Shown here: in pieces, positions 1-64,000 of the stretch | Layout of the letters: every line of letters begins with the position of its first letter | Numbering within the stretch: position 1 is the first letter of the stretch | IMG/VR virus record: IMGVR_UViG_3300043252_000011 | Location: 34,429 to 98,428 of that record | Origin: a virus | Taxonomy: Duplodnaviria; Caudoviricetes | Length of the DNA: 64,000 nt | Strand: one strand, 5' to 3' | Notes under the pieces: generated by a model | Told to the model about the DNA's origin: nothing | Seen by the model: only the letters and a program-made list of their open reading frames with translations | The model's database searches: none | Position numbers and translations under genes: made by a program

Positions 1-1
1 A

Positions 2-802
2 AAAACTGATTCCGTTTGCGAACAACTTACCGCCGGGATAGTTCAAATGCAAACCCGGACTGATCACATTCGACTGTACGGGGAGGTTGTTCACGACGCC
101 AGTTGCCGAACTACAAGTCGGCGCGCTGGCACTGTCGTAAAAACGAAAATCACCGAGTGTCGTTGTCGTGTTGATAATCGTAAGATCATAAACAGTCCCC
201 GCACTGGCTTTAACGTTCGTTGAATTATTCGACGCAGCAGATCCTACGTGATACGGCGTCGCGCCACCCGACGCGCTCGCCGAAGGTGCTACAAGCCACG
301 GCACTGTATTCGGGGTATTACCCGGCTGTACGGTCCATGTACCGGATTGCGTTGCAGCTACCGTTGCCAGCGGCGTAAGCGCAGTAATCTGCGCTGCAGT
401 GAGCACTACAGGAATCGAAGCCGCCGCAAGTTGCTGACCAAGCGTGTACGGCCAAAACGTGCCAGTTACTTTCAGATTACCATTTACGTCCGTTTGGAAC
501 GCGACCATCTGACCAGTAGTCAACGTCGGCGGCGATGATAAGTACTCGGCACCCGCTGCAGTCCCCGCGCTAGGAAAGACAGCGCCAAAATTTGAAGATG
601 TTCCGCCGCCGCCCCCGCCCCCGCCGCCGTCACACAGCTTCCCCGTCGTATCCATCGTAAGAATGCCGTACGTGCCAGCAACGTACGATACGGGCGGCGT
701 ACCACACGCCGACACGATCAGGGCTTGCAATTGCTGTTGAGCGCTCACGGGCACGCACAGAGCACCAAGCGCCAGCAAAATGAAAAATAGAAATTTCTTC
801 AT
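2..802 (-). CDS. Putative virion/decoration protein with signal-peptide-like N-terminus (runs off window)
   Basis: Hand-translated from ATG at 802: MKKFLFFILLALGALCVPVSAQQQ..., Gly/Ser/Thr-rich, in structural operon. Confidence 0.6.
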   Translation of the reverse strand, partial: MKKFLFFILLALGALCVPVSAQQQLQALIVSACGTPPVSYVAGTYGILTMDTTGKLCDGGGGGGGGGTSSNFGAVFPSAGTAAGAEYLSSPPTLTTGQMVAFQTDVNGNLKVTGTFWPYTLGQQLAAASIPVVLTAAQITALTPLATVAATQSGTWTVQPGNTPNTVPWLVAPSASASGGATPYHVGSAASNNSTNVKASAGTVYDLTIINTTTTLGDFRFYDSASAPTCSSATGVVNNLPVQSNVISPGLHLNYPGGKLFANGISF

Positions 803-1110
803 CGTGCGCGCCCCGTATCGATCTTTTCGATCACGCCGGTAAACGCCGTTGCGCCGACAACAACCATGCTGTAGCGCCCCGCCGGCAACTGCATTTCTGT
901 GTAGCCGGCTGCAGCCGCCACCGGCATGGCAGGCACGTACGTTGCTCCGTCAGGCAGCAACCTTTGCAATTGGTAGCTGGTAAAGCCACCAGCCGCTATC
1001 GTAAGCCCGTACCTGCCTGCGTCCAGCTCAAAGTCGGTTGCTGGCGTGGCGGCAAGATTGACCCAGGACTGATAGCTACGCGGTATGGTCTTTATAGGAT
1101 TGGCAACCAT
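799..1110 (-). CDS. Hypothetical virion-associated protein
   Basis: 103-aa ORF, stop overlaps next start, beta-rich composition. Confidence 0.6.
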   Translation of the reverse strand: MVANPIKTIPRSYQSWVNLAATPATDFELDAGRYGLTIAAGGFTSYQLQRLLPDGATYVPAMPVAAAAGYTEMQLPAGRYSMVVVGATAFTGVIEKIDTGRAR

Positions 1111-1133
1111 CGGATGCGCCCCTCATTGGGTGA

Positions 1134-1679
1134 TTAGTGCGCTCCGATGGGGTATTGAGCAATCAGCCCGCCAGGACCGCGATTGCCGTACGCGCAAACG
1201 CGAGCCTGCGTGTACATCGGAAGATCGGAACCGACTGCGGCTTGAACCAGCGCGAGCGGCGCCGTAGGCGGCGCGGCCGGACACGCTTGACCCCACGCGA
1301 GCGGGGTGGACGCCGCGACGGTCATGGCTGCCGAAAGGGTGATGCCAGTCGTACCGTTGAACGCCGTGACGGTCGTGCCCGACGTAATGCCGGTGCCGGA
1401 AATGATGCACCCTACACACGGCGGATCGGCGGCAGCGGTCGCCGTCAGCGTGAGCGTGGTGGACGAACCGGACGTGCTGCCGATGCCAGATCCTTGGGAC
1501 GTGAACAGCCCCAAGCTGCCCTGAAGCGTACGAATTTCAGTCGGGCCGTTGCCCAAATCGACGACGGTATTCGAGACTACGACTGTCGGGACCTGTACAA
1601 CAGTCTGCGCAAGCGCGACAGTCGGCGCCATCAAAAGCAGTGCAGCCAACGCAGCGCGGATATTGGCGATAAGTTTCAT
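1134..1679 (-). CDS. Putative virion protein with signal-peptide-like N-terminus
   Basis: MKLIANIRAALAALLLMAPTVALAQ after RBS gaagg; ISGTGITSGTTVTA fibre-like motif. Confidence 0.65.
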   Translation of the reverse strand: MKLIANIRAALAALLLMAPTVALAQTVVQVPTVVVSNTVVDLGNGPTEIRTLQGSLGLFTSQGSGIGSTSGSSTTLTLTATAAADPPCVGCIISGTGITSGTTVTAFNGTTGITLSAAMTVAASTPLAWGQACPAAPPTAPLALVQAAVGSDLPMYTQARVCAYGNRGPGGLIAQYPIGAH

Positions 1680-1719
1680 TGTGCTGTTTCCTTCGTTACG
1701 ATGATTGCGCGCTGTACGG

Positions 1720-2457
1720 CTAGTCTTCCACGAACGCAGCGCCGCCGCGATAGTGACGGCTGCTATTGAACTGCACGAGTGCGACAAAACCGGCGGAAGT
1801 CGGATCATTGCCGATTTGATTGCCCGAACTGAGCAAACGCAGCGGCAGCGTTGACGTGGTTTGGAAAGTCGCCGGATCGAGCGACACGCCGGAAATGCCG
1901 AAGCGCGTTGCTTGCTGTGCGGCATTTGCTTTCACGTCGATGCCGGCGCCAAGAATCAGGTTGAACGCGGTAGCCGGCACAGTCGGCATCGTGATTTCCA
2001 TTTCCAAGCTCGGGCTCGTATCGACGGCAGCCCAGCACTCGGTCGAAGCTGGCGCGTACTGAAAGCCGTTCTTTGCCTGATAAAGCGTGATCGGGCCGAA
2101 GCCGACAACCACGCCGGCAATGATGCTGGTCGTGTCGCCGGGCACCCAGCGGGTGATGTTCGGGTCCATGGATTGGTTGCCAAGCAACGTACCGCCGCCG
2201 TTGCCGATGACGACTGATGGCGTTGCCGGGGTGCCGATGTTGTACGGCATGTCGGCCGCGCCGGGCGTGCCGATCGAGCCGGAAGCCCACACGACGATAT
2301 CGCCCCGGAAAATCGCTGCGGCGTTGGCGGCCGGAATGTGGAAATAACGGACAGTCGCTTGCGCTTGGGGGCCGCCGTCGCGAGGCGTCACAGGTAGGAG
2401 TCCCGAATAGTGTTTAAAGCCACCCCCAAGCGTACCGGCATTAATGATGTTCACCAT
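1720..2457 (-). CDS. Putative capsid decoration/cement protein
   Basis: 245 aa, strong RBS caggag, AAIFRGDIV motif resembling phage head-decoration proteins. Confidence 0.55.
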   Translation of the reverse strand: MVNIINAGTLGGGFKHYSGLLPVTPRDGGPQAQATVRYFHIPAANAAAIFRGDIVVWASGSIGTPGAADMPYNIGTPATPSVVIGNGGGTLLGNQSMDPNITRWVPGDTTSIIAGVVVGFGPITLYQAKNGFQYAPASTECWAAVDTSPSLEMEITMPTVPATAFNLILGAGIDVKANAAQQATRFGISGVSLDPATFQTTSTLPLRLLSSGNQIGNDPTSAGFVALVQFNSSRHYRGGAAFVED

Positions 2458-2491
2458 CGAGAAATCTCCTGCGTTGCGTCATACAATTTCA

Positions 2492-2521
2492 TTGACACAC
2501 TACACCGCTAAAGCGTATGAC
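2492..2521 (+). promoter_or_regulatory. Putative sigma70 promoter of the HNH gene
   Basis: TTGACA-18 nt-TATGAC upstream of 2550. Confidence 0.35.
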
Positions 2522-2549
2522 ACCAACTCTTAAATAGGCGGGGGTTTCC

Positions 2550-3107
2550 GTGAAACCGTGTAACACTTGTGGCGTCGTGAAAAATTTAGAGCAATTCCAT
2601 ACGCACTCAACACGCGACGGGCGCCGTAATAAATGCGCCGAATGTGAAAATAAACTCAGGCGCGAACGCCGGCAGAACAATCTAGCAAAAGAACGCGCCC
2701 GCGATAGAAAACGCTACCGTACAAATCCCGTACGGCGGCTGAACAGCCAAAGATTACGCGCAGCTAATTTAGACCGATACAAAGCCAATGACGTACGCCG
2801 ACACGCTGCCGATCCGCGTAAAAAAATGTTGCGCGCCGCACGAAAGCGCGCTAAAGAGTACGGTAGAGAGTGTACAATAACCTTAGCAGATATTATTGTG
2901 CCCCCGCTGTGTCCGTTGCTAGGCGTCCCCATAACAGTTGGGACCGCTAAGGTCCACAACAACTCACCTACACTTGATCGCAAGGACAGCACAAAAGGAT
3001 ACGTACCCGGCAACGTGTGGGTTATAAGTTGGCGCGCTAATCGTATGAAATCTGACAGCACACTTGAAGAATTAAAACTTTTTGTAAAAAATTGGCCAGT
3101 CACATGA
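2550..3107 (+). CDS. HNH-type homing endonuclease
   Basis: CxxC pairs, CPLLG, PTLDRKDSTKGYVPGNVWVISWRANRMK motif; antisense to flanking operon. Confidence 0.85.
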   Translation: MKPCNTCGVVKNLEQFHTHSTRDGRRNKCAECENKLRRERRQNNLAKERARDRKRYRTNPVRRLNSQRLRAANLDRYKANDVRRHAADPRKKMLRAARKRAKEYGRECTITLADIIVPPLCPLLGVPITVGTAKVHNNSPTLDRKDSTKGYVPGNVWVISWRANRMKSDSTLEELKLFVKNWPVT

Positions 3108-3179
3108 CGCACCCGTGGGAAAAGCCACCAGAGCCGGACTACAACGAAATACCAGAATTCCTAAAACGCGAATTGCCGC

Positions 3180-3488
3180 CTAATCACGCAAATAATCTTC
3201 AAGAGAAAGCCCAAGATTGGCTTCCGCCTTGGGGACCCACGAATTCGTCTCATTCCTGAGTGCCGCACGTACAACGCCGGTAACGCCACTGTCGCGCGCC
3301 CGCTCGAATAGCAGTATTTGGCCTTCCGCGAGCGCCTTGTCGATTTCAGGATCGTCTTTCACCGTATTCCAATCGATACCAGCAGCTCGCGCCGCCAGTT
3401 CGTACGGTACGCCTTCCTGCAACCGCGCGATCATGATTTCACGCGGCGTTGTTGCTTTGGGCTTTTGGGGATAAGACCACGGGAACAT
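3180..3488 (-). CDS. Hypothetical HTH-like protein (possible small terminase)
   Basis: AARAAGIDWNTV HTH-like segment; 102 aa. Confidence 0.35.
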   Translation of the reverse strand: MFPWSYPQKPKATTPREIMIARLQEGVPYELAARAAGIDWNTVKDDPEIDKALAEGQILLFERARDSGVTGVVRAALRNETNSWVPKAEANLGLSLEDYLRD

Positions 3489-3496
3489 TATTTTGC

Positions 3497-3892
3497 CTAC
3501 GGCGAGGCCCCAACGCCTTGCACGGCACCACGTTGCGCGATCGTACCGGCAACATCACGCGCCGTACGAGCACCGTTATCCGGCATCGCACCAAGAATAT
3601 CGGAGAACTTGGCAGGGCTGCCGGCCGCGCGTTCCTGCATCCGATTTTCGCCATCCGCATACGCAGCCCACTGTGCAAACCTATGATGAGGGGCTGAGTC
3701 GCCAGGCTGGATAAAAATTACGTCACATTCTTCCGTACATCTACAGAGCGGAGTTCCGTTGCCAATAACGATCATGACGTCGATAAGACGTGCGTTGTGC
3801 ACTTTAGTTATTACAGCCGCGAAAGGTATATTGTCCGAACACCTATAGCGGAACCAAACAGTACGCCCAGCCTTTAATTCTATTTCAGTCAT
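3497..3892 (-). CDS. Hypothetical phage protein with a C-terminus paralogous to that of the adjacent 1313-aa protein
   Basis: GRTVWF..PFAAVITKV N-terminus; both proteins end with AQRGAVQG. Confidence 0.55.
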   Translation of the reverse strand: MTEIELKAGRTVWFRYRCSDNIPFAAVITKVHNARLIDVMIVIGNGTPLCRCTEECDVIFIQPGDSAPHHRFAQWAAYADGENRMQERAAGSPAKFSDILGAMPDNGARTARDVAGTIAQRGAVQGVGASP

Positions 3893-6800
3893 TGCACTGC
3901 CCCCGAACGCAGCACGTCACCCTGTACAGCCCCGCGCTGCGCCACGTTGCCGGTGATAGCCTTCAGAGTCCCGTCGTCTTGCAAGTCCTTCATGAAGAAA
4001 TCCTTAAACTGTACCGGCTGGCCAAGAACCTTGGCGTTCATGTACTGACGCATTACCCTGTATATGCGCTGGCCGCCAATACCCGCCGCAGCCGTAGCGG
4101 AGAGAGCGCCGAGCGTTGGGACGCCTGCGGCATTCGCCGATAGCTCTCCCGCGATGACTGGCAGCATCAATTTCCAGTCGGCAGGCGCCCCCACTTTCAT
4201 TGCGTTAAACGCACGCATGGCACCCGGGTCGTCACCCGCAAACGACTTAAAAGCAGTCTCCATCGCGCGGCGCGCTGGCGAATTACCGCCTTCTAACAGT
4301 TGCTGCATCCGGGCGTAGTTCATGCCGCCCGAACCTGTCATGATCGTCGCCCAGCTTTTATCTAGTTGCTCCAGACGGTCGATAACTTGTGGAGCTCTAG
4401 CAGGGCCAAACACGTACTTTGCCGCCGCTACCTGTTGATTGCGTACGCCCTGAAAAATATTATCCATCGCATCCGCGCTCGGCTTATCGGCATTTTGCAA
4501 AAACGCCATGCGCTTTTGTATTAATTCAGAACCAGCATTTTGCAGTTGCTGCCATTTCTGACTCCAGTTATCGGCCGGAGCCTTAACCAACATTTCCGCG
4601 TGCTCCGCATCGGGCACGAACTTAGCTTCAACCGTGCCAGTCGGATTTTCCGACGTGCGTATCTGCGCAAGCGGGCCGTCCGGCGTCGGTTGATTTGCTT
4701 TTGGGACGCCAACGCCAGTGTTCTGCACATCCTGGCGAAGTTGATTATAACCCTGCGATGTTTCATTTGCCGCACTTCGCGCACGGCCCATGACAACGGC
4801 TTCGCCGCGTGGTACGTCGCCTTCCGACGTAACCTTGTGCGCATACGCTACTTCGTCAGGCTTCGCGTTCGGCAGCATGTCTTTAATCGTTGCTTCAGCT
4901 TTCTCCTTCGCAGCCTGTGCAGCTAAGTACTTCGGATTATCACCAGCGCCATCGCCCGGTAGCTTTGGCTCCGTTGTGGCGAGCGTTTGGTTTGCTTCGT
5001 GCAGATCCTTCGCAGCGGCTTGTACGGTTTTTTGCGCGTCGGTTGTGAATAAGCTGTAAACTTTATTCAGCCCCATGCCGAGCGCGTGGCCAAACAGTCT
5101 ACCGCCAAGACCTTCAGCGCCGCCGCGCAAGCCAGCGTCAACTATGTCAGCCGGGGTACCGCCTTCCACTGCTGTCGCACCCGCTTCAATAGCGGCGCTG
5201 CCGGCAGTTTGGCCGCCGAGTACCGCAAGCCCCGTTTTTGTTAGCAATTTACCAGCGGGCACAACACTGAGAAGGCCACCAAGTGCAGCTTGTTCGGCGA
5301 TCTTTGTTTTACTTTGCGGGTTGCCCTGCAGGTAGTCTTTCAGAACTTGACCGCCGCCGCCGCCGATCGCACCGCCAATAACTTGACCCGGCAAACCAGC
5401 GCGCGAGCCGATAAGCGATCCGACAGTAGAGCCGGCGGCGGGCAACGCGCCTTCAAGCATTTGCGTGCCGCCCTGACGCCCTTGCTCTTGTTGCTCCGGC
5501 GTAAGCTGGTTCCACGCCGTCGCGGCAGGGTCGTCCATCGGATTGCCCGCTGCCGGCTGTCGGCCCGGCGCTGCGCTGGACTGTGGTACTGTGCCCTCTG
5601 TAGCGTCGGCATAGCGTTGCAATACCGTTGCGACAGTCGGCCGCCCTCTGAAAAATCGCGGATTGTTTCTCGCAGCCTCTTCGCCGACAACCGTACGTGC
5701 ATCGGCATTAGGATCGGCCTGCAACAGTTTTGGGCCGCCAGCCGTGCCGAGATTGTGCGCAATGTACAGCGACGTGTCATTAACCGGCAGCCCGGCCGTC
5801 TGCAATGCAGTCGCGTTCTTTTGCGTAAAAGTAGCGAGCGCCGCTGTCTGCTGCGCTGGCGTCGCGTCCTTGGCACGATCAGGGGCACCGGGTGGCCGAT
5901 TGTCTTTCCAGGTCTGATCCGTGAATCCGTACGCACCCGACGCGCTGGTGCTCGCGGTAGTGGCCGTCCATGGGTTTGCTTTTCCGGGCGCCTCGATGCC
6001 TTGCGTAGTTTGCGCGTACGTTGGCGACGCACCTGGAGGCATCGAAGGCTGGCCCGTACCGCCGCCGGGCGATTGAGGGGCCGGGAGGTTTGACGGCGGT
6101 ACGGGTTGCGCTGGGGTTACAGCGCCGGCATTCTGGTCCGGCTGTTGTACGGGTGTCAAGGGGGGTCGCGGCGGCTGAGCGCCGTTTACGTTCGATCCTT
6201 GCGGAAAAAATATACGCTGATTGCCGCGCACGACGCTGGGGTACGAACGCCAGCCATTAATCGCGTCAACGCGGCCTTCCTCGTGGTATTGCGCAACGCT
6301 GTCTTTCAACGACGCATCAAGTGGTATGTCCTCCAACGGGCGCCCAATCTGTCCGGCGTAGCGCATTGCCCCACTAACGCGCCCAGCAGCTTGCTCTTGC
6401 GCAAATTTGTAGTTTTCGTTCGCGATGAACTGCATCCCGCGCTTTGTTTCATCCGAAATGCGCGGCGCGTCGCCTTTTCGGCCGCCATCAACCCAATTCT
6501 TATATGCGCCCAGCTCGCTTGTCGCGCGATTCAGGAAGCCTTCAAAGCCGCCTTGTTGCTTTCCGAACATCTGCGACAAGCCCGTGGTGCCGGCAGCGGC
6601 CGATTTCTCAGCCACGTCGCGGCCGACGGCGCCCAACGTGTCTTTCAGCAGCGCCAAACCGGCCGACGAATTGTACATCTGGTCATTAAGCGCCTCGTTC
6701 CTGAATTTGTTCGCTATGTTGTACTGATTAAGCGCGCCTTTTACGTCGTCGCCCGCAAACATCTTGTCGCTTTTTTCAAGGCGTTCTGCCGTCGTTGCGT

Positions 6801-7830
6801 TCCAGCCGCCGTCTTTCGGGGCGAGGCCATATTTTTCAACCTGTACGGAACCGTTAGGGCCGACATTGCCAGTCTGCCCGTCAATGGACCGCGTACGGAC
6901 AGGAAAACCAGCAGGCTCGTTTGAGCTACCAACGCGAATATCGCCTTGCAACGCGACTTCCACATCTTTTGGAGCCGTGCCATCGAAATTCGTGATGTTG
7001 TTAAGTTTCTGCGTAACCTGAGAATGCAGTTGCTGCGCTTGCGTAAACGCCGCGCCGTGTTGTTGCACTCCAGCCTGCCAGTCCGACACTTTTTCCGGTA
7101 TCGTTTGGAATCCAAGCGAAGTGATGGATTGCTTTTCTTCCGGCGTTAGGCTGCGGAGTACGGATGCGTACGCGGGTTGATTGTCGCCGGCAGCATTTAG
7201 TTTTGTGATGGCCGTGCTGGCTGCGGCGAGCCGCGCCCCGGCACCGTCAACAGCGGTCCCGGCAAAATCCTGCACCCAATCGCCCTTGCCGCGCGCCTGG
7301 AGATATTTGGCTTTACTGAAATCGCCGGACTTATACTGGTCGAGCAACCAATTATCCACCGTGTCATTCGTCATGAACGGGTTTTGAGCGGACGCCGGCA
7401 TTCCAAAATTGGTCGCACTTTTCTGGATGTCGGTTTGCTGTTGCTTTTGCGTTTTGATATTCTGCAGTTGTTCGGTCAGTTTTGGCAACGCATCACGCGC
7501 TGCCTGTACGGATTCGGGTGCAAATATCTGCATAAGAAAACCGCCGAAGCCGCTGGCCGTCGCGATCTTGCTGGTGCGATCGACGCGCTGTTCAAGCAGG
7601 TTCGCCGACTGGTCAAGCGCAGTTGCTTTCGGATCCTCTAGCGGTTTGTAGTTCGGAAACGGCGAGACGAACGAGTTACCGAATGTTGGCCCGCTGTCTT
7701 GCGGTGCAAGCGCTGTCGGCGCTGCCGTGGGCATATCCAAACCGCCGGCCGGCAACACGCCGCTGCCATCGCCGCTATATGCTGGCGAGCCCGATTGAGT
7801 ATCTAGGCCACCGCCGAAAACGTCTGACAT
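3889..7830 (-). CDS. Large internal virion/ejection protein with lysozyme-like domain
   Basis: 1313 aa, Ala/Gly/Gln-rich; SASGAYGFTDQTW...LYIAHNLG lysozyme-like motifs. Confidence 0.75.
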   Translation of the reverse strand: MSDVFGGGLDTQSGSPAYSGDGSGVLPAGGLDMPTAAPTALAPQDSGPTFGNSFVSPFPNYKPLEDPKATALDQSANLLEQRVDRTSKIATASGFGGFLMQIFAPESVQAARDALPKLTEQLQNIKTQKQQQTDIQKSATNFGMPASAQNPFMTNDTVDNWLLDQYKSGDFSKAKYLQARGKGDWVQDFAGTAVDGAGARLAAASTAITKLNAAGDNQPAYASVLRSLTPEEKQSITSLGFQTIPEKVSDWQAGVQQHGAAFTQAQQLHSQVTQKLNNITNFDGTAPKDVEVALQGDIRVGSSNEPAGFPVRTRSIDGQTGNVGPNGSVQVEKYGLAPKDGGWNATTAERLEKSDKMFAGDDVKGALNQYNIANKFRNEALNDQMYNSSAGLALLKDTLGAVGRDVAEKSAAAGTTGLSQMFGKQQGGFEGFLNRATSELGAYKNWVDGGRKGDAPRISDETKRGMQFIANENYKFAQEQAAGRVSGAMRYAGQIGRPLEDIPLDASLKDSVAQYHEEGRVDAINGWRSYPSVVRGNQRIFFPQGSNVNGAQPPRPPLTPVQQPDQNAGAVTPAQPVPPSNLPAPQSPGGGTGQPSMPPGASPTYAQTTQGIEAPGKANPWTATTASTSASGAYGFTDQTWKDNRPPGAPDRAKDATPAQQTAALATFTQKNATALQTAGLPVNDTSLYIAHNLGTAGGPKLLQADPNADARTVVGEEAARNNPRFFRGRPTVATVLQRYADATEGTVPQSSAAPGRQPAAGNPMDDPAATAWNQLTPEQQEQGRQGGTQMLEGALPAAGSTVGSLIGSRAGLPGQVIGGAIGGGGGQVLKDYLQGNPQSKTKIAEQAALGGLLSVVPAGKLLTKTGLAVLGGQTAGSAAIEAGATAVEGGTPADIVDAGLRGGAEGLGGRLFGHALGMGLNKVYSLFTTDAQKTVQAAAKDLHEANQTLATTEPKLPGDGAGDNPKYLAAQAAKEKAEATIKDMLPNAKPDEVAYAHKVTSEGDVPRGEAVVMGRARSAANETSQGYNQLRQDVQNTGVGVPKANQPTPDGPLAQIRTSENPTGTVEAKFVPDAEHAEMLVKAPADNWSQKWQQLQNAGSELIQKRMAFLQNADKPSADAMDNIFQGVRNQQVAAAKYVFGPARAPQVIDRLEQLDKSWATIMTGSGGMNYARMQQLLEGGNSPARRAMETAFKSFAGDDPGAMRAFNAMKVGAPADWKLMLPVIAGELSANAAGVPTLGALSATAAAGIGGQRIYRVMRQYMNAKVLGQPVQFKDFFMKDLQDDGTLKAITGNVAQRGAVQGDVLRSGAVQ

Positions 7831-7893
7831 TTTGACCGCTCCGCATGCGAATTGCGGGACGGTAGCATGATTAGAGCTGGTTTGTCACTTAGG

Positions 7894-8157
7894 CTACCTA
7901 ATGAATATCTGTGCACGAAAAAACCTACCAATTCTGAATCCAAACTCTCGTCTTACGCTGCGTTTCTCAGCTTCGTTTGCCGCAGCAACAATAAATTCAG
8001 CATCCGCACGGGTCAAACCGTAGCCAGGAGACCCGCTGTCAGTGGACCACCCCGGCGCCTCAGGATCGGCGCTCACAGTCCATATTTCAGCTTCGTCCCG
8101 CTCGGACCCTTTGCTGTAAGAGCAACCTTCATCGCAGACTGCGTACCACTTTCGCAT
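7894..8157 (-). CDS. Small hypothetical phage protein
   Basis: ATG at 8157 (MRKWYAVC...), DAEFIVAAAN motif common in phage accessory proteins. Confidence 0.6.
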   Translation of the reverse strand: MRKWYAVCDEGCSYSKGSERDEAEIWTVSADPEAPGWSTDSGSPGYGLTRADAEFIVAAANEAEKRSVRREFGFRIGRFFRAQIFIR

Positions 8158-8359
8158 CTTTAACCCCGTTAATTGTACGGTTAGTGTGCATCCTTTTCCG
8201 TACACTGTCAACTGCGCCGCTTTCCATAAAGCAAACATACGTACAACCGATATGCTTTCACAGCCAAATGCCTGCCGCCGCTAGGATACGCAATGTACAC
8301 ATACGTTGGCCACTGAGGCCAAGTATGCCACAACACACTCAATTCGCGACCAAATATTC

Positions 8360-8836
8360 TCATGCTGTACTCCGATAAGCCACACTGCAATGTTCCGCAC
8401 AGTACGGCTTGCCTTCGACGGCGCTGCCACCACAGAAAAAGAAATCAGGCGACAATGGGTCGCCGAACGGCCATTTGCAAACGCCACTGTTGAGTTGCAA
8501 TAGTGTACAGCGCTGCGCGGCTGGAATATTGGAACCGTCAGGTAGGACTGGCAATAGAGCCGGCGCGTTTATTTCGACATAGTCGAAGCGGTCGCCGTGA
8601 TTAGTGAGGCGCTTAACTTTTGGCCGTGTCTTCGATCTGTCTTTGGTGCTCTGCGGACGCTCCCCTAAACCAAGACGGTGTGCTTTCCCGATGCACGCAT
8701 TACGCTCCCCCGGAAAACCTAACTGAGCAGCAATATCGCTAAATGAATATCCTTGGGCGTGCAGCTTACGAAATTTTGCTTCGCGCTCGATCGTCCATTT
8801 AATTACCTGCGGGGCGCCCATCACACTTTGCTCCAC
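8360..8836 (-). CDS. gcrA: GcrA-family cell-cycle regulator homolog
   Basis: WT..R...RKLHAQGYSFSDIAAQLG..RNACIGKAHRLGL and CKWPFGDP..FFFCG..PYCAEH. Confidence 0.9.
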   Translation of the reverse strand: MEQSVMGAPQVIKWTIEREAKFRKLHAQGYSFSDIAAQLGFPGERNACIGKAHRLGLGERPQSTKDRSKTRPKVKRLTNHGDRFDYVEINAPALLPVLPDGSNIPAAQRCTLLQLNSGVCKWPFGDPLSPDFFFCGGSAVEGKPYCAEHCSVAYRSTA

Positions 8837-9030
8837 GGCATCCAGGCCGTGCCGACGACGCTGTAAAAGAATTTCGTCTCCCGATCATGGCGCGGTCCCC
8901 ACACAACACGTACGCCGCTGGGTGTACATTCGACAACTTCGCCATGACCGCGGACGTAAATGCCGCCGCCGATGGCGTGATTTACGATCTTGTCGCCTTC
9001 TTTGAGCGCGGAGAATTCTTGCAAGTTCAT
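8821..9030 (-). CDS. Hypothetical protein
   Basis: 69-aa ORF in overlapping minus-strand operon. Confidence 0.5.
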   Translation of the reverse strand: MNLQEFSALKEGDKIVNHAIGGGIYVRGHGEVVECTPSGVRVVWGPRHDRETKFFYSVVGTAWMPWSKV

Positions 9031-9263
9031 GACGCAGCCCCGACGTAGACGATACGAAAACCGATCTTGTGAAGCGCGATGATTATTGCGGACGCGTCAT
9101 TCGGGTCGAAATCGTGAAACCCGTTATGCATGAGTGCTTGCTGTGCAGCAACTAATTCCGCCGGTTTGTACAGCTTGTTTACGTGCTCAGCCATCCTGGC
9201 CCATTCCTCGTTGCTGGCGTGACTTGTGAGTACCGTCAGGATAATGGTCGCGCATATCCCCAA
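9027..9263 (-). CDS. Hypothetical protein
   Basis: 78-aa ORF, ATGA overlap with neighbour. Confidence 0.4.
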   Translation of the reverse strand: MGICATIILTVLTSHASNEEWARMAEHVNKLYKPAELVAAQQALMHNGFHDFDPNDASAIIIALHKIGFRIVYVGAAS

Positions 9264-9878
9264 CGACGTGCGTAACCCGGCCTGAATACTTTGGCATGTC
9301 CTTAATTGACAGCTTCATGCGCGGATCGGGTTGCGATGGCGTAAAGCACGCTATTAGCTTTGCCAGCATTTTCTTCATCTTACCACCCCGAACGCGTGCA
9401 TAAACACCGCACCGAACGAACAACCAAGCATCAAGCCGAGCCCGATGCAAACAAATAAAGTCAGCTTTTCGGTGCGCGTCATAGCTCGTCATCCAGTAAA
9501 TCGAGGATGCCCAATAGCACGTCGACGATGAACTTGTCACGGCCCGGTTCGTCAGCATGGCGTTTTATGCGTTCACGGAGTCGTGCGATTTTGGCGTCGA
9601 TAGATCGCTTACGTTCAACCACGGCTCAACTCCCTCTTAATCCTGGCAACCATCGAACGGCTGCACGTGTACAGCCGCTCCGCTTCCGGACTGCGTGGCC
9701 TATCGGCTTCACGTACCGATGCATCGCTGGCGATAATCACACTCGCCAGCAACCTTTGTACGGCGTTGAGCAGCCTGCCGCGCCGGTCCCGTTTGCGGTG
9801 GTAGCGTGTCATGGCACGTCACCTAACAACAGCCGAAGATTATGTGCCATGAGCGTCTTTTTTATTTTTACGTGGCAT

Positions 9879-10289
9879 TTAATACACCACTCGCTTGCCA
9901 GCTTCCGGCTTGAACGAAGCCACGGCAACGAACGACTTGCCTTCGTCACCCAGCTTTTCCATTTGTGCCGGCGACAGCAGCTCGCGTTTGAACGCCTTGT
10001 CGCCAAGCGTCTCTTGCGCAAGCACGGCGGTAGTCTCGGGGTCGCTCCAGCGGCGATGCACAACAGCGTCTTTGACGACAACGCCGGGAATCAGCTCGCC
10101 GTTGCCGATCGCACGCGCTTGAATTTGTGCATCGATGGCAGCTTGGAATGCACCGATTGCCTGTACGGCTTTCACCATCGGGACAAGGTTGGCGCTTTCG
10201 ATGGCGTCGGCATTGATAGCTTGCAATTTGGCAAGTACCGATTCGAGATCGGCGTAGACGGTGGCTAAGGCGGGGATGTTCGTATTCAT
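9879..10289 (-). CDS. Protein resembling the C-terminal part of DUF2800-type phage proteins
   Basis: GELIPGVVV..RRWSD..LLSPAQMEKLG motif; RBS ggag; upstream TTGACA promoter. Confidence 0.55.
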   Translation of the reverse strand: MNTNIPALATVYADLESVLAKLQAINADAIESANLVPMVKAVQAIGAFQAAIDAQIQARAIGNGELIPGVVVKDAVVHRRWSDPETTAVLAQETLGDKAFKRELLSPAQMEKLGDEGKSFVAVASFKPEAGKRVVY

Positions 10290-10339
10290 AGTCGCTCTCC
10301 AGCGGTTTGTCGATGTACGTACAATAACACCTTAAAAAC

Positions 10340-10798
10340 CTATGTCAAGCGATTATTTCGCTTTTCCAACCGCCGACCGTAACCCCAGCTCGTTTCGGTG
10401 TCCATGCCCAAAAGCCACGCCAGCTTGCCGAGTTCGTAACCCTCACAGATGGCGTCCCAATGGGCCACAGCCGCTCGCCCATTGACCGGCGAGGCAACGA
10501 TGGCAATCCGCAAGGCTGACGCTGCAGGCTCGTCGGCAGCCGCCAGAACGCGTTGCTTGCGTTTTGTACGTTCAAAATCCGTACGTCGCAAGTTACTGAT
10601 CGCCACAAGATCCTCAACCACGCTCGCAAGCAAGCCGCCGCAAAGTTCCGCCAGTTCGATCGGTAACCCGGCTTGCCTGCAGGCTATCGTCAAAGTCGGG
10701 CTTTTCATCCGTACAAGCGCGTTGATAGCCGGTTGATGCCGCGCAACTGTCTGTACGGCCAGTTCGGGCAGCCGTGTGTGCGTAATAAGTGCGTTCAC
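10340..10798 (-). CDS. Hypothetical protein
   Basis: 152-aa ORF with RBS aaagg. Confidence 0.5.
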   Translation of the reverse strand: MNALITHTRLPELAVQTVARHQPAINALVRMKSPTLTIACRQAGLPIELAELCGGLLASVVEDLVAISNLRRTDFERTKRKQRVLAAADEPAASALRIAIVASPVNGRAAVAHWDAICEGYELGKLAWLLGMDTETSWGYGRRLEKRNNRLT

Positions 10799-10874
10799 GT
10801 TTCGTACCTTTCACGATTGGATGATACTCTCCCTTCGTCCCCCTCGTCTAGTGGGTGTTGATGCCTATGCTTAC

Positions 10875-11040
10875 TAACACCCTCCCACTTCAAGGGGGTG
10901 ATTGAATATGCAGGCTGTAAATTTACGGCTTTTCACCATATATTTACAGCTAAGACTGTGGTAAATTTACAACAAATTTATGGTGTAAAATAAAATTCAC
11001 AAAAATTCATGAGACCCCTTTACAACTCTTTTTGAGGGGC
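10875..11040. promoter_or_regulatory. AT-rich divergent intergenic region with repeated AAATTTAC-like motifs (possible origin/operators)
   Basis: gtaaatttac twice, aaatttat, aaattcac, aaattcat, plus short hairpins between divergent operons. Confidence 0.4.
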
Positions 11041-11048
11041 GTAGAAGG

Positions 11049-11357
11049 GTGTCATACAAACCGCTGGAGAGTGACATGCAGACCGAGGATTATAAAGGCG
11101 CCCGGATACTGGCAACAGTCGAGCACCTGGGCGAAACGTTTCAAATTGTACGGTGGCGCGTCAACGGCAAGCCATGGCGCAAGTACATGGCACTGTTGTA
11201 CGGCGGCATAGTTATGTCGTATGGCAAAGGCGAAACCAACCCAACCAGAGCAGCTACTGAGTTCAAACATCTTTTTGAAAAAACCTTTACCGACCGCACT
11301 GAAATGCTCACCCGAATCCAGACTCTGAAACACCAGGCAGCCGGCCATTGCGACTGA
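11049..11357 (+). CDS. Hypothetical protein
   Basis: First gene of rightward operon; likely start MQTEDY after ggag. Confidence 0.55.
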   Translation: MSYKPLESDMQTEDYKGARILATVEHLGETFQIVRWRVNGKPWRKYMALLYGGIVMSYGKGETNPTRAATEFKHLFEKTFTDRTEMLTRIQTLKHQAAGHCD

Positions 11358-11369
11358 AAAGGAAACATC

Positions 11370-11849
11370 ATGCACGCGAAATACGAAGGCCAACTACCGG
11401 ACGGCTGGCAACGTGGCGAGCCGGTTACGAAATACTGGAACGGCGACTACATCCACCTTTACCGGGTTGTACGGCCTTGTGCAACGTGCGGCGCTGAAAT
11501 TAGTCTGGACGTAACCAGAAAGGCGCTCGAAGGCACCAAAAAGAACGCCGGGCTGCTGCTGCGCAACTGTCCAAAATGCCGAGCGGAACGCAAGGCCGGC
11601 GGTCCCGGCTCGCGTGGCGGTAAGTCCAGGCCGGTTGCCGGTGATGCACCCGTGGTTGTGCAGACTGCGATTCCGGCCGAAATAACGGAGGAACTTGAAC
11701 GGCTCCGTATGGCAAATGCAACCATGAAAGAGGAACTTGACGGGTTGTACACACAATTAAAGGAGTTGCGCGAACGCCCTGGCGAACCTGAACTGTTGCA
11801 AAAAAGTCACTCAGAAAATAATGTGAAAATGCCTTGGGAAAAGAGTTGA
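11370..11849 (+). CDS. Zn-ribbon/coiled-coil hypothetical protein
   Basis: CATC and CPKC pairs, coiled-coil C-terminus. Confidence 0.6.
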   Translation: MHAKYEGQLPDGWQRGEPVTKYWNGDYIHLYRVVRPCATCGAEISLDVTRKALEGTKKNAGLLLRNCPKCRAERKAGGPGSRGGKSRPVAGDAPVVVQTAIPAEITEELERLRMANATMKEELDGLYTQLKELRERPGEPELLQKSHSENNVKMPWEKS

Positions 11850-12081
11850 CAGAGCGCGGGAATGCGTGTACTTGTACGTACATCGAAAACGCAAACCGCT
11901 GGAGAGCGAAAATGATTACCCGAATCAAAACCGACGAAGAACTGGTACAGGAAGCCGCCCGCAAGTTGGCCATCGCTTGCAGCGGTGCCGAGTTTGATGC
12001 GGCGTGTGCTGACATGGTCGAAGCACTGCGTTATGCTCGTTCCGTGCAATGGTGGTCGCAGTTCGAGCGGGAGGTTGTGTG

Positions 12082-12300
12082 ATGACCGACATGAAAAACG
12101 TAAAATTTTTGCGCGACTTGCCGGGCGGCTCCACCTATCATTTAGGAACCGCCGTTTATTATCCGAACGGCCCCGGCTGGCGCTTTATTTCTAACGTTAG
12201 TTCGCACAAGGGCAGTCGTAAGTTCCACGCGACAATGGAAGCATGCGTACCCCGTTGGGTCGGCTACCCTGGCAAATGCCGCAGTGAGGTCAAGCAATGA
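12082..12300 (+). CDS. Hypothetical protein
   Basis: MTDMKNVKF..., overlaps the upstream stop. Confidence 0.5.
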   Translation: MTDMKNVKFLRDLPGGSTYHLGTAVYYPNGPGWRFISNVSSHKGSRKFHATMEACVPRWVGYPGKCRSEVKQ

Positions 12301-12338
12301 GCTACGGCCGCCACAGCATTATCGCGGGAACTTAAGTC

Positions 12339-12515
12339 ATGACGTTAAAAATCCACACAGAATTTGTCTACCCACCGATTCCAATTCGTCAGTTTGATTG
12401 GTCGGCAGTGACTGACAACTACGAACCGGGATGTCCGATTGGTTACGGCCCTACGGAACGAGAAGCGATTGACGATTTGCTTTCTCAAATTGAGCCAGAG
12501 GAATGGAGTGAATGA
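12339..12515 (+). CDS. Small hypothetical protein between 19-bp direct repeats
   Basis: Hand-translated 58 aa: MTLKIHTEFVYPPIPIRQFDWSAV...GYGPTEREAIDDL. Confidence 0.6.
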   Translation: MTLKIHTEFVYPPIPIRQFDWSAVTDNYEPGCPIGYGPTEREAIDDLLSQIEPEEWSE

Positions 12516-12685
12516 GCTACGGCCGCCACCACAGCCACGGCGGCCTTGGCCTCTTTGCCATCGTCGCCGCCATCGCATTTGCCTTCGGCGTACGTACAGC
12601 GCGCATTATCGTCGGCGGTACGTTGCTGATCGGCGCCGCGTTCTTCGGCTACGTCATGTTTCGCGTGATTATGGGGACGATATGA
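12512..12685 (+). CDS. Small membrane protein
   Basis: Hand-translated 57 aa: MSYGRHHSHGGLGLFAIVAAIAFAFG..., two hydrophobic helices. Confidence 0.55.
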   Translation: MSYGRHHSHGGLGLFAIVAAIAFAFGVRTARIIVGGTLLIGAAFFGYVMFRVIMGTI

Positions 12686-13032
12686 GCAAGCTAATCAAAT
12701 TTCAGCTAAAATTAAAAGACGGCGTTTCGATTGATTGCGTAGGTTACGTTCCGTACGAAGGATCACCTCTTGCGTTGACGCGCCCCCTGTTTCAAGGTAG
12801 GGCAGGTATTGAATTTGATGAATCGCAATGGTGCGTGAGGCACATCCGTACAAGCATGAGCTTAGGCTTTACGCGTTTTGAATCGCGTAAAGCAGGCATG
12901 GCGTTTATCGATCTCTTGAAACCGCGCGAGTGGTGCTGGGTTGTTTGCGATGAATCAAAGGGCAAAGAATGCCCCGAAATAGTGCGCTGTTTTGAGTTGT
13001 ACCAGAACGCTGTGAAGGTGAGCGTATCGTGA
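12682..13032 (+). CDS. Hypothetical protein
   Basis: MSKLIKFQ..., ATGA overlap. Confidence 0.5.
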   Translation: MSKLIKFQLKLKDGVSIDCVGYVPYEGSPLALTRPLFQGRAGIEFDESQWCVRHIRTSMSLGFTRFESRKAGMAFIDLLKPREWCWVVCDESKGKECPEIVRCFELYQNAVKVSVS

Positions 13033-13130
13033 CCAGCAACGAACAAGCCAGCGAACTCCTAACGCTCATTGCGCTGTCGCTATTCCTGGCCATGGTGTTG
13101 TCGTGGTCGGCTATCATTGGAGGCTAGAAT

Positions 13131-13343
13131 ATGCCACGGCGGTCTGGAATAAATTGGAATTTACCTGATGGAAATCTGTCAACGGGTGACGCGCAACTCG
13201 CGGTACTGATGGACATTCGGGACGAACTGAAAGAGTTAAACAACAAACTCGCTTGCTTTCGCGTCCGCAGGATGCTCAACACGGTGCAGCGCATTGACAA
13301 GCGTTTGGCCAAAAGGTTGCCGCTCAAACAGCGGGGCGTTTGA
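13131..13343 (+). CDS. Hypothetical protein
   Basis: 70 aa, RBS ggagg, LAVLMDIRDELK motif. Confidence 0.55.
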   Translation: MPRRSGINWNLPDGNLSTGDAQLAVLMDIRDELKELNNKLACFRVRRMLNTVQRIDKRLAKRLPLKQRGV

Positions 13344-13433
13344 CAATTCCATAGCGCGAGCATAAAAAGAAAAACCCCGATACGGGCTCGACTCCGTACC
13401 GGGGCTAGAAGCGCACCACAGCTAGGGCCTGCG

Positions 13434-15500
13434 ATGCTCGCTCCCACTAGCACAACCGCGTACGACATACAATCTTTTTGGGACGCCGCGATTGCACGCG
13501 GTCTTTTCCCCCTCGCCATAGCCCGGAACAGCAAAGCGCCGATCGGCGCGGGTTGGAATCTGTGGACGCACCCGATCGTGCACCCCGGCGCCGGCAGTGT
13601 CGGGCTCCGCTGCGGCGATAACGGCCTGACCGCATTCGATTGCGACCACGCGGACCCGCAAATATCGCAACGTCTGCTGGCGGCTTTTCGTTCCGTACTC
13701 GGCCCGAACATCCCCGTACGCTGGGGCCGTGAACCAAAATTCCTAATTCCGTTTTATCTCGTTGATGCGCCCGTACAAGGCCGCACATTTACATTTCCAG
13801 ATGGCAACAAATTACAATTAATGGGCGGTCAGTTCGTCGCGTTCGGTCCGCATAAAGATACCGGCCAAGACTATCGCTGGGAAAACTGGAATGTTGAATG
13901 GCCTCGACTGACAACGGAGCAACTGCAAACAGTCCTGTCCGAAGTCCCGCTACGAGCTGGTACGTCATTGCGCTTCGCTGCCGATCATGAAACCGCCAGC
14001 GCCGATGAGCTGAAATACGCGACGCCGCAGACGTACGATGAATGGGGAGCCGGCCGCGAAGCTGCCGCACGTTATCTCGGCATGCTGAAGCACGAATTAC
14101 TAGGCAAAACCGAAGGACGCGGATCTACAATCTTTGCCATCGTTGGCGTGCTGAAATTTGCCGAGCAACACGGCATGTGCACGCGGCGTGAAATCGAAGA
14201 TGCCATCACCGAGGCCGGGCATAGTTTGGACGAAGGCATCGGCGGCCGTACGCTTGGCGAAGAAATAACGCGGCAGGACCAATTGCCGGTACTGCGCGGC
14301 AACCTGATTATGCAAGCAGTCATGTCGCGCCGTACGATGCTGCAAGGTTTGCACGACGCACAGACAGCGCCGACGCTGGCGTTACGCAGTGGCTTTGAAA
14401 TATCCTTGGAGGACGACAATGCCGAGCTGCCATGGCTATTATATCAGAGGATACTTTGCGGCGAGGTTCACTTTTTCACCGGGCACAGCGGCGCCGGCAA
14501 GTCCGCGCTTGTTACTGATTTGGCCTTCCAATTTCTTCGGGGCCAAGCGTGGTTGGATGCTGACAACGAACGTACAAACGGTCATGTATTGTGGGTTGCC
14601 GCTGAAGACGACTACGGCACAGAACGACGCGTGAGGCACTTATTACGCCAAGAGCCAAACGCAACCGAGCTGGCATCGCGCTTCCACATGATACGCAGCA
14701 TCAACGAGCCGCTGGCATTCGAGCAACAATGCGTAGCGCAGGTTCAAGCTATGGCCGCAATGAACAAGCGCGTCGATATAATTACGCTGGATACTTGGGG
14801 CGCGAGCGGTCTTTGCTTCGCCGACAATGATACCGAAGCCGTGCTGAAAGCCATGTTTATTCTGAAAAGCGTAGCGCGGCGTACGGGTGCGGCTGTACTT
14901 GTCACCGATCATTTACCGCTCGGCAACGAAGACGCTTGGCAAAAAGGCAACGGCGCCAAGTCTGGCAACGCTGGTTTTGTTTATCGCGTCACTGGCGGTC
15001 GCAACGATTACGTGTCAGTTGATTGCGGCAAGGCGCGCGGTGCTCCGAAGGCCAAAAGTTATACGGGTAAAATCGTTTCGGAAAACTACGGCAAAGACGT
15101 AAAAGGCCGTACAACCACCGTGAATATATTCAAGCGCATTTCCGAAGTCATCAAAGAGAACAAAGAACAGTCCGCCGTGCTCAGGCTTGCCGCAATACTG
15201 CCCGGAGTAACTGCCGCTGGTATGGACGCCTTGCGCGCCGGCAGTATCGTCCGATTCGATAGTGTGGCTGCCGAGATAGGCCATGCCGTTAAAGGCGAAG
15301 TGCCCGGCTATGTCGTCAGTAAGGATGCCGCTAAAAAGATGTTCGAGGATGGTATAAAGGGCTTGCTAGAGAGTGGACATTTTAGGGCCTTGTACGGTTA
15401 TCCGTTTCTTGCTATTTTCCCGCCGAGTGGTAGTGTACGGCAAGAACTGACGATACCGTTTGTAATAGACATCCCGAAGGAGAGTTTTCCATGGCAGTGA
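13434..15500 (+). CDS. Bifunctional primase-polymerase / AAA (RepA-like) helicase
   Basis: N-terminal FDCD Prim-Pol motif; Walker A GHSGAGKS; Walker B ITLDT. Confidence 0.85.
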   Translation: MLAPTSTTAYDIQSFWDAAIARGLFPLAIARNSKAPIGAGWNLWTHPIVHPGAGSVGLRCGDNGLTAFDCDHADPQISQRLLAAFRSVLGPNIPVRWGREPKFLIPFYLVDAPVQGRTFTFPDGNKLQLMGGQFVAFGPHKDTGQDYRWENWNVEWPRLTTEQLQTVLSEVPLRAGTSLRFAADHETASADELKYATPQTYDEWGAGREAAARYLGMLKHELLGKTEGRGSTIFAIVGVLKFAEQHGMCTRREIEDAITEAGHSLDEGIGGRTLGEEITRQDQLPVLRGNLIMQAVMSRRTMLQGLHDAQTAPTLALRSGFEISLEDDNAELPWLLYQRILCGEVHFFTGHSGAGKSALVTDLAFQFLRGQAWLDADNERTNGHVLWVAAEDDYGTERRVRHLLRQEPNATELASRFHMIRSINEPLAFEQQCVAQVQAMAAMNKRVDIITLDTWGASGLCFADNDTEAVLKAMFILKSVARRTGAAVLVTDHLPLGNEDAWQKGNGAKSGNAGFVYRVTGGRNDYVSVDCGKARGAPKAKSYTGKIVSENYGKDVKGRTTTVNIFKRISEVIKENKEQSAVLRLAAILPGVTAAGMDALRAGSIVRFDSVAAEIGHAVKGEVPGYVVSKDAAKKMFEDGIKGLLESGHFRALYGYPFLAIFPPSGSVRQELTIPFVIDIPKESFPWQ

Positions 15501-15910
15501 AAGACGATCCGAAAGCCATTGCCAAATTACTCCGAGCCATGGCTAAAAGTGAACACGGTCAATGTTATGGGTGGCACGTAATTTTAAACGCTGCAGCAAA
15601 TTTGCTGGACGCAACGGCAAAATAATGGGCATAGACGCAAACGGCGAATTTGATGGCATTTGTGCCTGTGGAAAAGCCGCTATGGATGGAATCAGATGTA
15701 TCCTTGGTGCTACCCACATGCCTCTGAATCGTCAACCACACAAGCCGCGCTCTATGCCGTGGGAGACATCGTCTATTCCGGCCGCGAGCGCGGAACCGTC
15801 GTTACCGTGGACGCAGACAAGGCTACCATGGGAGTAGTTTGGGAAGACAGTGATGACGGCAAGCCGATTACATATCCGATGGACGCAGACTACTTGAGTA
15901 AGGAATTTCC

Positions 15911-16861
15911 ATGGTAGCGTACTACAACGAAAAAGACCCGTTCGCAGCGGAATGGCTACGCAAATTAATTGCTGCGAACATCATCGCACCCGGCGACGTT
16001 GACGAAAGAAGCATTGAAGATGTTATTCCCATGGAACTCGCCAAGTACACACAATGCCATTTCTTCGCCGGCATCGGTGTCTGGTCTTACGCCATGCGCC
16101 GCGCCGGCTGGCCCGATGACCGCCACGGCTGGAGCGGTTCGTGCCCATGCCAGCCTTTCAGCCAGGCAGGCCAAGGCGCGGGGTTTGCTGACGAGCGGCA
16201 CCTATGGCCTGCGTTTTTCCATCTTATCGAGCAGTGCCGCCCTGACATCGTTTTTGGTGAGCAGGTTGCGAGCCCGGACGGATTTGCTTGGTTCGACCTT
16301 GTACAGTCTGACATGGAAGGTACGGACTACGCCTTCGGGGCGCTCGATCAATGCGCTGCGGGCTTCGGCGCGCCGCATATCAGACAGCGGCTATACTGGA
16401 TGGCCTACGACAACAGCGCGGGACTGGCCCAGCAACAGCGCAACGGAAGAATACCATTCGGAACGCTGGTCGCACTCCCGCGGGAAGGCGCTGAACGAAT
16501 TAACGGAGCAACTAGCGGGATGGAACAGCACGTCGGCGTCGGACGGGAATGGCGGCAAACGTCCGCACCCGGATACGACAATGACGGGGCGGCACCCGAA
16601 CGGCAACAAAATCAATATGGGGGTGTCATCGCAAGCACACCTAGCATTCTTGAACGTGCAGCCGGCCCGACTAACGGTTACTGGCGAGCTGCTGATTGGC
16701 TCCGATGCAAAGATGACAAGTGGCGGCCAGTTGAACCCAGCGCATTCCCGTTGGCTCATGGGGTTGCCAATTGAGTGGGACTTCTGCGGGGTTACGGTAA
16801 CGCTATCGTCGCGCCGCAAGCGCAAGAATTTGTGAAGGCAGCCATGCAGTACATGCCATGA
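15911..16861 (+). pseudogene. C5 cytosine methyltransferase (alpha frame) with in-frame TGA at 16772-16774
   Basis: FFAGIG, GSCPCQPFS, EQV and PHIRQR motifs; motif X RGYGNAIV lies in frame after the TGA. Confidence 0.75.
15969..16835 (+). CDS. Overlapping alternative-frame MTase beta subunit (M.EcoHK31I-like)
   Basis: LNPAHSRWLMGLP motif IX-like; same frame is conserved at 53986-54810. Confidence 0.55.
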   Translation: MLRTSSHPATLTKEALKMLFPWNSPSTHNAISSPASVSGLTPCAAPAGPMTATAGAVRAHASLSARQAKARGLLTSGTYGLRFSILSSSAALTSFLVSRLRARTDLLGSTLYSLTWKVRTTPSGRSINALRASARRISDSGYTGWPTTTARDWPSNSATEEYHSERWSHSRGKALNELTEQLAGWNSTSASDGNGGKRPHPDTTMTGRHPNGNKINMGVSSQAHLAFLNVQPARLTVTGELLIGSDAKMTSGGQLNPAHSRWLMGLPIEWDFCGVTVTLSSRRKRKNL

Positions 16862-17181
16862 GTGATATAGAGGTTTTTCCCTGGGACCCGCCACAACGAT
16901 CGGTGGAAGACACCATCGAATTGATACGAAACGACTTTGCGTACGCTGTTGCAAACACCGCGATTGTAGTACATTCCAACAATCCGGCGTTCGCCTTCAT
17001 CGCCAACACGCAGCGGGGCCAGCTCGTACCGCGCGGGGAGGTTAAACTGTCGGACGGAACGACGGTTGAATTGCAGGATATCGGGATGTGCCAGCCCAAC
17101 GTGCCTCACATGACCGTACAGCAGATCATGACGCGTATCTGGAAACTGGCGAGTGATTTGGGGTTGGAGATTGTGAAATGA
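16858..17181 (+). CDS. Hypothetical protein
   Basis: 107 aa, ATGA overlap. Confidence 0.5.
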   Translation: MSDIEVFPWDPPQRSVEDTIELIRNDFAYAVANTAIVVHSNNPAFAFIANTQRGQLVPRGEVKLSDGTTVELQDIGMCQPNVPHMTVQQIMTRIWKLASDLGLEIVK

Positions 17182-17648
17182 CAAAAGACGAAGTTATTAA
17201 TAAAATTGTCACTGATCTAGCGTGGCGCGGGCCGAGCGGACGACCGATGAATTTTGTTTGTCTAACACGTGAACAAGCGATAGTCCTAATAAAGCCAGAG
17301 CCAGAAAAAGAGACTTCTAAATGACCGCATACTGGCCAACGGCTGCCGTAATGCAGCATCTGGACGGCTACCAGCGAGTCGGACTGGTAAACGCTTCGCT
17401 CGGCACGTCGCAACTAATGATGGTTGCCTGCCATATAACGCGACCAGCAAGATATCCGCCTGCACGTCATTGGCAGTCATTCAATCGAAAGGCGCCGGAA
17501 TGCGTTGCGTTTACCTGAGCTACCCCGACTACGGCCAATGGACCGCCCTGGAGCGCGGCGGCTTTGTGGAAATGTGGGACGATTTCGGCTTTGTGATGGA
17601 CGCGCTGCATTGACAGCGTACGGTAGCAGGTGTACAGAATAACAACAA

Positions 17649-17775
17649 GAATGTCGCCAACTTAGAGGTATTCCGATGCACCGACCGAGCGAATTTTTAG
17701 CCTGGGCCGTCGAGACATTCGGTCCGGTTGCCCTCAAGCGCAAAGAACGCCTTATGCGCTTTACTGAGGAAGCAA
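17649..17775 (+). repeat. 127-bp direct repeat, copy 1
   Basis: Identical to 63874-64000. Confidence 0.95.
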
Positions 17776-18029
17776 TCGAACTCGCGCACGCGGACGGCCT
17801 TAAGCGGGCTGATTTGGATAGGCTTTTGGACCGCGTTTATTCGCGTCCTGCTGGCCATGTGTGGCGCGAAATCGGCCAAGCGCAGGCGTGCCTAGAAACC
17901 TACGCCCAAAGCATCGGCGTGTCTGCGGACGAACAGGCGCAGAAGGAATTTGATCGGGTGCGCAAAATCCCGAAAGAGGAATGGACGAAACGCCACGCGG
18001 CCAAGGTCGGCCTTGGTATCGCCGGCTGA
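17676..18029 (+). CDS. MazG-like NTP pyrophosphohydrolase-fold protein
   Basis: ERLMRFTEEAIEL...EIGQ pattern. Confidence 0.55.
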   Translation: MHRPSEFLAWAVETFGPVALKRKERLMRFTEEAIELAHADGLKRADLDRLLDRVYSRPAGHVWREIGQAQACLETYAQSIGVSADEQAQKEFDRVRKIPKEEWTKRHAAKVGLGIAG

Positions 18030-18053
18030 TACGGAATTAACACGGAGATTGAT

Positions 18054-18284
18054 GTGAAAAAGACGATCACGCCCGACGAGCGCCTCCAAGCCTTCGCACT
18101 CTTTGTAATGGCTTGCCAGCACGCTCAGGAATGCCGCCGATACGAGCGGGCCATCGCCAAGATTTTCGGCGACACCGACGAGTTCAATTCGCGGGTTAGC
18201 GATTCCATCTACGGGAGTGAGCCCAATGGGGCCTCTGTCGAGTTCGATGAAATCTTGGAAGGCAACGAGATCAAGGTGAAGTGA
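18054..18284 (+). CDS. Hypothetical protein
   Basis: 76 aa, RBS ggag. Confidence 0.55.
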   Translation: MKKTITPDERLQAFALFVMACQHAQECRRYERAIAKIFGDTDEFNSRVSDSIYGSEPNGASVEFDEILEGNEIKVK

Positions 18285-18700
18285 TGGCGCGCTTTGCTGC
18301 CCAAACTCGAGTTGGCGTCGATCAAACCCGTGTTGAGATCGAGCGCACGCTGGCGCGCTATGGTGCCACCGCGTTCGGCTACATCAGCAAGCAGGGCGTG
18401 GCCATCATTGGCTTTGAGGCGGCTAAGAGGCACATCAAAATTACTGTGCCGCTTCCAGTCGGCGAAGATGAAAAGACGAAGCAGCAAGCCCGGCAGCGCT
18501 GGCGCGCCCTACTCCTGGTCATCAAGGCCAAGCTCGAATCTGTCGAAAGCGGCATCGAGACTTTGGAGGAAGCATTCTACGCAAACATCGTCATGCCGGA
18601 CGGCCGCACGATCTATGAAAGCACGCGCGAGCATGTTGCGGTCGCTTACAAGACCGGCAAGGTGCAGGGACTTTTGCCGGATTACACGAAGTCCGGTTAA
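18281..18700 (+). CDS. Conserved hypothetical phage protein
   Basis: EIERTLARYGA...RWRALLLVIKAKLE...EEAF motif. Confidence 0.7.
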   Translation: MMARFAAQTRVGVDQTRVEIERTLARYGATAFGYISKQGVAIIGFEAAKRHIKITVPLPVGEDEKTKQQARQRWRALLLVIKAKLESVESGIETLEEAFYANIVMPDGRTIYESTREHVAVAYKTGKVQGLLPDYTKSG

Positions 18701-18722
18701 TGACAGAACACTCGCCAACTTC

Positions 18723-19625
18723 ATGACCCAGGCAGCGACCATAGAAGCTCCTACCCGCCCGGCACTCCGCTGGCACGGCGGTAAGTGGAAGCTCGCGCCG
18801 TGGATCATGTCGCATTTCCCGCCGCACCGGGTCTACGTTGAGCCGTTCGGTGGTGCTGCCTCCATCCTGCTCCGCAAGGAGCGCGTCTATGGGGAGGTTT
18901 ATAACGACCTGGACGACTGGGTTGTGAACCTATTCCGCGTCCTCCAAAACGAGGAACAGGCGGCACGCCTAGTCCGGCTGCTCGAGGTCACACCCTTCGC
19001 CCGGACTGAATTTGAAGTCGCGCGCAAGCTCGGCGAGGCGGAAGGCGACCCGGTTGAATTGGCCCGCCGGCTGATAATCCGATCCTACATGGGCTTTGGG
19101 TCCAATGCGCACGACGGCCGATCGACAGGCTTCCGGTCGAACAGCAACCGTAGCGGCACGTTGCCGGTGCAAGATTGGGCCAATTACCCCCAGGCGCTGC
19201 TTAAGATAGTCGAGCGGTTCCGAGGCGTGGTGATCGAACATCGTGACGCCACCGCCGTCATGGTGCAACACGATAGCCTCGAGACGCTGCATTACGTGGA
19301 TCCTCCATATCTCCCTGAGGTCCGATCGCCGGCAAATAAATACGGCCTGAAATACCGGATGTACCGGCACGAAATGGACGCTGCCGGCCACCTAACGCTG
19401 ATTGAGGCGCTGCACCAGCTCGAGGGAATGGTCATCCTATCCGGTTATCCCCCCCCTTTGTACGAATCCGCGCTGCCTGGCTGGCGACGATCAGAGACGG
19501 CCGCCCTAGCCGATGGCGCGCGGAAGCGCACGGAAGTTCTTTGGATCAATCCGGCCGCCGCCGAAGGCCTCGATCGCGTGCGGCGAGGTCATGAGTTTGG
19601 TTTGTTCGCAACAGTTGGCGGTTAA
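18723..19625 (+). CDS. dam: DNA adenine methyltransferase (D12 class)
   Basis: RWHGGKW, YVEPFGG, EVYND and DPPY motifs. Confidence 0.9.
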   Translation: MTQAATIEAPTRPALRWHGGKWKLAPWIMSHFPPHRVYVEPFGGAASILLRKERVYGEVYNDLDDWVVNLFRVLQNEEQAARLVRLLEVTPFARTEFEVARKLGEAEGDPVELARRLIIRSYMGFGSNAHDGRSTGFRSNSNRSGTLPVQDWANYPQALLKIVERFRGVVIEHRDATAVMVQHDSLETLHYVDPPYLPEVRSPANKYGLKYRMYRHEMDAAGHLTLIEALHQLEGMVILSGYPPPLYESALPGWRRSETAALADGARKRTEVLWINPAAAEGLDRVRRGHEFGLFATVGG

Positions 19626-19647
19626 CTTCTGCTTAACAGGGACACCG

Positions 19648-20732
19648 ATGGCTGAGCACTGGAAAGATAAGGACGGCGTGATCCACTGCGAAGGCGTCGA
19701 GTCCGGCGACTATCTGCTTTGTGGCCTAGCGCCGGAAGGCGAGAATGGCGACGATGAATTGCCGACAAAAACGCACGCTTCGATCAATTGTAGCAATTGC
19801 GTCGCCATCATTGCCTTTTGCCGCCGCATCCGACCGGGAGAATTTGTATCAACCGTGCGAGCACAGAGGTAACGGCAATGGCTATCGTCGAAGTTCACCT
19901 GGTCGAAGATCGCGCCAAAATCTATAGCAGCACGGGCGCTGTTTACGAGATTTGCGACGATCATTTTGACCAACCGACTGTCAAAGTCCTAGAAATGGGC
20001 GGCCGTGGTTATGAACGCTCGCAAACGCAAGTCGAGAGAGACGATCAGCTAAAACGCTATCGTCGGGCGCTTGAAAATATCATGTACTGTGAGGCGACCA
20101 TGTGCGCCGACTACGTTGAAGAAATGAAGGAACTTGCACGCAACGCCCTTATGAGGCCGCGATGACCCGCTCCCAACTCGAAATGGCCGCCCAGGCAATC
20201 GCCAAAGAACACGGCTGCGGCCTGGACGACAATGGCGGAATATGCCCGGCCGGCGACAAAGGCGAGCCATGTATGTGCGAGAGGTTCGCGCGGGTTGCGT
20301 TGCGAGCGGCAGAGGAATGCGCGCTTTGCGAAACACCGGAGACAACATGATCTTAAAAAACGGCTTCGATACAGGAAAGTCCTGTTGTTTTTGCGGTGCC
20401 GACATTACCAACTGTGAACGAGGCTATGCTGGAGAGCCGTGTTGTCGCGCTTGCGGCAAGGGCGGCAATGGCGAGCCTGACGAGGCTTACATGGCTTACA
20501 AGGGAAACCTACCAGCGCCGCTCTGGTTTTGGGGATGATAGCGATGGCACGAGACAAATTCGATATGGCGGCGAGTTTCATCGTCGAGGAACATATCCGT
20601 ATCTACGACAAGATGGTGCCGCATCCCGACGCGATTAAAGACGCCGTCGCGAAAGAATTGCGCCAAACATGGAACGAGGCCATTGACGCGGTGATCGCCA
20701 AGGCAAAGACAATCGCCGCCGTAATCGACTAA
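19648..20732 (+). CDS. Five small hypothetical genes (19648-19872, 19878-20165, 20162-20350, 20347-20538, 20544-20732)
   Basis: Tightly packed or overlapping ORFs with RBS, several Cys-rich. Confidence 0.5.
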
Positions 20733-20754
20733 CCCGTCCAATGTAGGGAGATTC

Positions 20755-21018
20755 ATGATGGCGGCGAAGGAAGATCATCTGCGCGACCGGCTTCTGCGGA
20801 TCGTGCTTGACGCGATCGAGCTGAAAGAGGTCTCCCGCGAGGAGGCGCTGGCCGCCTGCATGGGTACTGCAGCAACTGTCCTCGGCACCTATTCGGAAGA
20901 TCAGCGTGAGGCAGTTGCGCTGGCGCTTGATGGCGTCTTGCTCAAACACGCCAATGCGCGCGCTCGACAGCTCCGATCTGGGGAAGTCGACGCCGACATG
21001 GCGCGCGCTAATCAGTAG
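20755..21018 (+). CDS. Hypothetical protein
   Basis: 87 aa, RBS gggag. Confidence 0.55.
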   Translation: MMAAKEDHLRDRLLRIVLDAIELKEVSREEALAACMGTAATVLGTYSEDQREAVALALDGVLLKHANARARQLRSGEVDADMARANQ

Positions 21019-21019
21019 A

Positions 21020-21247
21020 ATGTCGCTCAAAACCCAACCACGCGAAGATGCCACGGGCCGATATGGCTTCGAGGGCGATTGGGGTCGCAAATGTCTCTGC
21101 GGTCACGAGCTTGGCGTTCACACCGCCGCAGCGCCGCACGAGTGCATGAACGCGGATCGGCACCACATGATGGGTGGTCCCTGGATGGACAAGACGATCA
21201 CGGCGACGACCTGCTACTGCACCAAATTCAGACCAGTAAAAAAGTAA
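21020..21247 (+). CDS. Cys/His-rich hypothetical protein
   Basis: CLCGH..H...C...CYC..F. Confidence 0.55.
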   Translation: MSLKTQPREDATGRYGFEGDWGRKCLCGHELGVHTAAAPHECMNADRHHMMGGPWMDKTITATTCYCTKFRPVKK

Positions 21248-21357
21248 CATCACATTAACTTGGAGAAATCCCGTGAAGATCATCATGCGAAACGCGCACG
21301 ATACACTTGCAGCCTTCCAGACCGCGCAGGGCATGGAGAAGGCCGGCTAACGATGAA

Positions 21358-21582
21358 ATGTCGGAAAATGGCTGGCAGCCAATTGAAACAGCGCCAAAAC
21401 ATCGGCACCATCATCTGATGATGTGGGGCAGCGGCATCGGATTCTATCGCTGCACGTTCATAGGCGTGTGGGTCGGTGATCGGTGGCAAGAGGCTTATGG
21501 TAATCGGGATGCTGATCCAACTCATTGGGCGCCAACACCAGAGCCACCGGATAACGCCGAGATAGTCGGGAAAAACCCATGA
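21358..21582 (+). CDS. DUF551-like phage protein
   Basis: WQPIETAPK...PTHWAPTPEPP. Confidence 0.75.
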   Translation: MSENGWQPIETAPKHRHHHLMMWGSGIGFYRCTFIGVWVGDRWQEAYGNRDADPTHWAPTPEPPDNAEIVGKNP

Positions 21583-21962
21583 CGCCGATCCAGAGAATCA
21601 AAGCCGAGCGCCAACGTCAGATCGATGTCGAGGGTTATGATGGAAAACATGATGATGCGCACGATAGCGGCGAACTGTTGCGAGCCGCTGTGCTATACTA
21701 TCAGCACACGATGTTGCAGCTACGGATGGAGCCACCATTAAAATTGCGCGGCGACGGCGCACCGATCGGTTGGCCCTGGGAGGCGGAATGGTGGAAGCCA
21801 AAAAACCACATGCAAAATTTGGAACGCGCTGGCGCCCTCTGCTTGGCTGAAAAAGACCGTCTGCTGCGCTGCCGCGGCGGCTGGGTTGAGCACGTCAATC
21901 AAAAACTTCGCCTAATTTGCGCGGCCATCAAACAACTAGATGAAGCAGCGAGTAATCCCTGA
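21579..21962 (+). CDS. Conserved hypothetical phage protein
   Basis: AERQRQI..EG..HDD..GEL..WPW..WWKP..L.RAGAL motif. Confidence 0.75.
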   Translation: MTPIQRIKAERQRQIDVEGYDGKHDDAHDSGELLRAAVLYYQHTMLQLRMEPPLKLRGDGAPIGWPWEAEWWKPKNHMQNLERAGALCLAEKDRLLRCRGGWVEHVNQKLRLICAAIKQLDEAASNP

Positions 21963-21977
21963 ACAGCAGGAAGAACT

Positions 21978-22271
21978 ATGGCCTATACGGCACAAGAGAT
22001 TATCGATCACCTTCGCTACTTTTGGCAAAAGGCCGAAGGTATCGACTACGGCCAAGAGCACGAGGTCATGAAAGCCGCCGCGGCCCAGATCGAATCCGAC
22101 GCGAAGGTGATCACGGCGTTGAGGGAGACGCTTGAGGGATACGCATGTTATGGATTGGAGAAGTGCCCAGTTCCAAAGCTCAATGACGGTTCGTGCATTC
22201 ACGCCGGTACGGGCCACTGCGGCGACGCGGCATTCCGCGCTATTGAGCAGACAGCGGGGGAAACAAATTAA
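21978..22271 (+). CDS. Hypothetical protein
   Basis: 97 aa, RBS. Confidence 0.55.
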   Translation: MAYTAQEIIDHLRYFWQKAEGIDYGQEHEVMKAAAAQIESDAKVITALRETLEGYACYGLEKCPVPKLNDGSCIHAGTGHCGDAAFRAIEQTAGETN

Positions 22272-22625
22272 ATTCAGCGGCACCAAAGACCTTGAAATCG
22301 AACTGATGCCCGATAGCTCGGTGAGATTGACGATGCGCTATGCGACATCCTACGAGGCCACAATCGCATATGACGAGATTACCACTGCGGCAAGGACGGG
22401 CAAGCTCAAGATGAACCTCGAGCTGGGCGAAGTCTTGGAAGAAGAAGGCCCACGAATATAAGCGATATGTCGGGAAACAATGGAGAAACAGAATGGGAAT
22501 TAACTTAATCGGCTTAGGCCGCGATGTCGCACCTAAGATAGACACGAAAGCACGGGAGCTAGCACGCCTTCGGGATGCTCTTGAAAAAATTGCCCACGTT
22601 ACGGGAGAAGATGATCCTGCTATAT

Positions 22626-23025
22626 CATGCTTATCCGGTTGCCACACACAAACGCTTGAGAGGTACTAGATGTTGATCGAACGCCGAGGCTTGTTGACCG
22701 GGATCGTCGCAACTCTTTGCGCGCCTTCAATTGTGCGCGCGGGATCATTGATGCGGATCGCTGGCGAGCGGTATCGAATTTGGGGGTTTTCGTGTCCTTT
22801 GCTGCCGCCAGCGGAGGCGGCCTACAACAATCCGGCTTTATGGGACAAATATCTCGGGCCAACTCGCCGCCTTCAATTCGGAACATGGACGTTTTTCGGC
22901 AAAACCGGGAACGTCTATACCGACGACGTGATTGACTTTGCGAAGCAGGAATATCCGGATGCGCTCCCGTGGCCTGCGCATCAGGCACAAGATGTAGGGC
23001 TGTGTGTCTAAACCGGATAAGCATG
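22626..23025 (+). mobile_element. Non-autonomous TIR cassette 1 (IS1595/ISSod11-like ends), 400 bp
   Basis: TIR catgcttatccggtt; 8-bp TSD tgctatat (22618-25 and 23026-33). Confidence 0.88.
22670..23011 (+). CDS. Cassette 1 cargo with twin-arginine-like N-terminus
   Basis: MLIERRGLLTGIVATLCAPSIVRA; start and stop lie in the element ends. Confidence 0.65.
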   Translation: MLIERRGLLTGIVATLCAPSIVRAGSLMRIAGERYRIWGFSCPLLPPAEAAYNNPALWDKYLGPTRRLQFGTWTFFGKTGNVYTDDVIDFAKQEYPDALPWPAHQAQDVGLCV

Positions 23026-23093
23026 TGCTATATTATGGCCGTGGGCTCAAAAGATTGCGCTGGAAGCACTCGACTAACAAGAGATATGTCGAA

Positions 23094-23901
23094 ATGGGCG
23101 ATCATCGCTTTGAATTAAAGGCTGAATTTTCCATGCACGGGCATGAGAAGAAAATAAATTGGAATCTAAATTGGAGCGATAGTATCCCCGAGCGCTTGGC
23201 GGAATGGGTTGAACAACAGTATCAAGAAGCCATGAATTTCTGGTACGAAGCCGAATGGACCGCCGAAGATCATCGTAACGCCGAAATAGAGAGAACCGAA
23301 CGGGCAGAGTTGGATCGCCTTAAAGCCAAATACGAACCGCCACACTAAACAAGAGTTAGCATGGTCATGAGCCAATATCTTTCGCTTTACGATGCCCAGA
23401 CTGAAATCCTGCAGTGGCTTGAATCGAAAGGCCACGCGGTTGATTATGGTTCTGGCAAACCTCTCGATGATTGGCGGGTATGGCAGATGTGCAAAAGAAA
23501 GCGGCGGTTTCAGATGCGTCCAGAGGAAGATGAGCGTCGCCGCGTGTACGCCTGTCCGCATTGCGAGGGCTGGCATTTTACCCGGCGCCGATAGTAGACA
23601 AGTTAACACGCAGGAGCTTGGAATGAGCAATACTGACGGACAGCGCGATATCACCTTGGCGATGGAAGCAGAACTCGCGACAGTGTCTAAGACCACCGTG
23701 GCAGCAGCAGCCAAAGCGGCGGAAGATCAAGACATCGCCTATGTGATGACGCAGCAGATCAACTGCATCATCGATGCCAATGTGCGGCTTCGCGGCTCGC
23801 ACCGCCTCGTCGGCGCCGATGTCCAGGCGTGGGTCAACATGGTGGATTATCTGACGCGGGAAAAGGAAGGACTTACCGCAAAGCGCCAGCGGCAGAACTA
23901 A
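23094..23901 (+). CDS. Three small hypothetical genes (23094-23348, 23361-23594, 23623-23901)
   Basis: ORFs separated by palindromic sites; the middle one has YACPHCEGWH. Confidence 0.55.
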
Positions 23902-24502
23902 TCAGCTTTCTTATCAAGCCGCGCCTCGATCTCGCCAGTTGTCGGTCGGGTCTGTTCAAGCGTCTTAACCCGATCTTCGAGCCGGGTTGTCTCCCGCTGG
24001 TAATCACCTTTCAACTCATTCAATCGTTCTTTGGTGTTTTTGGCAAATTCCTCATGCTCGCGGATCGACAGACTCTTGCCGAGCATTTGGGAGGCAAGAG
24101 TGATTGCAGAGAGGATGACCGCGCCAAGTGCAATGTAGGTGGGGTCCATCAGCCATGCGGCAATTCAATCCGCCTCAACCGCTGCTCGTGGTCTTTCGTA
24201 ATGTCTTTCAGGTCGGAATCAATCTGTGTCTCGGTCTTGATATGATCGTCGAGCTTGGTCGTCAGCACATTCAAATTGGTTATGGCCTGTTGCTGGGCAT
24301 CGTTGATCTTGCTGATGGCGGTCCACTGCAATTGAATGCCGGTTTCGGATTTGGTTTTAACATCGACAAGCGTGCCCCAGGCCAAATAGATCGCGGCCGT
24401 GCCGGCGGCGCCGATGAGCGTGATGAGGATTCGGAATACCCAAGCGGTTGCCCGTTCCTTGGTCTCGACGAATTCCTGTAGCGTCATGCCGATCCTGCTC
24501 AT
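23898..24502 (-). CDS. Two TM/coiled-coil lysis-region proteins (23898-24149, 24149-24502)
   Basis: N-terminal TM plus coiled coil, downstream of endolysin. Confidence 0.55.
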
Positions 24503-24568
24503 TTCGCGCCCGCCAATACTAACGTCTTCGAAGTTTCGTGCTACTCATCCACAAGTCCCGGTACGAAA

Positions 24569-24599
24569 GTATGGGGCCGCATTGGCGCGCGCCCCATAC
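24569..24599 (-). terminator. Hairpin terminator after the porin-like gene
   Basis: gtatgggg...ccccatac stem followed by TTT on the minus strand. Confidence 0.45.
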
Positions 24600-24626
24600 C
24601 GACTGACTGACGCTACTCCCTCGACG

Positions 24627-25424
24627 TTACAGGCCGAATTCGTAACTCAACCGCGTCCAATACTGCGTGCCGAGGTTGGCGCCCGCACTGAGTGTGAGCG
24701 GAGCGCCGTTTGTCGCGAAGGCGTTACCCATGGTGAAACCCTTGACCGGGAATGCAACGCCGGCAGAAGCATCGATCGCGCCGCCGTTCGGCTTGCCATC
24801 GGTGCCGAGCGTAGGCCAAATGAAGCCGCCAGTAATCATCGGGTAAGCGCCAACGGTCGTGCCGTTCGCGTTACCGAAGCTGCCACTGATTCCGGCTTCT
24901 TTGAGGCCAACGCCGACGTATTGCCGTGGTGCTCCGACAGGAACGGTCGGGGGAATCGGCGTGAAGGTCGGAAAGTTCGTCACCGGCAACGTCGGGAGGG
25001 CCGCATAAATCTTTTGCAGCCATTCAAAGCCGATGTCGAATTCCTGCGTCGCGGCCCATCGACTTGCGATTGCTGCGCTGGCTGCGCTTGTCGTGGCAGT
25101 TGCCTGCACCGTATTGGTGCCAGTGATATTCGACCATTCGCCGGTCAATTTGCCTCTGCACCATCCGATAGCGCAGTGGCCGACATAACCGACTTCGCCG
25201 CCGACCGCGCCACCCGTCGCCGTGAGATTGCCGCTTGCGAGACTCGTGGCAAAGACATTGGTGCCGCTGACACTCGACTGCGCGACATCAGCCTCGGTGA
25301 GGATACCGACAAACCAGCTGGAACCGGCCGCGGTAGCTGCCGGTGCCTTCAATGGCAAGTCTGCCGCCAGAGCCGGTACTGCCAGCGCGGTAAGCGCCAT
25401 GGTAAGCAGTAGCAATTTGCGCAT
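24627..25424 (-). CDS. Outer-membrane porin-like (Omp25/RopB-type) moron
   Basis: Signal peptide, ADLPLKAP start, C-terminal TRLSYEFGL. Confidence 0.65.
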   Translation of the reverse strand: MRKLLLLTMALTALAVPALAADLPLKAPAATAAGSSWFVGILTEADVAQSSVSGTNVFATSLASGNLTATGGAVGGEVGYVGHCAIGWCRGKLTGEWSNITGTNTVQATATTSAASAAIASRWAATQEFDIGFEWLQKIYAALPTLPVTNFPTFTPIPPTVPVGAPRQYVGVGLKEAGISGSFGNANGTTVGAYPMITGGFIWPTLGTDGKPNGGAIDASAGVAFPVKGFTMGNAFATNGAPLTLSAGANLGTQYWTRLSYEFGL

Positions 25425-25497
25425 GGAAACCTCCTGTTGAGTTACGTGGTCAACCATACGCTTTTAGTTGTGTCTTTGGTGCAACACAGTTTGGAAA

Positions 25498-25725
25498 TCA
25501 GCGACCGATCGCGCCTCCCGGCTGCGTGCCAGGGGAGTTTGCTGGAGCGCCAATGACCTTGCCGGTGCGATTGTTTACTACACTCCACACTGCGGCGCCC
25601 ACCGCAACTATGGCGGCGGTAATGTCACCGACATCGCTCTGGGTAATCCATCCCTTTGCGACCGCATAGGCGAGAGCCGGCGGAATGATAGCACGCAGAA
25701 TTCCAGTGATTTGATCGTAGTTCAT
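25498..25725 (-). CDS. Putative holin
   Basis: 75 aa, two TM segments, next to endolysin. Confidence 0.6.
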   Translation of the reverse strand: MNYDQITGILRAIIPPALAYAVAKGWITQSDVGDITAAIVAVGAAVWSVVNNRTGKVIGAPANSPGTQPGGAIGR

Positions 25726-25726
25726 G

Positions 25727-25966
25727 TCACTTCCCCTGATTGACTGGTTTGAAGTTTACGATGCCACCCCACCAAAAATGACAACACAGAAAGCCGGTCA
25801 AAAACCCGGCAATCCATGGAAATGGCGGAAACGCGGCCGTGATGTTCCAGACAAAACGCGACAGCGTGGATGTTCCGTCATAGAGCGAATAGCCTTCCAT
25901 CACCGAGAAGCTGATGACGATCAGCAATAGCCACACCGCCCATTTGATGCTGCCTTTCATCATCAT
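25727..25966 (-). CDS. Small membrane protein (lysis module)
   Basis: Hydrophobic 79 aa. Confidence 0.5.
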   Translation of the reverse strand: MMMKGSIKWAVWLLLIVISFSVMEGYSLYDGTSTLSRFVWNITAAFPPFPWIAGFLTGFLCCHFWWGGIVNFKPVNQGK

Positions 25967-26544
25967 ACCGTCTCCCTCGTGAAGGTTACTGTCGGATCAA
26001 GTTTTGCAATCATCCACAAAAGCGGCGCACAGCCAGGTTGCGGGTCCATGACGGTCGATGACCAGACATGATCGCGAATCCATTTGCCGGGTTGCTGAAT
26101 GTTCGTGCAGCCCCAAATGTACGACGATGGATGGCCCCACGCTTCCGAGCCGACGCCATTGAACAGCAGCATATAGTAGAGCTGCTTCTCGAGCCGCCAA
26201 TCGCTGATGCTGCCCCAGCCCTCGACATTGATAGCATCCACACCACCGTCAATGAAAGCATTTGGGCCAATGAAAGGACCGCGCCCCACGGGCACTTCCG
26301 TGGTTCTGAGCGTCAGCGTTTGGCCGTTGCCTAAATAGGTTTTGAAATTCGCATCGCTCTCGCGGCGATGAATGCAAGCGAGCATTTGCCATGGCACACG
26401 GGTCTTGGATTCGAGTACCTGATATGTGACTTTGTTGTTGATCGCAAACTGCGCCTCCTCCGTGAATGCCTGCACGCGGCCGGCATTGATGGTCATTGCG
26501 TCCCACCATTTCGCATAGCGCGGCCAGATGTCGGAGTAGCGCAT
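25963..26544 (-). CDS. Endolysin (lysozyme-family)
   Basis: IHRRES..F.TYLGNG..VPVGRGPF..FNG.G..PSSYIW motif. Confidence 0.8.
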   Translation of the reverse strand: MRYSDIWPRYAKWWDAMTINAGRVQAFTEEAQFAINNKVTYQVLESKTRVPWQMLACIHRRESDANFKTYLGNGQTLTLRTTEVPVGRGPFIGPNAFIDGGVDAINVEGWGSISDWRLEKQLYYMLLFNGVGSEAWGHPSSYIWGCTNIQQPGKWIRDHVWSSTVMDPQPGCAPLLWMIAKLDPTVTFTRETV

Positions 26545-29084
26545 TAGTTGATCCCATAAACGAGAATTGAGCCGGACGTGATATTGCCGCTGTCCATAAG
26601 AACCTGGAAGCCATCAACGACGCCTGCGGTGTTCCAGTAGCCCGACATTTGCCCGGTAAAAGGAGGCGCGGAGCCCGACACATAATTCGCAAATCCACCG
26701 ATCATGCAAATTGCATTGGCGGACGGATTAGTAATCGTGATCCAACCGCTCATACCGGGAGCCGAGTTGGCCAGTGAAAATCCATTTGCATCGAGCGGGT
26801 AACTTAATGGAATATAGCCTGTCGGGCCGACAGAACTCCCGCTTGATGAATTGATCCAACCGCCAAAGCTGCTGAGATAACCGCTCGATTTGTAAGCACC
26901 GCCGGAATGGATTTGCAGTTCTAGGATTTTTTCATTCGTTGCCGGAACGATGGCCTGAAATACCAGCAGATAGGACGTGTAGGTATTGTTGATCGGGCAA
27001 GTGCCGGATGTCGGCGAGGCATTGTTGATCGATGTCGAATTGCTCGCGGTGATCGTGCATAGGTAGGTCATCGCGCCGGTGCCGTTGGCACTCGCCCACG
27101 TTCCATCACCGCGCCAGAAGGTTCCTGCGCTGGCGCTGGTGCCGGAATTGAGATTGCTGACCGGAAGATTGCCGGTGACGCCGGTGCTGAGCGGCAAGCC
27201 GGTGGCATTTGTCAAGACTGCCGCGGATGGCGTGCCAAGCGCCGGCGTCGTCAATGTCGGCGACCCGCTGAAAACAAGCGAACCCGATCCGGTTGTGCTT
27301 TCCGCCGCCGCTGCGCGGAAGATGCGCCATGCCGCGCCGTCGTAGCCGATGAGCAAATCGAGTGCGCCGCCGCCGCCGGTAACCGTCGTATTCGGCAGCT
27401 TGCACGCGCCATCCCCGCAATTCGCCGCGAGGCCGTCGATGATGTGGGAGATTTGGCCGGCGGTCGGGGAGGCGGGGAGGCCGGCGTAGGTGTGGGCGGT
27501 GATGATCGGATCAGTGATCGTCGGCGCTTGCTTGCCAACAAGAATGCCGGTGCCGCTTATACCTTCGCCGTCGCTGTCTTGATAGCCAAGAGAAAAATTA
27601 CATCCGCCGCTTCCCGGAAATATGCTGGCGCACGCCGTGGCGTTCGGCAAATTAAGAAAGCCGGGGCCTTGACCGTTGAATTGCGAGCCGGTGCCTGTAC
27701 CTGAAACGATCCATCCCGTGACATCAACGCTGGAATCAACCGCCTGTGCAAAGTTGCCCGACCAAGAGACCGAACTGCCGATTGTTGTAGTGCCGCCTGC
27801 CGCTAGATTGGCTCCGGCACTCAGGTTCCAATGATTGATGAAAGTAGTATTAGATAAAAGCGTTTCATTGGTGGCATTGACCGTAACGCCTTTGCCGGTT
27901 GCGGAAACATGGGAGCCTGAATTTCCCCAAGCGCCCCAGACGATTCCGCCATAATCGCAGATGGCTATCTGTCGGCATTGAATGCCTGGCCCGGCGCCAT
28001 TGACAGCAGTGATCTCCAAATTGTTGACGCCGGCTTGGCCGCCGTCTTGGAGCAAAATACCCGTCGCGCCGCTTGGCACTTGGAGCACGACGTTCGACGG
28101 CGTGATAGAATTACCGTTGATCGAGAGAAGCTGGCCTGAGCTGCCGCCGCTATTTCCTTGATATGTGCACAGCGCGCCAGCAGTCGCGGTTGCGTAAGAA
28201 CCACCCGACCCGTCGAGAAGCTGAATCGGTCCCGCCGCTCCTAAGAATGTCGCAATCTGTTTTACAAACGAACACGCCGTCGCCAGCGTGCAGGCATTCC
28301 CCGAACTGAGACAATTGCCGCTGCCGGTTGCGCTCGGCGCGGCGTAGAGCGGGAGACCGCCGACGGGCGCAACTGCGCCCCACACCGCAACGTCTTTTAG
28401 GAGCGATCCGGTGGAGTTATTCCAAATTGCTACATCGCCGATTGTGGATGAGGACGGCCCGACGATATTGCCAGTCCCAGGCCCGGCAGGAAGGCATGTT
28501 GGCGTCAATCCATTCGCACCGAGATTAAGAAACGCCCCAGCACAAGCACTCGGCTGCGGCAGTGGTCCCATCGTGTTGCCGGGTTGCGAAAACAGCCCGC
28601 GCCCGGTCAGGTCGTTGGTCTTGTCCCAAAGCTCACGCTCGACCGTGGTGGTTTCGGTCATGCGCTGGTTGAGATCGCGCGCCGCAACGCCGCGGCCTTC
28701 AGTGAATTGCGTCAACTGCCGCGGCCGTTCGGCGCCGACGATCTGCACTGTGCCGGTCTGGACCGCGTTGAACGTCAGCACCGCATTGGTGATCGGCCGC
28801 GGGATGGTCGACAGCGGGCCGGTGGTTGAAGACAGCGACCAGCCGAAATTTGGGTCGGTCGAGAGATAGCGGACGCCGTTCACCCAAACTTGCAGCCACG
28901 CATCGATGTCCGACCCACTGGCAAACAACGCCATATTCACAGCACAACTACAATTATTAGCGCTCAAACTATATGACGTTCGTCGCTCAGCATCAGGTAG
29001 CGCCGGCACAGCAGGAGGCGCCTGAGCAGCAGCAATACGCAGGCTCAACAACAGAAGTAAAATGATTGCCATTGCTCGGCGCAT
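26544..29084 (-). CDS. Tail fibre/spike protein
   Basis: ~846 aa, Gly/Ser/Thr-rich, FWRGDGTW, follows internal virion genes; signal-peptide-like N-terminus. Confidence 0.75.
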
Positions 29085-29085
29085 T

Positions 29086-29697
29086 TTACACTCCAAAGCT
29101 CAGTGCCCAAACCGGAGTCATGGGAGTTACGCGCGAGCGGCGGTTATTTGCTTGTTCTTTCGCTGTTGCCCAACGACAATTTTCGGGCGAATAATCGCCG
29201 TTGACATTAATGCGATCAAGGCTGTGCTTGGAGGATGGCCTGCGACCCATATCATCGAGAAAGTTTTGATAATCTTGGCGCCATCGCACACAAATAGCGA
29301 TGCCGCGTCCGCCATATCTCGAATAGCATTTATTGTTTCGATTATAACAGCGACTTCTCATGGCGGCCCATGCTTTATACTCAGGGGTAGCATCTGTTTC
29401 GCCATGAGTTCTTGATCTATGACCGAGCGTTGCCAAGTTTTCTCGACTAAGGCACCCACAACTTCGGGTATTTCCAGTGCGCAGCAATGAACCAAAAACA
29501 TCGGATTCGCCGCCGCAATCACATTTGCAGCGCCAGCGACCCTTTCGCTCATATCTCTGATAACTTGACGAACGGCCGATCACGACCAGGCGACCGAATC
29601 TGGCGCCTAGCTCGATGTTGTATTTGCTGACCGTCCACGTTCGCTTTGGCCTCATGCGGCGGAACGCTAGGCGCGGCTGCCCGCCACGGCAACGCAC
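29086..29697 (-). CDS. HNH-type homing endonuclease
   Basis: [36 protein letters not shown]. Confidence 0.85.
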
Positions 29698-29748
29698 GGT
29701 CCCGTGCTATCTCCCGGTCCATAAGGCTGCGGCAGCGGCGCAGGCCCA

Positions 29749-32700
29749 TTATTGGGCCTGTAATTGGAGTGTCCTGGCGTCCTCAAGCCGCTGGCGCTGC
29801 TCCGGCGTGGCATAGACGTAGAAATCCTTGAGTGTCCGGCCGCCAAGGCGGGTAGCCGGGTTGAGCGTGGTGCGCACGTAGAAATCCTGTAGCCCGCGGG
29901 GAATGCCCAGCGATTGCATCGCAGCGCGGGCGCCCATGACATCGCCACGTTGGATTTGCTTGCGGATGTCCGGCATGGCCGAATAGACGGCAAAATCGTG
30001 CTTCTCGCGGGCGGCGTAGAGCTCGCCGACAGCCGGGCCGCCCGGCGCGCCCTTGGAGAATGTCACACCGGCGATCGGCCCGAACGCCTGTAGAGCCGAA
30101 ATCTTTGCATCGTTCTGGCCGGTCACGAGATCGGATAGCGCGCTCATCTGGCCTTCCGGGATTTGCGATTCGGCTAGGTGGGCGGCGATCAGGCCAATGT
30201 TCTTAAGATACTTCGCCGGCGTGTCAGCGTTCGGGTCATAGACCTTGCGGCCGAAGCCTTGGTCGTTGGCCATGATTTGCCACGCCGGTCGAACGACCGT
30301 GCCGAGCTTCTTGCGGATCATGTCGAGCGGGCCGGTCAGATAGCCGGAGAATTCCTCGCCGATCTTGCCGGTCGGCAGCCGCGCATAGATCGCCGTGCCA
30401 TCCTTGGCCGTTCCGATCTTGATGCGATTTTCCTTGCCCGGTTCGTTCGGCGCCGTCGACGACAGCGATTGCAGCAAATCGAACGGCTGCAATAGCGCCA
30501 TCGGATGCTCACGCGCATTCTTGAGCATGTCGACGAAGCGATTGGCGTAACCGTGCATTTCATCGTCGAGAGAGTTGTCGCCGGCCAGTACGTTCATGCC
30601 GCTTTGCAACATCGAATTGCCGACATACATCATGCCGATGTCGGTCAGGATCACGGCAATGGCGCGGCGCTTGGCGATGCTCTTGATATAGCCTGCCGTG
30701 TTCGGCTCCATGTTGCCGACATCGCGGCTGATCTGCGCCAGAACATCGCGCGGCAGTCCGGTCAGCGCATCTTTCATGGCACCGATATTGCCCAGCGTGA
30801 ATGAGCGCGAGAAGAACAGGAAATTGGCGATCTTGCGCGCGTTGTCCGACATAGCCTCTTGCGGCAGTGCGCCGGCATAGCGATTGGCCCAATGCGCTGC
30901 GGCGCGAGCGGCGGTCTGATTGTCGACGCCCTTGGCGGTGAGCTCGTCCTTGAAATTGGTATAAAGACCCATCTGCAAATCGCCGATGCGGTCCCAGAGC
31001 AGCGTATTGTGCCAGAAGTCGCCGGCCTTATCGACCGCCGCCTTGACGGACGCTTCCGCATCCTTGTCGAACAGGCCCGGCACGAAGCCGAGAACCTTGG
31101 CCGTCCAGGATCGGCCCGGTTGCAGGTTTGGTTCCTCCATGATCGAGGAAATATCCTGATTGAAGAACCGATGACCGATCGGCACGAGGCCGCTGTCGAT
31201 GGCTTCGCGCATAACCGACAGATTATTCTTGGCGCGATTGCCATCAAAATAGACCTTGAATGTCGCCACCTTGCCCGGCATCGCCGGCATGGCACGGCCC
31301 CATTCCACCGCATTGTGGATCAAAGGCGAGTTCATGATGAGGCTCATGGTCTTGCCCTTGATGTCCATCGCGCCGCGGTAAAGCGCGCCCGCGCGTTGGT
31401 TGAGGACGGCGCGCAACGGCCCCTCGAAATCGCCGCGGACATAGATCGGTACTTGCTGGAATATCGTATTGCCGTCCGCGTCTTTGACCGCCGTGGTTTT
31501 GCCGTCGACCGTCTCGAATTTCGGCCGCCAAGTGCGGAACGCCGGATGATCGATGGTGAACCATTCTTTGTCTGGCTTAAAACCTTCGGCCACGGTTTCA
31601 TCGCGGGTACGCTTGCCAGCCTCCTTGATACTGTTGATGAGCGTGCGACCGGCGATGGCGTCCTCGAGCTTTGCTGTAGCCAGCGGCAGCGTGCGGATGT
31701 CGCGCGCAATCGTCGCTTCTTGGCCGAGCGATGCCTTAGCCGCCGTTTCGGTTTCCTCGGCAGTGAGATACTTGCGCCGCTTCATCGCACCGGTCGTGAC
31801 GCGCAGATTGGTGCCGAACGAATTGAGCGCCAGCGAGCCTTTACCCTCGGTCTCGCGCACGGCATTGATGACCATGCGCGGCGTATAGGCCGGCAAGCCT
31901 TCACCCTCCACCATGCCGAGATCGCGTGCGCGCAGCCACGCCGTCTGCGCGCGGTTCTGCAAACTCTCGACCGCCTGTCGCTCGGCCGGCTCCAATGTCA
32001 CCAAGCCCTGATTTTCAAGCGCGAGCTGCATCTGCTCGGGCTTCTCGGCAAATTCCTGCCGCACTACGCTTTCCTCGTCGGCCGCCTCCCACATGCGCTG
32101 GCGCTGTTCGGGATTGAACCGTTTGGCAATGTCGTCGTCGATCCGCGACCATTCCCAGCGATTGCGCCGCATCGAATTGGCAAAATCCTTGGCGATGGCC
32201 ATGCTGTCCTGCGTGCCGGTCGCCATCGGCGTTAGCAACATTTGCGTGTCGCGGCCGATGTCATAGAGCTTGTCGAGCGCGGCCTGCGCCGACGTGGCGA
32301 GACTGCCGGCTGGTGGTGCCGGCTGTACGGCAAGCGGCGGCATGTCTTTGGTTACTTCGGCGCCGACCGCGCGCAACGGCTGGCCATTCTCATCCGCCGG
32401 CGAGGTCAAATCCTGCTTGAGAAACGCATCGGATTGCGCGTCGGCTGCAGCTTCCGCCGGATGAATGCCGCGATCCTGCCAGAGCTGGCGCAGATTGGAT
32501 TCGGCCACGGCCGGCGCGGTCGGCGCGACGGTCTGGGCCGCTACTTTGAAATCTGCATCGGCCGGCAGCGTGCCGACTTTCTGTGGTACTGCTTCGCCAG
32601 TTCGACTTAATTTCGCGCGGCTGAATTGGCCCATGCCGCCTTGGATAGACATGAAATTGCCGAAGTTGATGGCCTCGTTCTTGGCCTTTTCCTCATCGCC

Positions 32701-33135
32701 GCCGAGCTCGTTGATGAGCGCGCCGAAACCGCCGGATGCACCATAGAGAACCGAGTTGACGCCGCGCATGGTCATGTCGATGGCGGCCGATGCCGGCGGG
32801 ATCACGCCTTCGGCAAATATCCGCATCCGCGGCGGCAGGATGTTGTGGAATACGCCATGTTCCATGAGTTGCGTAATGTCGGGATTGGAAATGCCGAGTT
32901 GGCCTTCGCCGAATCCCTCCTTGGCGCTGTCCTTGGCCGCATTGAAGATATGCGACAGCGCGGCGCCGGAAGCCACGCGCGAGAGAAACGATTGCGGCAC
33001 GTCCTGCCGGTCGGCAACCGGCTCGAACGATGACCACGGATCGGCAGCGGGCGCCGGAGACGCGGCAGTAGGACCGGCCGGTTGCGGGCTGAACGCACTC
33101 CACTGATCTACTGGCTGATCGGCAGGTTCGGCCAT
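29749..33135 (-). CDS. Large internal virion (ejection) protein
   Basis: 1128 aa, D-W-S-F N-terminal motifs, podovirus gene position. Confidence 0.7.
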   Translation of the reverse strand: MAEPADQPVDQWSAFSPQPAGPTAASPAPAADPWSSFEPVADRQDVPQSFLSRVASGAALSHIFNAAKDSAKEGFGEGQLGISNPDITQLMEHGVFHNILPPRMRIFAEGVIPPASAAIDMTMRGVNSVLYGASGGFGALINELGGDEEKAKNEAINFGNFMSIQGGMGQFSRAKLSRTGEAVPQKVGTLPADADFKVAAQTVAPTAPAVAESNLRQLWQDRGIHPAEAAADAQSDAFLKQDLTSPADENGQPLRAVGAEVTKDMPPLAVQPAPPAGSLATSAQAALDKLYDIGRDTQMLLTPMATGTQDSMAIAKDFANSMRRNRWEWSRIDDDIAKRFNPEQRQRMWEAADEESVVRQEFAEKPEQMQLALENQGLVTLEPAERQAVESLQNRAQTAWLRARDLGMVEGEGLPAYTPRMVINAVRETEGKGSLALNSFGTNLRVTTGAMKRRKYLTAEETETAAKASLGQEATIARDIRTLPLATAKLEDAIAGRTLINSIKEAGKRTRDETVAEGFKPDKEWFTIDHPAFRTWRPKFETVDGKTTAVKDADGNTIFQQVPIYVRGDFEGPLRAVLNQRAGALYRGAMDIKGKTMSLIMNSPLIHNAVEWGRAMPAMPGKVATFKVYFDGNRAKNNLSVMREAIDSGLVPIGHRFFNQDISSIMEEPNLQPGRSWTAKVLGFVPGLFDKDAEASVKAAVDKAGDFWHNTLLWDRIGDLQMGLYTNFKDELTAKGVDNQTAARAAAHWANRYAGALPQEAMSDNARKIANFLFFSRSFTLGNIGAMKDALTGLPRDVLAQISRDVGNMEPNTAGYIKSIAKRRAIAVILTDIGMMYVGNSMLQSGMNVLAGDNSLDDEMHGYANRFVDMLKNAREHPMALLQPFDLLQSLSSTAPNEPGKENRIKIGTAKDGTAIYARLPTGKIGEEFSGYLTGPLDMIRKKLGTVVRPAWQIMANDQGFGRKVYDPNADTPAKYLKNIGLIAAHLAESQIPEGQMSALSDLVTGQNDAKISALQAFGPIAGVTFSKGAPGGPAVGELYAAREKHDFAVYSAMPDIRKQIQRGDVMGARAAMQSLGIPRGLQDFYVRTTLNPATRLGGRTLKDFYVYATPEQRQRLEDARTLQLQAQ

Positions 33136-35288
33136 GGCACCGTTCCAATGCGGCCATCCGGCAACCGGATGCGTGTGCCGGGTTGATAAGCTTTCATGGC
33201 CTGGTCCGGCGTCATGTCGGCCGGGATTTGCACGTATCCCGCCGCCGTTCCCGGCACCGCCGTATCGTGTAATTTATCTCGCAGCGATTTGTTGTACTTG
33301 GCCATATTATCCGGTTTGCCAAAAAACATCGGCGAGCGCGGATCGTAAATCTCGCTGGGGTCTTTGCCGGCAGCGCGCAGCGCATCCTCTTGCCGCATCG
33401 CATCTTTTTCGGCGAGATAGAATTGCATTTGGCCGGTTGCCGATGGCACGCCGGTCAATTCGATGCTCGGATCGATGGACGTGGCGTAGCGCTTGAAAAA
33501 CTCGCGGCGATTGTCGAGCAGCGTCTCGCCTTTCGGTGTCATCGTCTCGGTCAGTGTCTTTTCCAGGAATTGCTCGTCGACCCGGCGCAGTTTTGGTTGT
33601 GAGCCATCCGAAGGCGCGTAGGCATCGCGGATCGGTCCCATGTCGCTGATCTTGCGCGGGTCGCCTTCCGGCAGATGAATGCGATGAAACAGATCGGCGG
33701 TCGCTGCATCCGACACATGCGCGGCCGGCTCGTCAGCACCTTCGCGATTGAGCCACGCCAGCATTCGCATCTTGGATTCCGGCGAGATATTCGGATTGGT
33801 CTTTATATCGTAATCGGTGATGGTCGGCTGTCCGCTGGCGCTGTCCTTGATGACCGCGTTTTCGAATGTGTTGTCCGTCGCCTTCTGTTGCTGGGTCGCG
33901 ATATTGGTCGCGCGAGTTTGCGCTTCCTGATAATCCTTGATCGCTTTCACGCCGGCGTCGTAATTCATGATCCGCTGGCGCGGCGGCACCGATTGATCGT
34001 CACGCATTCTCTGCGCCACGGCCAAGGCTTGCGAGAGATTCTGACCGGGTGTCGGAGCGCCGAGATTTTGGATTTCAGCAACCGACGGCATGTTACCGCT
34101 GGCCCAATCCTGGATTGAGCGGCCGGTGATCGACTTCACATAATTACGGGTTTCGGCCGGTAGAGCGTTGGGATTGCCACCGGACGCCATCCATGCCGCG
34201 ACATGGCCTTCGCCCCAATTGTACGCCGCTAGCGCCAGCCCGGTATTGCCGCCGAACTTCTGTTCCAGATCGGCCATGTAATGTGCAGCACCTTCGATGG
34301 ACGATGCCGGATCGCGCGGATTGACGCCGTAGCGCGCGGCTGTCTCGGGCATGAATTGCGCAATGCCGGTTGCACCTTTCGGGCTTTCCGCCGCTGGATT
34401 GAACCCGGATTCCTGATTGAGCTGGCGCGCGAATAGGATCGGATTGAGCTTGTATTTCTGCGCTGCCGCGTCCGTCATGCCTTGGTATGGCGATTGGCCT
34501 TTGAGAACCTGATTGACCTGATAGGTCGCACCGGCGGCGCTAATCTTCTCGTTCAATTCGCGCGTTTTCAGATCGGCGACTTCCGGTGCTTCCGCAAGCA
34601 CCGGATTATTCACCCGTTCGTACATCAGTTGATGGATTTCAGCGGCGAGTGCCTTGGCCTGTGCCGTCCCCGCGCCACCGGTCGAGATCAGATCGGTCAA
34701 ATCCTGCGTCTTGGATTCGATGGCCGCCTGCGTGCCTTTGTCGAAACTTTCCCTGATCCGCGTCTGTTGTTCGTTGAGCAGCGCGCGATAAGTGAACGTG
34801 GTCGAGGAATCGATGGCGCGGCCGACTGCATTGGCAACTTCCGGCCCGGCAACATCGTTGTAATTCTGGACCGTTTTCTCCTTGTAGGCGTTTGCGGCCT
34901 GCTGATAACCGTTCGGGTCGTTCTGAAATTTCTGTCGCAGCGCAATATCGTCACGCTTGACTTGGCCCTCGCCTTCGGCAAGCGCCGAGACTTTTGCCGC
35001 TCGCGCGAACGCCACGCCCGCCTGCCCTACAAACGGCTCGTATTGCATCTGCAGACTGCCGTCCGGTCCTCGTGTGACGGCTTGCGCGCCGGCGCGTTCG
35101 GCCAACGGGACGGCAACCTGTTCCAAGCCCTCGCCAATCTTGTCAAGACCCCGGCCCAATTCCTGATATGGCTGCGCGACCTCGCCCGCGCTGATCCGCG
35201 AAACCGGCGCCTCGCTGGTCTCGACGGGCGCCACGCCAGGCTCGATCCCGGTCTGCGTCTGCTTAAGGAATGGCAGGACTTCGGCCAT
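33108..35288 (-). CDS. Internal virion protein with lytic transglycosylase (SLT) domain
   Basis: QESGFNP..SPKGATGIAQFMPETA..ALAAYNWG..ETRNYV. Confidence 0.85.
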   Translation of the reverse strand: MAEVLPFLKQTQTGIEPGVAPVETSEAPVSRISAGEVAQPYQELGRGLDKIGEGLEQVAVPLAERAGAQAVTRGPDGSLQMQYEPFVGQAGVAFARAAKVSALAEGEGQVKRDDIALRQKFQNDPNGYQQAANAYKEKTVQNYNDVAGPEVANAVGRAIDSSTTFTYRALLNEQQTRIRESFDKGTQAAIESKTQDLTDLISTGGAGTAQAKALAAEIHQLMYERVNNPVLAEAPEVADLKTRELNEKISAAGATYQVNQVLKGQSPYQGMTDAAAQKYKLNPILFARQLNQESGFNPAAESPKGATGIAQFMPETAARYGVNPRDPASSIEGAAHYMADLEQKFGGNTGLALAAYNWGEGHVAAWMASGGNPNALPAETRNYVKSITGRSIQDWASGNMPSVAEIQNLGAPTPGQNLSQALAVAQRMRDDQSVPPRQRIMNYDAGVKAIKDYQEAQTRATNIATQQQKATDNTFENAVIKDSASGQPTITDYDIKTNPNISPESKMRMLAWLNREGADEPAAHVSDAATADLFHRIHLPEGDPRKISDMGPIRDAYAPSDGSQPKLRRVDEQFLEKTLTETMTPKGETLLDNRREFFKRYATSIDPSIELTGVPSATGQMQFYLAEKDAMRQEDALRAAGKDPSEIYDPRSPMFFGKPDNMAKYNKSLRDKLHDTAVPGTAAGYVQIPADMTPDQAMKAYQPGTRIRLPDGRIGTVPWPNLPISQ

Positions 35289-35788
35289 CAGGCAGCCACC
35301 TGACCGCTCTTGCCGACCGCGCCAATACCTTGCAGGCCCGGCAATCCGGCAATTGCGCCGCCGCCGGCGCCAATCACATCTCCGGCGATGGACAGATCGC
35401 CGGACAGCAACGCGCGGCTAGCCGATGAGCGCATGTAAGCCGCGTCGGCCTCGTCCTGCGCCGCCTGATCCATGATCGACGAGACTTTCGTGGTTTTTTG
35501 CTCGGTGCCCGTATATTCGGCATAATCGCGCACCGCCGCGCCGGTGGGCGAGGTCGGGTCGGATCGTGCAGCCGCGCGAACCGCATCGATGTTGCCGAGT
35601 GTGATCGACAGATTGCGCGTCATCTGCGCATTGGTCTGCGTGGCTTTCAGGTCGCCGTATTGCGCAGCGCGGTCCAATTCCTCGGCTTTGAACTTGTCGG
35701 CCGCCGCCGTGCCGCGCGACGATTCATAGTCGTTGGCGGCCTTGAGACCGACCGCGGCGATCGACAGAGCTGGTCCGGCGGCTTGCAT
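35288..35788 (-). CDS. Small internal virion protein
   Basis: Ala-rich 166 aa after tail tube B. Confidence 0.6.
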   Translation of the reverse strand: MQAAGPALSIAAVGLKAANDYESSRGTAAADKFKAEELDRAAQYGDLKATQTNAQMTRNLSITLGNIDAVRAAARSDPTSPTGAAVRDYAEYTGTEQKTTKVSSIMDQAAQDEADAAYMRSSASRALLSGDLSIAGDVIGAGGGAIAGLPGLQGIGAVGKSGQVAA

Positions 35789-38343
35789 TATATGGTCGCC
35801 TCAAGGCCGATCTCGTGTACGATGACAGAACCCGGCGTGTCTTTGATTATAGCCATTCTTGGGTCGTATGCACGGCCTAAAGGCCGCCATCGCTGTGCTT
35901 CCTCGCGCAATGGCGGCGGCTGGGTCGGATCGTCACCCTGATTCCAGGTATCGACACGGCGGAAGTTCATCACCGTGCCGAGCGCGGGCGAGGTCGGCGT
36001 GAGCGGGCCGGAGAACAGCCGCGCCATCTGAAAGCCGGTCGAGTTGGACACATAGATCGCCATGCGCGACACGCGCCGTTTTAACATGCGTTGATGCACA
36101 CTTTGTCCCGGCTGGGCATCGGCCACGAACGGTTCAAGCGTCGCATTCCAAGGCTGCCCGGCGACAAGCTGGGTCGAAGCCAGATTTTCGCCGTCGATAT
36201 TCTGCGGAATGATGTTGCCGTTGGCATCGGCCGTGTACGTGCCCATAAACCGCGTGCCGAGATCGATCAGGGTGAATGTGCTATTCGGCCCCGGAAACAC
36301 GTATAGCGGTCCTTTGCCGCCCGGCGGGGTGAACGGTGCCGGCAGATTGTTGACCGATATGGCACCGTCAAGATACTGCGTGGCGTCGAGCCGCTCGACC
36401 ACCGTAACGGGCGTAACGCCGTTCGGCGCGTAGCTGGTCGTGAACACCACGTCGCCGCCCTGCGCCGACACCCATTGATCGGTTTTGGTCGGCCCGTGCC
36501 CGAGCCACGGCAGCCAGCCGATCTTGGGCTTGCCTTCCGGCCCCACCTCGAGCAGCCCTTGGCGAACGGCGTAGCGGCCGACGATACAATCGCCGCTGGC
36601 GAGCAGGATGAAGGCGTACAATTCCTCGAACTGGCTTGGCGCGCTTTGAATGGCGATGGCGATGGCCGGCGACGCCGTGAACAGATGCGAGTGATACTCC
36701 GACACGTTGTCGACGATGTGCGGCCGATAATAGGCGCCCGGTGTCTGCACCGCGGCGACCTGTGTGCCACCGGCTTTCATGTAAAGGATCGACTGCCCGG
36801 CCGGCTGCGGTCGCACGTTCGGCATACAACCTTCGCTACTGAGCAGATTGAACTGCACCGAGCCCGGCACAAGCGGGTTGGCAACCGTGATCGGAATGTA
36901 GAAGATTCCCTTGTTGGCAAAGACGAATTCCGACGATTCCATACCGGGAACGACAAACAGGATTTGCACCTTTGTCGGCGCGAGCTCGAAGATCGCATTA
37001 TCCGGCAATGCCGCCACATAGAAATCGAGCGGCAGCCCGCTAGCCGACCATGCCACGCCGGACGGCACGGACGGAATATTGCACAGTCCAAGCCGGCCTT
37101 GGTCGTAGAACACGGAGGTCGGATAGCCGCGAAACAAGTTCATCACTTCATCGTCCCAGATCGCGACCGGCTGTGGCGCGATGGTGGATACGCCGCTTAT
37201 GGTTGCCGTACCGCCCGGCCCGGCAATCGTCTCGGCGCCGAACGTCAAGGCAATTCCGGCACTCGATTGCAATATCTGCACTTCGAGGCCGGCCGCGGTG
37301 ACGCTGTTGGCCGTGCCGGTCGCGCCCGACGTGTTGTCCGTAATGACCTCGCCGGCCTGGAATGCCGTGCTGGTATCGAGACTGACCACGATGGTCGGCA
37401 GCAATCCGCCGCCGGAAAACCCGACCACAATGCCGGTCGCGCCCGACGTGCCGCCAGTGACGGCATCGCCCAAACTGAATGTGCCGGTCACAGACGTAAG
37501 CGGGATGGTTTGCTGGCCGACCGTGCTGGTCACAATGCCGGTCGCGCCGGTCGAGGCACCGATAATCTCATCGCCGACATTAAAAGCACCGATGGTGCCG
37601 GACAGCGCCAACGACTGCCCTGGCGGCAGCGATTCGATGACGGTCGCCGTTGCACTGTGGCCGTTGGCAACGGCGGTGATGAGCAATTGCCGGCCGCAGA
37701 ACCGCATCCGCGTCCCAACCATGCCGGCGACAAACACGTTGGCCGACAAAGTGAGCGTCACGCTGCCGACCGTTGCGCTCGGCTGCATGGTGATGTTCTG
37801 CGGCGATATGCGGTAGAACAGCGTGCGCTTCTGACCGCCGGTCGTGATTGTCTCGGCGTAAGTGGTCAGCGTCCATGTGCTTGTCTGCGAAACGCCGTCC
37901 CAGGTCAGGACTTGCGGCACGTTGAGCGGAGCGCCGTCGCCGTAGAAAATGTAGATCGCGAGTTGCGAGCCGGCCGCCACGACAAAACTCACATTCTTTG
38001 CGGTCGCCGAGGTCCATGGAATATTGGTCGCGCCGTCGCCCTTTTTGGTCGAATTGAAAACCTGCGTTCCTGCGGCATTACGAATGCGCAGATAGCCGTT
38101 GCCGAATATCAAGTAAAAAACATTACCCGGCGACATCAACACTTCTTCGCAGCGGCCGGTCTCGGGAAACAGCACCGTACGGCCGGGACGATTGGTTGCC
38201 GCGCCGGAACTGAGAATGCGCCAGTTGGAAGCCTGCCGCGTACCGATTTTCATGAGCGGGTTTTCGTCGGCCCGCTTCATGGATTCGTCTAGCTCGCCGC
38301 CGGAAAAGTCGCGCTGGGCGCCAAGAATTTTAGGAACTGCCAT
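35788..38343 (-). CDS. Tail tubular protein B / nozzle
   Basis: QRDFSGGEL N-terminus, GYPTSVFYDQGRL, 851 aa. Confidence 0.8.
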   Translation of the reverse strand: MAVPKILGAQRDFSGGELDESMKRADENPLMKIGTRQASNWRILSSGAATNRPGRTVLFPETGRCEEVLMSPGNVFYLIFGNGYLRIRNAAGTQVFNSTKKGDGATNIPWTSATAKNVSFVVAAGSQLAIYIFYGDGAPLNVPQVLTWDGVSQTSTWTLTTYAETITTGGQKRTLFYRISPQNITMQPSATVGSVTLTLSANVFVAGMVGTRMRFCGRQLLITAVANGHSATATVIESLPPGQSLALSGTIGAFNVGDEIIGASTGATGIVTSTVGQQTIPLTSVTGTFSLGDAVTGGTSGATGIVVGFSGGGLLPTIVVSLDTSTAFQAGEVITDNTSGATGTANSVTAAGLEVQILQSSAGIALTFGAETIAGPGGTATISGVSTIAPQPVAIWDDEVMNLFRGYPTSVFYDQGRLGLCNIPSVPSGVAWSASGLPLDFYVAALPDNAIFELAPTKVQILFVVPGMESSEFVFANKGIFYIPITVANPLVPGSVQFNLLSSEGCMPNVRPQPAGQSILYMKAGGTQVAAVQTPGAYYRPHIVDNVSEYHSHLFTASPAIAIAIQSAPSQFEELYAFILLASGDCIVGRYAVRQGLLEVGPEGKPKIGWLPWLGHGPTKTDQWVSAQGGDVVFTTSYAPNGVTPVTVVERLDATQYLDGAISVNNLPAPFTPPGGKGPLYVFPGPNSTFTLIDLGTRFMGTYTADANGNIIPQNIDGENLASTQLVAGQPWNATLEPFVADAQPGQSVHQRMLKRRVSRMAIYVSNSTGFQMARLFSGPLTPTSPALGTVMNFRRVDTWNQGDDPTQPPPLREEAQRWRPLGRAYDPRMAIIKDTPGSVIVHEIGLEATI

Positions 38344-38479
38344 AAGTTACGCTCCTGTGCGCAGCTCATAAATTCTTGCCACGGCCCGAGCCACCCCAGC
38401 ATCGCCAGAACGACCCAATACGCTGTTCAGTCCAATTCTGGGTCAATGCGTTCCAATTCTGCGTTGGTAATATATTTTC

Positions 38480-39220
38480 TCATCCGGGCGGCCCGCCGTT
38501 GCCATTCCAGCCGCCAATGCCGATCGGCGGCCACGGCCGGCGGATACGCCGCGACGCGCCCATGCGCGAATTCCAGAATTGCCGTTTGGGCTTTTGCTGA
38601 TCGTATCGCGTGCGCGCCATTTGCAGCATGTGCTCGCCAGCCATCCACATTTTGTCGCCTTCGGCCGTATCCTCGTGCAGCCCGCGGTAAATGCCGGCCA
38701 TGACGAATGATTGCAGCGCCAGGATCAGCGTCGGCGTGCCATTGGTGGAATCGGTCAGCGGCCCGGAGTTGGACAGGTATTTGAGCGTGATCGTGGCCGG
38801 CGTGACGGTACCGGCCGGAGGCGGCGGCGGCCCACCTTGCGCATTGCAGACGATGATCGGGCCGTTCGGCGTGCCCATGATGTCGTAGAGCGTCAACTGC
38901 GATTGCGTCTGGGTGACCGGATCGGACGTGTCCTGATTGATCTTGAGCCAGATAATATGCACACAATCGGCCGGGATCGGATAGGCGGTGTCCCAATCGG
39001 TGTCCTGCGGCGGCGTCGGCGATGGCTGTAGCGTTATGACCTGCGTGGCATAGCCCCAGCCGTGGCTTTCCATCGCGTAGCCGAGGCCGCGGTCATAGGC
39101 TGGCGAGCAGACGTTCCATTCGTCCGATCCGTCATCCGCGACATTAACGACGTTGTCCCCGGTAGAAACCAGGGCGCTATTGATGACGGTAAGTTTATCA
39201 ATCGGCCAAGGAAAGCTCAT
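38480..39220 (-). CDS. Tail tubular protein A / adaptor
   Basis: INSAL..G...WGYAT..AYPIPADC. Confidence 0.75.
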   Translation of the reverse strand: MSFPWPIDKLTVINSALVSTGDNVVNVADDGSDEWNVCSPAYDRGLGYAMESHGWGYATQVITLQPSPTPPQDTDWDTAYPIPADCVHIIWLKINQDTSDPVTQTQSQLTLYDIMGTPNGPIIVCNAQGGPPPPPAGTVTPATITLKYLSNSGPLTDSTNGTPTLILALQSFVMAGIYRGLHEDTAEGDKMWMAGEHMLQMARTRYDQQKPKRQFWNSRMGASRRIRRPWPPIGIGGWNGNGGPPG

Positions 39221-39265
39221 GTTGCACCGTGTTGCGGCCTATGCCTTGGCGCAACGCACGCCCGC

Positions 39266-40210
39266 TCAGAAATTCCATCCATTCGTCGCGCTGCGCATAT
39301 TGGCGAGCATGGCTTGATAGGATGAGTTGAGATCGGCGGCCCAGAGTCCAGATTCGCAAACAAATCCAGCCAGGACCGCAGCCGTTCCAACACCCATGAA
39401 GAAGATATTCGAGCTAAGCGCAGTCGTGCCATTCGATAACGTTGAGGTGTTCGCGCTGCTATCGACCGCAAAGAGCGGTGCCGTACCGCTCGCTACATCC
39501 AAGAGCGCGTGAAAGGTGTTGTCGTTTGCCGTCAGCGCCGCGGATGTTCCGTTATTCACATTGATAGTATTCGCGGAAACAGACCAATTCATCCCGCCTG
39601 CACCAGCCGTCCCGTTGCGCATAATCCGTTGCAGGGTCGTAAAGCTGCCTGTGCGCTCGACGACGGAAATCAGCGAATAGGGCGCAGCCTGCGAAATCGT
39701 CCCTGCGCTTTCAAGATTCATCGCGGCGGTATTTGTTCCGGCCGCGCACGGCAATCCGTTTTGCGCATTGAACGTCAGCGCCGGCATGTTGGCGAGCGTC
39801 GCCTGGACGACATGATTGCCGTTGCCGGTTTGGTCGTAGAGTTTGGTGATGCTGCATCCGGCGTGCGTCACCGTGCAGAACGTCATTACGCTGACGGTCG
39901 GTGCCCCGGTCGGGCAAACGACGGCTGTTAGATTGGCAAAGCCGTTCGTACCGACGTTGAGTGTGCAAGTTGCCAGTCCTGTCGTGGTGTCCACAAGATC
40001 GGCGAGAGGACTTTGCGCTGCGGCATAAGCGGCATTGTATGCGCGCCCGGCGCTGTAGAATGCAATGGCACCGCTGGCAATGTCGCCGGGGCCTTGGTAG
40101 CCGGCAGCCGCGCCGGCATCGCCGCCGCTGACGCCCATGAGCGTAAGATTATCCGCCGCGGCAAAGGTCGAAAAGGCCGCGAAGATGAGTGCGATCAGGC
40201 TGCGTCTCAC
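39266..40210 (-). CDS. Lectin/ConA-like accessory virion protein with signal-peptide-like N-terminus
   Basis: ITKLYDQTGNGNHVVQAT motif. Confidence 0.55.
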   Translation of the reverse strand: MRRSLIALIFAAFSTFAAADNLTLMGVSGGDAGAAAGYQGPGDIASGAIAFYSAGRAYNAAYAAAQSPLADLVDTTTGLATCTLNVGTNGFANLTAVVCPTGAPTVSVMTFCTVTHAGCSITKLYDQTGNGNHVVQATLANMPALTFNAQNGLPCAAGTNTAAMNLESAGTISQAAPYSLISVVERTGSFTTLQRIMRNGTAGAGGMNWSVSANTINVNNGTSAALTANDNTFHALLDVASGTAPLFAVDSSANTSTLSNGTTALSSNIFFMGVGTAAVLAGFVCESGLWAADLNSSYQAMLANMRSATNGWNF

Positions 40211-40731
40211 GGCGCCACGTAGCCCTGCGCGTTGCAATAGATCGTCGAGATCGAACCGCTTGCCGTGAAGGTCAACGCCGTCTGTGCGGCAACGAGCAGC
40301 GGACTAGTGAATACCATATTGTTGCCGCCACCGCCGCCGCTGTTGGCGAGACCAATGACGGTCGAGGCCGCGTCGTTCAGAGTGACATAAACGGCCGATG
40401 TGCCAGCATCGGTGCGAAAACATTGCGTGCCGGTGACATAAAGCCGACCCGTATTGGGCGCCTTGATGATCGTGGTGGCGCCGGTGCCGGTTGCGCTGCC
40501 GCTGCCGCTGACAACATTGCCGTTCGGATTCGGCGGGGTATTCACAGTAACGGGTATCGACAGTGCGCTGGGCGAGCCGCACGGCACATAGGCCCCGACA
40601 TTGCTGGGGCACATGATGACCACGCCGGACGTGGAAACGCCCGGCCATTGCGTCGGGAATCTGGGATCGGCACGCGCCGATCCCGCCGCCAGAGCGGCTA
40701 CCGCAGCAACGGCGAGACATACCCAGCGCAT
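40207..40731 (-). CDS. Accessory virion protein with signal-peptide-like N-terminus
   Basis: MRWVCLAVAAVAALAAGSARA. Confidence 0.55.
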   Translation of the reverse strand: MRWVCLAVAAVAALAAGSARADPRFPTQWPGVSTSGVVIMCPSNVGAYVPCGSPSALSIPVTVNTPPNPNGNVVSGSGSATGTGATTIIKAPNTGRLYVTGTQCFRTDAGTSAVYVTLNDAASTVIGLANSGGGGGNNMVFTSPLLVAAQTALTFTASGSISTIYCNAQGYVAP

Positions 40732-40740
40732 GAGCGGCCT

Positions 40741-41220
40741 TTAGGGTGAAGTGTAGTAATAAACCTTGATGCCGAAGGCCAGATCGGTCTTGGCGGTGGG
40801 TGACGTGATGGTGACGTTCGTGCCCGGAGCTGCCGATCGGAGCGGCGAGGCGCCGAAGTTCACATCGCGGAATACGACCGCGTCGGCGGTCGCGGCGATG
40901 GAAAAGCCCCATTGCGGCGATGCGGTCGCGCCGGAGCCAAGCCCGCTCGACGTGAAGGCGCAGTTGACGCAGGCCGTCGACGTGCCGTCCTGGATGGCCT
41001 CAAGCTCGATGCGCGTGATGTAAGCGTACTGCCCGGCCGGCGGCGTGACGGTAGCGACGGCCTGCGTGTTGACCGTGTTGTAATTGGTCGAGACCGCCGT
41101 CGACGTAAGGGCGTCGAGCCGCGTGCCGATCTGCTGCACGGTCGGAGCCGTGTTCTGTTGCGCGAGCACGGCGCCGCTCAATCCCAGCGACAAGGCAAGA
41201 GCGAGAAAGAGCTGGCGCAT
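40741..41220 (-). CDS. Accessory virion protein with signal-peptide-like N-terminus
   Basis: MRQLFLALALSLGLSGAVLA. Confidence 0.55.
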   Translation of the reverse strand: MRQLFLALALSLGLSGAVLAQQNTAPTVQQIGTRLDALTSTAVSTNYNTVNTQAVATVTPPAGQYAYITRIELEAIQDGTSTACVNCAFTSSGLGSGATASPQWGFSIAATADAVVFRDVNFGASPLRSAAPGTNVTITSPTAKTDLAFGIKVYYYTSP

Positions 41221-41290
41221 CGGTCTCTCCAAAATCACGCCGCATTGGCGCGGCGCTCAGGTGACCTCGTCTCCGAGGCGGGAGGTTCGC

Positions 41291-41917
41291 TTAGAAGAAG
41301 CTGTACAGAATAGTGACCACGATCGACGCGCCATCGGTCCAGTTGGTATGCGCGTTGACATAGATGAGCTTGGCGACCGGACCCGTCGTGGCGCCCGAAA
41401 CCGGGAATGCGGCGGCGAGGATGTCGGCCGGCGGGACGCAAGAAACTGCATTGGCGGCGACCGCGAAAGCCGAGACAATGGTTGCATCGGACGATCCCGC
41501 AATACCGATGTCGACGCCGCCGGTGACGGCGTTGCCGGTCGTTTCCTGGATGCAGATGCTTTGGATGACCGCGCCGGCCGGCAGCGGCATTGCGTTGGAT
41601 GCGGTCGCCTGCGCCGTATAGGGGCCGCCAAAAACGGTGAACAGATTTGGCCCCTGCACATAGCCTTGGGTCTGGAAAAAGCCGACATCGGCCGACTTGA
41701 ACAGTGCGCAGCCCTGCGAATTGAGATTATAGGCCGGTTGCGTCGCGGCGGTCGAGGACGTGTTGACAACACGGCGCGGGCCGGGTGCGGCATTGCCGGG
41801 CGGCGGCGCGCAAAGAACCTGCTGCTGCACCGCGACCGAGGCGGTGGCGTTGGCCGGAGCGGAAAGCGCGGCGAGGGCAATACCGGCGGCGAATAGGAGT
41901 GCAATGCGCTTCATCAT
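41291..41917 (-). CDS. Accessory virion protein with signal-peptide-like N-terminus
   Basis: MKRIALLFAAGIALAALSAPANA; LPAGAVI motif. Confidence 0.55.
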   Translation of the reverse strand: MMKRIALLFAAGIALAALSAPANATASVAVQQQVLCAPPPGNAAPGPRRVVNTSSTAATQPAYNLNSQGCALFKSADVGFFQTQGYVQGPNLFTVFGGPYTAQATASNAMPLPAGAVIQSICIQETTGNAVTGGVDIGIAGSSDATIVSAFAVAANAVSCVPPADILAAAFPVSGATTGPVAKLIYVNAHTNWTDGASIVVTILYSFF

Positions 41918-42602
41918 GCTACGGCCCTCTGCTGTCCAAATTGCGGGTCGGATGCCCGCGCCTGATTCAAGGCGTCAGCCTCGGCTTCCGCCAATTGTTC
42001 GGCTTCGATCTGCGCCCGGCCCGGCTTCACGCCGCGCGGTAGCTCGAGCTTGAAGCGATCCGGCTCGACTTCCATGGCGTGTCGGGCATCGACGCCCCAC
42101 AGCTCCACCTTGACCGGGCCGCCCTTGGTTTCCTGCCATTCGGCGAAAGCAACCTTGGCGGCGGAATAGGCGCGAAGCTGCTTCTTATAGAGTTCGCAGG
42201 CGTCCTCGTGGGCGACCTGTGCGGCGGCAAGATCGGCGCCTTTGAGCTTGGTCGCATCCGGCTCGACCGGCGCGTCGGGCGCGGCCGGGCGCGATGGCCC
42301 ACAGTCCCAAAGATCGACCTTGCCGTTGCGCTTGATGCGACGTTCCAGCGGGTTCATGCGGCCTCGGCCTCGTCAGATTCGGGATGTTCCAGCGCGTCGA
42401 GCCGCGCCTCGATGGCGGCAAAGCGGTCGTTGTCGCTGCCGGGCGCGCGAGTCATCTTCTCGCGCTCGACGATCTCGTAACGCTCCGGGTCGGCCGCCAC
42501 GGCATGATGGGCGTCGACCGCCGCCATCTTGATCCTGACCGGCGGATCGTTCGGTTCCTCGGTCGAACCTTTGTCGAGAACGGTGATAGTCGTCATGGTC
42601 AT
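41914..42602 (-). CDS. Two hypothetical head-module proteins (41914-42357, 42354-42602)
   Basis: They share VDA.HA...P.R motifs and overlap by ATGA. Confidence 0.55.
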
Positions 42603-43081
42603 ATCTCCGGCAGGACGGCAACGAAGCCGTCGATATTGATGGACGGGTTGGTACCGCCGACGAGGACATAAACGCGGGCGAATTCGTAGATCGATCCGGC
42701 CACGTTGTTCGAGAAAAAGACCTCGTAGCGGCCGGTCACCGCCGCCTGCGCGTTGACGATGTCATTGGTGTTGGCCGCGGCCAGATCGACGCCGCCGGCG
42801 GAAACCACGTTGCCGGCACCGAACGACGAATCGTTGGAGACCACGACGCGAATTTTGTAGTATTCATCGCCGGTGACGATGTTAAGCGCGGTCACGTCGC
42901 ATACGGCCACTGCATCGATGCGGGCCAGTTCCACAGGCGTCGTGCCCTGGTTGCCGCCCAGATCGAGCGTCGCTGTGGCGCCGCCGACTTGGGTGTAGCC
43001 GGACGCGGTGATTGCGGCGGCGTTGTCCGCAAAGAAGTTGTTGATGTCCGGGGTGTAAGTGCGGTCGTTGGGGAATGACAT
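42599..43081 (-). CDS. Capsid cement protein (Bbp16-like)
   Basis: Beta-rich 160 aa directly after the major capsid gene. Confidence 0.6.
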   Translation of the reverse strand: MSFPNDRTYTPDINNFFADNAAAITASGYTQVGGATATLDLGGNQGTTPVELARIDAVAVCDVTALNIVTGDEYYKIRVVVSNDSSFGAGNVVSAGGVDLAAANTNDIVNAQAAVTGRYEVFFSNNVAGSIYEFARVYVLVGGTNPSINIDGFVAVLPEI

Positions 43082-43093
43082 TGCTGTTGCTCC

Positions 43094-44053
43094 TTATGCA
43101 ACGATCGCGGCGTTGGTCCAGCTATCGAGCCGAGAAAGGCAATATTTGTGCTCGTCGACCAGCCCCACGTCCCAATTCAAATGGGTGCGATAGGTCTTGC
43201 CGTCCTGCAGGAGGCCGATGTCGCGGGTCTCCATCGGGCGAAGCTGCAGGCCGCGCAAGCGCTGCTCGCCGAGCGAGACCACGTAGAGCGACGCGGTGAC
43301 GGCCGAGCCGCCGCCGGATGCGACCTCGGTGAAATCGAGCATGTAGGGATGGTCGTCCTTCGGGTAGCCCCAGAGAAACTGCAGCCCGGCATAGGATGCC
43401 TTGAGACCGCCGACGCCGGTATTTCCCGACACGTCGAATTCCTGCATGACGAAGCCGGCGAGCGTGGTGGTGCGCGCCAACTGAATCCACAACGGCCGCG
43501 ACAGATACGGCGCGATGATATGGGTCGGCCGGTTGACCGCATTGATTGCCTTGTCGAGATTGGCGAGCGACAGCGCCGCGCCGCCAGACGAGGCCGAATT
43601 GTGGATGTCGCGGGAATATTTGTTGGAACGGACTTGCAGGCCGTTGAACACCCGCGCATTGGTCGACTGGTCGCCCTTGATGATGGTGGTGGCCCAGAGC
43701 TGACCGAAGGCGGTCATGCCCATCATTTCCTCGTAGTTGCGCCGCTCGGGACCGTGGCGGTCGACGATGGCGCGATCAACGTCGATGTCGTGGTCGATGA
43801 TCGCGGTGTTTTCCTGCAACGGCGTGATGACGCCATGCCCGGTCGAGGACGATTCGTTGATGGCGCGGAACTGCGGCGTGGCAAGCACGGCCTGGCGGTA
43901 ATAAACGAACACCGAGCCCTTCAAGCCCTCGAACGGCAGCGCATCGAACAAATCCGTCGATTTCGCAAACATTTCGATTGGCGGCCGGCGAATGTCCTCT
44001 TTGGCCATGGACTTCGCATATTCCGTGATCGTCATCAGGTTTGAGGCAGCCAT
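43094..44053 (-). CDS. Major capsid protein
   Basis: 319 aa after scaffold; FRAINE, IDVDRAIV, FNGL motifs. Confidence 0.85.
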   Translation of the reverse strand: MAASNLMTITEYAKSMAKEDIRRPPIEMFAKSTDLFDALPFEGLKGSVFVYYRQAVLATPQFRAINESSSTGHGVITPLQENTAIIDHDIDVDRAIVDRHGPERRNYEEMMGMTAFGQLWATTIIKGDQSTNARVFNGLQVRSNKYSRDIHNSASSGGAALSLANLDKAINAVNRPTHIIAPYLSRPLWIQLARTTTLAGFVMQEFDVSGNTGVGGLKASYAGLQFLWGYPKDDHPYMLDFTEVASGGGSAVTASLYVVSLGEQRLRGLQLRPMETRDIGLLQDGKTYRTHLNWDVGLVDEHKYCLSRLDSWTNAAIVA

Positions 44054-44068
44054 AATTCACTTCCCCTG

Positions 44069-44893
44069 TTAAGCCGCGGCGCCGTTGGATTGATTGAACC
44101 GTGCCGTGTAATCTTTCTTTTCGGTGTAGCTCATCTTGTCCCACGTCGCGTCGTCGACGCGCTGCGCCGCGTCGGCCTCACGGCCGCGTGTGGTGAAATG
44201 TGCGCCACCCTGCGTCTGCATTTTCTGCATCACGGCTTCGAGCGCTTCGATGGTCGAGGCCACCGGCGCCATCTTGAGAATATTGGCCAGCGCCTTGCCG
44301 TGCTTCTCGCCGCCGACGGCCGCCATCCATGTGGTGACGGCGTCGACGCGCGCCGGCCCGGACGCGCCGAGCTTGGCGATCTCGCCGTCGTAGGCGGCTT
44401 TGATCGTCGCCTGCGTGCCGATGCGGTCGCCGGCAATGAGCGCGATGCCTTCGGCGAATTGGTCCTGCGTCAGACCGGCCTTTTGCGCCCAGGTGCGCGC
44501 CTGCGCCCACAACGGATTCTTGTCGTCGATCTTGAACTCGACACCTTGCGGAAGTTGAAACGACTTCGGCAGTTCGAGCTTGTAGGCATCGGGATTCTGC
44601 GGCAGCGTCAGGCGGCGGCTGTCGTCGGCGGCCTTGAACGCCATAAGCGCATCGAAGTCCTTGCGCAGATCGGCGCCGCGAACCTCATTTTTGCTTGCGT
44701 CCCAATACTTTTCCGGCGCCCATTCGGGGCGCTGCGCCGGCGTAGCCAGCGGCACCACATTATTCGGGGCGGGTGATTGTGGGGTCGGCGTCGGGGTTGG
44801 CGCGGAGGAATTCGCGGGCGGTGACGCGGGAGTGGATGGCGACGGGTTCGCGGCGGGCAAAGACAACGGGAGTGTTTCGGCTGCTTCCACCAC
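44069..44893 (-). CDS. Capsid assembly scaffolding protein
   Basis: Pro-rich N-terminus, RPEWAPEKYWD, AGLTQDQF. Confidence 0.75.
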   Translation of the reverse strand: MVEAAETLPLSLPAANPSPSTPASPPANSSAPTPTPTPQSPAPNNVVPLATPAQRPEWAPEKYWDASKNEVRGADLRKDFDALMAFKAADDSRRLTLPQNPDAYKLELPKSFQLPQGVEFKIDDKNPLWAQARTWAQKAGLTQDQFAEGIALIAGDRIGTQATIKAAYDGEIAKLGASGPARVDAVTTWMAAVGGEKHGKALANILKMAPVASTIEALEAVMQKMQTQGGAHFTTRGREADAAQRVDDATWDKMSYTEKKDYTARFNQSNGAAA

Positions 44894-45098
44894 TTTCCGC
44901 GATCCCTTTGGCCATGAGGCCCATCAATTCGGCCGCATAACTGCGCCGGCCCTCCACTCTCGGCAACGCACTATCGTCCGTGGAAACGGCGCAAAGCGTC
45001 TTTTGGAAGTACAGATAGACCAGATGACCGTCCGGTTCGCGCGCGATGCGGTCGAACGCGGCCAGAAAGTCGGCCTCGGTAATGCCCTCGTCGCTCAT
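44760..45098 (-). CDS. Bbp19-like protein
   Basis: EGRRS motif, between portal and scaffold. Confidence 0.5.
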   Translation of the reverse strand: MSDEGITEADFLAAFDRIAREPDGHLVYLYFQKTLCAVSTDDSALPRVEGRRSYAAELMGLMAKGIAESGGSSRNTPVVFARREPVAIHSRVTAREFLRANPDADPTITRPE

Positions 45099-46708
45099 GC
45101 CGCCGGCCCCGGCGTTTGCCCTGTCGGCCCCGGCACCGGCCGATTGCTCAATACTTTGGACATCTGATCGACAGCGGCGGACACCTGATCGTCGCTGCGG
45201 AACTTGATGAGATCGGCGACGCGCATTTTCTTGATGATCTCCTGGATCGTTTTTTTGCCGTCGACATACATCTTGAATTCTTCCGGGAATGTCTGCGCCA
45301 CATAGGTCAACGCTTTCATCGCCATGCCGACCTCTTGCTGCTCGGCGGCGGCTTGGGCCGGATTGCGCGGCAGCGTTGCCACGGCGCGGCCGTCGACCTT
45401 GATCGGCGCAATGGCGCCGGAGGCTTCGAGCAGATACTTGAACCGCAAGAATATCTGCGCCGGAAACTCGCGCCAGAACGACATGCCTGGCGTGCCAATA
45501 CGGCGCTGCGCGCGGGCCATTTCGTCGAGCCATTGGCCGAGCGTCGGCGGCGTGTCGCCGTGCTGCTCGGGCATATCGACGAAAAACAGCTTGCGCAGGA
45601 TTTTGACTTTTTCCTCATATTGATAATTGGCCACTTCCGGCGACGGCACGGTGTAGATCGACTTGACTGCGCCTTCCGATCCCGGACGCACCGGATAGGC
45701 AAAACCGTCCTCGACGCCCTGCTCCACCGCGGCAAAACTGTCGTCGGGGTAAGTGATGGCCGGATTGATCGAGCGCGCGGAATGCTCGATGCGCAACCGT
45801 TCCAACTCGTCGACCTGGCGAAACGTCGGCAGGCCCTTGAGCAGCGAGCCAAAGCCATGCGGCCAGTCCGGCGTGGCGCCGAAGCGGCCGACGATCAACG
45901 GCACCGAGCCCTCACCGATCAGCACCGCATCGTGAACGAGCTTCTGGTCGACAAACACGACATGCTGGTAATGCTCGTCGCCTTTTTCCGCCCACAGCCG
46001 CCAATAGCCCCAGGTGACCTGCGTGCGCGTAGCCGGCGCTTTCTCGATGGCTTCGCGCTCCTGCACACCGATCTTTTCCCAGATTTCCTCGCCGACCAGT
46101 TCGCGCACGTAGCTATTGCGGGTATAGCGCACGGCAAAGCGGTCGTCGGGATCGCCGTAAGGGCCGAGATTGAATTCCAGTTCGCGGAACGGGACAGCCG
46201 ACACGACGATCGGCGATGTCGGATGCGGCCGGTGAATCCAGACCGCGACAGTGCCGATGTTCAAATCCGGGTTGAAGGTCTTGGCGCACTCGGGATAAAG
46301 GTTCGATGCCTTCATGGCCGAAAAAATCTTGTTGTCGGCCTCTTTCACCTTGTCGGCGACCTTTTCCCAGACCTTCGGATCGATGTCCATGCCAGGACCG
46401 CGCTCGCACCAATTCCCGGTCTCGGGCATGAAGGCTTGCATGACCTCGGTGCCCTGGTCCTCGCAGAGAATGAAGGCTTGATCGGTATTGAGCTCCGGCG
46501 CGTCGAGCATCCGCTGCTGCGACGGCGCGGTCATCGACGAAATTTGCCGCTGCCGCCATGGCGAGGCGAAGAAATACGCCTCCTTCACGTCGAGTTCGAT
46601 GTAGGATTTCCAGGTCCGGCAGGCGGCGAGCCGTTCCAGCCCTTCCTTGCCGAGCTTGTTGGGCTCGCCCGGCACCAGCGTCATTTCCGGCTGGCGGTCA
46701 TCGGCCAT
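45095..46708 (-). CDS. Portal (head-tail connector)
   Basis: 537 aa, T7/Bbp21-like position and motifs. Confidence 0.85.
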   Translation of the reverse strand: MADDRQPEMTLVPGEPNKLGKEGLERLAACRTWKSYIELDVKEAYFFASPWRQRQISSMTAPSQQRMLDAPELNTDQAFILCEDQGTEVMQAFMPETGNWCERGPGMDIDPKVWEKVADKVKEADNKIFSAMKASNLYPECAKTFNPDLNIGTVAVWIHRPHPTSPIVVSAVPFRELEFNLGPYGDPDDRFAVRYTRNSYVRELVGEEIWEKIGVQEREAIEKAPATRTQVTWGYWRLWAEKGDEHYQHVVFVDQKLVHDAVLIGEGSVPLIVGRFGATPDWPHGFGSLLKGLPTFRQVDELERLRIEHSARSINPAITYPDDSFAAVEQGVEDGFAYPVRPGSEGAVKSIYTVPSPEVANYQYEEKVKILRKLFFVDMPEQHGDTPPTLGQWLDEMARAQRRIGTPGMSFWREFPAQIFLRFKYLLEASGAIAPIKVDGRAVATLPRNPAQAAAEQQEVGMAMKALTYVAQTFPEEFKMYVDGKKTIQEIIKKMRVADLIKFRSDDQVSAAVDQMSKVLSNRPVPGPTGQTPGPAA

Positions 46709-46973
46709 CAGGCGGCCCGGCTGAACGAGGGCGCGACCGATGCCGCGGGATTATTGGCGCCGGTTGCGGTGACGCCGGCAAGCGCAAGATGCGTGCCGTA
46801 GCGTTGCATTAACGATGCCATATCTGCCTGAGTTTGAGCCTGTAATCCTCCAACGAGGTCTTGCTGCGCTTGCTGTTGTTCCTGCGCAAGATTGGGGTCA
46901 GCCGGGAGTTGAGGCGCGTCGGCATTCATTTTGCCATCCAATAGCATCTAGCCAAGGCCGCAACGCACGGCGC

Positions 46974-47540
46974 CTAGAGCAATCGCCCTAGCGATTGAGC
47001 GTGAACTATCGGGTGCCTTGGCCCCTTTGACCAATTGCATGGCGCGCATGTCAATTGGAGATTTGAGCGGTCGTTTGACCCTCCTAGTATCTTCGGCAGG
47101 ATATGGTCGATATGAGTTTTTGCACCAAGCCGAGCGGTGCAAATTGCACAACGGCCGCGTTGCCTCTCATGCAAAAACGCCCGGAGCGCTTTCTTCTTTT
47201 TCAGAACCCTAGCTTTCTGAGCGGCCTTGTGTTTTTCAGGATTATTTTTTCGCCATCGCCGCAAGGCTTCTCTGCCGCGTTCAGGATGTGTTCTATTCCA
47301 ATTTTTATTCTGCTCTAACTTCTTGGCTCGGTTGGCCACATAATTAGCTTTTGTATATTCCAGTTTCTCTTTGCGCTTCGCAACATAGTTGGCTCGCAAC
47401 TTTTCTGGGTGTGCAGAAGCGTATCGTTTTGCGGCTGCACGCATCCTCTCTGGATGTGCTTTGTTCCACGCTCTATTGCGCTCGCGTTTCCGCGCCAGAG
47501 CCGCAAGTCGTTTTTCCGCTGATGCTTTAGGTCTCGGCAC
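46974..47540 (-). CDS. HNH endonuclease
   Basis: CAIC..HIDHILP..GG..NLQLTCAPCN. Confidence 0.85.
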   Translation of the reverse strand: MPRPKASAEKRLAALARKRERNRAWNKAHPERMRAAAKRYASAHPEKLRANYVAKRKEKLEYTKANYVANRAKKLEQNKNWNRTHPERGREALRRWRKNNPEKHKAAQKARVLKKKKALRAFLHERQRGRCAICTARLGAKTHIDHILPKILGGSNDRSNLQLTCAPCNWSKGPRHPIVHAQSLGRLL

Positions 47541-47961
47541 CGATGATTTCCCCGCCTGCTTTTATACAATCCTTGTAGAGTTTATCTGGTCTAAGCGCCG
47601 CGCTTCTCAATCCAATCAGGTGTTTGATGACCGGCACGCAATACAGGCCCCAGCGCGACGACAGGCCCATGTGCGCATGACCGCGCGCAATCTTCACCAC
47701 CGCGCAATCGCGCGTGCGCTCGATGAAAAACGGCTTGATGGTCTCGCCATCGCGGCCATGCGCGACCAGGAAAATCCGCGTGCCGCGCAATTGCGTGTCG
47801 TAAACCAGCCACGCCTTGAAGCCGGGACAATAGGCCATGGCCGAGACGTGCTTGAACTCGCCGAATGCGAGCCACGACAACCACCGCACCGCGACCTTGC
47901 GATGGAAGATCACATACCATTCGTCGGGCTCAATCGCTTCCGGAAGGTTGATCTCGTCCAT
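47527..47961 (-). CDS. Conserved hypothetical protein between TerL and portal
   Basis: FKHV...CV..IKHLIG..PDKLY. Confidence 0.6.
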   Translation of the reverse strand: MDEINLPEAIEPDEWYVIFHRKVAVRWLSWLAFGEFKHVSAMAYCPGFKAWLVYDTQLRGTRIFLVAHGRDGETIKPFFIERTRDCAVVKIARGHAHMGLSSRWGLYCVPVIKHLIGLRSAALRPDKLYKDCIKAGGEIIGAET

Positions 47962-48090
47962 CGTGAACGCGCTTGTTCTTGACCTTTGGACAGCCCCACA
48001 TAATGCACTCGTCCGGCGTCTGACAGCCAGCAGCAAGACAATCCTGCAATTGACTGCCCTCGTTCCACATTTCTTTAAAATCTTCGAAAG

Positions 48091-49593
48091 TCATCCTACA
48101 ACCCGCCGCATCGTCTTTGCGCCCCTGTAAACTCGCACCGGCTTGAGATCGCTCAAGGCCGTCAGCCCGATCATGCGCCGGCCTTCGCCGATACCGATCA
48201 TGCCATATTCCCAGGCGTTGCACACATGCGAATAGCGGTTCTTGCACGGCTTCAATTCGCCGGTCTCGTCCTTTTCGTTGAAGTAGCGGCCGGCAGCACC
48301 GACGATCAGGGTACGGCAATACGGCGATATGCGAACCCGCGGCGTGCCGTCGTACATTTCGATCAGTGCATTGTCGACGGCGTTCACCCGCTTGGCAATC
48401 TCGTTCATCTTCAAGCCGGGCGGCGGCAGCACCTTCATGCCATGCGATTCAAATACGTCGAAAGCCGAGCGCTCATCGGTCTGCGTCTTGTCGGCACCCT
48501 TCGGATCGCCGTAGATACGAAACCGGAAATTCGGATATTTCTCAGTCAGCATCCGCTTGACCTTGGGCGCAAACGTCACCGCGCCCTCGTTCATGCCGAT
48601 TAATTCGTATTGCACCAGGACGCGGCTATTGATCGCCTGCATGAACACTGCAGCCGGCATTCGGCCGAAATCGAGCGACACGACGACCTCGTGGCCCTCG
48701 ATCGGGCGCAGCATTTCGCGCGCCACATGGGTCTCGCGGCGGAACTGCGTCCACACCGGCGAGCCGTCGACCACCAATGTCACGACATTGCGCAGCCGCG
48801 AATCGATCCAGGCTTTCGACTTGCCGCGCAACATGCGCTCGTAATAATCCTTCGGCAGGTTGTGCAGGTTCTCGGCATTGGGATTGACATCGTAGCCGAT
48901 CAGTGCGCCGCGTTCGTCGAGCCGTTCCAGCACCGCCGGCGGCTGCATATAGAAGCCCCACTGCGGCGGCCATTCGTATTCGCGGCGCTCGTCCTCGGTC
49001 ATGCCGGGCGGAAAATCGACCTGCCCGGTCATCAATGCCAGCCAGTGATCCTCGTCGGGCGCGTTGCCATCGGCAATCTGGCCGCGCCAAGGGAACGGGC
49101 CGCCATGCTCGGGCGGCGGATAGCGCAGGCGGGAATCACCCTCGTCGAACAATTGCTTTTCAATGAACGGCAATTCGTTCCAGAAAATGCCGGTGTATTC
49201 GCCGGAGCGCAGCTTGCGCACGTCTTCGGCCTTGTCGAGCGCAAGAAAGTCGACCTCGGTTCGCACATCGCCGCCGGCCCATGGAAACTTGATGCGGTGG
49301 CAAAGCGGCTGCGCCCAATTGAAGCGGCCGTAGATATGCTCGGGGAAACATTCAAGCCAGGTGCGGACAGTGGTGCGGCGCAAATCGGGGTAAGTATTGC
49401 GCACCGCGGCAAAGCGGGTGTAGCGCAGGCCGTCGAGCGGCGACGGTATCTGTTCCTGCGCGTGGCGCATGATGCGGACGCAGCACGCCTTGGTCTTGCC
49501 GGAGCCGAGCGGTCCTTCCAGAATATCGACCGAGCGCGTCGAGGCGATGAACTCGGCAACTTTCGTTCCGCCGACGATATTGAATTCCATCAC
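48091..49593 (-). CDS. terL: Terminase large subunit
   Basis: GPLGSGKT, RNTYPDL, LDFGR, YGDP motifs. Confidence 0.9.
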   Translation of the reverse strand: MMEFNIVGGTKVAEFIASTRSVDILEGPLGSGKTKACCVRIMRHAQEQIPSPLDGLRYTRFAAVRNTYPDLRRTTVRTWLECFPEHIYGRFNWAQPLCHRIKFPWAGGDVRTEVDFLALDKAEDVRKLRSGEYTGIFWNELPFIEKQLFDEGDSRLRYPPPEHGGPFPWRGQIADGNAPDEDHWLALMTGQVDFPPGMTEDERREYEWPPQWGFYMQPPAVLERLDERGALIGYDVNPNAENLHNLPKDYYERMLRGKSKAWIDSRLRNVVTLVVDGSPVWTQFRRETHVAREMLRPIEGHEVVVSLDFGRMPAAVFMQAINSRVLVQYELIGMNEGAVTFAPKVKRMLTEKYPNFRFRIYGDPKGADKTQTDERSAFDVFESHGMKVLPPPGLKMNEIAKRVNAVDNALIEMYDGTPRVRISPYCRTLIVGAAGRYFNEKDETGELKPCKNRYSHVCNAWEYGMIGIGEGRRMIGLTALSDLKPVRVYRGAKTMRRVVG

Positions 49594-51227
49594 GCCGCCG
49601 TGCGTTTGACGAATTGCGCCTGCCGCAACAACGGCAGCAATCTTTGGTCGAGCCTATCCTCGGCACGGTCGGCATCGTCGGCGGCGATGTACGGCTCCAG
49701 CCAAAGATCGGGAGGAAAGGCTTCTGGCGGCAGTTTCACATGCTCGTCGATATTGACCAGCGCCAGCGATTCCTTCTCGTACTGCGCAATGCGCTCGTCG
49801 TCGATGCCGTCGAGCTTCATCAGATATTGTTCGATGCCGTGGGCTAGCCGGTGCGCGCCGTAGCCGGTGGCGGGGAAATAAGGTAATCCGAGCATGGTGC
49901 CGAGCCACCATTCAGGCCGCTCATGCCACGAATAGGTCTCATCGGGATAGACGCCGCTCAACGGGAATTTCTCCGGCGTCTGATTGTCGATGTATGTCGT
50001 CGCGCCGTCGATCGACGAACCGGCCAGATACGGCACGCGGTATTGCCGGTTGACGATTGGGCGCCGCGCCAGGTGCGCGCGCAGGCCGGGATTTTTCTGC
50101 AACAGCTTGACGACGACGGCAACCGGGGCCGGATCGTCGTTGTCGCCATGATGGCTGCCGACGCTCATGATGCCTTCATTTCTCCACGCTCATAAAGTTC
50201 GCGGCGGTCCTTGGAATTGTGAATCCACACCCCCTCGTCGTCGAACGGTGTACACCAGCATCTTTGATCGGCATCGTGTGGCTTCAAATCATCGACCGGC
50301 ATTACATGGTTGCCGTACATGGTCTCGATGACCTCCCATTGGCTCATCGCTTTTTCTTCTTGCTCTTGCGCGCCGACGACAGCGCGATCGCGACAGGCCT
50401 GCTTTTGCGGATAGCCGGAATGTCGCAACTCGCGGATATTGGCGGAAACCTTTTTTGCGACGAACCTTTCTTGAGCGGAATGGCAGCCTCCCTCAGTTGA
50501 GAACGAACGGCCGCATTTCCCGGCAATGCCGCTCGATCATGTCCTGATCGTGCTCGGTGCGCGGCCGGATGATAACCCGCGGCGTCTGCGGTTGCGAGCG
50601 ATCGACTTCCGCCTGTAGCCAGCAGCCGTGCCATACCGGCTCGCCGTCGGCGCCGAGAATGACCGGCGTGCCGCGCGGCCGGTTGAACACGATGGCCGCG
50701 TACTGCCCGCGCTTTTGAAACTCGCGCGCCCATTGCTGGAATTGCTCGTCGTAGAGCTCGACGAACAAATCCGGGATTTTTTCAAAGACGGTTAACATGA
50801 CAACGGGAGCCGCGCTCGCATCGGCATCTTCCCTACTAGGTCGCGGGCAGCGTCTAGAATGCCCTTGATTGCTAAGGCCGCTCTACTGCTTGAGCTATCC
50901 CGATTCATGTCAGCCTCACGTCGAATTAACGCACGGGTCAGCATCCTTGACCGGAAATACCCACCGAAGGCAACAGCGGCCGGAGGATGCTTTTCTTCAC
51001 CGAGCCCCGTGCCGCCCGGCCGAAAGGCCCGCTGCGCCTTATCCAACTCCCTTCAAAGCAAAATGAGGCTCGGTCAATTCACCGGATAGAAGCGGGTCAA
51101 CTTCCGCAAGCAAATTACCGTCGAGCGACCAATACTGGCGGATGCAGCGTATTGGATCACCTTCGATGCCCTTGCCGCGACGCAACAGTGTCGTCTCAAC
51201 AACCTGGATGACCCTCACTTCCGCCAT
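49590..51227 (-). CDS. Small genes upstream of terL (49590-50168, 50165-50347, 50493-50798, 50792-51046, 51039-51227)
   Basis: Overlapping minus-strand ORFs. Confidence 0.45.
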
Positions 51228-51339
51228 GTGACCGTCCTTGACACGCAATCCATTGTATGACACGCTATCACAGACAGACAGGCAGCGCAATGGCTTTCAA
51301 AGCAGCCTGCCAAGCGAGCGCTCTCGTGAGGATAAAGCC

Positions 51340-52011
51340 ATGAAAATCTCCACAGCGGTACCGTATATCAGAGTTAGCACTCAAAAGCAGGGCCGCTCCG
51401 GCCTCGGGCTCGAAGCCCAGCGCGAGCAGCTCGCCCGGTTTGCCGCGGCCGAGAACATCATCCTCACCGCGGAATACCTCGAAGTCGAGACCGGCAAGGG
51501 CTCAAACGCCATCGACAAACGCCCGCAACTCAGGGCCGCCATCGCCGAGGCCAAGCGGCTCAATTGCCCGGTCGCAGTCGCCAAGCTCGATCGCTTGAGC
51601 CGCGACGTCCATTTCGTCTCCGGCCTCATGGTCCACAAAATCCCCTTCCTGGTCGCCGACCTCGGCGCCGATGTCGACCCGTTCGTCCTTCACCTGTACG
51701 CCGCCTTGGCCGAAAAAGAGCGCGCGCTGGTCTCGCAGCGCACCAAGGCCGCGCTCGCCGCCGCCAAGGCCCGCGGCACCACAAAGGACGGCCGGCCCCT
51801 CATCCTCGGCAATCCCGAACAGGCCGCAAAAAACCGCGCCAACGCCATGCTACGCGCCAAACTGTTGTTCGACCAGATGGACGCACTCAAAAACCTCTCG
51901 GCCAACCAAGCCGCCAAAAACCTCAATCTCGCCAACGTGCCAACCCCGACCGGGCGGCCGTGGTCGGCCAAAACCGTGATCCGCGTGCGAAACCGGCTGG
52001 CGGCGGCATGA
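51340..52011 (+). CDS. Serine recombinase (resolvase family)
   Basis: [35 protein letters not shown]. Confidence 0.9.
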
Positions 52012-52589
52012 CCGTCAACCATTCCGCGCAACCCGGCCGCGCTCCGCTGTCCGAGCGCAACGACGACCTCTACGAGACGCCGCCGGAAGCCGTGCGGGCG
52101 TTGTTGGCGGTCGAGCAAATCCCCGCCGGCGCGATATGGGAACCGGCCTGCGGCCCCGGCGCCATCGTGCGCGTGCTGCGCGAAGCCGGCCACCGCGTCT
52201 ATGCCACCGATCTCGTCGACTACGATTCACCAGACCAAGACACCGCGCGCGTCGACTTCTTGATCGAGCAGCAAGCACCAGACTTCCACATCGGCAGCAT
52301 CATCACCAATCCGCCCTATAAGCTGGCCAGTCATTTTGTCCGTCATGCCCTGCTGCTGGCGCCGCGGGTAATCATGCTGCTGCGGCTCGCCTTCCTCGAA
52401 AGTGACCGGCGATCATCCATTCTCGACGGCGGCCAACTCGCCCGCGTACACGTCTTTCGCAACCGGCTGCCGATGATGCACCGCGCCGGCTGGGACGGCC
52501 TACAAGCATCCTCGTCGATCGCTTTCGCATGGTTCGTCTGGGACCGCCTGCACAGCGGCCCAACGCAGCTCGACCGCATTTCATGGTGA
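52008..52589 (+). CDS. Amino (N6A/N4C) DNA methyltransferase
   Basis: [20 protein letters not shown]. Confidence 0.8.
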
Positions 52590-52842
52590 GGGAGGCCCAA
52601 CCTTAATCCCCGCAGCCATGGCGGTTCGGCCGCAGAGGCCCAAGCCGCCGCGGCAACCGACCACCGGAATGCGCCTCCAATGACGCCCTGGCCTGCGCGC
52701 TCGTCATCCCGCGCCGAGCCGCCTCAACCTCGTCCGCAGCACACCGTTCCAGCATTTCCCGCTGCGCCTGCGATTTGACCTCGATAAGCTTCATCGCACC
52801 CGCTCCCAAATGTTTTGCAGCCACAATATTTTTGCGCCGCAA

Positions 52843-52858
52843 CATTTCACGTGAAACA
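52843..52858. promoter_or_regulatory. parS: parS-like palindrome (14/16)
   Basis: catttcacgtgaaaca versus consensus TGTTTCACGTGAAACA. Confidence 0.65.
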
Positions 52859-52931
52859 TTAGGGAATTATATACTTGACTCCATTTCCGATTTGGGCTAG
52901 TTTTCGGGCATGAATTGAGGGAAAAACGGCC

Positions 52932-53861
52932 ATGTCCAAGTCCACCATTTCGACGTTTGAACTGTTCGCCCTGATCCCCGATGCGGAGACGGCGCGGACC
53001 TATTTGGAGGCCCGCCTGTGGCCGAACGGGGCAACCTGCCCGGTCTGCGGCCTTGGCGAGCGGGTGACGGTTCGGAAGGGCAAGCCCGGCTTCTACCACT
53101 GCCAACAGTGCGCAGAGGACTTTACGGTGCGCACCGGCACGATATTCGAGCGCAGCCATGTCCCGCTGCACAAGTGGGTTTACGCGATGTACCTGCTCGT
53201 AACGGCCCGCAAGGGCATATCCAGCCTGCAACTCGCCAAGGAAATCGGCGTCACCCAAAAGTCGGCTTGGTTCATGTTGCAGCGGCTCCGCGAAGCCTGC
53301 GGAAAAGACCTGACTATGCTTCAAGGGCTGGTCGAGGTTGATGAAACCTACGTGGGCGGCTTGGAGGCCAACAAGCACGAAGCCGACAAACTGCGCATGG
53401 GGCGCGGCCCGGTCGGCAAGCAGCCCGTTTTGGGCTTGCGGGAAAAGGGCAAAGGTGGTCGCGTCAAGGCGTTCAAGATCGACAGTACCGACGCGGGCAC
53501 GATCACCGATGTCATCGTTCAAAACGTGGCGGTCGGATCGACCCTGCACACTGACGAAGCCCAAGCCTACGGCGAGATCGGCGGCCTGTTCTTCGATCAT
53601 GCGACGGTCAACCACTCGGCTGGCGAATACGTCAAGGACGGCGTTTCGACCAATTCGATTGAGTCCGTTTTCGCGGTTTTGAAGCGCGGCCTGATCGGCG
53701 TCTACCATCACGCCAGCCCCAAGCATATCGGCCGCTACGTTGACGAATTTGCGTTCCGGTTGAACGAGGGCAACGTGGCCCGGCACACCCTGGAACGGCT
53801 GGACTCGTTCGTCAGTCGCGTTGCGGGCAAGCGGCTCACCTATAAGGCGCTGATCGCATGA
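52932..53861 (+). CDS. tnp: IS1595-family (ISXO2-like) DDE transposase
   Basis: CPVC Zn ribbon, VEVDETYVGG, LHTDE, TNSIES, YVDEFAFRLN. Confidence 0.95.
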   Translation: MSKSTISTFELFALIPDAETARTYLEARLWPNGATCPVCGLGERVTVRKGKPGFYHCQQCAEDFTVRTGTIFERSHVPLHKWVYAMYLLVTARKGISSLQLAKEIGVTQKSAWFMLQRLREACGKDLTMLQGLVEVDETYVGGLEANKHEADKLRMGRGPVGKQPVLGLREKGKGGRVKAFKIDSTDAGTITDVIVQNVAVGSTLHTDEAQAYGEIGGLFFDHATVNHSAGEYVKDGVSTNSIESVFAVLKRGLIGVYHHASPKHIGRYVDEFAFRLNEGNVARHTLERLDSFVSRVAGKRLTYKALIA

Positions 53862-53989
53862 GCGCGCCAGCGAAGCCCCCAGCGGCGTTAGACGCGATTG
53901 CGGACAAGGTTCTCCGCTACCGTCCCAAGCCCAAAACGAAACCAGCGAAAAGGCGCAAACGCCGTGCCCGCCTATTACAACGAGATTGA
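53858..53989 (+). CDS. Small basic ORF after the transposase
   Basis: Hand-translated 43 aa: MSAPAKPPAALDAIADKVLRYRPKPK... Confidence 0.5.
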   Translation: MSAPAKPPAALDAIADKVLRYRPKPKTKPAKRRKRRARLLQRD

Positions 53990-54836
53990 CCCCCATGCCG
54001 CACAGTGGCTCCGCAATCTTATCTCCGCTGGTCACATTGCAGCGGGGGACGTTGACGAGCGATCTATCGTTGACGTGCGGCCCGACGACCTTGGCGGATA
54101 CGAGCAAGCCCATTTCTTCGCCGGTATCGGCGGATGGTCCTACGCCTTGCGGCTCGCCGGATGGCCCGATGATCGATCGATCTGGACCGGCTCCTGTCCG
54201 TGTCAGCCGCTTTCGAGCGCGGGACAACGCAAGGGCCATGCCGACGAACGACACCTCTGGCCCGCTTTTTACCGCCTCATCGCCGAGTGCGCGCCTGCAA
54301 TCGTCTTTGGAGAACAGGTTGCGAGCAAGGATGGACGTGAATGGCTCGCCGGAGTTCGCGCTGACTTGGAAGCATTGGGATTTACCTGCGGGGCCGCCGA
54401 TCTGTGCGCTGCGGGCGTCGGCGCGCCCCATATCCGTCAACGGCTCTATTGGGGTGCCGACGCCGGTAGTACCGAACGGTGGTCGCCGGCCGAAGGGCGG
54501 GGCGATGTCGCTCAAAGGCCAGACGCCAGACGGCAAAAAACGACAGGTCGATCTGGATTTCTTTGTCCGCCGAGCCTTGGCACACCCGACGCCGATGCAC
54601 GGCGCACAGAACGAGGCGGCGCACAATGCGATGTCGGGCCAGTGGAAAACGGCCATTGGTCGGATGTCGAATGGGTCGCGGCTGGCGACGAAGGGCAGTT
54701 CCGCATTAAACCCGGCATATCCTTGCTGGCTCATGGGATTCCCGGACGTGTGGGACGGATTCGCGGGTACGGCAACGCGATTGTCCCGCAAGTCGCGTCC
54801 GAGTTCGTGAGCGCCTTCATGGAAAGTCGCCCTTGA
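53964..54836 (+). CDS. C5 cytosine methyltransferase (IS passenger, alpha frame)
   Basis: FFAGIGG, GSCPCQP, EQV, RIRGYGNAIVPQ. Confidence 0.85.
   Translation: MPAYYNEIDPHAAQWLRNLISAGHIAAGDVDERSIVDVRPDDLGGYEQAHFFAGIGGWSYALRLAGWPDDRSIWTGSCPCQPLSSAGQRKGHADERHLWPAFYRLIAECAPAIVFGEQVASKDGREWLAGVRADLEALGFTCGAADLCAAGVGAPHIRQRLYWGADAGSTERWSPAEGRGDVAQRPDARRQKTTGRSGFLCPPSLGTPDADARRTERGGAQCDVGPVENGHWSDVEWVAAGDEGQFRIKPGISLLAHGIPGRVGRIRGYGNAIVPQVASEFVSAFMESRP
53986..54810 (+). CDS. Overlapping alternative-frame MTase beta subunit
   Basis: LNPAYPCWLMGFP motif; homologous to 15969-16835. Confidence 0.55.
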   Translation: MTPMPHSGSAILSPLVTLQRGTLTSDLSLTCGPTTLADTSKPISSPVSADGPTPCGSPDGPMIDRSGPAPVRVSRFRARDNARAMPTNDTSGPLFTASSPSARLQSSLENRLRARMDVNGSPEFALTWKHWDLPAGPPICALRASARPISVNGSIGVPTPVVPNGGRRPKGGAMSLKGQTPDGKKRQVDLDFFVRRALAHPTPMHGAQNEAAHNAMSGQWKTAIGRMSNGSRLATKGSSALNPAYPCWLMGFPDVWDGFAGTATRLSRKSRPSS

Positions 54837-54956
54837 AATGAGCGAATGGACTCATGTATATAATTCCCAAACATTATAAGCCAGTCACAACTGCTCCACC
54901 CCGCCAAGTGATTGTAGCAGAAAATCTGTGTGCGGCAATTAGGAGCCGACGCAAAC

Positions 54957-55469
54957 TCACGGTTTTTCCCCCCGGTCGCCGCCAGCGAGCTCGACCGGGA
55001 CGGTCGCGTCATGCTCTATCATGGGCGTTGTGACAGGCTGTCGCTCGACTGACTGTCCCGGCTGCACCACGTTGACGATGCGAATAGTCACGCCAGGCGT
55101 GGCGTTTGCTGCCGATCCGCGCTGCTGGGCCGCATCCTCGGTGACAAACCACATGGCCGCGTCGAGCGCCGGCTTGTTCTCGGCTGCGTCGCGGATTGTC
55201 TTGATGCGCTTGATACTTGCTGGCCCCTCGCTCGTTCGAAGTACCTGCATTTCACGTTTCAGGTATGCGACAACCGGTGGCTTGGCGAGCGCATAACGCA
55301 TTGCCTGGGAAGTTAATCCCACCTTTTGTGCTGCTTCATCGAATGGCAGTGCATCCCAGACCATGAGATCGACAGCGCGGCGGACTTTTGCAGTGAGGCC
55401 AGCGCGTTCGATGCGCGTGGTGGGCCGGTTGCTGATTGGCTTCTCGTTGAGGATTGCCGCGTCGGACAT
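54957..55469 (-). CDS. Putative terminase small subunit
   Basis: HTH (AAQKVGLT..KPPVVAYL), PGVTIRIV C-terminus, same strand as terL. Confidence 0.55.
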   Translation of the reverse strand: MSDAAILNEKPISNRPTTRIERAGLTAKVRRAVDLMVWDALPFDEAAQKVGLTSQAMRYALAKPPVVAYLKREMQVLRTSEGPASIKRIKTIRDAAENKPALDAAMWFVTEDAAQQRGSAANATPGVTIRIVNVVQPGQSVERQPVTTPMIEHDATVPVELAGGDRGEKP

Positions 55470-55710
55470 GCTGTTGGCTTCGCTGTCCTTGGCTATCGCC
55501 TGCGGACTGGTCCTCGTTCGGCTGATCGCCTCACTGCGGGTTGAAAAGAGGGCGGGCGCGATGCGTGACGCGCGATTGGATGCGTCATTTTTGGTTTATT
55601 CGGCAACGCACGGCGACAAAACCGCATGAAATATGGGCTTTTGTGCTGTGTGAAATAGGTCAGCATTGCTGCTTGATCTCGGCGAGGGTTATTTGCCATA
55701 TGCAAATTAT

Positions 55711-55995
55711 GGGAATTATATACTTGAGTCCCGAGGCGCCCAAATAGGAGGCAACAGTGAGCGAGCGAACGGTTTACCGGCACAAAAGGCGAGGCGCCAT
55801 CTACGAGGTCTTGCATGACAACGCATGCTTGGAGTGTTCCGCCGCGCCAGAGTTCGAAAAGATGTTCGATGAGGATCATTTCGTCGTTTATCGGAGCATT
55901 CACAGCGCGGCTGTCTACGTTCGGCCCTACCCGGAGTTTCACGATGGCCGTTTCGAAGCGATCCCCGATCCCAGGGACTCAAGTATATAATTCCC
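55711..55995 (+). mobile_element. Non-autonomous ISNwi-like cassette (MIC), 285 bp
   Basis: Perfect 22-bp TIR gggaattatatacttgagtccc; TSD caaattat. Confidence 0.92.
55757..55990 (+). CDS. DUF1653-like cargo protein
   Basis: YRHKRRGAIYEV...VVYRS...YVRP..EF.DGRF; stop lies inside the TIR. Confidence 0.7.
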   Translation: MSERTVYRHKRRGAIYEVLHDNACLECSAAPEFEKMFDEDHFVVYRSIHSAAVYVRPYPEFHDGRFEAIPDPRDSSI

Positions 55996-56385
55996 CAAAT
56001 TATGGTGCGCCCATGCCTAGACCCTGACGCGCGTCGTGTTGCGTTATCGTTGTTGGCGCGGGGTCTCGGCAGTCCTGGCGAGATTGCCGACTTGGCCGGC
56101 GTATCGCGGCAGGTTGTTGAGGGTTGGGCGCTGATTGCCGATATGGATTGGCGCCAGATCAAGCGCGCGAGATTGGCAAAGGCGTGGCGCAAGGAATGGG
56201 ATCGTGTCCGGCCGTAATTGGGCAAGAGCGCGCAAGTTGGCAGATGCTGAAAAGCCGCAAGAGGCTTGCGACATCGGCCTATTCAGCGATGACATGGATC
56301 AGGTCGAAATGTTCATGGAGCCCACAAACGACATGCCGTGACGCGGCTATGCCGCTTCCTTTGGCGGCACTGCGCCGGAACGGCA

Positions 56386-56859
56386 TCAGGCCGGCGAGAC
56401 GCCAATCTCGCCGGCCGCTTTACGTCTTGCTTTGCCGCTGGCAAGCCCGGCTTTCCGAGCATGTGTTCTCTTCCTTTTCACCAAATCCCAGCGCTTTTTA
56501 GCACCATTTCGGCCTATTTTCTGCATGTATCGACGGCTGAACTCGATTTTGATAGCGCCGCTATGCCGAACCTGGGAATTGTTGCGGCCGGCAAGCCGTG
56601 CTTCAACCGATGCGAATGCTTCCTCGCTGTGCTGCAGCACGCCTTCGACGCCTAAGCCGCCGAGATACCAGAGCAGCGATTTCATCCCCACGCGCCGTTG
56701 GCCGCGCGATGAGAATATCTTGGCGGAATATCCCTTCGGCGCGCCGGTGAGCTCGTCCAGCGCCTCAAACGAGATATTGCGCCGCTCCCGCCATGTATTG
56801 AGCGCCGCGCGCAGCCCGGCATAATCGTGCCAGGCGATCGGATCGGCATCGGCCGTCAA
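56386..56859 (-). CDS. HTH-like hypothetical protein
   Basis: RERRNISFEALDELTG..GYSAK. Confidence 0.5.
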   Translation of the reverse strand: MTADADPIAWHDYAGLRAALNTWRERRNISFEALDELTGAPKGYSAKIFSSRGQRRVGMKSLLWYLGGLGVEGVLQHSEEAFASVEARLAGRNNSQVRHSGAIKIEFSRRYMQKIGRNGAKKRWDLVKRKRTHARKAGLASGKARRKAAGEIGVSPA

Positions 56860-57182
56860 TGGAAATACCGCCGCGGCGGCGGATCGAACGTATCGTCACC
56901 GCGGCTCGAGAACACGCACGCCAGCCCGATTCCGCCCCAGACTGCGACCGCAAAGCCGACGATGTAATAAACCGCGCTCAATGCACTGTCTCCGATTTGA
57001 GCACATACCACGGGCTATAGCGAAAAACCTCGCGGGCCGCCTCGCGAATGCGCCGGTCCGGCTCGTGGCCGAACACGTAGCGCAGATATTTGAAGCACGC
57101 CGCCTCGTAGCGCGATTGGATGGTCTTGGGGCCAAGTGAGGACGATTTGCTGCCGTAGCTCATTGCCGCCTCTCTAATGTTT

Positions 57183-57572
57183 CATGCTTATCCGGTTTAG
57201 ACACACAGCCCTACATCTTGTGGTTATGTTTCGACGTTTGCACGCGGTTCATTAAATAATCTGCATGGATCATCTGGCCATTCCATGCGATCATGTAGGT
57301 TGCCGTGGCGGAAAGACTCATAGTCTTCCTCGCCAGAGCCTATAGAGCGGCGCAACATTTCCGTACATCGCAGGCAAACCACGGTCTTGAGATTACGAGT
57401 TATGGCCAGATGACCACACGCTAGCTCTACGATGCGTCGGGTCTGGTCTTTGCCGAGACGATCCCGATTAAAGCCAGTCGCTATAATGTCGGTTCGCACA
57501 ATTCGTTCGGGTGGTGTTTGGATCAACATCTAGTAGGTCTCAGCGTTTGTGTGTGGCAACCGGATAAGCATG
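57183..57572 (-). mobile_element. Non-autonomous TIR cassette 2 (ISSod11-like ends), 390 bp
   Basis: Same ends as cassette 1, inverted; TSD taatgttt (57175-82 and 57573-80). Confidence 0.88.
57224..57529 (-). CDS. Cassette 2 cargo, hypothetical (LACGH..CLRC)
   Basis: 101-aa ORF filling the element. Confidence 0.65.
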   Translation of the reverse strand: MLIQTPPERIVRTDIIATGFNRDRLGKDQTRRIVELACGHLAITRNLKTVVCLRCTEMLRRSIGSGEEDYESFRHGNLHDRMEWPDDPCRLFNEPRANVET

Positions 57573-57575
57573 TAA

Positions 57576-57591
57576 TGTTTCACGTGAAACA
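57576..57591. promoter_or_regulatory. parS: Perfect parS palindrome
   Basis: tgtttcacgtgaaaca, 16/16 consensus. Confidence 0.8.
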
Positions 57592-57592
57592 C

Positions 57593-58096
57593 TCACGGCA
57601 CCCAACCCTTCGCCCTCACAATCTCATCGAGGGAGGCAGATGGCGCAAGCGTTTTTTCTTGCTTTCTCGCTGGACCAGCGACCGTAGTTCTAGGCTCAGA
57701 CTCTAAGGAAGATTCTATAGGTGATTGTGATTGTGTGTGCATTTGCCGAGCAATTGCCGGGTACGCACCCGTGAATTTTCTGTTTGTTCGTTCCGCACCC
57801 TTGAAGCCAGCAACGGCGCGCTTAGTGCTGATATCATTGGCCTTTTTTAATTCTTCCTCGATGCGTTTATGCTTCCATCCAGGCTGAAACATTCCGGCAA
57901 TTGCCGAGCAATTGCTGCGCCACTGGTCACGGTTTAATCGCGAAATCCCGGCAATTGCCGCTTCGCTGTCCGGCAGCTTCCCGTGCTGCCAATAGTGCAT
58001 GATAAGCAAAAGGTAGGCGCCGTGCTGAGCTGCCGTCAAATGCTGGGTGTCGGCCAGGTAATCGCCAATATAGAGCGGCATCCAAGCGCGGCTCAT
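57593..58096 (-). CDS. YdaU/DUF1376 putative replication protein
   Basis: WMPLYIGDYLADTQHLT..HGAYLLLIMHYW. Confidence 0.85.
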   Translation of the reverse strand: MSRAWMPLYIGDYLADTQHLTAAQHGAYLLLIMHYWQHGKLPDSEAAIAGISRLNRDQWRSNCSAIAGMFQPGWKHKRIEEELKKANDISTKRAVAGFKGAERTNRKFTGAYPAIARQMHTQSQSPIESSLESEPRTTVAGPARKQEKTLAPSASLDEIVRAKGWVP

Positions 58097-58530
58097 TCGG
58101 CGGCCTTGTTCGATGCAATCCACTCCGCCTCGATTTCCCGCCACAAGGCACGATAATCACGTGTCGCCTGTTGCCGGATCGGGCCATTTTCGCCGTTGAT
58201 CTTGAGCCATCCTAGCTGTTGCAGCCGAAACCGCTTGGCCGGATCGATCGCATTGAGGATTTCGAGCTCGCGCGAGGGGGACCAGCGCCAGTCGGTCATG
58301 TCGCGGTTGCTCTTGCCGAGATTGCAGCGTCGACAAAGTACCTGAAGATTCGACCAGGCTAGCGAAAGCCGCGGAAAATGCGACCGCGGCTTGATATGGT
58401 CAACCTGTAGGGGATTATCCGCATCGCCGCGGAAGCCGCAGCATTGGCAATAGCCATTGGCAAGCTTCAACGCCTTGTAGCGAGCCTTGAGCCATTCCGG
58501 GCTGTCGTAGAACGGATCGCGGCGCTCCAT
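58093..58530 (-). CDS. HNH endonuclease
   Basis: CQCCG..LQVDHIKP..NLQVLCRRCNLGK. Confidence 0.85.
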   Translation of the reverse strand: MERRDPFYDSPEWLKARYKALKLANGYCQCCGFRGDADNPLQVDHIKPRSHFPRLSLAWSNLQVLCRRCNLGKSNRDMTDWRWSPSRELEILNAIDPAKRFRLQQLGWLKINGENGPIRQQATRDYRALWREIEAEWIASNKAAE

Positions 58531-59036
58531 TACGACTCCCCGCGCGCTCGATATGCCATCTGGCAATGAAACCGGCAATACGGCACTGCATCATCTTTTG
58601 CTGCACCGCAATACAGCATGTCGCGGCCGGGCTCGCCGAGCGGCCATCGGCATGTGGTCGAGGTCAGCCCAAAAATATCCACCGCGCTCGCTGGCGTAGG
58701 GATGGCCGGTAGATCGGTTAGGCCGGGAGGCTGTGAGACGCCCAGCGCATGAAAGGCCATTCCCTGACCTTCCTGGCGCGATTGGCGGGGCTTCCTAGGG
58801 GTATTGAGCGTAATCCGCACATTGCCGATGCCATGCCGCAATTGCCGGGTTTTCCTTTTCACGATGACCCGTTTCGGCAACCCAAGCCTGATGATCTTGG
58901 CGACGACCGCGTTGCGGGTAATGCCGTCGCCGAGCTCGCGGGCTATCTCGCCGCCCGACATGCCGTCGCTGTGGCATTGCCGCAACACTTGCACGCGGGT
59001 CTCGGTCCAGAATGTGCCGGCGCCGGCGGGCATCAT
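58530..59036 (-). CDS. gcrA: GcrA-family regulator homolog
   Basis: WTETRV..L..IARELG.GITRNAVVAK..RLGL; CRWPLG..YCG..PYC..H. Confidence 0.9.
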   Translation of the reverse strand: MMPAGAGTFWTETRVQVLRQCHSDGMSGGEIARELGDGITRNAVVAKIIRLGLPKRVIVKRKTRQLRHGIGNVRITLNTPRKPRQSRQEGQGMAFHALGVSQPPGLTDLPAIPTPASAVDIFGLTSTTCRWPLGEPGRDMLYCGAAKDDAVPYCRFHCQMAYRARGES

Positions 59037-59248
59037 TCCGCCGCCTGTTGTCGTTGTCGGTGGGCAAATTCAAAGGCCATGTCGGCCAGCACCCGCTCGA
59101 TCAGCTTAGGTGCCGACCCCTTCTTGGGCGGCCCATGGTTTTCCCAATCGGTGTAAGTCGATCGGTCGACGCCAAATCTTCGGGCAAACACATCCTGGGT
59201 TTCGGCCATACGGCGCCTTGCGCGCCAAAGAGTGGTTGCTGTGACCAT
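59033..59248 (-). CDS. Cro/XRE-like HTH regulator, probably leaderless
   Basis: TQDVFARRFGVDRSTYTDWE; -10 element ends just 6 nt upstream of the ATG. Confidence 0.7.
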   Translation of the reverse strand: MVTATTLWRARRRMAETQDVFARRFGVDRSTYTDWENHGPPKKGSAPKLIERVLADMAFEFAHRQRQQAAE

Positions 59249-59254
59249 GGTGGC

Positions 59255-59283
59255 AGCATAAATATTTTTTGGTGCGAAGTCAA
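59255..59283 (-). promoter_or_regulatory. sigma70-type promoter TTGACT-17-TATGCT
   Basis: In the divergent intergenic region before the HTH gene. Confidence 0.55.
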
Positions 59284-59608
59284 CATTGGCGCTTGCATTA
59301 TTTTGCGGATGTGGGAATATCACAAAATGAGCCACGAGAGCGACGGTAGTCCGATCTTGGCCATCATCATGCCTGCGCTGTGGGCGCTGGCGATCGGGAT
59401 TATCGCTTGGAGGCAATGGCATGGCCGGTAGCCTGCGCGACCAGCTTTGCGCCGCTCACACGCTGGCATGGCAGCAGCAGCGCCACGAGGACGAGATCGC
59501 TTTGCTCCGCGCTATCGCCAAGATCGACGGCAAGCCGCTGCGGCACCATCGTGATACGCGCGACGATTTTCAAAAGGATTACGACGAGGAACAAGAAGGG
59601 ACCTACCG

Positions 59609-60478
59609 ATGAACGTGCCAGCCATCAAAACCGCAACCGCGGTTGCCTCCCACCCATTCAGTGCCGACCAGATCGACCTTATCAAGCGCACCATCTGTAA
59701 AGGCTCGACCGACGACGAACTCCGGCTATTCCTATATCAGGCCGGCCGCACCGGGCTCGATCCGCTCGCTCGACAAATCTATTCGATCGAGCGGCGTGAA
59801 TACCGCGACGGCCAATGGGTCAAGGCGCGATCAATACAGACATCGATCGATGGTTTCCGCCTGATCGCCGAACGCAGTGGCAAGTACGCCGGCCAGGTCG
59901 GCCCGTATTGGTGCGGCGCCGACGGCCAATGGCAAGACGTATGGATCGCGCCGGAATCGCCGATCGCCGCCCGGGTTGGGGTGCTGCGCACCGATTTCAA
60001 GGAACCATGCTGGGGCGTGGCGCGCTTCGATGCCTACGCGCAAAAGACCAAGGACGGCGTTCCGACGCGCATGTGGAAAACCATGGGCGACGTTATGGTG
60101 GCGAAGTGCGCCGAAGCACTGGCGCTGCGCAAGGCATTTCCGCAAGAACTATCCGGTCTCTACACCGGCGATGAAATGATGCAGGCGGTCGAGGATTTCA
60201 CACCGCCAGCGCCGAAGAAAACAATCGCCGAAGATTTGAACGATGAAATTCCGTTCGGTGGCGACACGCCGAAGGCCGCTCCTGCTCAAAGCCCCCCCAG
60301 CCCTCAGGCAGGAGCGGCCAGTGCGCCCGTCGATGTGCTGGCGATGGCGCGTGAGGCCGCAAGCCACGGCTTCGATATGCTGAACACCTACTACAAAACG
60401 CTCGGCAAGAAGGATCAGAAAATTCTCAACGAGCATAAAGTTGAACTCGAAGCGCTGTTTCCGATCGATGCGGAATAG
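59609..60478 (+). CDS. bet: Phage recombination protein Bet/RecT
   Basis: GLDPLARQIY, IQTSIDGFRLIA, KCAEALALRKAFP. Confidence 0.9.
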   Translation: MNVPAIKTATAVASHPFSADQIDLIKRTICKGSTDDELRLFLYQAGRTGLDPLARQIYSIERREYRDGQWVKARSIQTSIDGFRLIAERSGKYAGQVGPYWCGADGQWQDVWIAPESPIAARVGVLRTDFKEPCWGVARFDAYAQKTKDGVPTRMWKTMGDVMVAKCAEALALRKAFPQELSGLYTGDEMMQAVEDFTPPAPKKTIAEDLNDEIPFGGDTPKAAPAQSPPSPQAGAASAPVDVLAMAREAASHGFDMLNTYYKTLGKKDQKILNEHKVELEALFPIDAE

Positions 60479-60506
60479 CCGCTCACGACAGGTTAGTGGG
60501 AAAACC

Positions 60507-61244
60507 ATGGCAGAAATATCGGGAATTTCTTGGACAGACGCTACGTTCAATCCGTGGATTGGATGCACGCGCGTAAGCCCCGCGTGTGATCGTTGCTATG
60601 CGGCCCGTGACAATGAACGCTGGAATTGGGTGCCCGGCTGGGGCGCAGGCGTCGCTAGGCGCCGCACGTCGGTCCAGAACTGGAACAAGGTGCTCAAATG
60701 GAATCGCGAAGCAGCGGCTTCGGGAAGGCCGCTACGGGTGTTCTGTGCGTCGCTCGCCGACGTGTTTGATAACGAGATCGAGCAGGCGTGGCGCAACGAC
60801 CTGTGGGACTTGCTTCGCGCTACGCCAAATCTGCGGTGGATACTTCTGACCAAGCGGATAGGCAACGCGCCGAAGATGCTACCCGCGTTCTGGCCCATGG
60901 CGCACGTCGGCTTGATGTCCACCCTCGAAAATCAAGAGGTATGGGACCGGGATTATCACAAGCTCGAAGCCGTGCCGGCGGCTTGGCATGGGGTGTCCGC
61001 CGAACCGTTGCTCAGCCATATCGATATCGGCGACGCTAAGCCGGATTGGATCATCACGGGCGGTGAAAGCGGCCCCGGCTTCCGGCCCCTCGATATGGAT
61101 GCCGTGCGCTCGCTTCGCGATCAATGCCGACGCAACGGCATCACTTTCCACCACAAGCAAAACGGCGGTATTCGCGGGAAGGATGCCGGCTGTTTGGTCG
61201 ATGGTGTCGAGCATAAATATTTTCCGCCAGCGTTGGCGGCTTAG
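60507..61244 (+). CDS. Phage Gp37/Gp68 (DUF5131) family protein
   Basis: ISWTDATFNPWIGCTRVSPACDRCYA, LLTKR, SAEPLL, GGESG. Confidence 0.9.
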   Translation: MAEISGISWTDATFNPWIGCTRVSPACDRCYAARDNERWNWVPGWGAGVARRRTSVQNWNKVLKWNREAAASGRPLRVFCASLADVFDNEIEQAWRNDLWDLLRATPNLRWILLTKRIGNAPKMLPAFWPMAHVGLMSTLENQEVWDRDYHKLEAVPAAWHGVSAEPLLSHIDIGDAKPDWIITGGESGPGFRPLDMDAVRSLRDQCRRNGITFHHKQNGGIRGKDAGCLVDGVEHKYFPPALAA

Positions 61245-61289
61245 GCACTATCAACAAGTATGTCGCCAACTTAGAGGTAGGAGAACACC

Positions 61290-61712
61290 GTGAACAAGCG
61301 CAGACTTCTGAGGTTGGCCGATCTGCTCGACGCAGACGCCAAGAACGAGGCGGGTGTCAAATTTAATCTGAGCGGGTGGGGTAGTTCGTCTACAGGCGCC
61401 CCGGCTAATGTTTCCTGCGGCACCACGGCATGTGCGATGGGGCTGGCGGTACTAAGTGGCGCGTTCGAACAAGACGGCCTCAGAAACGGATTTGGGCCGC
61501 GCTCATGCTCGGTCATTCCTTATTTTCAAACAGGGCAGAAAGTTGTGTCAGGCTTCAAGGCCGCGGCGAATCTGTTTGGCATTAGCCACAAGGCAGCCGA
61601 ATGGCTCTTTCAAGATGACCACTACCGCAAAAGCCAATGGACTGGTGCCGCAGGCGAACGCGCCGTGGCCCGCCGTATTCGCAAGTTCGTTGCTGGCGAA
61701 GCGCGACCGTAA
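61290..61712 (+). CDS. Conserved hypothetical phage protein
   Basis: RLLRLADLL...CGTTACAMG...VARRIRKF. Confidence 0.7.
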   Translation: MNKRRLLRLADLLDADAKNEAGVKFNLSGWGSSSTGAPANVSCGTTACAMGLAVLSGAFEQDGLRNGFGPRSCSVIPYFQTGQKVVSGFKAAANLFGISHKAAEWLFQDDHYRKSQWTGAAGERAVARRIRKFVAGEARP

Positions 61713-61731
61713 GACGGCGGCTGATACGGAA

Positions 61732-62175
61732 CATGCTTATCCGGTTGCCACACACAAACGCTGAGACCTACTAGATGTTGAAAACCCTCGTTTGGCCTGA
61801 GAAAAGCTATCAGTCGCTCGACCAAGGCATCCGATTTGCAGTGCGCGTTCTTCACGCGGCCGGGTTTGAAACCTGCCAGTCATGCCAGGGCGGTAAAGGG
61901 CACGCCTACAGCGACCCTACGGTTGATCTGAGAGCGGAAGCTGACGACGCCCGTGGTTTTGGAGCGCTCGCGGCGCTGCGAACCTACGGGCTTCCCATCG
62001 CGGAGGTAGCCATCGTTTGGCCTGTGCGGAACGGCTGCCCCTACGAGAAACTTTGGCGCATCACATTCAGCAAAACAATGGAAGATCGCGCCGATGAGAA
62101 GCCGAGTTTTGTTTTCGGGTATGCCGCAACATGACCGCAAGATATGGGGCTGTGTGTCTAAACCGGATAAGCATG
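61732..62175 (+). mobile_element. Non-autonomous TIR cassette 3 (ISSod11-like ends), 444 bp, no TSD
   Basis: Same ends as cassettes 1 and 2; flanks atacggaa and gttagcag differ. Confidence 0.85.
61775..62134 (+). CDS. Cassette 3 cargo, hypothetical (LDQGI..ETCQSCQGG)
   Basis: 119-aa ORF filling the element. Confidence 0.65.
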   Translation: MLKTLVWPEKSYQSLDQGIRFAVRVLHAAGFETCQSCQGGKGHAYSDPTVDLRAEADDARGFGALAALRTYGLPIAEVAIVWPVRNGCPYEKLWRITFSKTMEDRADEKPSFVFGYAAT

Positions 62176-62193
62176 GTTAGCAGGGAGATTAAA

Positions 62194-62898
62194 ATGGGTT
62201 GCGATATTCACCTTTACGTCGAGCATCGAAATGGCCAAGGTTGGGAAAGCTGCGACGTATGGGAGAAAAGCGAATACGAGCCGCACGAATTGACTGTGCC
62301 ATACGGCAAGCATTTTTATAGCGACCGCTCCTATGATACCTTTGCAATCTTGGCAGATGTGCGCAACGGCTATGGCTTTGCGGGGACCGATACCGGAGAC
62401 GGTTTTGTTCCGATTGCCGAGCCTCGCGGCTTACCCGACGATATGTCCCCACAACTCGCGGCAGAAGCCGCCGCGTTTTTGGAGCACACCCCATCGTGGC
62501 TAACAGCCAAAGAATTGATGGAGTATGACTGGACTCGCACCACAACAAAACGCGGATGGATCAGCGGCCCGCAATACGCCCATTGGATCAGATACCAGCG
62601 CGAGGATGGCGATGGGCCGAGAGAATGGTGCGGCGGAATCGGCGGCGGCGGTATTGAGCATATCGCGGAAGCGGAAATGGCGGAGCGCGTTGCCGCCGTT
62701 CAAGAACTGTTCAAGGGAGCAAACTACAAAGACTTGGAGCAGGCGTTGAAGGATCGGCTTGGCTCGACGTACTGCCAAGTATCCTGGCAAATTCCTTACT
62801 ATCGAGCGGCGTCCGGTTTTCTTAGCCGCGTCATGCCTCGCTTGTGGCGCTTGGGAAAGCCGGACGATGTGCGGATTGTCTTTTGGTTCGACAGCTAG
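62194..62898 (+). CDS. Conserved hypothetical phage protein (MGCDIH family)
   Basis: MGCDIH...RSY..F..LADVRN...PRGLP...RIVFWFD. Confidence 0.75.
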   Translation: MGCDIHLYVEHRNGQGWESCDVWEKSEYEPHELTVPYGKHFYSDRSYDTFAILADVRNGYGFAGTDTGDGFVPIAEPRGLPDDMSPQLAAEAAAFLEHTPSWLTAKELMEYDWTRTTTKRGWISGPQYAHWIRYQREDGDGPREWCGGIGGGGIEHIAEAEMAERVAAVQELFKGANYKDLEQALKDRLGSTYCQVSWQIPYYRAASGFLSRVMPRLWRLGKPDDVRIVFWFDS

Positions 62899-62926
62899 AG
62901 CCGACTTACACGGGGTTAGCGCCTAG

Positions 62927-63847
62927 ATGACCGAAAAGTGGACCAAGGGAGAATGGATTGGCGGCCTCGCCAGATGGGAGGTCGATCGCACGGTCTATTA
63001 CTCGATCGCGTTCACCTGGAAGCTTGATGAGGCGTTCGCGATGGCTCTTTTCGACAAGGCGCTGGGTAAGCGGGTAGTCGCTGGCGGTCCCGCGCTATTC
63101 CTAGCGAAGATGGCCCACGAAATTTCAACGGTGGCCGAGGTCGGTGGCAAGTTCGGGTACCCCGACGCGGTATCTCGGCACAATCCAATGGCGACCGAAT
63201 TTAGCTTTGGGTGCGACGTGGGCTGCGCCCATTGCATCGTGCCGGCGATGCACGGCCGGGTCTTTACGCTGGTCCCTGACGCTCCGGTGCGGCCGATCTT
63301 GTGCGACAACAACCTGTCTGCTTTGCCGACCGAGTTTCAGGACCATATCCTTGCCCGCTACCAGCGGGAGGAAGTTCCGATCCTTGATGCTAATTCGGGA
63401 TTTGAGCCGCGCACTTTCACTGAGGAAGTCTACCGCCGATGGAAGCCAACCCTAGACGCCTCCTATGCCCCGTGGCGGTTCGGCTACGACGATATGGTGG
63501 ATCAGCCTTATGTCAGGACCGTGTTCAAAATGCTTCGCAACGAGCCGACCAAGCGCAAGCGTGTCTATGTGATGATTGGGAACGAGCCCTATGCCGAATG
63601 CATGGAACGCATCTACGAGGTCATCGGCAACGGCTGCGAGCCGCATGTGCAGCCGGAAATCAAGTTGGTGTCTTGGGAGCGCAAGCCTTGGGTACGGCAC
63701 GATTGGACACGCCAGAAGCTAATCGACGTGGCCCGCTGGGCGAATGGCTGGGTCTATCGCAAGGTGCCGAACTTCGAGGACTACGACCGCAGCAACTCGA
63801 AGCGGCGATCGGAAAAGTACAACGCCCAAGAGGGTATGTTCGTGTAG
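62927..63847 (+). CDS. Radical SAM-like protein
   Basis: CDVGCAHC (CxxxCxxC), CDNN, VYVMIG. Confidence 0.7.
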   Translation: MTEKWTKGEWIGGLARWEVDRTVYYSIAFTWKLDEAFAMALFDKALGKRVVAGGPALFLAKMAHEISTVAEVGGKFGYPDAVSRHNPMATEFSFGCDVGCAHCIVPAMHGRVFTLVPDAPVRPILCDNNLSALPTEFQDHILARYQREEVPILDANSGFEPRTFTEEVYRRWKPTLDASYAPWRFGYDDMVDQPYVRTVFKMLRNEPTKRKRVYVMIGNEPYAECMERIYEVIGNGCEPHVQPEIKLVSWERKPWVRHDWTRQKLIDVARWANGWVYRKVPNFEDYDRSNSKRRSEKYNAQEGMFV

Positions 63848-63873
63848 CCCAAACAAATAGGCACTTACAGGAC

Positions 63874-64000
63874 GAATGTCGCCAACTTAGAGGTATTCCG
63901 ATGCACCGACCGAGCGAATTTTTAGCCTGGGCCGTCGAGACATTCGGTCCGGTTGCCCTCAAGCGCAAAGAACGCCTTATGCGCTTTACTGAGGAAGCAA
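63874..64000 (+). repeat. 127-bp direct repeat, copy 2
   Basis: Identical to 17649-17775, running to the end of the window. Confidence 0.95.

Follow-up and report, generated by a model that had tools for sequence, protein, structure and literature searches.

A fixed series of position-specific 21-bp junction sites between the accessory genes of an uncultured phage and its relatives

Introduction

The core sites of simple tyrosine recombinases (lambda COC', XerCD/dif, Cre/lox, attI) consist of inverted arms around a spacer of 6-8 bp, and the spacers of two partner sites are identical. In engineered cassette exchange, heterospecific lox or FRT spacers prevent cross-reaction between sites. A different layout is found in integrons, whose array is headed by IntI, adjacent to attI, and in which the promoterless small genes, whose order is free, are separated by attC sites, imperfect palindromes of 55-140 bp that fold on one strand. 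Operators can also form series: in the stoperators of cluster A mycobacteriophages and the conserved inverted repeats of phiC31, one operator that binds the phage's own repressor recurs in near-identical copies.

Two other systems concern exchange between phages. The PeSLs of T4-type phages are units of a sigma-70 early promoter and a terminator stem-loop, present in many near-identical copies per genome, which recombine with one another and give mini-circles (PMC2839356; PMC4122927). In temperate lambdoid phages with recombinases of the RecT/Red-beta type, the modular theory places in-register exchange of functionally equivalent modules at short shared linker or boundary sequences. Rad52-like recombinases carry out relaxed homologous recombination in phages (De Paepe et al. 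2014, PMC3945230).

The locus described here belongs to a member of the Caudoviricetes, IMG/VR record IMGVR_UViG_3300043252_000011. The window, that is, the whole stretch of DNA analyzed, comprises 64,000 nucleotides (positions 34,429 to 98,428 of the record). It contains an array of accessory genes, headed by RecT and DUF5131 and built on a conserved scaffold: about 24 junction sites of 21 bp, each specific to its position, delimit slots of 1-5 genes.

Anatomy of the Sites

Each site has a 7-7-7 layout: two loose inverted arms of 7 bp and, between them, an almost invariant center of 7 bp (Table 1). The gene upstream often has its stop codon within the left arm (consensus CGRCTWA); the right arm (consensus TWAGYMG) runs on into the ribosome-binding site. 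All sites are confined to the early rightward operon and share the orientation of its transcription. A previous reading, made from the sequence only, had listed 13 such arm-spacer-arm strings, and all of them are present at their coordinates, letter for letter. It had also followed the series through 61245-63881, where the run of sites does continue. Three more such sites were identified, at 21548-21568, 22237-22257 and 60479-60499. Its 7-nt spacers hold, and the 6- or 8-nt spacers that it gave at 21344, 22453 and 23588 do not: these sites fit 7 nt after a shift of one base.

Table 1. Junction sites and associated features of the array, in array order (positions in the window)
Feature	Coordinates	Strand	Center	PWM	Remarks
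RecT single-strand annealing protein gene	59609..60478	+			Pfam PF03837, E = 1e-30; array head
Site type 1	60479..60499	+	cgacagg	13.7	directly 3' of RecT stop; heads series in 17 other contigs
Site type 2	61245..61265	+	caacaag	17.9	followed by conserved leader of ~30 nt with ribosome-binding site
Site type 3, split	61718..61731	+	tacggaa		left arm and center; right arm at 62177-62183
Site type 8	62902..62922	+	cacgggg	14.6	type present in 21 contigs
Hybrid site	63861..63881	+	caggacg		type 9 left arm and center fused to type 2 right arm and leader
Site type 2	17636..17656	+	caacaag	16.0	junction of phage A and repeat R
Repeat R	17649..18042	+			394 bp, 117-aa gene; two copies in record, 100% identity
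Site type 3	18023..18043	+	tacggaa	14.5	
Site type 4	18694..18714	+	tgacaga	8.3	precedes gene 18723-19625
D12 Dam methyltransferase gene	18723-19625	+			Pfam PF02086
Site type 5	19619..19639	+	cttctgc	17.0	
Site type 11	20726..20746	+	cccgtcc	17.6	type in 25 contigs
Site type 12	21005..21025	+	tcagtag	11.6	center gives stop codon, right arm gives start codon
Site type 13	21241..21261	+	catcaca	3.3	weak arms; center and place in series conserved
Site type 15	21344..21364	+	cgatgaa	10.3	cgatgac in relatives; right arm contains DUF551 gene start codon
Site type 16	21548..21568	+	cgccgag	17.4	type in 13 contigs; absent from sequence-only list
Site type 17	21949..21969	+	tccctga	16.8	
Site type 18	22237..22257	+	tgagcag		absent from sequence-only list
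Site type 19	22452..22472	+	taagcga	10.2	
Site type 22	23071..23091	+	caagaga	11.8	left arm contains stop of gene 22493..23077
Site type 23	23342..23362	+	acaagag	8.2	same type and place in at least 4 contigs
Site type 24	23589..23609	+	agacaag	10.3	end of series

A first question is whether the sites are more than what stop codons and ribosome-binding sites would produce by chance. A PWM of the arms was trained on 54 sites from five other phage contigs (10+10 arm positions, center ignored, this window excluded), and on both strands of the whole 98.3-kb record the sites of the window rank top. Eleven of the 13 sites of the earlier list exceed the 99.9th percentile of the record (7.06), the weakest being that at 21241. 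The reading had suggested a comparison of array and structural boundaries and a stop-matched control, and the array is enriched in both. A PWM score of at least 10 is reached at 8/17 co-oriented gene boundaries of the array and at 0/22 in the structural operon (Mann-Whitney p = 4e-5), where the scan found zero sites of this kind and the earlier reading had noticed none. If only positions whose left arm contains a stop triplet are counted, 6/261 in the array versus 4/4901 elsewhere score at least 14 (p = 3e-6). A score of at least 12 is reached by 10 matches in the array versus 0.38 in shuffles. It is true that the left arm often supplies a stop codon and that some right arms merge into a GGAG motif; however, chance is refuted by these controls and by the recurrence of the sites in 34 contigs, and many left arms of relatives keep the consensus with no stop codon in them. 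This explanation can practically be dismissed.

The symmetry of the arms is also real, in line with the inverted arms claimed at the outset: the left-arm profile and the reverse complement of the right-arm profile correlate with r = 0.72 (reverse-only control 0.19; column permutation p < 1e-4). Within single sites, complementarity of the arms is not above that between sites (3.54 versus 3.60 paired positions of 8). Since the arms of one site do not pair, the consensus dyad is no hairpin, be it of RNA, of DNA or of the attC kind, whose absence the reading had anticipated. Such symmetry instead suggests half-sites for a protein. No Rfam family was found in 16000-25000, and sigma-70 promoter-like and intrinsic terminator-like signals in 17000-24500 are at or below shuffle expectation.

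Other identities were considered for the sites and discarded. Sigma-54, ECF promoter and IHF readings of individual sites, judged by eye, fail across types. The CtrA operator, the alternative that the reading itself had named, does not stand either: the only perfect TTAA-N7-TTAA box in 98 kb, at 19622, is made by coincidence by the arms of the type 5 site at 19619, and at the orthologous junctions of three other phages (G002, G003, G005) the arms differ and both half-sites are missing. Finally, the right-arm motif WATGTCG works as a start codon plus a Ser codon only at 21020 and 21358; elsewhere it starts mini-frames of 1-13 codons.

Fixed Order and Gene Turnover

An arms-only scan of 428 kb gave 379 sites, among which 24 centers recur; 233 copies are exact and 5 deviate by one mismatch. 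The heterologous spacers that had been noticed are specific to each type and nearly invariant within it, against 50-65% identity for the arms. The array is borne by at least 34 viral contigs from more than 20 metagenomes, and the order of the types is the same throughout them (2,665 concordant versus 19 discordant pairs).

What changes is the content of the slots. Neither flank is homologous in 2,663 of 2,708 same-type pairs (98%), and of 363 gene pairs taken from the same slot, homology is seen in only 7. The array-bearing contigs have no single protein family in common; matches to INPHARED phages were confined to the methyltransferase gene and a short stretch of the 138-aa gene, and the prophage/host search of genome contigs returned just two chance coding matches. 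With one site order in at least 34 contigs and intervening genes that are almost never related, the sites look like fixed addresses where related phages exchange genes in register.

Individual types illustrate the point. The type 2 site at 61245 lies in a 43-bp block that is 95-98% identical in five other contigs, where it precedes four unrelated genes. In relatives, the type 3 center is continued by four distinct combinations of right arm and downstream gene, and the genes after the 15 inspected instances of type 11 all differ in their N-termini. The two arms follow different neighbors. When the upstream flank alone is shared, identity is 0.78 in the left arm and 0.56 in the right; when the downstream flank alone is shared, these values are 0.52 and 0.92 (baselines 0.50 and 0.60). 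Thus, the left arm is linked to the upstream gene and the right arm to the downstream gene, and the linkage breaks between the arms. The earlier reading had asked whether gene gain and loss in relatives break at the sites, and the breakpoints of replacements and indels do fall there. All of this points strongly to an exchange in which related phages replace slot contents in register, with breakpoints inside the site, the order of the sites being kept while the genes turn over. In this the array resembles the PeSLs, which are likewise short conserved intergenic motifs among small accessory genes with replacement and indel breakpoints at the motifs (PMC2839356; PMC4122927); however, the sites have no promoter, terminator or hairpin, and a given type is found only once in an array, always at one place and with its own invariant center.

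The record also preserves rearrangements. Repeat R extends between the right arms of two successive sites, and its second copy starts with the hybrid site at 63861, the sole out-of-order join in phage B. GTAC-rich sequence of phage A extends to about 17639, and repeat R, lacking GTAC, has a B-like composition. Two elements with TIRs have landed in the array: one (61732-62175) separates the left arm and center of a type 3 site from its right arm, the intact form being found in G005 and at 18023; the other (22626-23025) breaks gene 22493..23077 and is flanked by a target duplication (22618-22625 / 23026-23033).

Could the sites be operators? Their arms might be half-sites of a dimeric regulator, of phage or host, acting in an early accessory operon, with exchange as a by-product. 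A dyad consensus free of any hairpin constraint would suit this, as would sites that lie only in the early rightward operon, along transcription, with none in the structural operon; stoperators and the phiC31 repeats are likewise short, numerous and placed, along transcription, in the narrow gaps between the genes of an operon. However, the arms are degenerate, the invariant part differs at each position and could not be read by a common regulator, no regulator or repressor is common to the contigs, and promoter and terminator signals are not enriched. An operator array is, on balance, unlikely.

Or are the units of 1-5 genes mobile cassettes, each with its own site, excised and inserted as a circle? 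This had been the central proposal of the sequence-only reading, and the likeness to integrons extends to promoterless small genes between elements resembling recombination sites, stop codons in the left arm and a tyrosine recombinase gene with some arrays. It would also account for some relatives in which an extra gene has the same site type on either side (G004, L112, L113, L125, L139), and for repeat R, which passed from one phage to another together with portions of the two sites that border it. Nevertheless, the fixed type order in 34 contigs largely refutes it, integron cassettes being free in their order, and the 21-bp sites do not fold like attC. The head of the array holds RecT and DUF5131 in place of IntI next to attI, the window has no integrase or attI-type arrangement, and the recombinase, where present, lies inside the array and in the same orientation. 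Moreover, in the closest relative (L010) the two-gene unit 18054-18700 lies outside the array, on the opposite strand and without sites, so that the sites belong to the scaffold of the array and do not travel with the genes. Mobile cassettes are accordingly very improbable. The sites mark exchange points, but their place in the scaffold, their fixed order and the lack of an attC-like hairpin set them apart from integron-style cassettes.

How Are the Genes Exchanged?

Inverted arms and a matched spacer are features of recombinase core sites, and the 7-7-7 layout with invariant type-specific centers fits them; the array arms differ in being only 7 bp long and degenerate, and the action of a recombinase on them is putative. 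The resemblance to dif, in which XerC and XerD arms of 11 bp surround a center of 6-8 bp, is presumably limited to the inner CATA/TATG bases. On these grounds strand exchange at the sites may be site-specific and carried out by a candidate tyrosine recombinase, a weakly supported reading to which a probability of about 0.4 is given. Such an enzyme would have no arm-binding domain; it would recognize the two inverted arms and exchange strands over the 7-bp center, for which both partners would need the same sequence. With differing centers, deletions inside a genome would then be blocked, and exchange between genomes would have to be in register.

Where would the enzyme come from? As the earlier reading had noted, the window encodes no tyrosine recombinase, and PF00589 has no match above threshold in the 98-kb record nor in G001, G003 and G004. 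The phage would thus depend on an enzyme from a co-infecting or resident relative, or from the host. A candidate source is a lambda-Int-like gene, found at one fixed slot in 10/34 related arrays; a further 15 retain N- or C-terminal remnants of it. PF00589 is matched by 39/55 of its homologues, and R, K, R, H and Y are conserved without exception; the G002 protein by itself gives a Pfam match below threshold, and PDB sequence and profile searches with the array recombinase found no integrase. The best match of its AF2 model (pLDDT 95; deeper alignment) is lambda Int residues 75-356 on its core site (TM 0.79), and it thus lacks the arm-binding domain. By analogy of position, after the recombination genes and before the accessory genes as for lambda int, it may be no more than a lysogeny integrase.

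Some observations speak against site-specific exchange. In the hybrid at 63861, different centers are linked through a common right arm, and the arms in general are short and degenerate. In three near-identical pairs identity extends to about +13 (center and six right-arm bases), past the edge of the center, or starts at 0. To this are added the missing recombinase in the record and in the three contigs named above, and the lack of a protein family present in every contig with an array. Conserved islands with no dyad layout, such as the 3' end of the recombinase gene, likewise border genes that have been replaced or inserted in relatives.

Perhaps no site-specific enzyme is involved. Intercistronic signals common to the phage pool (stop, spacer, ribosome-binding site) would offer short homologies to annealing proteins, here RecT, and recombination would homogenize the junctions and swap the genes between them. 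This is a serious possibility, if short of probable. RecT heads this array and a Gam-like/Gp157-like gene heads those of G001 and G002; several types have blocks of 20-45 nt in common; breakpoints at about +13, a hybrid arisen through a common right arm and the behavior of the dyad-less islands all fit. Rad52-like phage recombinases drive the making of mosaics at short, diverged homologies (PMC3945230), and in-register exchange at short shared sequences is what lambdoid linkers display. However, the array sites have a defined dyad and an invariant center, and their slots are filled by unrelated genes rather than diverged alleles. Linker exchange leaves unexplained both the dyad consensus and a center that stays almost invariant between variable arms, and the 7-13 identical bases that most same-type pairs have in common are short for annealing.

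Returning to exchange by a recombinase, its fuller form can be proposed tentatively: a natural recombinase-mediated cassette exchange, in which about 24 heterospecific core sites in the early accessory operon of a widespread phage group would share an arm consensus and differ, from one ordinal position to the next, in their 7-bp overlap, only like-numbered sites being recombined. The array-encoded lambda-Int-like enzyme, or a host Xer, would be the candidate. Co-infecting phages and prophages would in this way reassort accessory, probably anti-defense, genes in register, and the array would be neither scrambled nor deleted. We know of no described counterpart to such a fixed series of natural heterospecific sites.

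Perspectives

The exchange of modules at short linkers is a decades-old idea with few clean examples behind it. The site series offers a sharp anatomy for it: invariant centers specific to each position, one order, and fillers that are unrelated in more than 98% of cases, so that the question of exchange becomes directly testable. If it is true that a recombinase reads the sites, they would represent a new kind of gene-shuffling system, comparable in nature to the cassette exchange engineered with heterospecific lox/FRT sites. Under either mechanism, the series is a practical marker for hypervariable accessory arrays, likely dedicated to counter-defense, in uncultured phages.

Junction Sites and Their Order

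The early array of phage B, probably one of two phages in the record, consists of small genes mostly without a family assignment. They are punctuated by 21-bp gene-boundary sites in which two loosely inverted 7-bp arms enclose a 7-bp centre specific to the type of site; the one to five genes between two sites are called here a slot. The sequence-only reading had listed 13 arm-spacer-arm strings at these boundaries, and all are in the sequence as written. The comparison that it proposed, by position weight matrix, also bears out the distinction between array and structural-gene boundaries: with a matrix that ignores the centre and was trained on relatives only, 8 of 17 array boundaries score at least 10, versus 0 of 22 for the structural genes (p = 4e-5). 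The array sites are separated in a stop-matched position control as well (p = 3e-6), and 10 hits in the array compare with 0.38 in shuffles. A CtrA-type box was considered and set aside: the only perfect TTAA-N7-TTAAC of the record (19622-19638) occupies the junction that follows the methyltransferase gene, and the orthologous junctions do not have it.

The 18-nt word of the 17636/61245 site is present in five other viral contigs (G001-G005), embedded in a 43-bp block of 95-98% identity across contigs, which stands ahead of unrelated genes. The early arrays of these contigs match that of phage B both in their set of junction sequences and in the order of these. Once further contigs had been gathered via two more junction words and the recombinase gene of one array, 288 instances of 15 named types were available (34 contigs, more than 20 metagenomes), and a scan blind to the centre returned 379 sites with 24 recurrent centres. 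Within contigs, 2,665 pairs support a common order of types and 19 depart from it. All the sites listed from the sequence (13/13) are members of this series, and they follow its order.

Anatomy of the Sites

Aligned on the 7-nt centre, the left arm has the consensus CGRCTWA and the right arm TWAGYMG, and a GGAG-type ribosome-binding site is found downstream of the latter. The left-arm profile correlates with the reverse-complemented right-arm profile (r = 0.72, where the reverse-only control gives 0.19 and column permutations give -0.02 +/- 0.21). Within one site the arms pair no better than arms of different types do, which places the symmetry in the consensus, as in half-sites for a protein, rather than in a folded structure. 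Between contigs, the identity of same-type sites (535 pairs) is 0.4-0.5 in the left arm and 0.6-0.75 in the right arm, and it is random (0.26) beyond -14 and +28. A search on the arms alone recovers sites whose centres match exactly in 233 cases and differ by one base in 5.

Probable Exchange at the Sites

What, then, do the sites separate? Neither 90-nt flank is homologous in 2,663 of the 2,708 same-type pairs, and the first genes of the same slot are homologous in 7 cases out of 363. Where the upstream flank alone is shared (15 pairs), arm identity is 0.78 on the left and 0.56 on the right; where the downstream flank alone is shared (10 pairs), the values are 0.52 and 0.92, against baselines of 0.50 and 0.60, and this linkage of arm to flank indicates that exchange separates the two arms. 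In a few near-identical pairs, identity stops about 6 bases into the right arm or sets in with the first centre base; the block that they share thus comprises the centre and half of the right arm. Phage B and its closest relative have the terminase, the portal and the 18054-18700 unit in common (87% nucleotide identity); in the relative this unit lies outside the array, on the opposite strand and without sites. The sites are not attached to the genes, and there is good support for reading them as points of exchange in a conserved scaffold. Integron-like minimal gene cassettes served by a recombinase in trans, as the sequence-only reading had it, seem to us very improbable.

Probably Two Phages in One Record

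The record is 98,428 bp long, with a terminal repeat of 127 bp, and its bases 34429-98428 form the window. The 394-bp repeat R has a second copy at the record start (100% identity). GTAC density is 6.4-6.7 per kb from the record start to window position 17635 and 1.2-1.4 per kb in 18043-63873, and the tetranucleotide usage of the array (18043-23900) correlates better with the second part (r = 0.84-0.90) than with the first (0.71-0.75). From these contrasts, the record most likely combines two phages that meet at R, A of ~52 kb and B of ~46 kb, and the array most likely belongs to B. Its proposed continuity holds in phage B, where it would run from 60479-63881 across R to 17676-23901, the topology being deduced. 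The composition of R is B-like, so that phage A seems to have gained this single slot together with portions of the sites on either side.

Features in and around the array (window positions unless a contig is named)
Feature	Position	Strand	Remarks
Phage A upstream block	9879-10330	-	Repeated; also in phage A outside the window; -35/-10-like pair, GTAC-containing palindrome, fixed ribosome-binding site
Phage A upstream block	11866-11912	+	As above
Phage A 10-nt word TGTCATACAA			Precedes many genes; phage B has one copy, near 51100
Repeat R	17649-18042		
D12 Dam methyltransferase	18723-19625		Family match
25-codon frame	21274-21351		Good ribosome-binding site; fills slot between sites 21241 and 21344
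DUF551	21358-21582		Weak match
Open frame	22251-22461		After site 22237-22257, ribosome-binding site, then ATT at 22267 (ATG in relatives), open to 22461; the frame would start at ATT or have lost its start codon
Small element	22626-23025		8-bp target duplication (22618-22625, 23026-23033); interrupts gene 22493..23077
Serine recombinase, 223 aa	51340-52011		Resolvase domain and start of recombinase domain; similar ones (~240 aa) in G001 and G002
IS1595-family transposase	52932-53861		Adjoins the serine recombinase
Small element	57183-57572	-	
RecT	59609-60478		Head of operon, with DUF5131
Small element	61732-62175		Inserted between centre and right arm of a junction site
Protein of ~350 aa, OmpR/PhoB-type winged-helix DNA-binding domain	L098 (G004) 7246-8307; L104 (G002) 5805-6863		Genes inside or beside two related arrays

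Candidate Enzymes and Mechanism

Another question is how the exchange would occur. Our main reading, with a probability of about 0.4, is site-specific exchange of the tyrosine-recombinase type. Such a system would need inverted degenerate arms, an invariant 7-bp centre and a different centre at each position; the layout of the sites fits these needs, whereas simple homology predicts none of these features. Against it count an enzyme absent from phage B, breakpoints at +13, a hybrid site (63861) in which two different centres are joined, and islands that lack the dyad layout yet behave as the sites do. The last three points favor a RecT-type linker exchange between short shared sequences, as does the RecT gene at the array head, and this alternative, for which the layout would be unexpected, is only slightly less probable. 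That the sites simply form an array of operators appears improbable.

Neither this record nor G001, G003 and G004 yielded a tyrosine recombinase. The array of G002 carries, in the slot between site types 6 and 7, a gene for a 332-aa recombinase, which is full length at the same place in ten contigs and represented by its first or last codons alone in fifteen more. The family has 1,108 representatives; PF00589 is matched by 39 of 55 homologues, and R147, K199, R276, H299 and Y308 are invariant. The predicted structure (pLDDT 95) is best matched by lambda integrase 75-356 on its core site (TM 0.79), followed by XerA, IntI, the Tn1549 integrase and Cre. Taken together, homology and model identify the predicted protein as a tyrosine recombinase that lacks an arm-binding domain. 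Its gene occupies the operon place of lambda int, and by this analogy it may simply be a lysogeny integrase.

Over its last 57-74 nt, this gene shows 100% identity between four contigs that are otherwise unlike; observations on this 3' end come from L104 (G002) and also from G001, G003, G004, L116, L119 and L121. It is kept where the gene is lost, and in several contigs it is present a second time, after an additional gene, so that it acts as a junction without the dyad layout.

Three small elements of ~400 bp, with terminal inverted repeats of 25-31 bp and one small gene each, are probably mobilised by the IS1595-family transposase.

Relation to Known Systems

We know of no description of heterospecific sites arranged as an ordered series in a phage, and a literature search found none. 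Among described systems, the PeSL cassette of T4-type phages comes closest, a promoter-terminator unit present in many copies per genome (PMC2839356; PMC4122927). The sites of phage B and its relatives differ from it in being neither promoter nor terminator, and in that any one type is present a single time in its array.

Follow-up and report, generated by a model that had tools for sequence, protein, structure and literature searches.

The 98,428-bp viral record examined here is probably an assembler's merge of two soil-phage genomes, made through a figure-eight graph at a 394-bp block (R) that both phages carry; R itself represents a real and recent single-gene transfer, best read as moron-type exchange at conserved leaders. 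The catalogue entry, a terminally repeated 'complete' virus of 98 kb, would really be two genomes, A and B, of 52 and 46 kb.

Two genomes and one shared block in a single record

The stretch of DNA analysed (the window) comprises the final 64,000 bases of the 98,428-bp IMG/VR contig (G000:C1:34429-98428); positions are those of the window unless given as contig positions. IMG/VR classes the record as 'DTR', with a completeness of 100%. In order, the record consists of R, the body of phage A, R again, the body of phage B and the first 127 nt of R. Contig positions 1-394 are 100% identical to contig positions 52077-52470 (window 17649-18042), with 0 mismatches, and the terminal 127 bases of the record repeat its initial 127 bases. 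The segments and genes needed first are listed here, R being counted once in the size of each phage:

1 to 17648, no strand: final 17.6 kb of phage A (total 52,076 bp, GC 55.6%), which naturally continues via R into contig position 395 and not into B
17649 to 18042, forward strand: R, the block identical in phages A and B (394 bp; its own 394-nt unitig in three runs; 100% in both contexts)
17676 to 18029, forward strand: ORF of 117 aa in R, a probable all-alpha NTP pyrophosphohydrolase (MazG-like), judged by fold matches and invariant acidic residues
18043 to 63873, no strand: body of phage B (46,225 bp including R, GC 59.2%), self-closing through R
59609 to 60478, forward strand: RecT-family single-strand annealing protein of phage B, a candidate catalyst of short-homology exchange
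63874 to 64000, forward strand: start of R repeated at the record end, a probable 127-nt k-mer overlap, read by IMG/VR as a direct terminal repeat

R contains this single ORF, a 27-nt leader and a 13-nt trailer. As a sequence-only reading of this DNA had stated, 17649-17775 equals 63874-64000 (127 bp) and the bases preceding the shared stretch differ (A at 17648, C at 63873). The true shared length is 394 bp; 127 is only the terminal overlap, because the record stops there, and the switch of the contig from A to B falls somewhere within R (17649-18042). We take 127 to be the largest k of the JGI metaSPAdes recipe and the record to be a path over four graph edges (R, A, R, B), which is what a terminal overlap equal to the largest k fits. 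The tail-plus-loop assembly path at k=127 that had been suggested from the letters is supported, in fact as a figure-eight.

A complete genome recognised by its terminal repeats has one packaging set between them. Here there are two terminases and two connectors, and the repeat also occurs internally. The large terminase of A lies at contig 23555-25129 and its connector/portal at contig 13011-14489; in B the large terminase lies at 48091-49593, the connector/portal at 45095-46708 and the major head protein at 43094-44053. Outside R, A and B have six patches in common, at 72-88% identity. The earlier claim that two compositionally unrelated phages carry the same cassette is correct as to the same single-gene block in different contexts, and the six patches qualify the word 'unrelated'.

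Contigs from public runs show the branches at R. Logan contigs (k=31) of four public soil runs, each with one depth figure per contig, were placed on window 15649-20042. In three of the four runs R stands apart as a k=31 unitig of 394 nt whose depth equals the summed depths of its flanks (239.6 vs 115.8 + 134.2; 343.1 vs 168.9 + 176); in the third run it stands at 5.1 vs about 5 and 4.8. All four branches are visible, the alternatives appearing as loose ends at 17649 and 18042 in three runs, and the ratio of B to A depth across these runs is 1.04-1.57. The sequence-only reading had called for doubled coverage over the shared gene and for a second exit near 18023: the former appears in these Logan contigs of public soil runs as the summed depth of the flanks, and the exit was confirmed at about 18042. 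In the fourth run (X4, 2016, from another study) B-end, R and B-start lie on a single contig of 7,129 nt, 100% identical to that arrangement, and A is uncovered.

An exact look-up of the R protein retrieved five contigs. A contig of 1,328 nt from another JGI metagenome joins A-end (468 nt), R and A-start (466 nt) at 100% identity, and the JGI source contig is the same 98-kb circle, rotated, with B-end, R and A-start internal. Among the five, the crossed arrangement is confined to the source contig, and A-end followed by R and B-start was found in no other. A truly runs from 17648 via R into contig position 395, because 11 relatives keep that gene order. A and B each form a closed circle of their own. 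The joint at 17648/17649 is genuine, being seen between A-end and R in independent assemblies, so that the artificial concatenation considered in the earlier reading does not apply to it; the continuation from R into B past 18042 is unsupported.

That each circle closes on itself in independent assemblies also bears on the possibility that the 98-kb circle is a real cointegrate (R-A-R-B), produced by homologous recombination at R in the source sample. The crossed path did come out of the assembler, in three runs the depths of A and B differ by a factor of about 1.0-1.6, and 394 bp of identity together with RecT would make recombination easy. Against this, A-end to B-start through R is seen in the source contig alone, B is found without A in X4, the depths of A and B are unequal, and the circle would hold two full packaging gene sets, when the relatives of A measure 45-58 kb and those of B 39-70 kb; a 98-kb molecule would presumably fit neither capsid. 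We consider a cointegrate very unlikely. On the preferred reading, a merge by the assembler, A (52,076 bp) and B (46,225 bp) would both have been present in the same soil samples as separate molecules; R, identical in the two, would have become one graph node with two entries and two exits; and the 127-nt 'terminal repeat' would be the k-mer overlap at that node.

R as an insertion in phage A

The history of R can be read from the A lineage. Eleven relatives of A were found via its helicase (76-97% identity, contigs of 45-58 kb). All eleven keep primase-(MTase)-A_107-gap-A_92-A_52-helicase on one stretch with a variable gap, and R and both flanking elements are absent from every one of them. 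Three offer empty sites, of 29 nt (L247 and L250) and 31 nt (L248), in which a stop codon is followed by a few bases, GTACAG, a GTACGYAC-like sequence and the ATG of A_92. L249 has a different 60-codon ORF at the site of R; in L251 and L252, A_107 and A_92 nearly abut. The features at the corresponding site in A are:

17632 to 17637, forward strand: native A-lineage GTACAG, the last match to L247, L248, L249 and L250 and the left joint of the insertion
17638 to 17675, forward strand: copy in A of the 5' leader, consisting of the canonical left part TAACAACAAG and a 20-nt core, and part of the DNA inserted in A
18027 to 18042, forward strand: 3' recurrent leader TGATACGGAATTAACA at the R end, its last base supplying, in A, the first letter of the ATG that opens the next native gene

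The order in A is GTACAG, AA, the canonical leader start TAACAACAAG, the core, R, TACGGAATTAAC and the ATG of A_92. An insert of about 404 nt (about 17638-18041, +/-4) replaced 8 nt of native spacer before the A_92 ATG, and at the right joint donor and recipient have a few bases in common around TTA-ACA-TG. R is thus an insertion in A relative to its relatives: as in a moron, an extra gene stands between genes that are adjacent in relatives (11 without R, three with empty sites). The interval between A_107 and A_92 (window 17181-18042) is itself a hot spot in the A lineage, measuring 5-1,129 nt in the 11 relatives and holding different small ORFs. The right joint of L249, AATTAACATG, is common with A.

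In composition R resembles B and is foreign to A. GTAC is absent from R (0 vs 2.55 expected at the density of A), as it is from 7% of A windows of 394 nt; under a third-order Markov model, 1.6% of A windows are as B-like as R, and R falls inside the distribution of B. Overall, A (window 1-17648 plus contig 395-52076) has 335 GTAC sites (6.48/kb) and B has 58 (1.27/kb), a five-fold difference, and for CGTACG the counts are 58 in A and 1 in B; the native A spacer is itself GTACAG-GTACGYAC-ATG.

R is 100% identical across both contexts and in independent samples, and so the transfer was recent or the copies are kept alike by ongoing exchange. The best explanation is that A acquired R recently, from a B-like gene pool. 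Vertical inheritance of R in both phages was rejected, R being 100% identical as against at most 88% for the rest, and missing in relatives. For B an empty site is undefined: relatives of its 306-aa gene (59-65%) and of its 139-aa gene (<=97%) carry neither R nor the elements. As an example of natural single-gene transfer between two co-occurring phages the case is unusually clean, with donor-like and recipient surroundings and empty sites all at hand and both joints mapped to within a few bases.

As to what R encodes, no Pfam or NCBIfam family matched the 117-aa protein at E<=0.01, and PDB profiles gave only YpjD (2gta, E=0.064). Its PHROG matches, phrog_8593 and phrog_14118, are of unknown function. 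Homologues number 185 (58-87% identity), one of them named NTP pyrophosphatase by JGI and one lying in a Bradyrhizobium genome, which hints weakly at a host; a pattern search of IMG/VR, which required near-identity, returned no relative. The AF2 model (pLDDT 93.6) has six helices, and its top VIA matches are 3nl9, a putative NTP pyrophosphohydrolase (Z 5.5), 5myd (5.0) and 1w2y (3.9), Z values that are low for a helical bundle; all three belong to the NTP pyrophosphohydrolase/dimeric dUTPase superfamily. Foldseek against PDB gave no match for the model. Residues E24, E31, E32, E35, E74 and E91 are invariant in 32 homologues, and the EExxE with a later E/D presumably corresponds to the MazG metal-binding motif. 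The label 'MazG-like' is reasonable but not proven. In L269 (1038-1854) a 68%-identical homologue lies directly behind a dUTPase/dCTP-deaminase gene, a neighbour that fits a role in nucleotide metabolism.

The conserved leader and the crossover question

The 5' edge of the insert lies in a sequence that recurs well beyond A and B. Its other copies in the window, the second copy of the 3' motif and the one site-specific recombinase are as follows:

51238 to 52011, forward strand: small serine recombinase of phage B, the sole site-specific recombinase found
61242 to 61292, forward strand: 5' leader, copy B1, occupying all of the space that separates the DUF5131 gene from a 140-aa ORF
61719 to 61731, forward strand: second copy of the 3' motif, GGCTGATACGGAA (13 nt), directly after the 140-aa ORF
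63858 to 63900, forward strand: 5' leader, copy B2, before R in phage B, with a divergent left part

The 20-nt core occurs exactly three times in the window, as against 0 in 100 shuffles; in the record it is found solely before R and at 61260. Five further IMG/VR contigs carry the exact core, as do additional contigs from JGI metagenomes. In all of these about 44 nt are near-invariant: the stretch opens with CAACAAG, continues with the core and GGAGGACACC and closes at a GTG or ATG start, and it extends from the stop codon of the preceding gene through the Shine-Dalgarno sequence to the start codon. The downstream ORFs, which come from diverse soil phage contigs, fall into at least eight families without mutual BLASTP similarity, and the preceding ORFs are, with the exception of one pair, mutually unrelated. 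Among homologues of R, those 84% and 87% identical have a variant of the same leader, and those 85% and 78% identical are without it.

Each of the five other element-bearing IMG/VR records has one leader copy. These five genomes have a handful of ORFs in common with each other, A or B (G001 and G002 being related), and an all-against-all ORF comparison of the five near-complete carriers and B found no protein common to all. The major capsid protein and RecT of B have no match in the five records, which hints that these phages differ from B; the ORF comparison is the better support. Among A, B and G001-G004, otherwise unrelated soil phages have single ORFs in common at 72-89% identity; in B, contig-relative positions 6250-6501 match G001 and 6979-7809 match G004. 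Such shared ORFs indicate a gene pool that these phages have in common, and probably a shared host range as well.

Neither the exact core nor a degenerate 27-nt form is present in 185,579 prokaryote species genomes, so that they point to no host or prophage. Scans of IMG/VR with 15-mers and 16-mers gave mostly chance matches, from which a check of the flanks leaves L013-L017 for the 5' element and L042, perhaps also L020, for the 3' element. Weaker relatives of the core (TCGCCAACTT...) lie before the Dam methylase gene of B (18694-18715) and before the gene that follows R homologues in L267 and L018, which suggests a wider family of related leaders.

The leader appears from its letters to be an unstructured, CAA-rich stretch with two Shine-Dalgarno-like runs. 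No hairpin is predicted (fold z-scores -0.14 to +1.49), a consensus scan found no sigma-70-like promoter at the three leader copies (the promoter type of the host may differ), consensus scans found no terminator for R, and Rfam at gathering thresholds gave no match in the window. A phage RNA-polymerase promoter was rejected on the grounds of one copy per genome, and a structured RNA on the fold z-scores. The near-invariance of 44 non-coding bases in unrelated phages exceeds the needs of a translation signal. Tentatively, and with more doubt than belief, we suggest that the leader of about 44 nt could be a new portable, promoter-less 'gene junction' (stop codon, double Shine-Dalgarno, start) which marks an accessory-gene slot and serves as a preferred joint for single-gene swaps, possibly via small circles formed between two copies, of which B has a pair, or through another factor.

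At their 3' ends, the 140-aa ORF and R close with the same 13-nt motif. The unit of the 140-aa ORF (61242-61731) is 90-97% identical to L013 and L017 over the leader and the first ~55 coding bases and ~80% at the 3' end, with an interior of ~40-67%; its ends are conserved and its middle has diverged. The motif at 61719-61731 is followed directly by one (61732-62175) of three units of 390-444 bp (the others at 22626-23025 and 57183-57572) that share inverted ends of ~30-60 nt and contain a different small ORF each.

The sequence-only reading had seen in this leader an integron-like site of the form arm-spacer-arm (7-7-7), with identity beginning at the last base of the spacer, and had held that the shared gene would be direct evidence of site-specific transfer. 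CAACAAG does recur at a second site, at 61252-61258, as it had stated. The symmetry did not hold up: for the sites at 17636, 63861, 61245 and 18023 the arms pair at 2, 3, 2 and 3 of 7 positions, against a window mean of 1.79. Nor did the layout, since an alignment of 13 leader instances places the conserved columns over the 'spacer' and on the R side, CAACAAG belongs to the conserved element (10/13 instances) and the 'left arm' is non-conserved. That the cassette starts precisely at the site is half right. The 5' edge does lie in a real recurrent element, but the insert in A starts at about 17638-17641 and not at 17649, that is, 8-11 nt further left (about -9 to -12 relative to the core). A therefore did not get R by a cut at 17649 from today's B copy. 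The A/B edge stands at 17649 because the B leader copy diverges in its left part; from the alignment, 17649 reads as the first base where two diverged leader copies agree, not as a cleavage point.

A dedicated site-specific cassette system, in which a recombinase would cut the element at a fixed point left of the core and move R as a cassette, is in our judgement highly improbable. The identity edges are instructive here. Relative to the core, they lie at -2 between A and B2 and at 0 between L166 and L167, both at the left border of the core, as a fixed crossover may also have given, in a small sample. Further edges are found at +20 (R-type leaders vs others), at +33 (L014 vs L167) and at about +90 (the 140-aa ORF vs L013 and L017, where the 3' end forms a second conserved island), positions that speak against a fixed cut. 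As the core is invariant, true crossover points are hidden within it, and -1/-3 are the nearest positions where any edge is detectable. The insert in A does begin at the canonical start of the element, a point in favour of a cassette, and yet this start is 8-11 nt left of the proposed crossover. One element before eight unrelated ORFs would suit a cassette system, as would the small serine recombinase of B; the latter shows weak invertase and IS607-type matches, all below cut-offs, and no element-like sequence occurs elsewhere in the contig, including near its gene. Tyrosine recombinases are absent from the 98-kb record (PF00589, 0 matches, as against matches in 14/14 control genomes), the inverted symmetry of 2-3 of 7 is at the level of chance with hairpin z-scores near 0, and the five other near-complete carriers and B have no protein in common. 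With varying edges, no tyrosine recombinase, no inverted-repeat site and no common protein, the evidence falls short of directly showing site-specific transfer, and an integron-like mechanism is not supported.

Exchange by homologous recombination is the reading that we prefer. R would be a single-gene, moron-type module that travels with its leader of about 44 nt; in element-bearing phages, genes would be swapped by homologous recombination within the short conserved leaders, possibly assisted by phage annealing proteins such as the RecT of B. Recombinases of the RecT/Rad52-like type can act on homologies that are short and diverged (De Paepe et al. 2014, PMC3945230), and T4-type phages shuffle genes at conserved intergenic cassettes (Arbiol et al. 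2010, PMC2839356; Comeau et al. 2014, PMC4122927). Entry into A, which had no element, would have relied on microhomology at the right joint, and selection may have preserved gene boundaries, which can explain joints at gene ends. The left joint in A counts against this explanation: it lies exactly at the canonical element start, and homologous recombination cannot account for it, because the A lineage is without the leader. Also against it stand the two pairs with edges at the left border of the core and the near-invariance of the leader.

The two leader copies of B (61242 and 63858) are direct repeats 2,616 bp apart, and recombination between them might release a 2.6-kb circle; this circle, or similar circles of leader plus gene, could then integrate at the leader of other phages, in a PeSL-type mini-circle transfer. 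Such circles have a precedent in T4-type phages (PMC2839356), and the 140-aa unit, conserved at each end and diverged in between, has the expected form. Set against this are the single leader copy of most element-bearing genomes and the lack of a resident copy in A at which a circle could integrate; no circle was observed. We regard mini-circles as improbable, and homologous exchange within the leaders remains the preferred account of the transfer.

Comparison with known systems

Repeat-induced figure-eight contigs lead to false 'DTR/complete' calls in viral metagenomics (de Bruijn assemblers, CheckV/IMG/VR). The present record resembles them in an overlap equal to the largest k (127), in an internal copy of the repeat and in two packaging gene sets, and differs in that its halves are different genomes rather than a concatemer of one genome, for which reason checks for duplicate k-mers would miss the merge. 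Through such merges, viral catalogues acquire inflated genome sizes and spurious gene linkages, which a check for duplicated content does not reveal.

Integron cassettes are likewise promoter-less single ORFs with a recurrent boundary sequence, and the same gene is found in different contexts. Unlike attC/attI systems, the case described here has no IntI-type tyrosine recombinase and no foldable imperfect inverted repeats; there is no cassette array, and the identity edges vary between pairs.

The morons of lambdoid phages, reportedly described by Juhala and colleagues (2000) and by Hendrix, offer a closer comparison for R. Like them, R is a single gene between genes adjacent in relatives, with a composition foreign to A. 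It differs in that consensus scans detected no promoter or terminator of its own; R brings a Shine-Dalgarno leader instead and is apparently read within the resident operon.

Relaxed recombination by Rad52-like/RecT proteins (PMC3945230), a class represented in B by its RecT, would account for mosaic joints where homology is short or diverged. The homologies involved here are only ~20-44 nt long, and the left joint in A has none.

The shuffling of genes at PeSLs in T4-type phages would, by analogy, be the closest described parallel, rather than integrons. In both, insertions or replacements of small accessory genes are bordered by a short intergenic sequence that is conserved, and exchange between otherwise unrelated sequences is ascribed to homologous recombination at the motif. 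The leader differs from PeSLs in having neither a sigma-70 promoter (by consensus scan; that of the host may differ) nor a stem-loop, and in its copy number, which is one in most carriers and two in B as against dozens for PeSLs; its carriers, moreover, are phages largely unrelated to each other. Should the leader prove to be a hotspot of recombination or a control site held in common, the PeSL idea would reach beyond T4-type phages, and the leader would provide a handle on the accessory-gene slots of uncultured soil phages.

What the first reader, a model, noticed from the sequence alone, without database searches (positions are those of the whole stretch)
22626..62175. One pair of IS1595-like ends carries three unrelated cargo genes, with the start codon built into the end
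Seen: elements at 22626-23025 (+), 57183-57572 (-) and 61732-62175 (+) share a ~50-bp left end (catgcttatccggttgccacacacaaacgct..gaga..tactagATGTTGA) and a ~38-bp right end (caagat.t.gggctgtgtgtctaaaccggataagcatg). Each is 390-444 bp and filled by one different ORF (113, 101, 119 aa) starting at the ATG in the left end (MLI, MLI, MLK). Two have 8-bp TSDs; none has a transposase. Known: 8-bp TSDs and nnnGcnTATC ends fit the ISSod11 group of IS1595, and passenger-carrying MICs are described for this family. Inference: a reusable shell that captures and expresses different ~100-aa genes in frame; three in one 46-kb phage is unusual.
Basis: partly seen in the sequence, partly recalled or inferred. 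Interest (0 to 1): 0.85.

Follow-up and report, generated by a model that had tools for sequence, protein, structure and literature searches.

The report
Transposon-derived gene cassettes in a phage
Three small jumping-gene shells in this phage have lost their transposase and each carries a different small gene; they belong to a large, apparently undescribed family that moves dozens of unrelated accessory genes between uncultured soil phages.

Summary
Three elements of 400, 390 and 444 bp share a 50-bp left end and a 41-bp right end. Both ends finish in the same 15-bp terminal inverted repeat. Two elements have perfect 8-bp target duplications.

They are non-autonomous IS1595-family cassettes (mobile insertion cassettes):
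- Longer elements with the same termini in other viral contigs encode IS1595 transposases.
- The closest named insertion sequence is ISAcr1, at 64% amino-acid identity with homologous ends.

I catalogued 114 non-redundant copies; together with the transposase-bearing copies they give 139 distinct target sites. About 100 cargo ORFs fall into about 75 unrelated families. These include Mom, NADAR, PAPS-reductase-like proteins, TnpB and many DNA methyltransferases.

The three window cargos are unrelated to each other and to the transposase. All three are real protein families.

In the window's subfamily, conservation stops exactly after ATGTTGA. 27 of 44 cargos start at that ATG. Homologues outside shells have different N-termini. 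Two 99%-identical phages differ by a 1,238-bp indel placed directly after ATGTTGA, which swaps the first cargo.

No transposase-bearing copy with these exact inner ends was found, and ATGTTGA is not a transposase start. Expression was not tested.

This scan has met the same family before on other DNA (e1-3440866, e1-3686474).

The parts
22626..23025 (+). Cassette 1, 400 bp. The left end is 22626-22676. The cargo ORF is 22670-23011 (113 aa, P0001), and its last residues and stop codon lie inside the right end, 22986-23025.
   Evidence: The cargo has about 10 distant homologues with a Tat-signal-like N-terminus.
22618..22625 (.). Target-site duplication of cassette 1 (TGCTATAT); the second copy is at 23026-23033. 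Removing the element restores a 58-aa ORF, so the cassette cut off that gene's last 15 or so codons.
57183..57572 (-). Cassette 2, 390 bp. The left end is 57523-57572, the cargo ORF is 57224-57529 (101 aa, P0002) and the right end is 57183-57222.
   Evidence: The cargo has 34 homologues with conserved CGH and CxxC motifs, and its model has pLDDT 91.
57573..57580 (.). Target-site duplication of cassette 2 (TAATGTTT on the + strand); the second copy is at 57175-57182. It overlaps a perfect parS-like palindrome at 57576-57591.
61732..62175 (+). Cassette 3, 444 bp, without a target duplication. The left end is 61732-61781, the cargo ORF is 61775-62134 (119 aa, P0003) and the right end is 62135-62175.
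   Evidence: The cargo has at least 245 homologues, mostly viral, and its model has pLDDT 95.6 with no clear fold match.

Best explanation
The three elements are non-autonomous derivatives of an IS1595-family cut-and-paste transposon, that is, mobile insertion cassettes. Each keeps only the roughly 50-bp left and 41-bp right ends that the transposase needs, and holds one passenger gene between them.

Shown:
- They inserted by DDE transposition into AT-rich 8-bp targets.
- The same shell-plus-cargo unit occurs at different sites in different phages.
- The ends are better conserved than the cargo.
- Sibling elements with the same termini carry the transposase at the right end and a passenger next to the left end.

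Inferred:
- Transposase is supplied in trans by such a sibling, either in a co-infecting phage or in the host, because this phage has none with matching ends.
- The cassettes have no promoter or terminator of their own and are transcribed by read-through from the co-oriented flanking phage genes.
- The left end closes all three incoming reading frames within 20 nt (TGA, TAG, TGA). It also offers a purine-rich ribosome-binding stretch and an ATG directly after the TAG, so the cargo is translated by coupling or re-initiation.
- Cargo turns over by short-homology deletions or recombination anchored at the inner edges of the ends. This repeatedly produces cargo that starts with Met-Leu from the shell and stops at a stop codon inside the right end.
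- The cargos are phage accessory genes, probably often counter-defence genes.
For: Family and mechanism:
- Elements of 1.5-2.6 kb with the same 15-bp termini encode 343-412-aa proteins with DDE_Tnp_IS1595 and Zn_ribbon_IS1595 domains. At least 101 such loci occur in viral contigs, and 63 have paired ends.
- The closest named relative, ISAcr1 (64% aa), has homologous ends, including the subterminal CTAGAT motif, and an 8-bp duplication.
- 139 distinct target sites have perfect 8-bp duplications. Duplication GC is 35% against 54% in the flanks, with T at -2 and A at +2.
- Internally deleted transposase remnants occur in some short copies (L063, L119, L044).

Shell versus cargo:
- The left end is conserved through position 50 and the right end over its last 41 nt, with a sharp drop inside.
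- Between homologous cassettes at different sites the ends are 86-98% identical and the cargo 66-86%.
- About 100 cargos fall into about 75 BLASTP clusters. The window cargos are singletons with no hit to each other or to the transposases.

Start codon:
- 27 of 44 subfamily cargos start at the left-end ATG, and the third codon always begins with A.
- Free homologues of P0003, P0002 and P0001 start differently (GTG-Lys, Met-Lys, Met-Glu and others), while shell copies start Met-Leu.
- L026 and L266 are 99% identical apart from a 1,238-bp indel directly after ATGTTGA, which replaces a gene's own ATG by the shell's ATG-TTG.

Expression context:
- No promoter-like or terminator-like site lies in the ends.
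- All three window cassettes are co-oriented with their neighbours.
- 68 of 84 flanks in the subfamily are co-oriented, by a classifier that is about 83% accurate.

Cargo types: Mom, NADAR, six kinds of DNA methyltransferase, PAPS-reductase-like, MazG-like, Fic and TnpB.
Against: - No transposase-bearing copy with the window-type inner ends was found among 44 subfamily copies and 63 autonomous copies. Trans-mobilisation therefore rests on 23 of 25 identical outer bases.
- The window phage has no cognate transposase. Its only IS1595-family transposase is 26-29% identical and has different ends.
- Cassette 3 has no duplication.
- No clean empty site was recovered.
- The motif around the ATG also occurs, inverted, in the right end. 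Its conservation may therefore be owed to transposase binding rather than to translation.
- 17 of 44 subfamily cargos use their own start downstream.
- Nothing here measures transcription, translation or transposition.
- About 60 of 84 cargos have no Pfam match, so the counter-defence reading rests on a minority.
Confidence: 0.85

Rival explanations
1. The start and stop codons in the ends are incidental. The inner parts of both ends are conserved only because the transposase binds them. Cargo ORFs abut them simply because everything dispensable between the ends and the gene has been deleted.
For: The left-end motif CTAGATGTTG recurs as an inverted copy in many right ends. ISAcr1 has the homologous CTAGAT motif, but its transposase ATG lies 12 nt further in. 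17 of 44 cargos use their own ribosome-binding site and ATG, and some left ends carry ATA or ATG-TAG instead.
Against: Random abutment predicts in-frame use of the ATG at most one time in three; 27 of 44 are observed. Cargos such as L069, P0003 and the methyltransferases have no alternative start before their conserved cores. The L026/L266 pair shows a gene's own ATG replaced exactly by the shell's. The two readings are not exclusive.
Confidence: 0.3
2. In this phage the three cassettes are stranded relics. They arrived in an ancestor or by recombination with other phages, can no longer move, and are kept only for their cargo.
For: The 98-kb record has no transposase with matching ends. Cassette 3 lacks a duplication, and an uninterrupted look-alike of its insertion site lies at 18018-18050. 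A close relative of its cargo sits in a decayed shell in L265-L272, with a truncated left tip and right end.
Against: All six termini are perfect over 15 bp, and two duplications are perfect, which argues for recent insertion or continuing selection on the ends. At least nine contigs with this subfamily also hold a transposase-bearing sibling.
Confidence: 0.35
3. The repeats are sites for a site-specific recombinase, so these are integron-like gene cassettes rather than transposon ends.
For: Each unit holds a single promoter-less gene bounded by imperfect inverted repeats, and several units cluster in accessory regions.
Against: 139 different insertion sites each have an 8-bp duplication of variable sequence. 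Siblings encode a DDE transposase, not an integrase. The cassettes are scattered on both strands of the genome.
Confidence: 0.03
4. The ORFs are chance open frames in GC-rich DNA or decayed transposase fragments, so the elements are ordinary non-coding miniature transposons.
For: Antisense open frames of similar length occur in several elements. P0001 has few relatives.
Against: P0003 has at least 245 homologues with 29 invariant columns and a model of pLDDT 95.6. P0002 has 34 homologues and pLDDT 91. P0001 has distant homologues at 40-51% identity. No transposase similarity was found in subfamily elements.
Confidence: 0.02

Closest known systems
Mobile insertion cassettes (MICs), e.g. MIC231 derived from IS231 in the Bacillus cereus group (De Palmenaer et al. 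2004, cited in PMC3129680)
   Same: They are transposase-less units bounded by the inverted repeats of an insertion sequence. They carry passenger genes unrelated to transposition, are modular, and are thought to be moved in trans by the cognate transposase.
   Different: The parent family differs (IS1595 rather than IS4). These cassettes live almost only in uncultured phage genomes. Cargo is far more diverse (about 75 families sampled). Start and stop codons of the cargo are often supplied by the conserved inner edges of the ends.
Passenger-carrying IS1595-family elements ('transporter IS'; Siguier, Gagnevin and Chandler 2009, cited in PMC3129680 and PMC7986276)
   Same: They share the transposase family, the 8-bp duplication and a passenger gene inside the ends. 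The phage-borne autonomous siblings found here (left end, passenger, transposase, right end) are exactly of this type.
   Different: The window elements have lost the transposase altogether. The published examples, as far as I know, are bacterial rather than phage-borne.
ISAcr1 of Acidiphilium cryptum (name as given in RefSeq annotation)
   Same: Its transposase is 64% identical to those of the phage siblings. It has homologous termini, the subterminal CTAGAT motif and an 8-bp duplication.
   Different: It is a simple 1,080-bp plasmid-borne insertion sequence without a passenger. Its transposase start lies 12 nt beyond the motif that supplies the ATG in the window's shell.
Mycobacteriophage mobile elements MPME1/2 (Sampson et al. 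2009; from memory, not checked here)
   Same: They are ultra-small (about 440 bp) inverted-repeat elements with a single small ORF that move between phage genomes.
   Different: MPMEs all carry the same ORF and have no recognised parent transposase. Here the ORF differs from copy to copy and the parent family is clear.
Integron gene cassettes
   Same: Functionally alike: promoter-less single-gene units that depend on outside transcription and sample a very wide gene pool.
   Different: Integron cassettes move by site-specific recombination at attC and attI, without target duplications. These move by DDE transposition to many sites.

Membership tests
IS1595 family of insertion sequences | DDE transposase with the ISXO2-like catalytic domain and an N-terminal zinc ribbon | tested here: met
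   Absent from the three window elements, which are non-autonomous. Present in elements with the same 15-bp termini: PF12762 at E 1e-32 to 1e-35 and PF12760 at E 1e-11 to 1e-13. At least 101 such loci occur in viral contigs.
IS1595 family of insertion sequences | 8-bp target-site duplication | tested here: met
   Two of the three window elements have one. 139 distinct sites have perfect 8-bp duplications across the catalogue.
IS1595 family of insertion sequences | Sequence relationship to a named member | tested here: met
   The sibling transposases are 64% identical to the protein RefSeq names 'IS1595-like element ISAcr1 family transposase'. The ISAcr1 ends align with the shell ends.
   The termini (CATGCTTATC) and those of ISAcr1 (CTTGCCTATC) fit the remembered consensus. 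Neither ISfinder nor the 2009 paper could be read, and no ISSod11 sequence was at hand.
Mobile insertion cassette (MIC) | Ends of an insertion sequence, no transposase, and one or more passenger genes unrelated to transposition | tested here: met
Mobile insertion cassette (MIC) | Mobilised in trans by the cognate transposase | not testable with these tools
   Indirect support only. The same shell plus cargo sits at different sites with different duplications (L027/L153; L095/L124/L079; L133/L142 on one contig). Transposase-bearing siblings occur on at least nine of the same contigs.
Miniature inverted-repeat transposable element (MITE) | Short non-coding derivative of an insertion sequence | tested here: not met
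   Each element is filled by a conserved protein-coding gene.
Integron gene cassette | Insertion by site-specific recombination at a fixed site, without a target duplication | tested here: not met
   Insertion sites are variable and each has an 8-bp duplication.

The most novel reading that the evidence does not exclude
The shell is a dedicated, expression-ready gene-cassette platform of soil phages. Its left end stops all incoming reading frames and restarts translation at a built-in ATG, and its right end supplies the stop. Almost any small gene trimmed to its second codon therefore becomes a mobile, translationally coupled module. Phages would use this transposon-based analogue of the integron to shuffle counter-defence and DNA-modification genes.
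Probability: 0.4. Interest if true: 0.85.

Novelty: new variant of a known kind. Interest (0 to 1): 0.68.

Why it matters
How phages acquire and exchange their small accessory and counter-defence genes is largely unexplained. Transposable elements are usually considered rare in phage genomes.

This family shows a cut-and-paste transposon reduced to about 90 bp of ends that carries at least 75 different genes between uncultured soil and peat phages. It has a recurrent design in which the ends provide the translation start and stop.

It offers three things:
- A ready list of candidate anti-restriction and anti-defence genes. The known cargos are Mom, NADAR, many methyltransferases, PAPS-reductase-like proteins and MazG.
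- A testable model of gene capture by microhomology at a fixed junction.
- Possibly a compact natural cassette for moving and expressing genes.

Tried and rejected
- Empty sites. Joined flanks of all catalogued elements were compared with every fetched locus and the rest of the record. The only junction-spanning hit lacked 45 bp including the target, so it is not a clean empty site.
- Relatives of the gene flanking cassette 2 are at most 55% identical and cannot be aligned at DNA level. My first query with the gene flanking cassette 3 failed on a coordinate slip and was not repeated.
- Cultured phages. There is no DNA match to cassette 2, and only two remote transposase hits, in 50,697 GenBank phage records.
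- Parent element. No transposase-bearing copy has the window-type inner ends.
- Function of the cargos. Pfam and PHROGs give nothing for P0001-P0003. Foldseek against the PDB gives nothing at E 0.001 or better for P0003 or P0002. The wide VIA search for P0003 peaks at Z 5.7 on generic alpha/beta domains, which is uninformative. The Atlas shows only viral hypothetical-protein clusters for P0003, and the call for P0002 could not run.
- Rfam finds no RNA family in the window.
- A sigma-70 promoter in the left end was considered. The only -35-like hexamer would place the transcript start downstream of the ATG, and the scan finds none.
- My first co-orientation test, by longest open frame, was too ambiguous and was replaced by a GC3-based one.
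- Literature searches for IS1595 with phage, cargo, MIC and ISSod11 found no description of this family.
Full report
**1. The observation**

The 15-bp terminus CATGCTTATCCGGTT occurs six times in the window without mismatch, as three inward-facing pairs. It occurs nowhere else in the 98,428-bp record.

The left ends match over 50 bp and finish in ATGTTGA. The right ends match over 40-41 bp. ORFs of 113, 101 and 119 aa run from the left-end ATG to a stop at or inside the right end.

Elements 1 and 2 have perfect 8-bp duplications; element 3 has none. Removing element 1 restores a 58-aa ORF, so it landed in the 3' part of a small gene. Elements 2 and 3 sit in short intergenic spacers. All three point the same way as their neighbours.

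**2. What they derive from**

Almost every hit shows the extended end consensus. Most hits pair up 170-2,250 bp apart with perfect 8-bp duplications.

A narrower 22-base pattern gives 108 stretches in the viral collection (2.9 million contigs). It gives 25 in one genome for each of 185,579 prokaryote species (32 million contigs). The genome hits are mostly Hyphomicrobiales and Acidobacteria assemblies. At least one of them (Rhodoplanes elegans) lies next to a tail-fibre-like gene. None is present in 50,697 GenBank phage records.

The long elements encode 343-412-aa proteins with the IS1595 catalytic domain and zinc ribbon. A profile of nine of these found at least 101 loci in viral contigs. 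Of 63 with paired ends, all but three have 370-1,575 bp of passenger DNA between the left end and the transposase. The transposase stop lies at the inner edge of the right end.

The closest named relative is ISAcr1, at 64% identity. It is a simple 1,080-bp element with homologous termini, the same subterminal CTAGAT motif and an 8-bp duplication.

Some short copies retain fused N- and C-terminal transposase remnants, the classic route to non-autonomous derivatives. The window-type copies retain none.

Across 139 distinct sites the duplicated octamer is AT-rich (35% GC against 54% in the flanks). T is favoured two bases before it and A two bases after it.

These elements are therefore IS1595-family mobile insertion cassettes. 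Their autonomous siblings are passenger-carrying IS1595 elements. Both are known concepts (PMC3129680, PMC7986276).

**3. The shell and its cargo**

In 44 non-redundant copies of the window's subfamily (293-927 bp), conservation is 70-99% through left-end position 50 and over the last 41 nt. It collapses between them.

Homologous cassettes at different sites have ends that are 86-98% identical but cargo only 66-86% identical. About 100 cargo ORFs form about 75 BLASTP clusters.

| Cargo | Relatives found | Model or features |
|---|---|---|
| P0003 | at least 245, mostly viral | pLDDT 95.6 |
| P0002 | 34 | pLDDT 91 |
| P0001 | about ten, distant | Tat-signal-like N-terminus |

The three window cargos are singletons, unrelated to each other or to the transposases. 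None of them has a Pfam, PHROG or convincing structural match.

Among 84 cargos, the recognisable ones are dominated by DNA and nucleotide modification. They comprise Mom, NADAR, N6/N4, C5, Dam, D12 and MT-A70 methyltransferases, PAPS-reductase-like proteins and MazG-like proteins. Fic and a TnpB also occur.

**4. The start codon in the end**

- 27 of 44 subfamily cargos begin at the left-end ATG, and their third codon always starts with the A of ATGTTGA. The rest have their own ribosome-binding site and ATG 15-50 nt further in. Some left ends have the ATG mutated, or followed at once by TAG.
- Homologous cargos are joined differently. L069 starts at the shell ATG and L071 at its own.
- Free homologues of P0003 in L273-L278 lack any shell. 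They start with GTG followed by the codon that comes third in the shell copy. Free homologues of P0002 and P0001 likewise start Met-Lys, Met-Asp or Met-Glu, where shell copies start Met-Leu.
- L026 and L266 have 99% identical backbones and differ by a 1,238-bp indel that begins directly after ATGTTGA. In L266 the shell is followed by a P0003 relative, a truncated right end and a methyltransferase, ahead of a 76-aa gene with its own ATG. In L026 that same gene follows the shell directly, with its ATG replaced by the shell's ATG-TTG. The junction shares only the three bases TGA.

So cargo turns over inside a fixed shell, and fusions at the shell ATG arise by short-homology events.

ATGTTGA is not a transposase start in any copy seen. 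A near-copy of the motif occurs inverted in many right ends. Its conservation may therefore come first from transposase binding, with the ATG exploited secondarily.

**5. How the cargo is probably expressed (inference)**

- The ends contain no promoter-like or terminator-like site.
- Cassettes are mostly co-oriented with flanking genes: 68 of 84 flanks by a classifier that is right about 83% of the time.
- The consensus left end carries TGA at 31-33, TAG at 41-43 and TGA at 48-50, one in each frame. The ATG at 44-46 directly follows the TAG, and a purine-rich stretch lies 7-12 nt upstream (read).
- In element 1 the truncated upstream ORF ends on exactly that TAG.
- The right end supplies stops at 41, 28 and 14 nt from the tip.

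Read-through transcription with coupled translation is the simplest reading. It is untested.

**6. Open points**

- No autonomous copy has the window-type inner ends. The siblings on the same contigs match 23 of the outer 25 bases.
- This phage has no matching transposase, so its cassettes need a helper or are stranded.
- Element 3 lacks a duplication, and an uninterrupted look-alike of its insertion site lies at 18018-18050. Arrival by recombination rather than transposition is possible but could not be tested.
- A close relative of its cargo sits in a decayed shell in L265-L272.
- Three copies per phage is not exceptional. Several carrier contigs hold three to five.

**7. Novelty**

Mobile insertion cassettes and passenger-carrying IS1595 elements are established. 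I found no description of this phage-borne family, of its cargo breadth or of the built-in start and stop arrangement.

Earlier notes of this scan reached the same reading on other DNA (e1-3686474, e1-3440866, e1-3446206, e1-5325019). I re-derived it independently here. I class it as a new variant of a known kind.

Noticed in passing
window 52862-54868: An autonomous IS1595-family element of a different lineage, 2,007 bp long. Its ends begin GGGAATTATATAC and it has the 8-bp duplication AAACATTA. It carries a 309-aa transposase (52932-53861), only 26-29% identical to the siblings of the three cassettes, followed by a C5 DNA methyltransferase passenger (53898-54836).
   Followed up: partly
window 55711-55995: A 285-bp transposase-less cassette with the ends of the element at 52862-54868. 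It has the 8-bp duplication CAAATTAT and a 77-aa ORF (55757-55990) with its own ribosome-binding site. It is a second, independent cassette lineage in the same phage.
   Followed up: partly
window 52843-52861 and 57573-57591: The only two parS-like palindromes in the window (TGTTTCACGTGAAACA, one with 2 mismatches) each have an IS1595-type element inserted at the same octamer, AAACATTA, overlapping one arm. The two elements have unrelated ends. The octamer fits the family's target consensus, so shared target preference may explain this.
   Followed up: partly
window 17642-17775 and 63867-64000: A 134-bp direct repeat, 98% identical and 46,225 bp apart, reaches the end of the record. Together with earlier notes this suggests the 98-kb record is two phages joined by the assembler. 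The 46-kb phage that carries all the cassettes would then span about 17649-63874.
   Followed up: no
L057:1253-2408: A 1,156-bp element with the same termini and an 8-bp duplication carries only a TnpB (OrfB_IS605 plus the Cas12f1-like TNB domain). An RNA-guided nuclease is riding in an IS1595 shell.
   Followed up: no
L013:1267-2187: Inside a 1,983-bp element, a 307-aa protein combines the IS1595 zinc ribbon with an HNH endonuclease and a helix-turn-helix domain in place of the DDE domain.
   Followed up: no
L273-L278 (for example L274:690-1100): In a group of soil contigs, every small gene, including a 92%-identical free copy of the cassette 3 cargo, is bounded by the same motif, ATAAGCAGGAG. 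The gene appears between different neighbours. This may be a second way of shuffling the same genes.
   Followed up: no
L265-L272 (for example L266:1865-4859): Peat-soil phage contigs carry several cassettes side by side, including a decayed shell and a composite unit with two or three genes between one left and one right end. This looks like an accessory-gene hotspot built from these elements.
   Followed up: partly

Follow-up and report, generated by a model that had tools for sequence, protein, structure and literature searches.

Two mobile elements occupy the edges of two parS-like palindromes in a phage genome, each at the same 8-bp target. Are such sites actively sought by the transposases, or do they merely suit them? 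The phage record concerned, IMGVR_UViG_3300043252_000011, is a tailed-phage genome of 98,428 bp (98.4 kb), circular by terminal repeat and with 57% GC; the window referred to below is the whole stretch of it that was analysed, 64 kb in length. A sequence-only reading of the window suggested that IS1595-family insertion may be guided to parS/ParB complexes and named as the alternative a plain preference for the AT-rich 8-mer as a target. The evidence favours a known property of the family, namely a preference for AT-rich 8-bp targets that happen to fit the parS edge.

The consensus of the chromosomal-type parS (ParB/Spo0J) is the 16-bp palindrome tGTTtCAcGTGAAACa. The first phage palindrome, CATTTCACGTGAAACA (52843..52858), lies ~50 bp upstream of a small leftward gene and agrees with this consensus at 14/16 positions, while the second, TGTTTCACGTGAAACA (57576..57591), is a perfect 16/16 match. 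The latter adjoins a DUF1376 / 'primosomal protein'-like phage replication gene (57593..58144, minus strand), 2 nt past its stop; the RBS of a 61-aa gene follows downstream of the palindrome. No other parS-like sites with three or fewer mismatches are present in the whole 98,428-bp record, and shuffles of the window give a chance expectation of 0.03 sites with two or fewer. Judged by sequence match, the palindromes thus appear to be parS, as previously proposed. No match to PF02195 (ParB_N) was found in the 98-kb record, which means that any binding to parS would need host ParB. Viral contigs, this ParB-less phage among them, often carry host-type parS sites.

The first palindrome is accompanied by an IS of 2,007 bp with a passenger gene (52862..54868, plus strand), bounded by the TIRs GGGAATTATATACTTGA and GGGAATTATATACATGA, which follow the pattern GGGAATTATATAC(T/A)TGA and match each other at 16 of 17 positions. 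Perfect 8-bp direct repeats, AAACATTA, form its TSD (left 52854-52861, right 54869-54876). The IS encodes a 309-aa transposase (52932..53861, plus strand) with the domains Zn_ribbon_IS1595 (PF12760, E 4e-8) and DDE_Tnp_IS1595 (PF12762, E 3e-43), followed by a passenger C5-cytosine DNA methyltransferase (53964..54836, plus strand; phrog_363, E 1e-80), full length by profile (residues 2-288 of 290). At the second site resides a 390-bp cassette (cassette 2; 57183..57572, minus strand) with the TIR CATGCTTATCCGGTT and the TSD TAATGTTT (57175-57182 and 57573-57580); its 101-aa ORF (57224-57529, minus strand) is co-directional with the operon around it. The geometry described in the sequence-only reading holds in each particular: the left TSD copy of the IS overlaps CATTTCACGTGAAACA, the right TSD copy of cassette 2 overlaps the perfect TGTTTCACGTGAAACA, and both insertions lie at an identical register on inward-facing parS edges, within TTTCACGTGAAACATTA. 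Exactly these 17 nt are common to the two targets, in inverted orientation, and the flanks beyond differ. Both parS cores are intact after insertion. That parS might be a component of either element was ruled out, since neither pair of TIRs encloses it and each element has a second TSD copy that lacks it.

In total, the phage carries five IS1595-family insertions, comprising the autonomous IS, a cassette that shares its ends, and three cassettes of a second lineage; four of the five are grouped within about 9 kb of early/regulatory-region DNA. The same-ended cassette, MIC1, is a non-autonomous element of 285 bp (55711..55995) with a 77-aa ORF and the TSD CAAATTAT (55703-55710 and 55996-56003). 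Besides cassette 2, the CATGCTTATCCGGTT type is represented by two copies with different cargo, one (22626..23025) with a 113-aa ORF and the TSD TGCTATAT, situated away from any parS, and the other (61732..62175) with a 119-aa ORF and no TSD. TSDs are therefore present in the window for MIC1 and for two of the three CATGCTTATCCGGTT cassettes. The cargo ORFs and neighbouring small proteins gave no useful Pfam, PHROG or PDB-sequence match. Further, plasmid and phage collections gave matches to the methyltransferase alone, and nothing closely related to the IS or the region. Relatives of the DUF1376 gene were considered as a source of empty sites; identity does not exceed 55% even for the best of them, and in the 80 loci concerned neither a good parS nor either TIR is present.

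Both elements at parS are assigned by domain and TIR content to the IS1595 family, as members of two lineages. For the IS, the assignment follows from the zinc ribbon and the ISXO2-like DDE domain together with TIRs and an 8-bp TSD. For cassette 2, it comes from five autonomous elements (1.7-2.0 kb) with the CATGCTTATCCGGTT TIR, which encode proteins of 346-350 aa carrying PF12762 and PF12760; the one such transposase that was aligned is 26% identical to that of the window. All four cassettes (57183-57572, 22626-23025, 61732-62175 and 55711-55995) have the TIRs of autonomous elements, lack a transposase and contain only ORFs of 77-119 aa. The TIR scans of viral contigs returned at least 118 stretches for each of the two TIRs. 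Among the matches listed, perfect 8-bp TSDs flank 19/27 and 35/43 paired copies in the two lineages, the latter count being that for the cassettes. Hence the sequence-only reading of 'two different elements' with unrelated TIRs stands as far as the TIR sequences go; the elements themselves are not of independent kinds, since both are IS1595 family. Viral contigs often contain IS1595 cassettes, which bring in small cargo genes and methyltransferases.

The target preference of the two lineages was derived from 298 natural sites among the matches listed. Both follow the logo NWWNNWWN, with W favoured at positions 2, 3, 6 and 7; the target 8-mers are 78% and 64% AT in the two lineages, against ~44% in the flanks, and HWWNNWWD fits 65% of the IS-type targets (all among the matches listed). 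Weight matrices of the target were built from other contigs only and then applied to the phage. With these matrices, no register at either parS site scores higher than the used one, whichever lineage is considered. Of the 95,295 positions scored, AAACATTA takes rank 74 with the IS-type matrix, and the site occupied by cassette 2 takes rank 2,591 with that of its own lineage, a middling target. The scoring was extended to 246 edges of perfect parS in other viral loci, edges that the search pattern had left free, where this register reaches the 98.6th percentile at the median and lies in the top 1% at 43% of the edges. Here parS contributes AAACA to the target and the flank contributes WWD. The edges of parS are intrinsically good IS1595 targets, and the alternative raised at the outset, of an AT-rich 8-mer that is merely preferred, is supported by the logo and by the best-scoring register in both lineages.

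The survey of insertion sites against parS that the sequence-only reading had called for gave no enrichment, and guidance to parS/ParB complexes was not borne out. In other viral contigs, parS was found at 0/298 unique end flanks (142 + 156 for the two TIR lineages, among the matches listed), and element-parS junctions numbered zero across all IMG/VR. In 241 million metagenome records, 0/36 insertions with IS-type ends and an AAACAWWD TSD had parS upstream. At the other sampled parS-like edges, elements with 8-bp TSDs were seen in 0/550 cases, so that 2/552 edges are occupied, both in this phage. Recurrent independent copies at parS, above the expectation from sequence preference, as homing would produce, were absent from these surveys. 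A search of 185,579 genomes for the IS-type junction returned one IS-type end in a Spirochaetia MAG, in the identical register at a perfect, origin-proximal parS adjoining mnmE; a second end or TSD was not found within 10 kb, and a true insertion is unconfirmed. At a further locus of 5.4 kb (L204), a cassette-type end adjoins TGTTTCACATGAAACG, which has two mismatches and draws its first two bases from the TIR. The register differs, the locus contains no other exact match to the TIR, and the case was treated as chance. In the literature, no paper was found that links IS1595 or other transposons to parS.

Based on these observations, ordinary target preference together with coincidence probably explains the double insertion at the parS edges. 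IS1595-family transposases cut their target with an 8-bp stagger and favour AT-rich NWWNNWWN 8-mers, which in a phage of 57% GC are scarce and mostly intergenic. Since parS provides target positions one to five (AAACA) and its usually AT-rich flank the remaining WWD, the outer parS edge offers a good target ready for use, always in one register. Two independent insertions took that register at the two parS sites of the phage, in an early/regulatory region that tolerates insertion. The anatomy, the family membership, the target logo and the lack of parS association in other copies are shown; that the double hit is a coincidence, and not ParB-dependent, is inferred as the most likely reading. 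Its estimated chance is ~1e-4 under a genome-wide intergenic weight-matrix model with two IS-type and three cassette events, and ~5e-3 if insertions are confined to the intergenic DNA of the 7.7-kb region with four elements. The middling rank of the site used by cassette 2 and the same-register end in the Spirochaetia MAG also speak against coincidence. Because coincidence has a low probability under these null models, a local effect is retained at a low probability of its own.

Such an effect would mean that ParB-bound parS, or the structure of the palindrome, attracts IS1595-family transposases and makes the parS edge a genuine hotspot, in this pairing of phage and host at least. We consider this unlikely. 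In its favour are the occupation of both phage parS-like sites, in the same register and on the inward edges, by lineages with transposases only 26% identical; a chance estimate as small as 1e-4 to 5e-3; and the further same-register end adjoining mnmE. Against it, the sequence logo fully accounts for the common register, no survey showed enrichment (0/298 among the matches listed, none at IMG/VR junctions, 0/36 and 0/550), the phage encodes no ParB_N protein, and the Spirochaetia end, which lacks a partner end or TSD in 10 kb, is near chance as one case in 185,579 genomes. A related form, in which host ParB on phage parS, or a bent or extruded palindrome, biases IS1595-family transposases to the AT-rich parS edge in some phage-host pairs, is rather doubtful.

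Selection acting after random insertion is a slimmer prospect still. The phage might benefit from cargo (the methyltransferase, small ORFs) beside parS, or from a parS set apart from neighbouring genes, and the intact parS cores, the grouping of four of the five elements within ~9 kb of early-region DNA and the placement of the 101-aa ORF, co-directional with the operon it entered and flanked by the DUF1376 stop and the RBS of the following gene, are all consistent with this. However, recurrent cases in other phages were not seen in the surveys above, the cargo ORFs are without known function, and survival in intergenic DNA already forms part of the target-preference explanation, which makes a parS-specific benefit unneeded. 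A history with a single targeting event at one ancestral site, later copied by duplication or inversion, is suggested by the identical inverted 17-mer at both loci. Yet the identity spans no more than 17 nt, and parS itself, being self-complementary, contributes 12 of these (TTTCACGTGAAA); the two loci have unrelated flanks on both sides, different TIRs and, for each element, its own intact TSD. A common ancestral site is refuted by the unrelated flanking sequence and has next to no likelihood; the duplication or inversion that the sequence-only reading had named as fatal to its proposal is thereby excluded.

If true, homing of IS1595 to ParB-parS would add a new class to protein-guided target choice, one with a bearing on chromosome segregation, and a bias towards ParB or the palindrome would turn the centromere-like sites of phages into landing pads for cargo cassettes. 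Under the favoured reading of target preference and coincidence, the gain is a practical one: for two abundant IS1595 lineages the target logo has been measured, and a small cassette has been placed within the IS1595 family. Single co-occurrences of IS1595 and parS should not be over-read, because parS edges are intrinsically good targets of the family.

Homing to protein-bound or palindromic sites is known from the 'res hunters' Tn5053/Tn402, from IS1397-type REP targeting and from Tn7 at attTn7, and in each of these the site type is used by most independent copies. The phage elements share with them, superficially, an insertion at a fixed distance from the palindromic protein-binding site of a partition/maintenance system; unlike them, 0 of ~330 other IS1595-type insertions among the matches listed lie at parS. 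Within the IS1595 family, ISNwi1-type 'transporter IS' with passenger genes were reportedly described by Siguier, Gagnevin & Chandler in 2009 (cited through PMC12561309). The phage IS likewise has a zinc ribbon with DDE_Tnp_IS1595, an 8-bp TSD and short TIRs, and its passenger follows the transposase gene, before the right end; the presence of this passenger makes it a candidate ISNwi1-type element. In contrast to that type, it resides in a phage genome. For ISEc69/Tn7052 (IS1595 family, IS1016 group), 8-bp AT-rich duplications were shown experimentally (PMC7835479). Both phage lineages similarly prefer AT-rich 8-bp targets (298 natural sites, among the matches listed), although the ISEc69 transposase is far smaller (217 aa), its TIR is different and the logo found here, NWWNNWWN, is periodic. 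Mobile insertion cassettes (MICs), such as MIC231 of Bacillus cereus, are non-autonomous, TIR-bounded elements mobilised in trans. MIC1 and the three CATGCTTATCCGGTT cassettes resemble them in that their ends match those of autonomous elements, no transposase is present, the small cargo ORFs are unrelated and, apart from the third CATGCTTATCCGGTT copy, there are 8-bp TSDs. Unlike the MIC231 type, the phage cassettes are of IS1595 lineages, and viral contigs contain them in abundance, with at least 118 stretches per TIR.

The 2,007-bp IS at 52862-54868, bounded by terminal inverted repeats (TIRs) of GGGAATTATATAC(T/A)TGA, is flanked by perfect 8-bp repeats, AAACATTA, the left of which overlaps CATTTCACGTGAAACA at parS 1 (52843-52858; 14/16 matches to the consensus palindrome). 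The 390-bp cassette at 57183-57572, with the unrelated TIR CATGCTTATCCGGTT, has the repeats TAATGTTT, and the right one overlaps the perfect TGTTTCACGTGAAACA of parS 2 (57576-57591). Aligned in inverted orientation, the two targets match over exactly 17 nt, beyond which they differ. The sequence-only reading had described the IS, the cassette, their target-site duplications (TSDs) and the parS overlaps, all of which were confirmed in the sequence. It had also called them two different elements, which holds for the TIRs but not for the family. The IS codes for a 309-aa transposase of the IS1595 type, and five longer, autonomous elements with the second TIR (1.7-2.0 kb, among the matches listed) encode zinc-ribbon and DDE_Tnp_IS1595 transposases, one of which is 26% identical to the window's transposase in an alignment; the elements are therefore two lineages of one family.

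The 98,428-bp record, of which the window is the final 64 kb, has direct terminal repeats, is rated complete and carries tailed-phage genes for a large terminase, a portal/adaptor-like protein, a major head protein, a serine recombinase, RecT, an HNH endonuclease and a DUF1376 'primosomal' protein. No ParB_N-domain protein was found in it. Parsing the entire 98 kb at up to three mismatches returned only parS 1 and parS 2; with up to two mismatches allowed, chance would account for 0.03 parS-like sites in the 64-kb window. Approximate gene calls place both in intergenic DNA: parS 1 is upstream of a small gene that reads leftward, and parS 2 is in the 40 bp that separate the DUF1376 stop from the RBS that follows. 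Distant relatives of the DUF1376 module have no parS sites, unlike this two-site phage. Viral contigs often hold host-type parS sites (at least 117 stretches with the 17-mer TAATGTTTCACGTGAAA), and among the matches listed (L283-L399) some contigs have two to five copies and full 22-bp palindromes. Plasmids, or predicted prophages with host flanks included, may account for some of these contigs; for phages that bear parS and no ParB of their own, candidate uses of the host protein are partition, SMC loading and silencing.

Each TIR is common in other viral contigs (at least 118 stretches), and paired copies have perfect 8-bp TSDs in 19/27 and 35/43 cases in the two lineages. The small elements are mobile insertion cassettes. 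One of 285 bp shares the TIR of the IS and lies 840 bp from it (TSD CAAATTAT), while three have the second TIR, at 22626-23025, 57183-57572 and 61732-62175. These three have only ~40-50 bp per end in common and carry unrelated ORFs of 113, 101 and 119 aa, respectively. The last has no TSD (flanks ATACGGAA and GTTAGCAG), perhaps because copies in different genomes recombined, or because of a deletion next to it. A conserved subterminal motif, ACACACAAACGCTGAG...TACTAGATGTTGA, is found at one end of second-TIR cassettes, with many copies elsewhere too; its ATG begins the longest cargo ORFs, and the motif is a candidate start codon, promoter or transposase-binding site. The IS itself carries a full-length C5 DNA methyltransferase as passenger (53964-54836; phrog_363, E 1e-80), and a methylase-like passenger also occurs in an autonomous element of the second lineage (L138:4799-5449, on another contig). 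Anti-restriction methylases may thus reach phages via IS1595 elements. Of the phage's five IS1595-family insertions, four are packed into ~9 kb (52800-62200). This clustering suggests that the early/regulatory region there, which has the serine recombinase gene on one side and the RecT module on the other, tolerates insertions.

The sequence-only reading had proposed that IS1595 insertion may be guided to parS/ParB or, alternatively, that the AT-rich 8-mer is simply a preferred target. The alternative is supported by unique end flanks from other contigs among the matches listed (142 IS-type and 156 cassette-type). AT makes up 78% and 64% of the duplicated 8-mers in the two lineages, against ~44% of the flanks. 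Both lineages strongly prefer W at positions 2, 3, 6 and 7, and HWWNNWWD describes 65% of the IS-type targets. ISEc69/Tn7052, also of the IS1595 family, has been found by experiment to target AT-rich 8-bp sites (PMC7835479). AAACATTA matches this preference exactly, with A-AA-CA supplied by parS and TT-A by the flank, and other registers over or beside parS fit less well. With weight matrices trained solely on other contigs, and assuming independent positions, the observed register is the top scorer at each parS site for both lineages, and the target of the IS comes 74th among the 95,295 positions of the phage sequence stripped of its insertions. AT-rich flanks are typical of parS in other viral loci; at the 246 perfect-parS edges there that the search pattern left unconstrained, this register scores at a median percentile of 98.6 under the IS-type matrix, and 43% of the edges rank in the top 1%. 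In a nested insertion on another contig (L008:11729-12205), a CATGCTTATCCGGTT-type cassette interrupts a GGGAATTATATAC-type element inside its AT-rich TIR (TSD ATGTATAT); a TIR from one lineage is itself well suited as a target for the other.

Guidance to parS/ParB found no support in any survey. None of the 298 flanks, from both lineages in other viral contigs among the matches listed, lies at a parS, and across all 2.9 million IMG/VR contigs no parS core lies within 12 bp of either TIR outside the phage's own record. A TIR-agnostic search of 552 edges (276 parS-like sites with up to two mismatches, in the loci sampled and the phage record) returned a TIR-bounded element with an 8-bp TSD at two, both in the phage itself. 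The genome and metagenome junction scans covered IS-type ends. Among 241 million metagenome records, 36 stretches join such an end to an AAACAWWD-class TSD, and CACGTG lies upstream in 0/36. In 185,579 genomes a single IS-type junction at parS was found, in a Spirochaetia MAG with ~10 IS-type ends and two perfect parS sites; it lies at a perfect parS beside mnmE (L400, contig C114:14000-27500), in the same register, with the TSD AAACATTT. Its TIR is followed by an ORF of 236 aa that has no Pfam match and by a 1,074-aa Eco57I/MmeI-like restriction-modification enzyme. As no second end or TSD was found within 10 kb, the element may be a large cargo transposon or a remnant. This lone case is within what sequence preference could give.

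How surprising the double hit is depends on the model. The probability of at least one IS-type plus at least one cassette-type insertion landing at parS edges of the phage is ~1e-4 under a genome-wide weight-matrix null over intergenic DNA, defined by a crude self-trained gene caller, and ~5e-3 if insertions are limited to intergenic parts of the 7.7-kb early region that holds four of the five elements. Since the double hit was picked from a very large scan, we read it as a coincidence, rendered much likelier by the target logo of the family; a real local ParB or structural effect behind it is improbable. No close relative with empty insertion sites was found among the relatives searched. Collectively, the phage elements belong to the IS1595 family, its cassettes included, and show behaviour already known for that family. 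Site-guided transposition, by comparison, is defined by recurrence at a type of site, a feature that the phage elements do not share.
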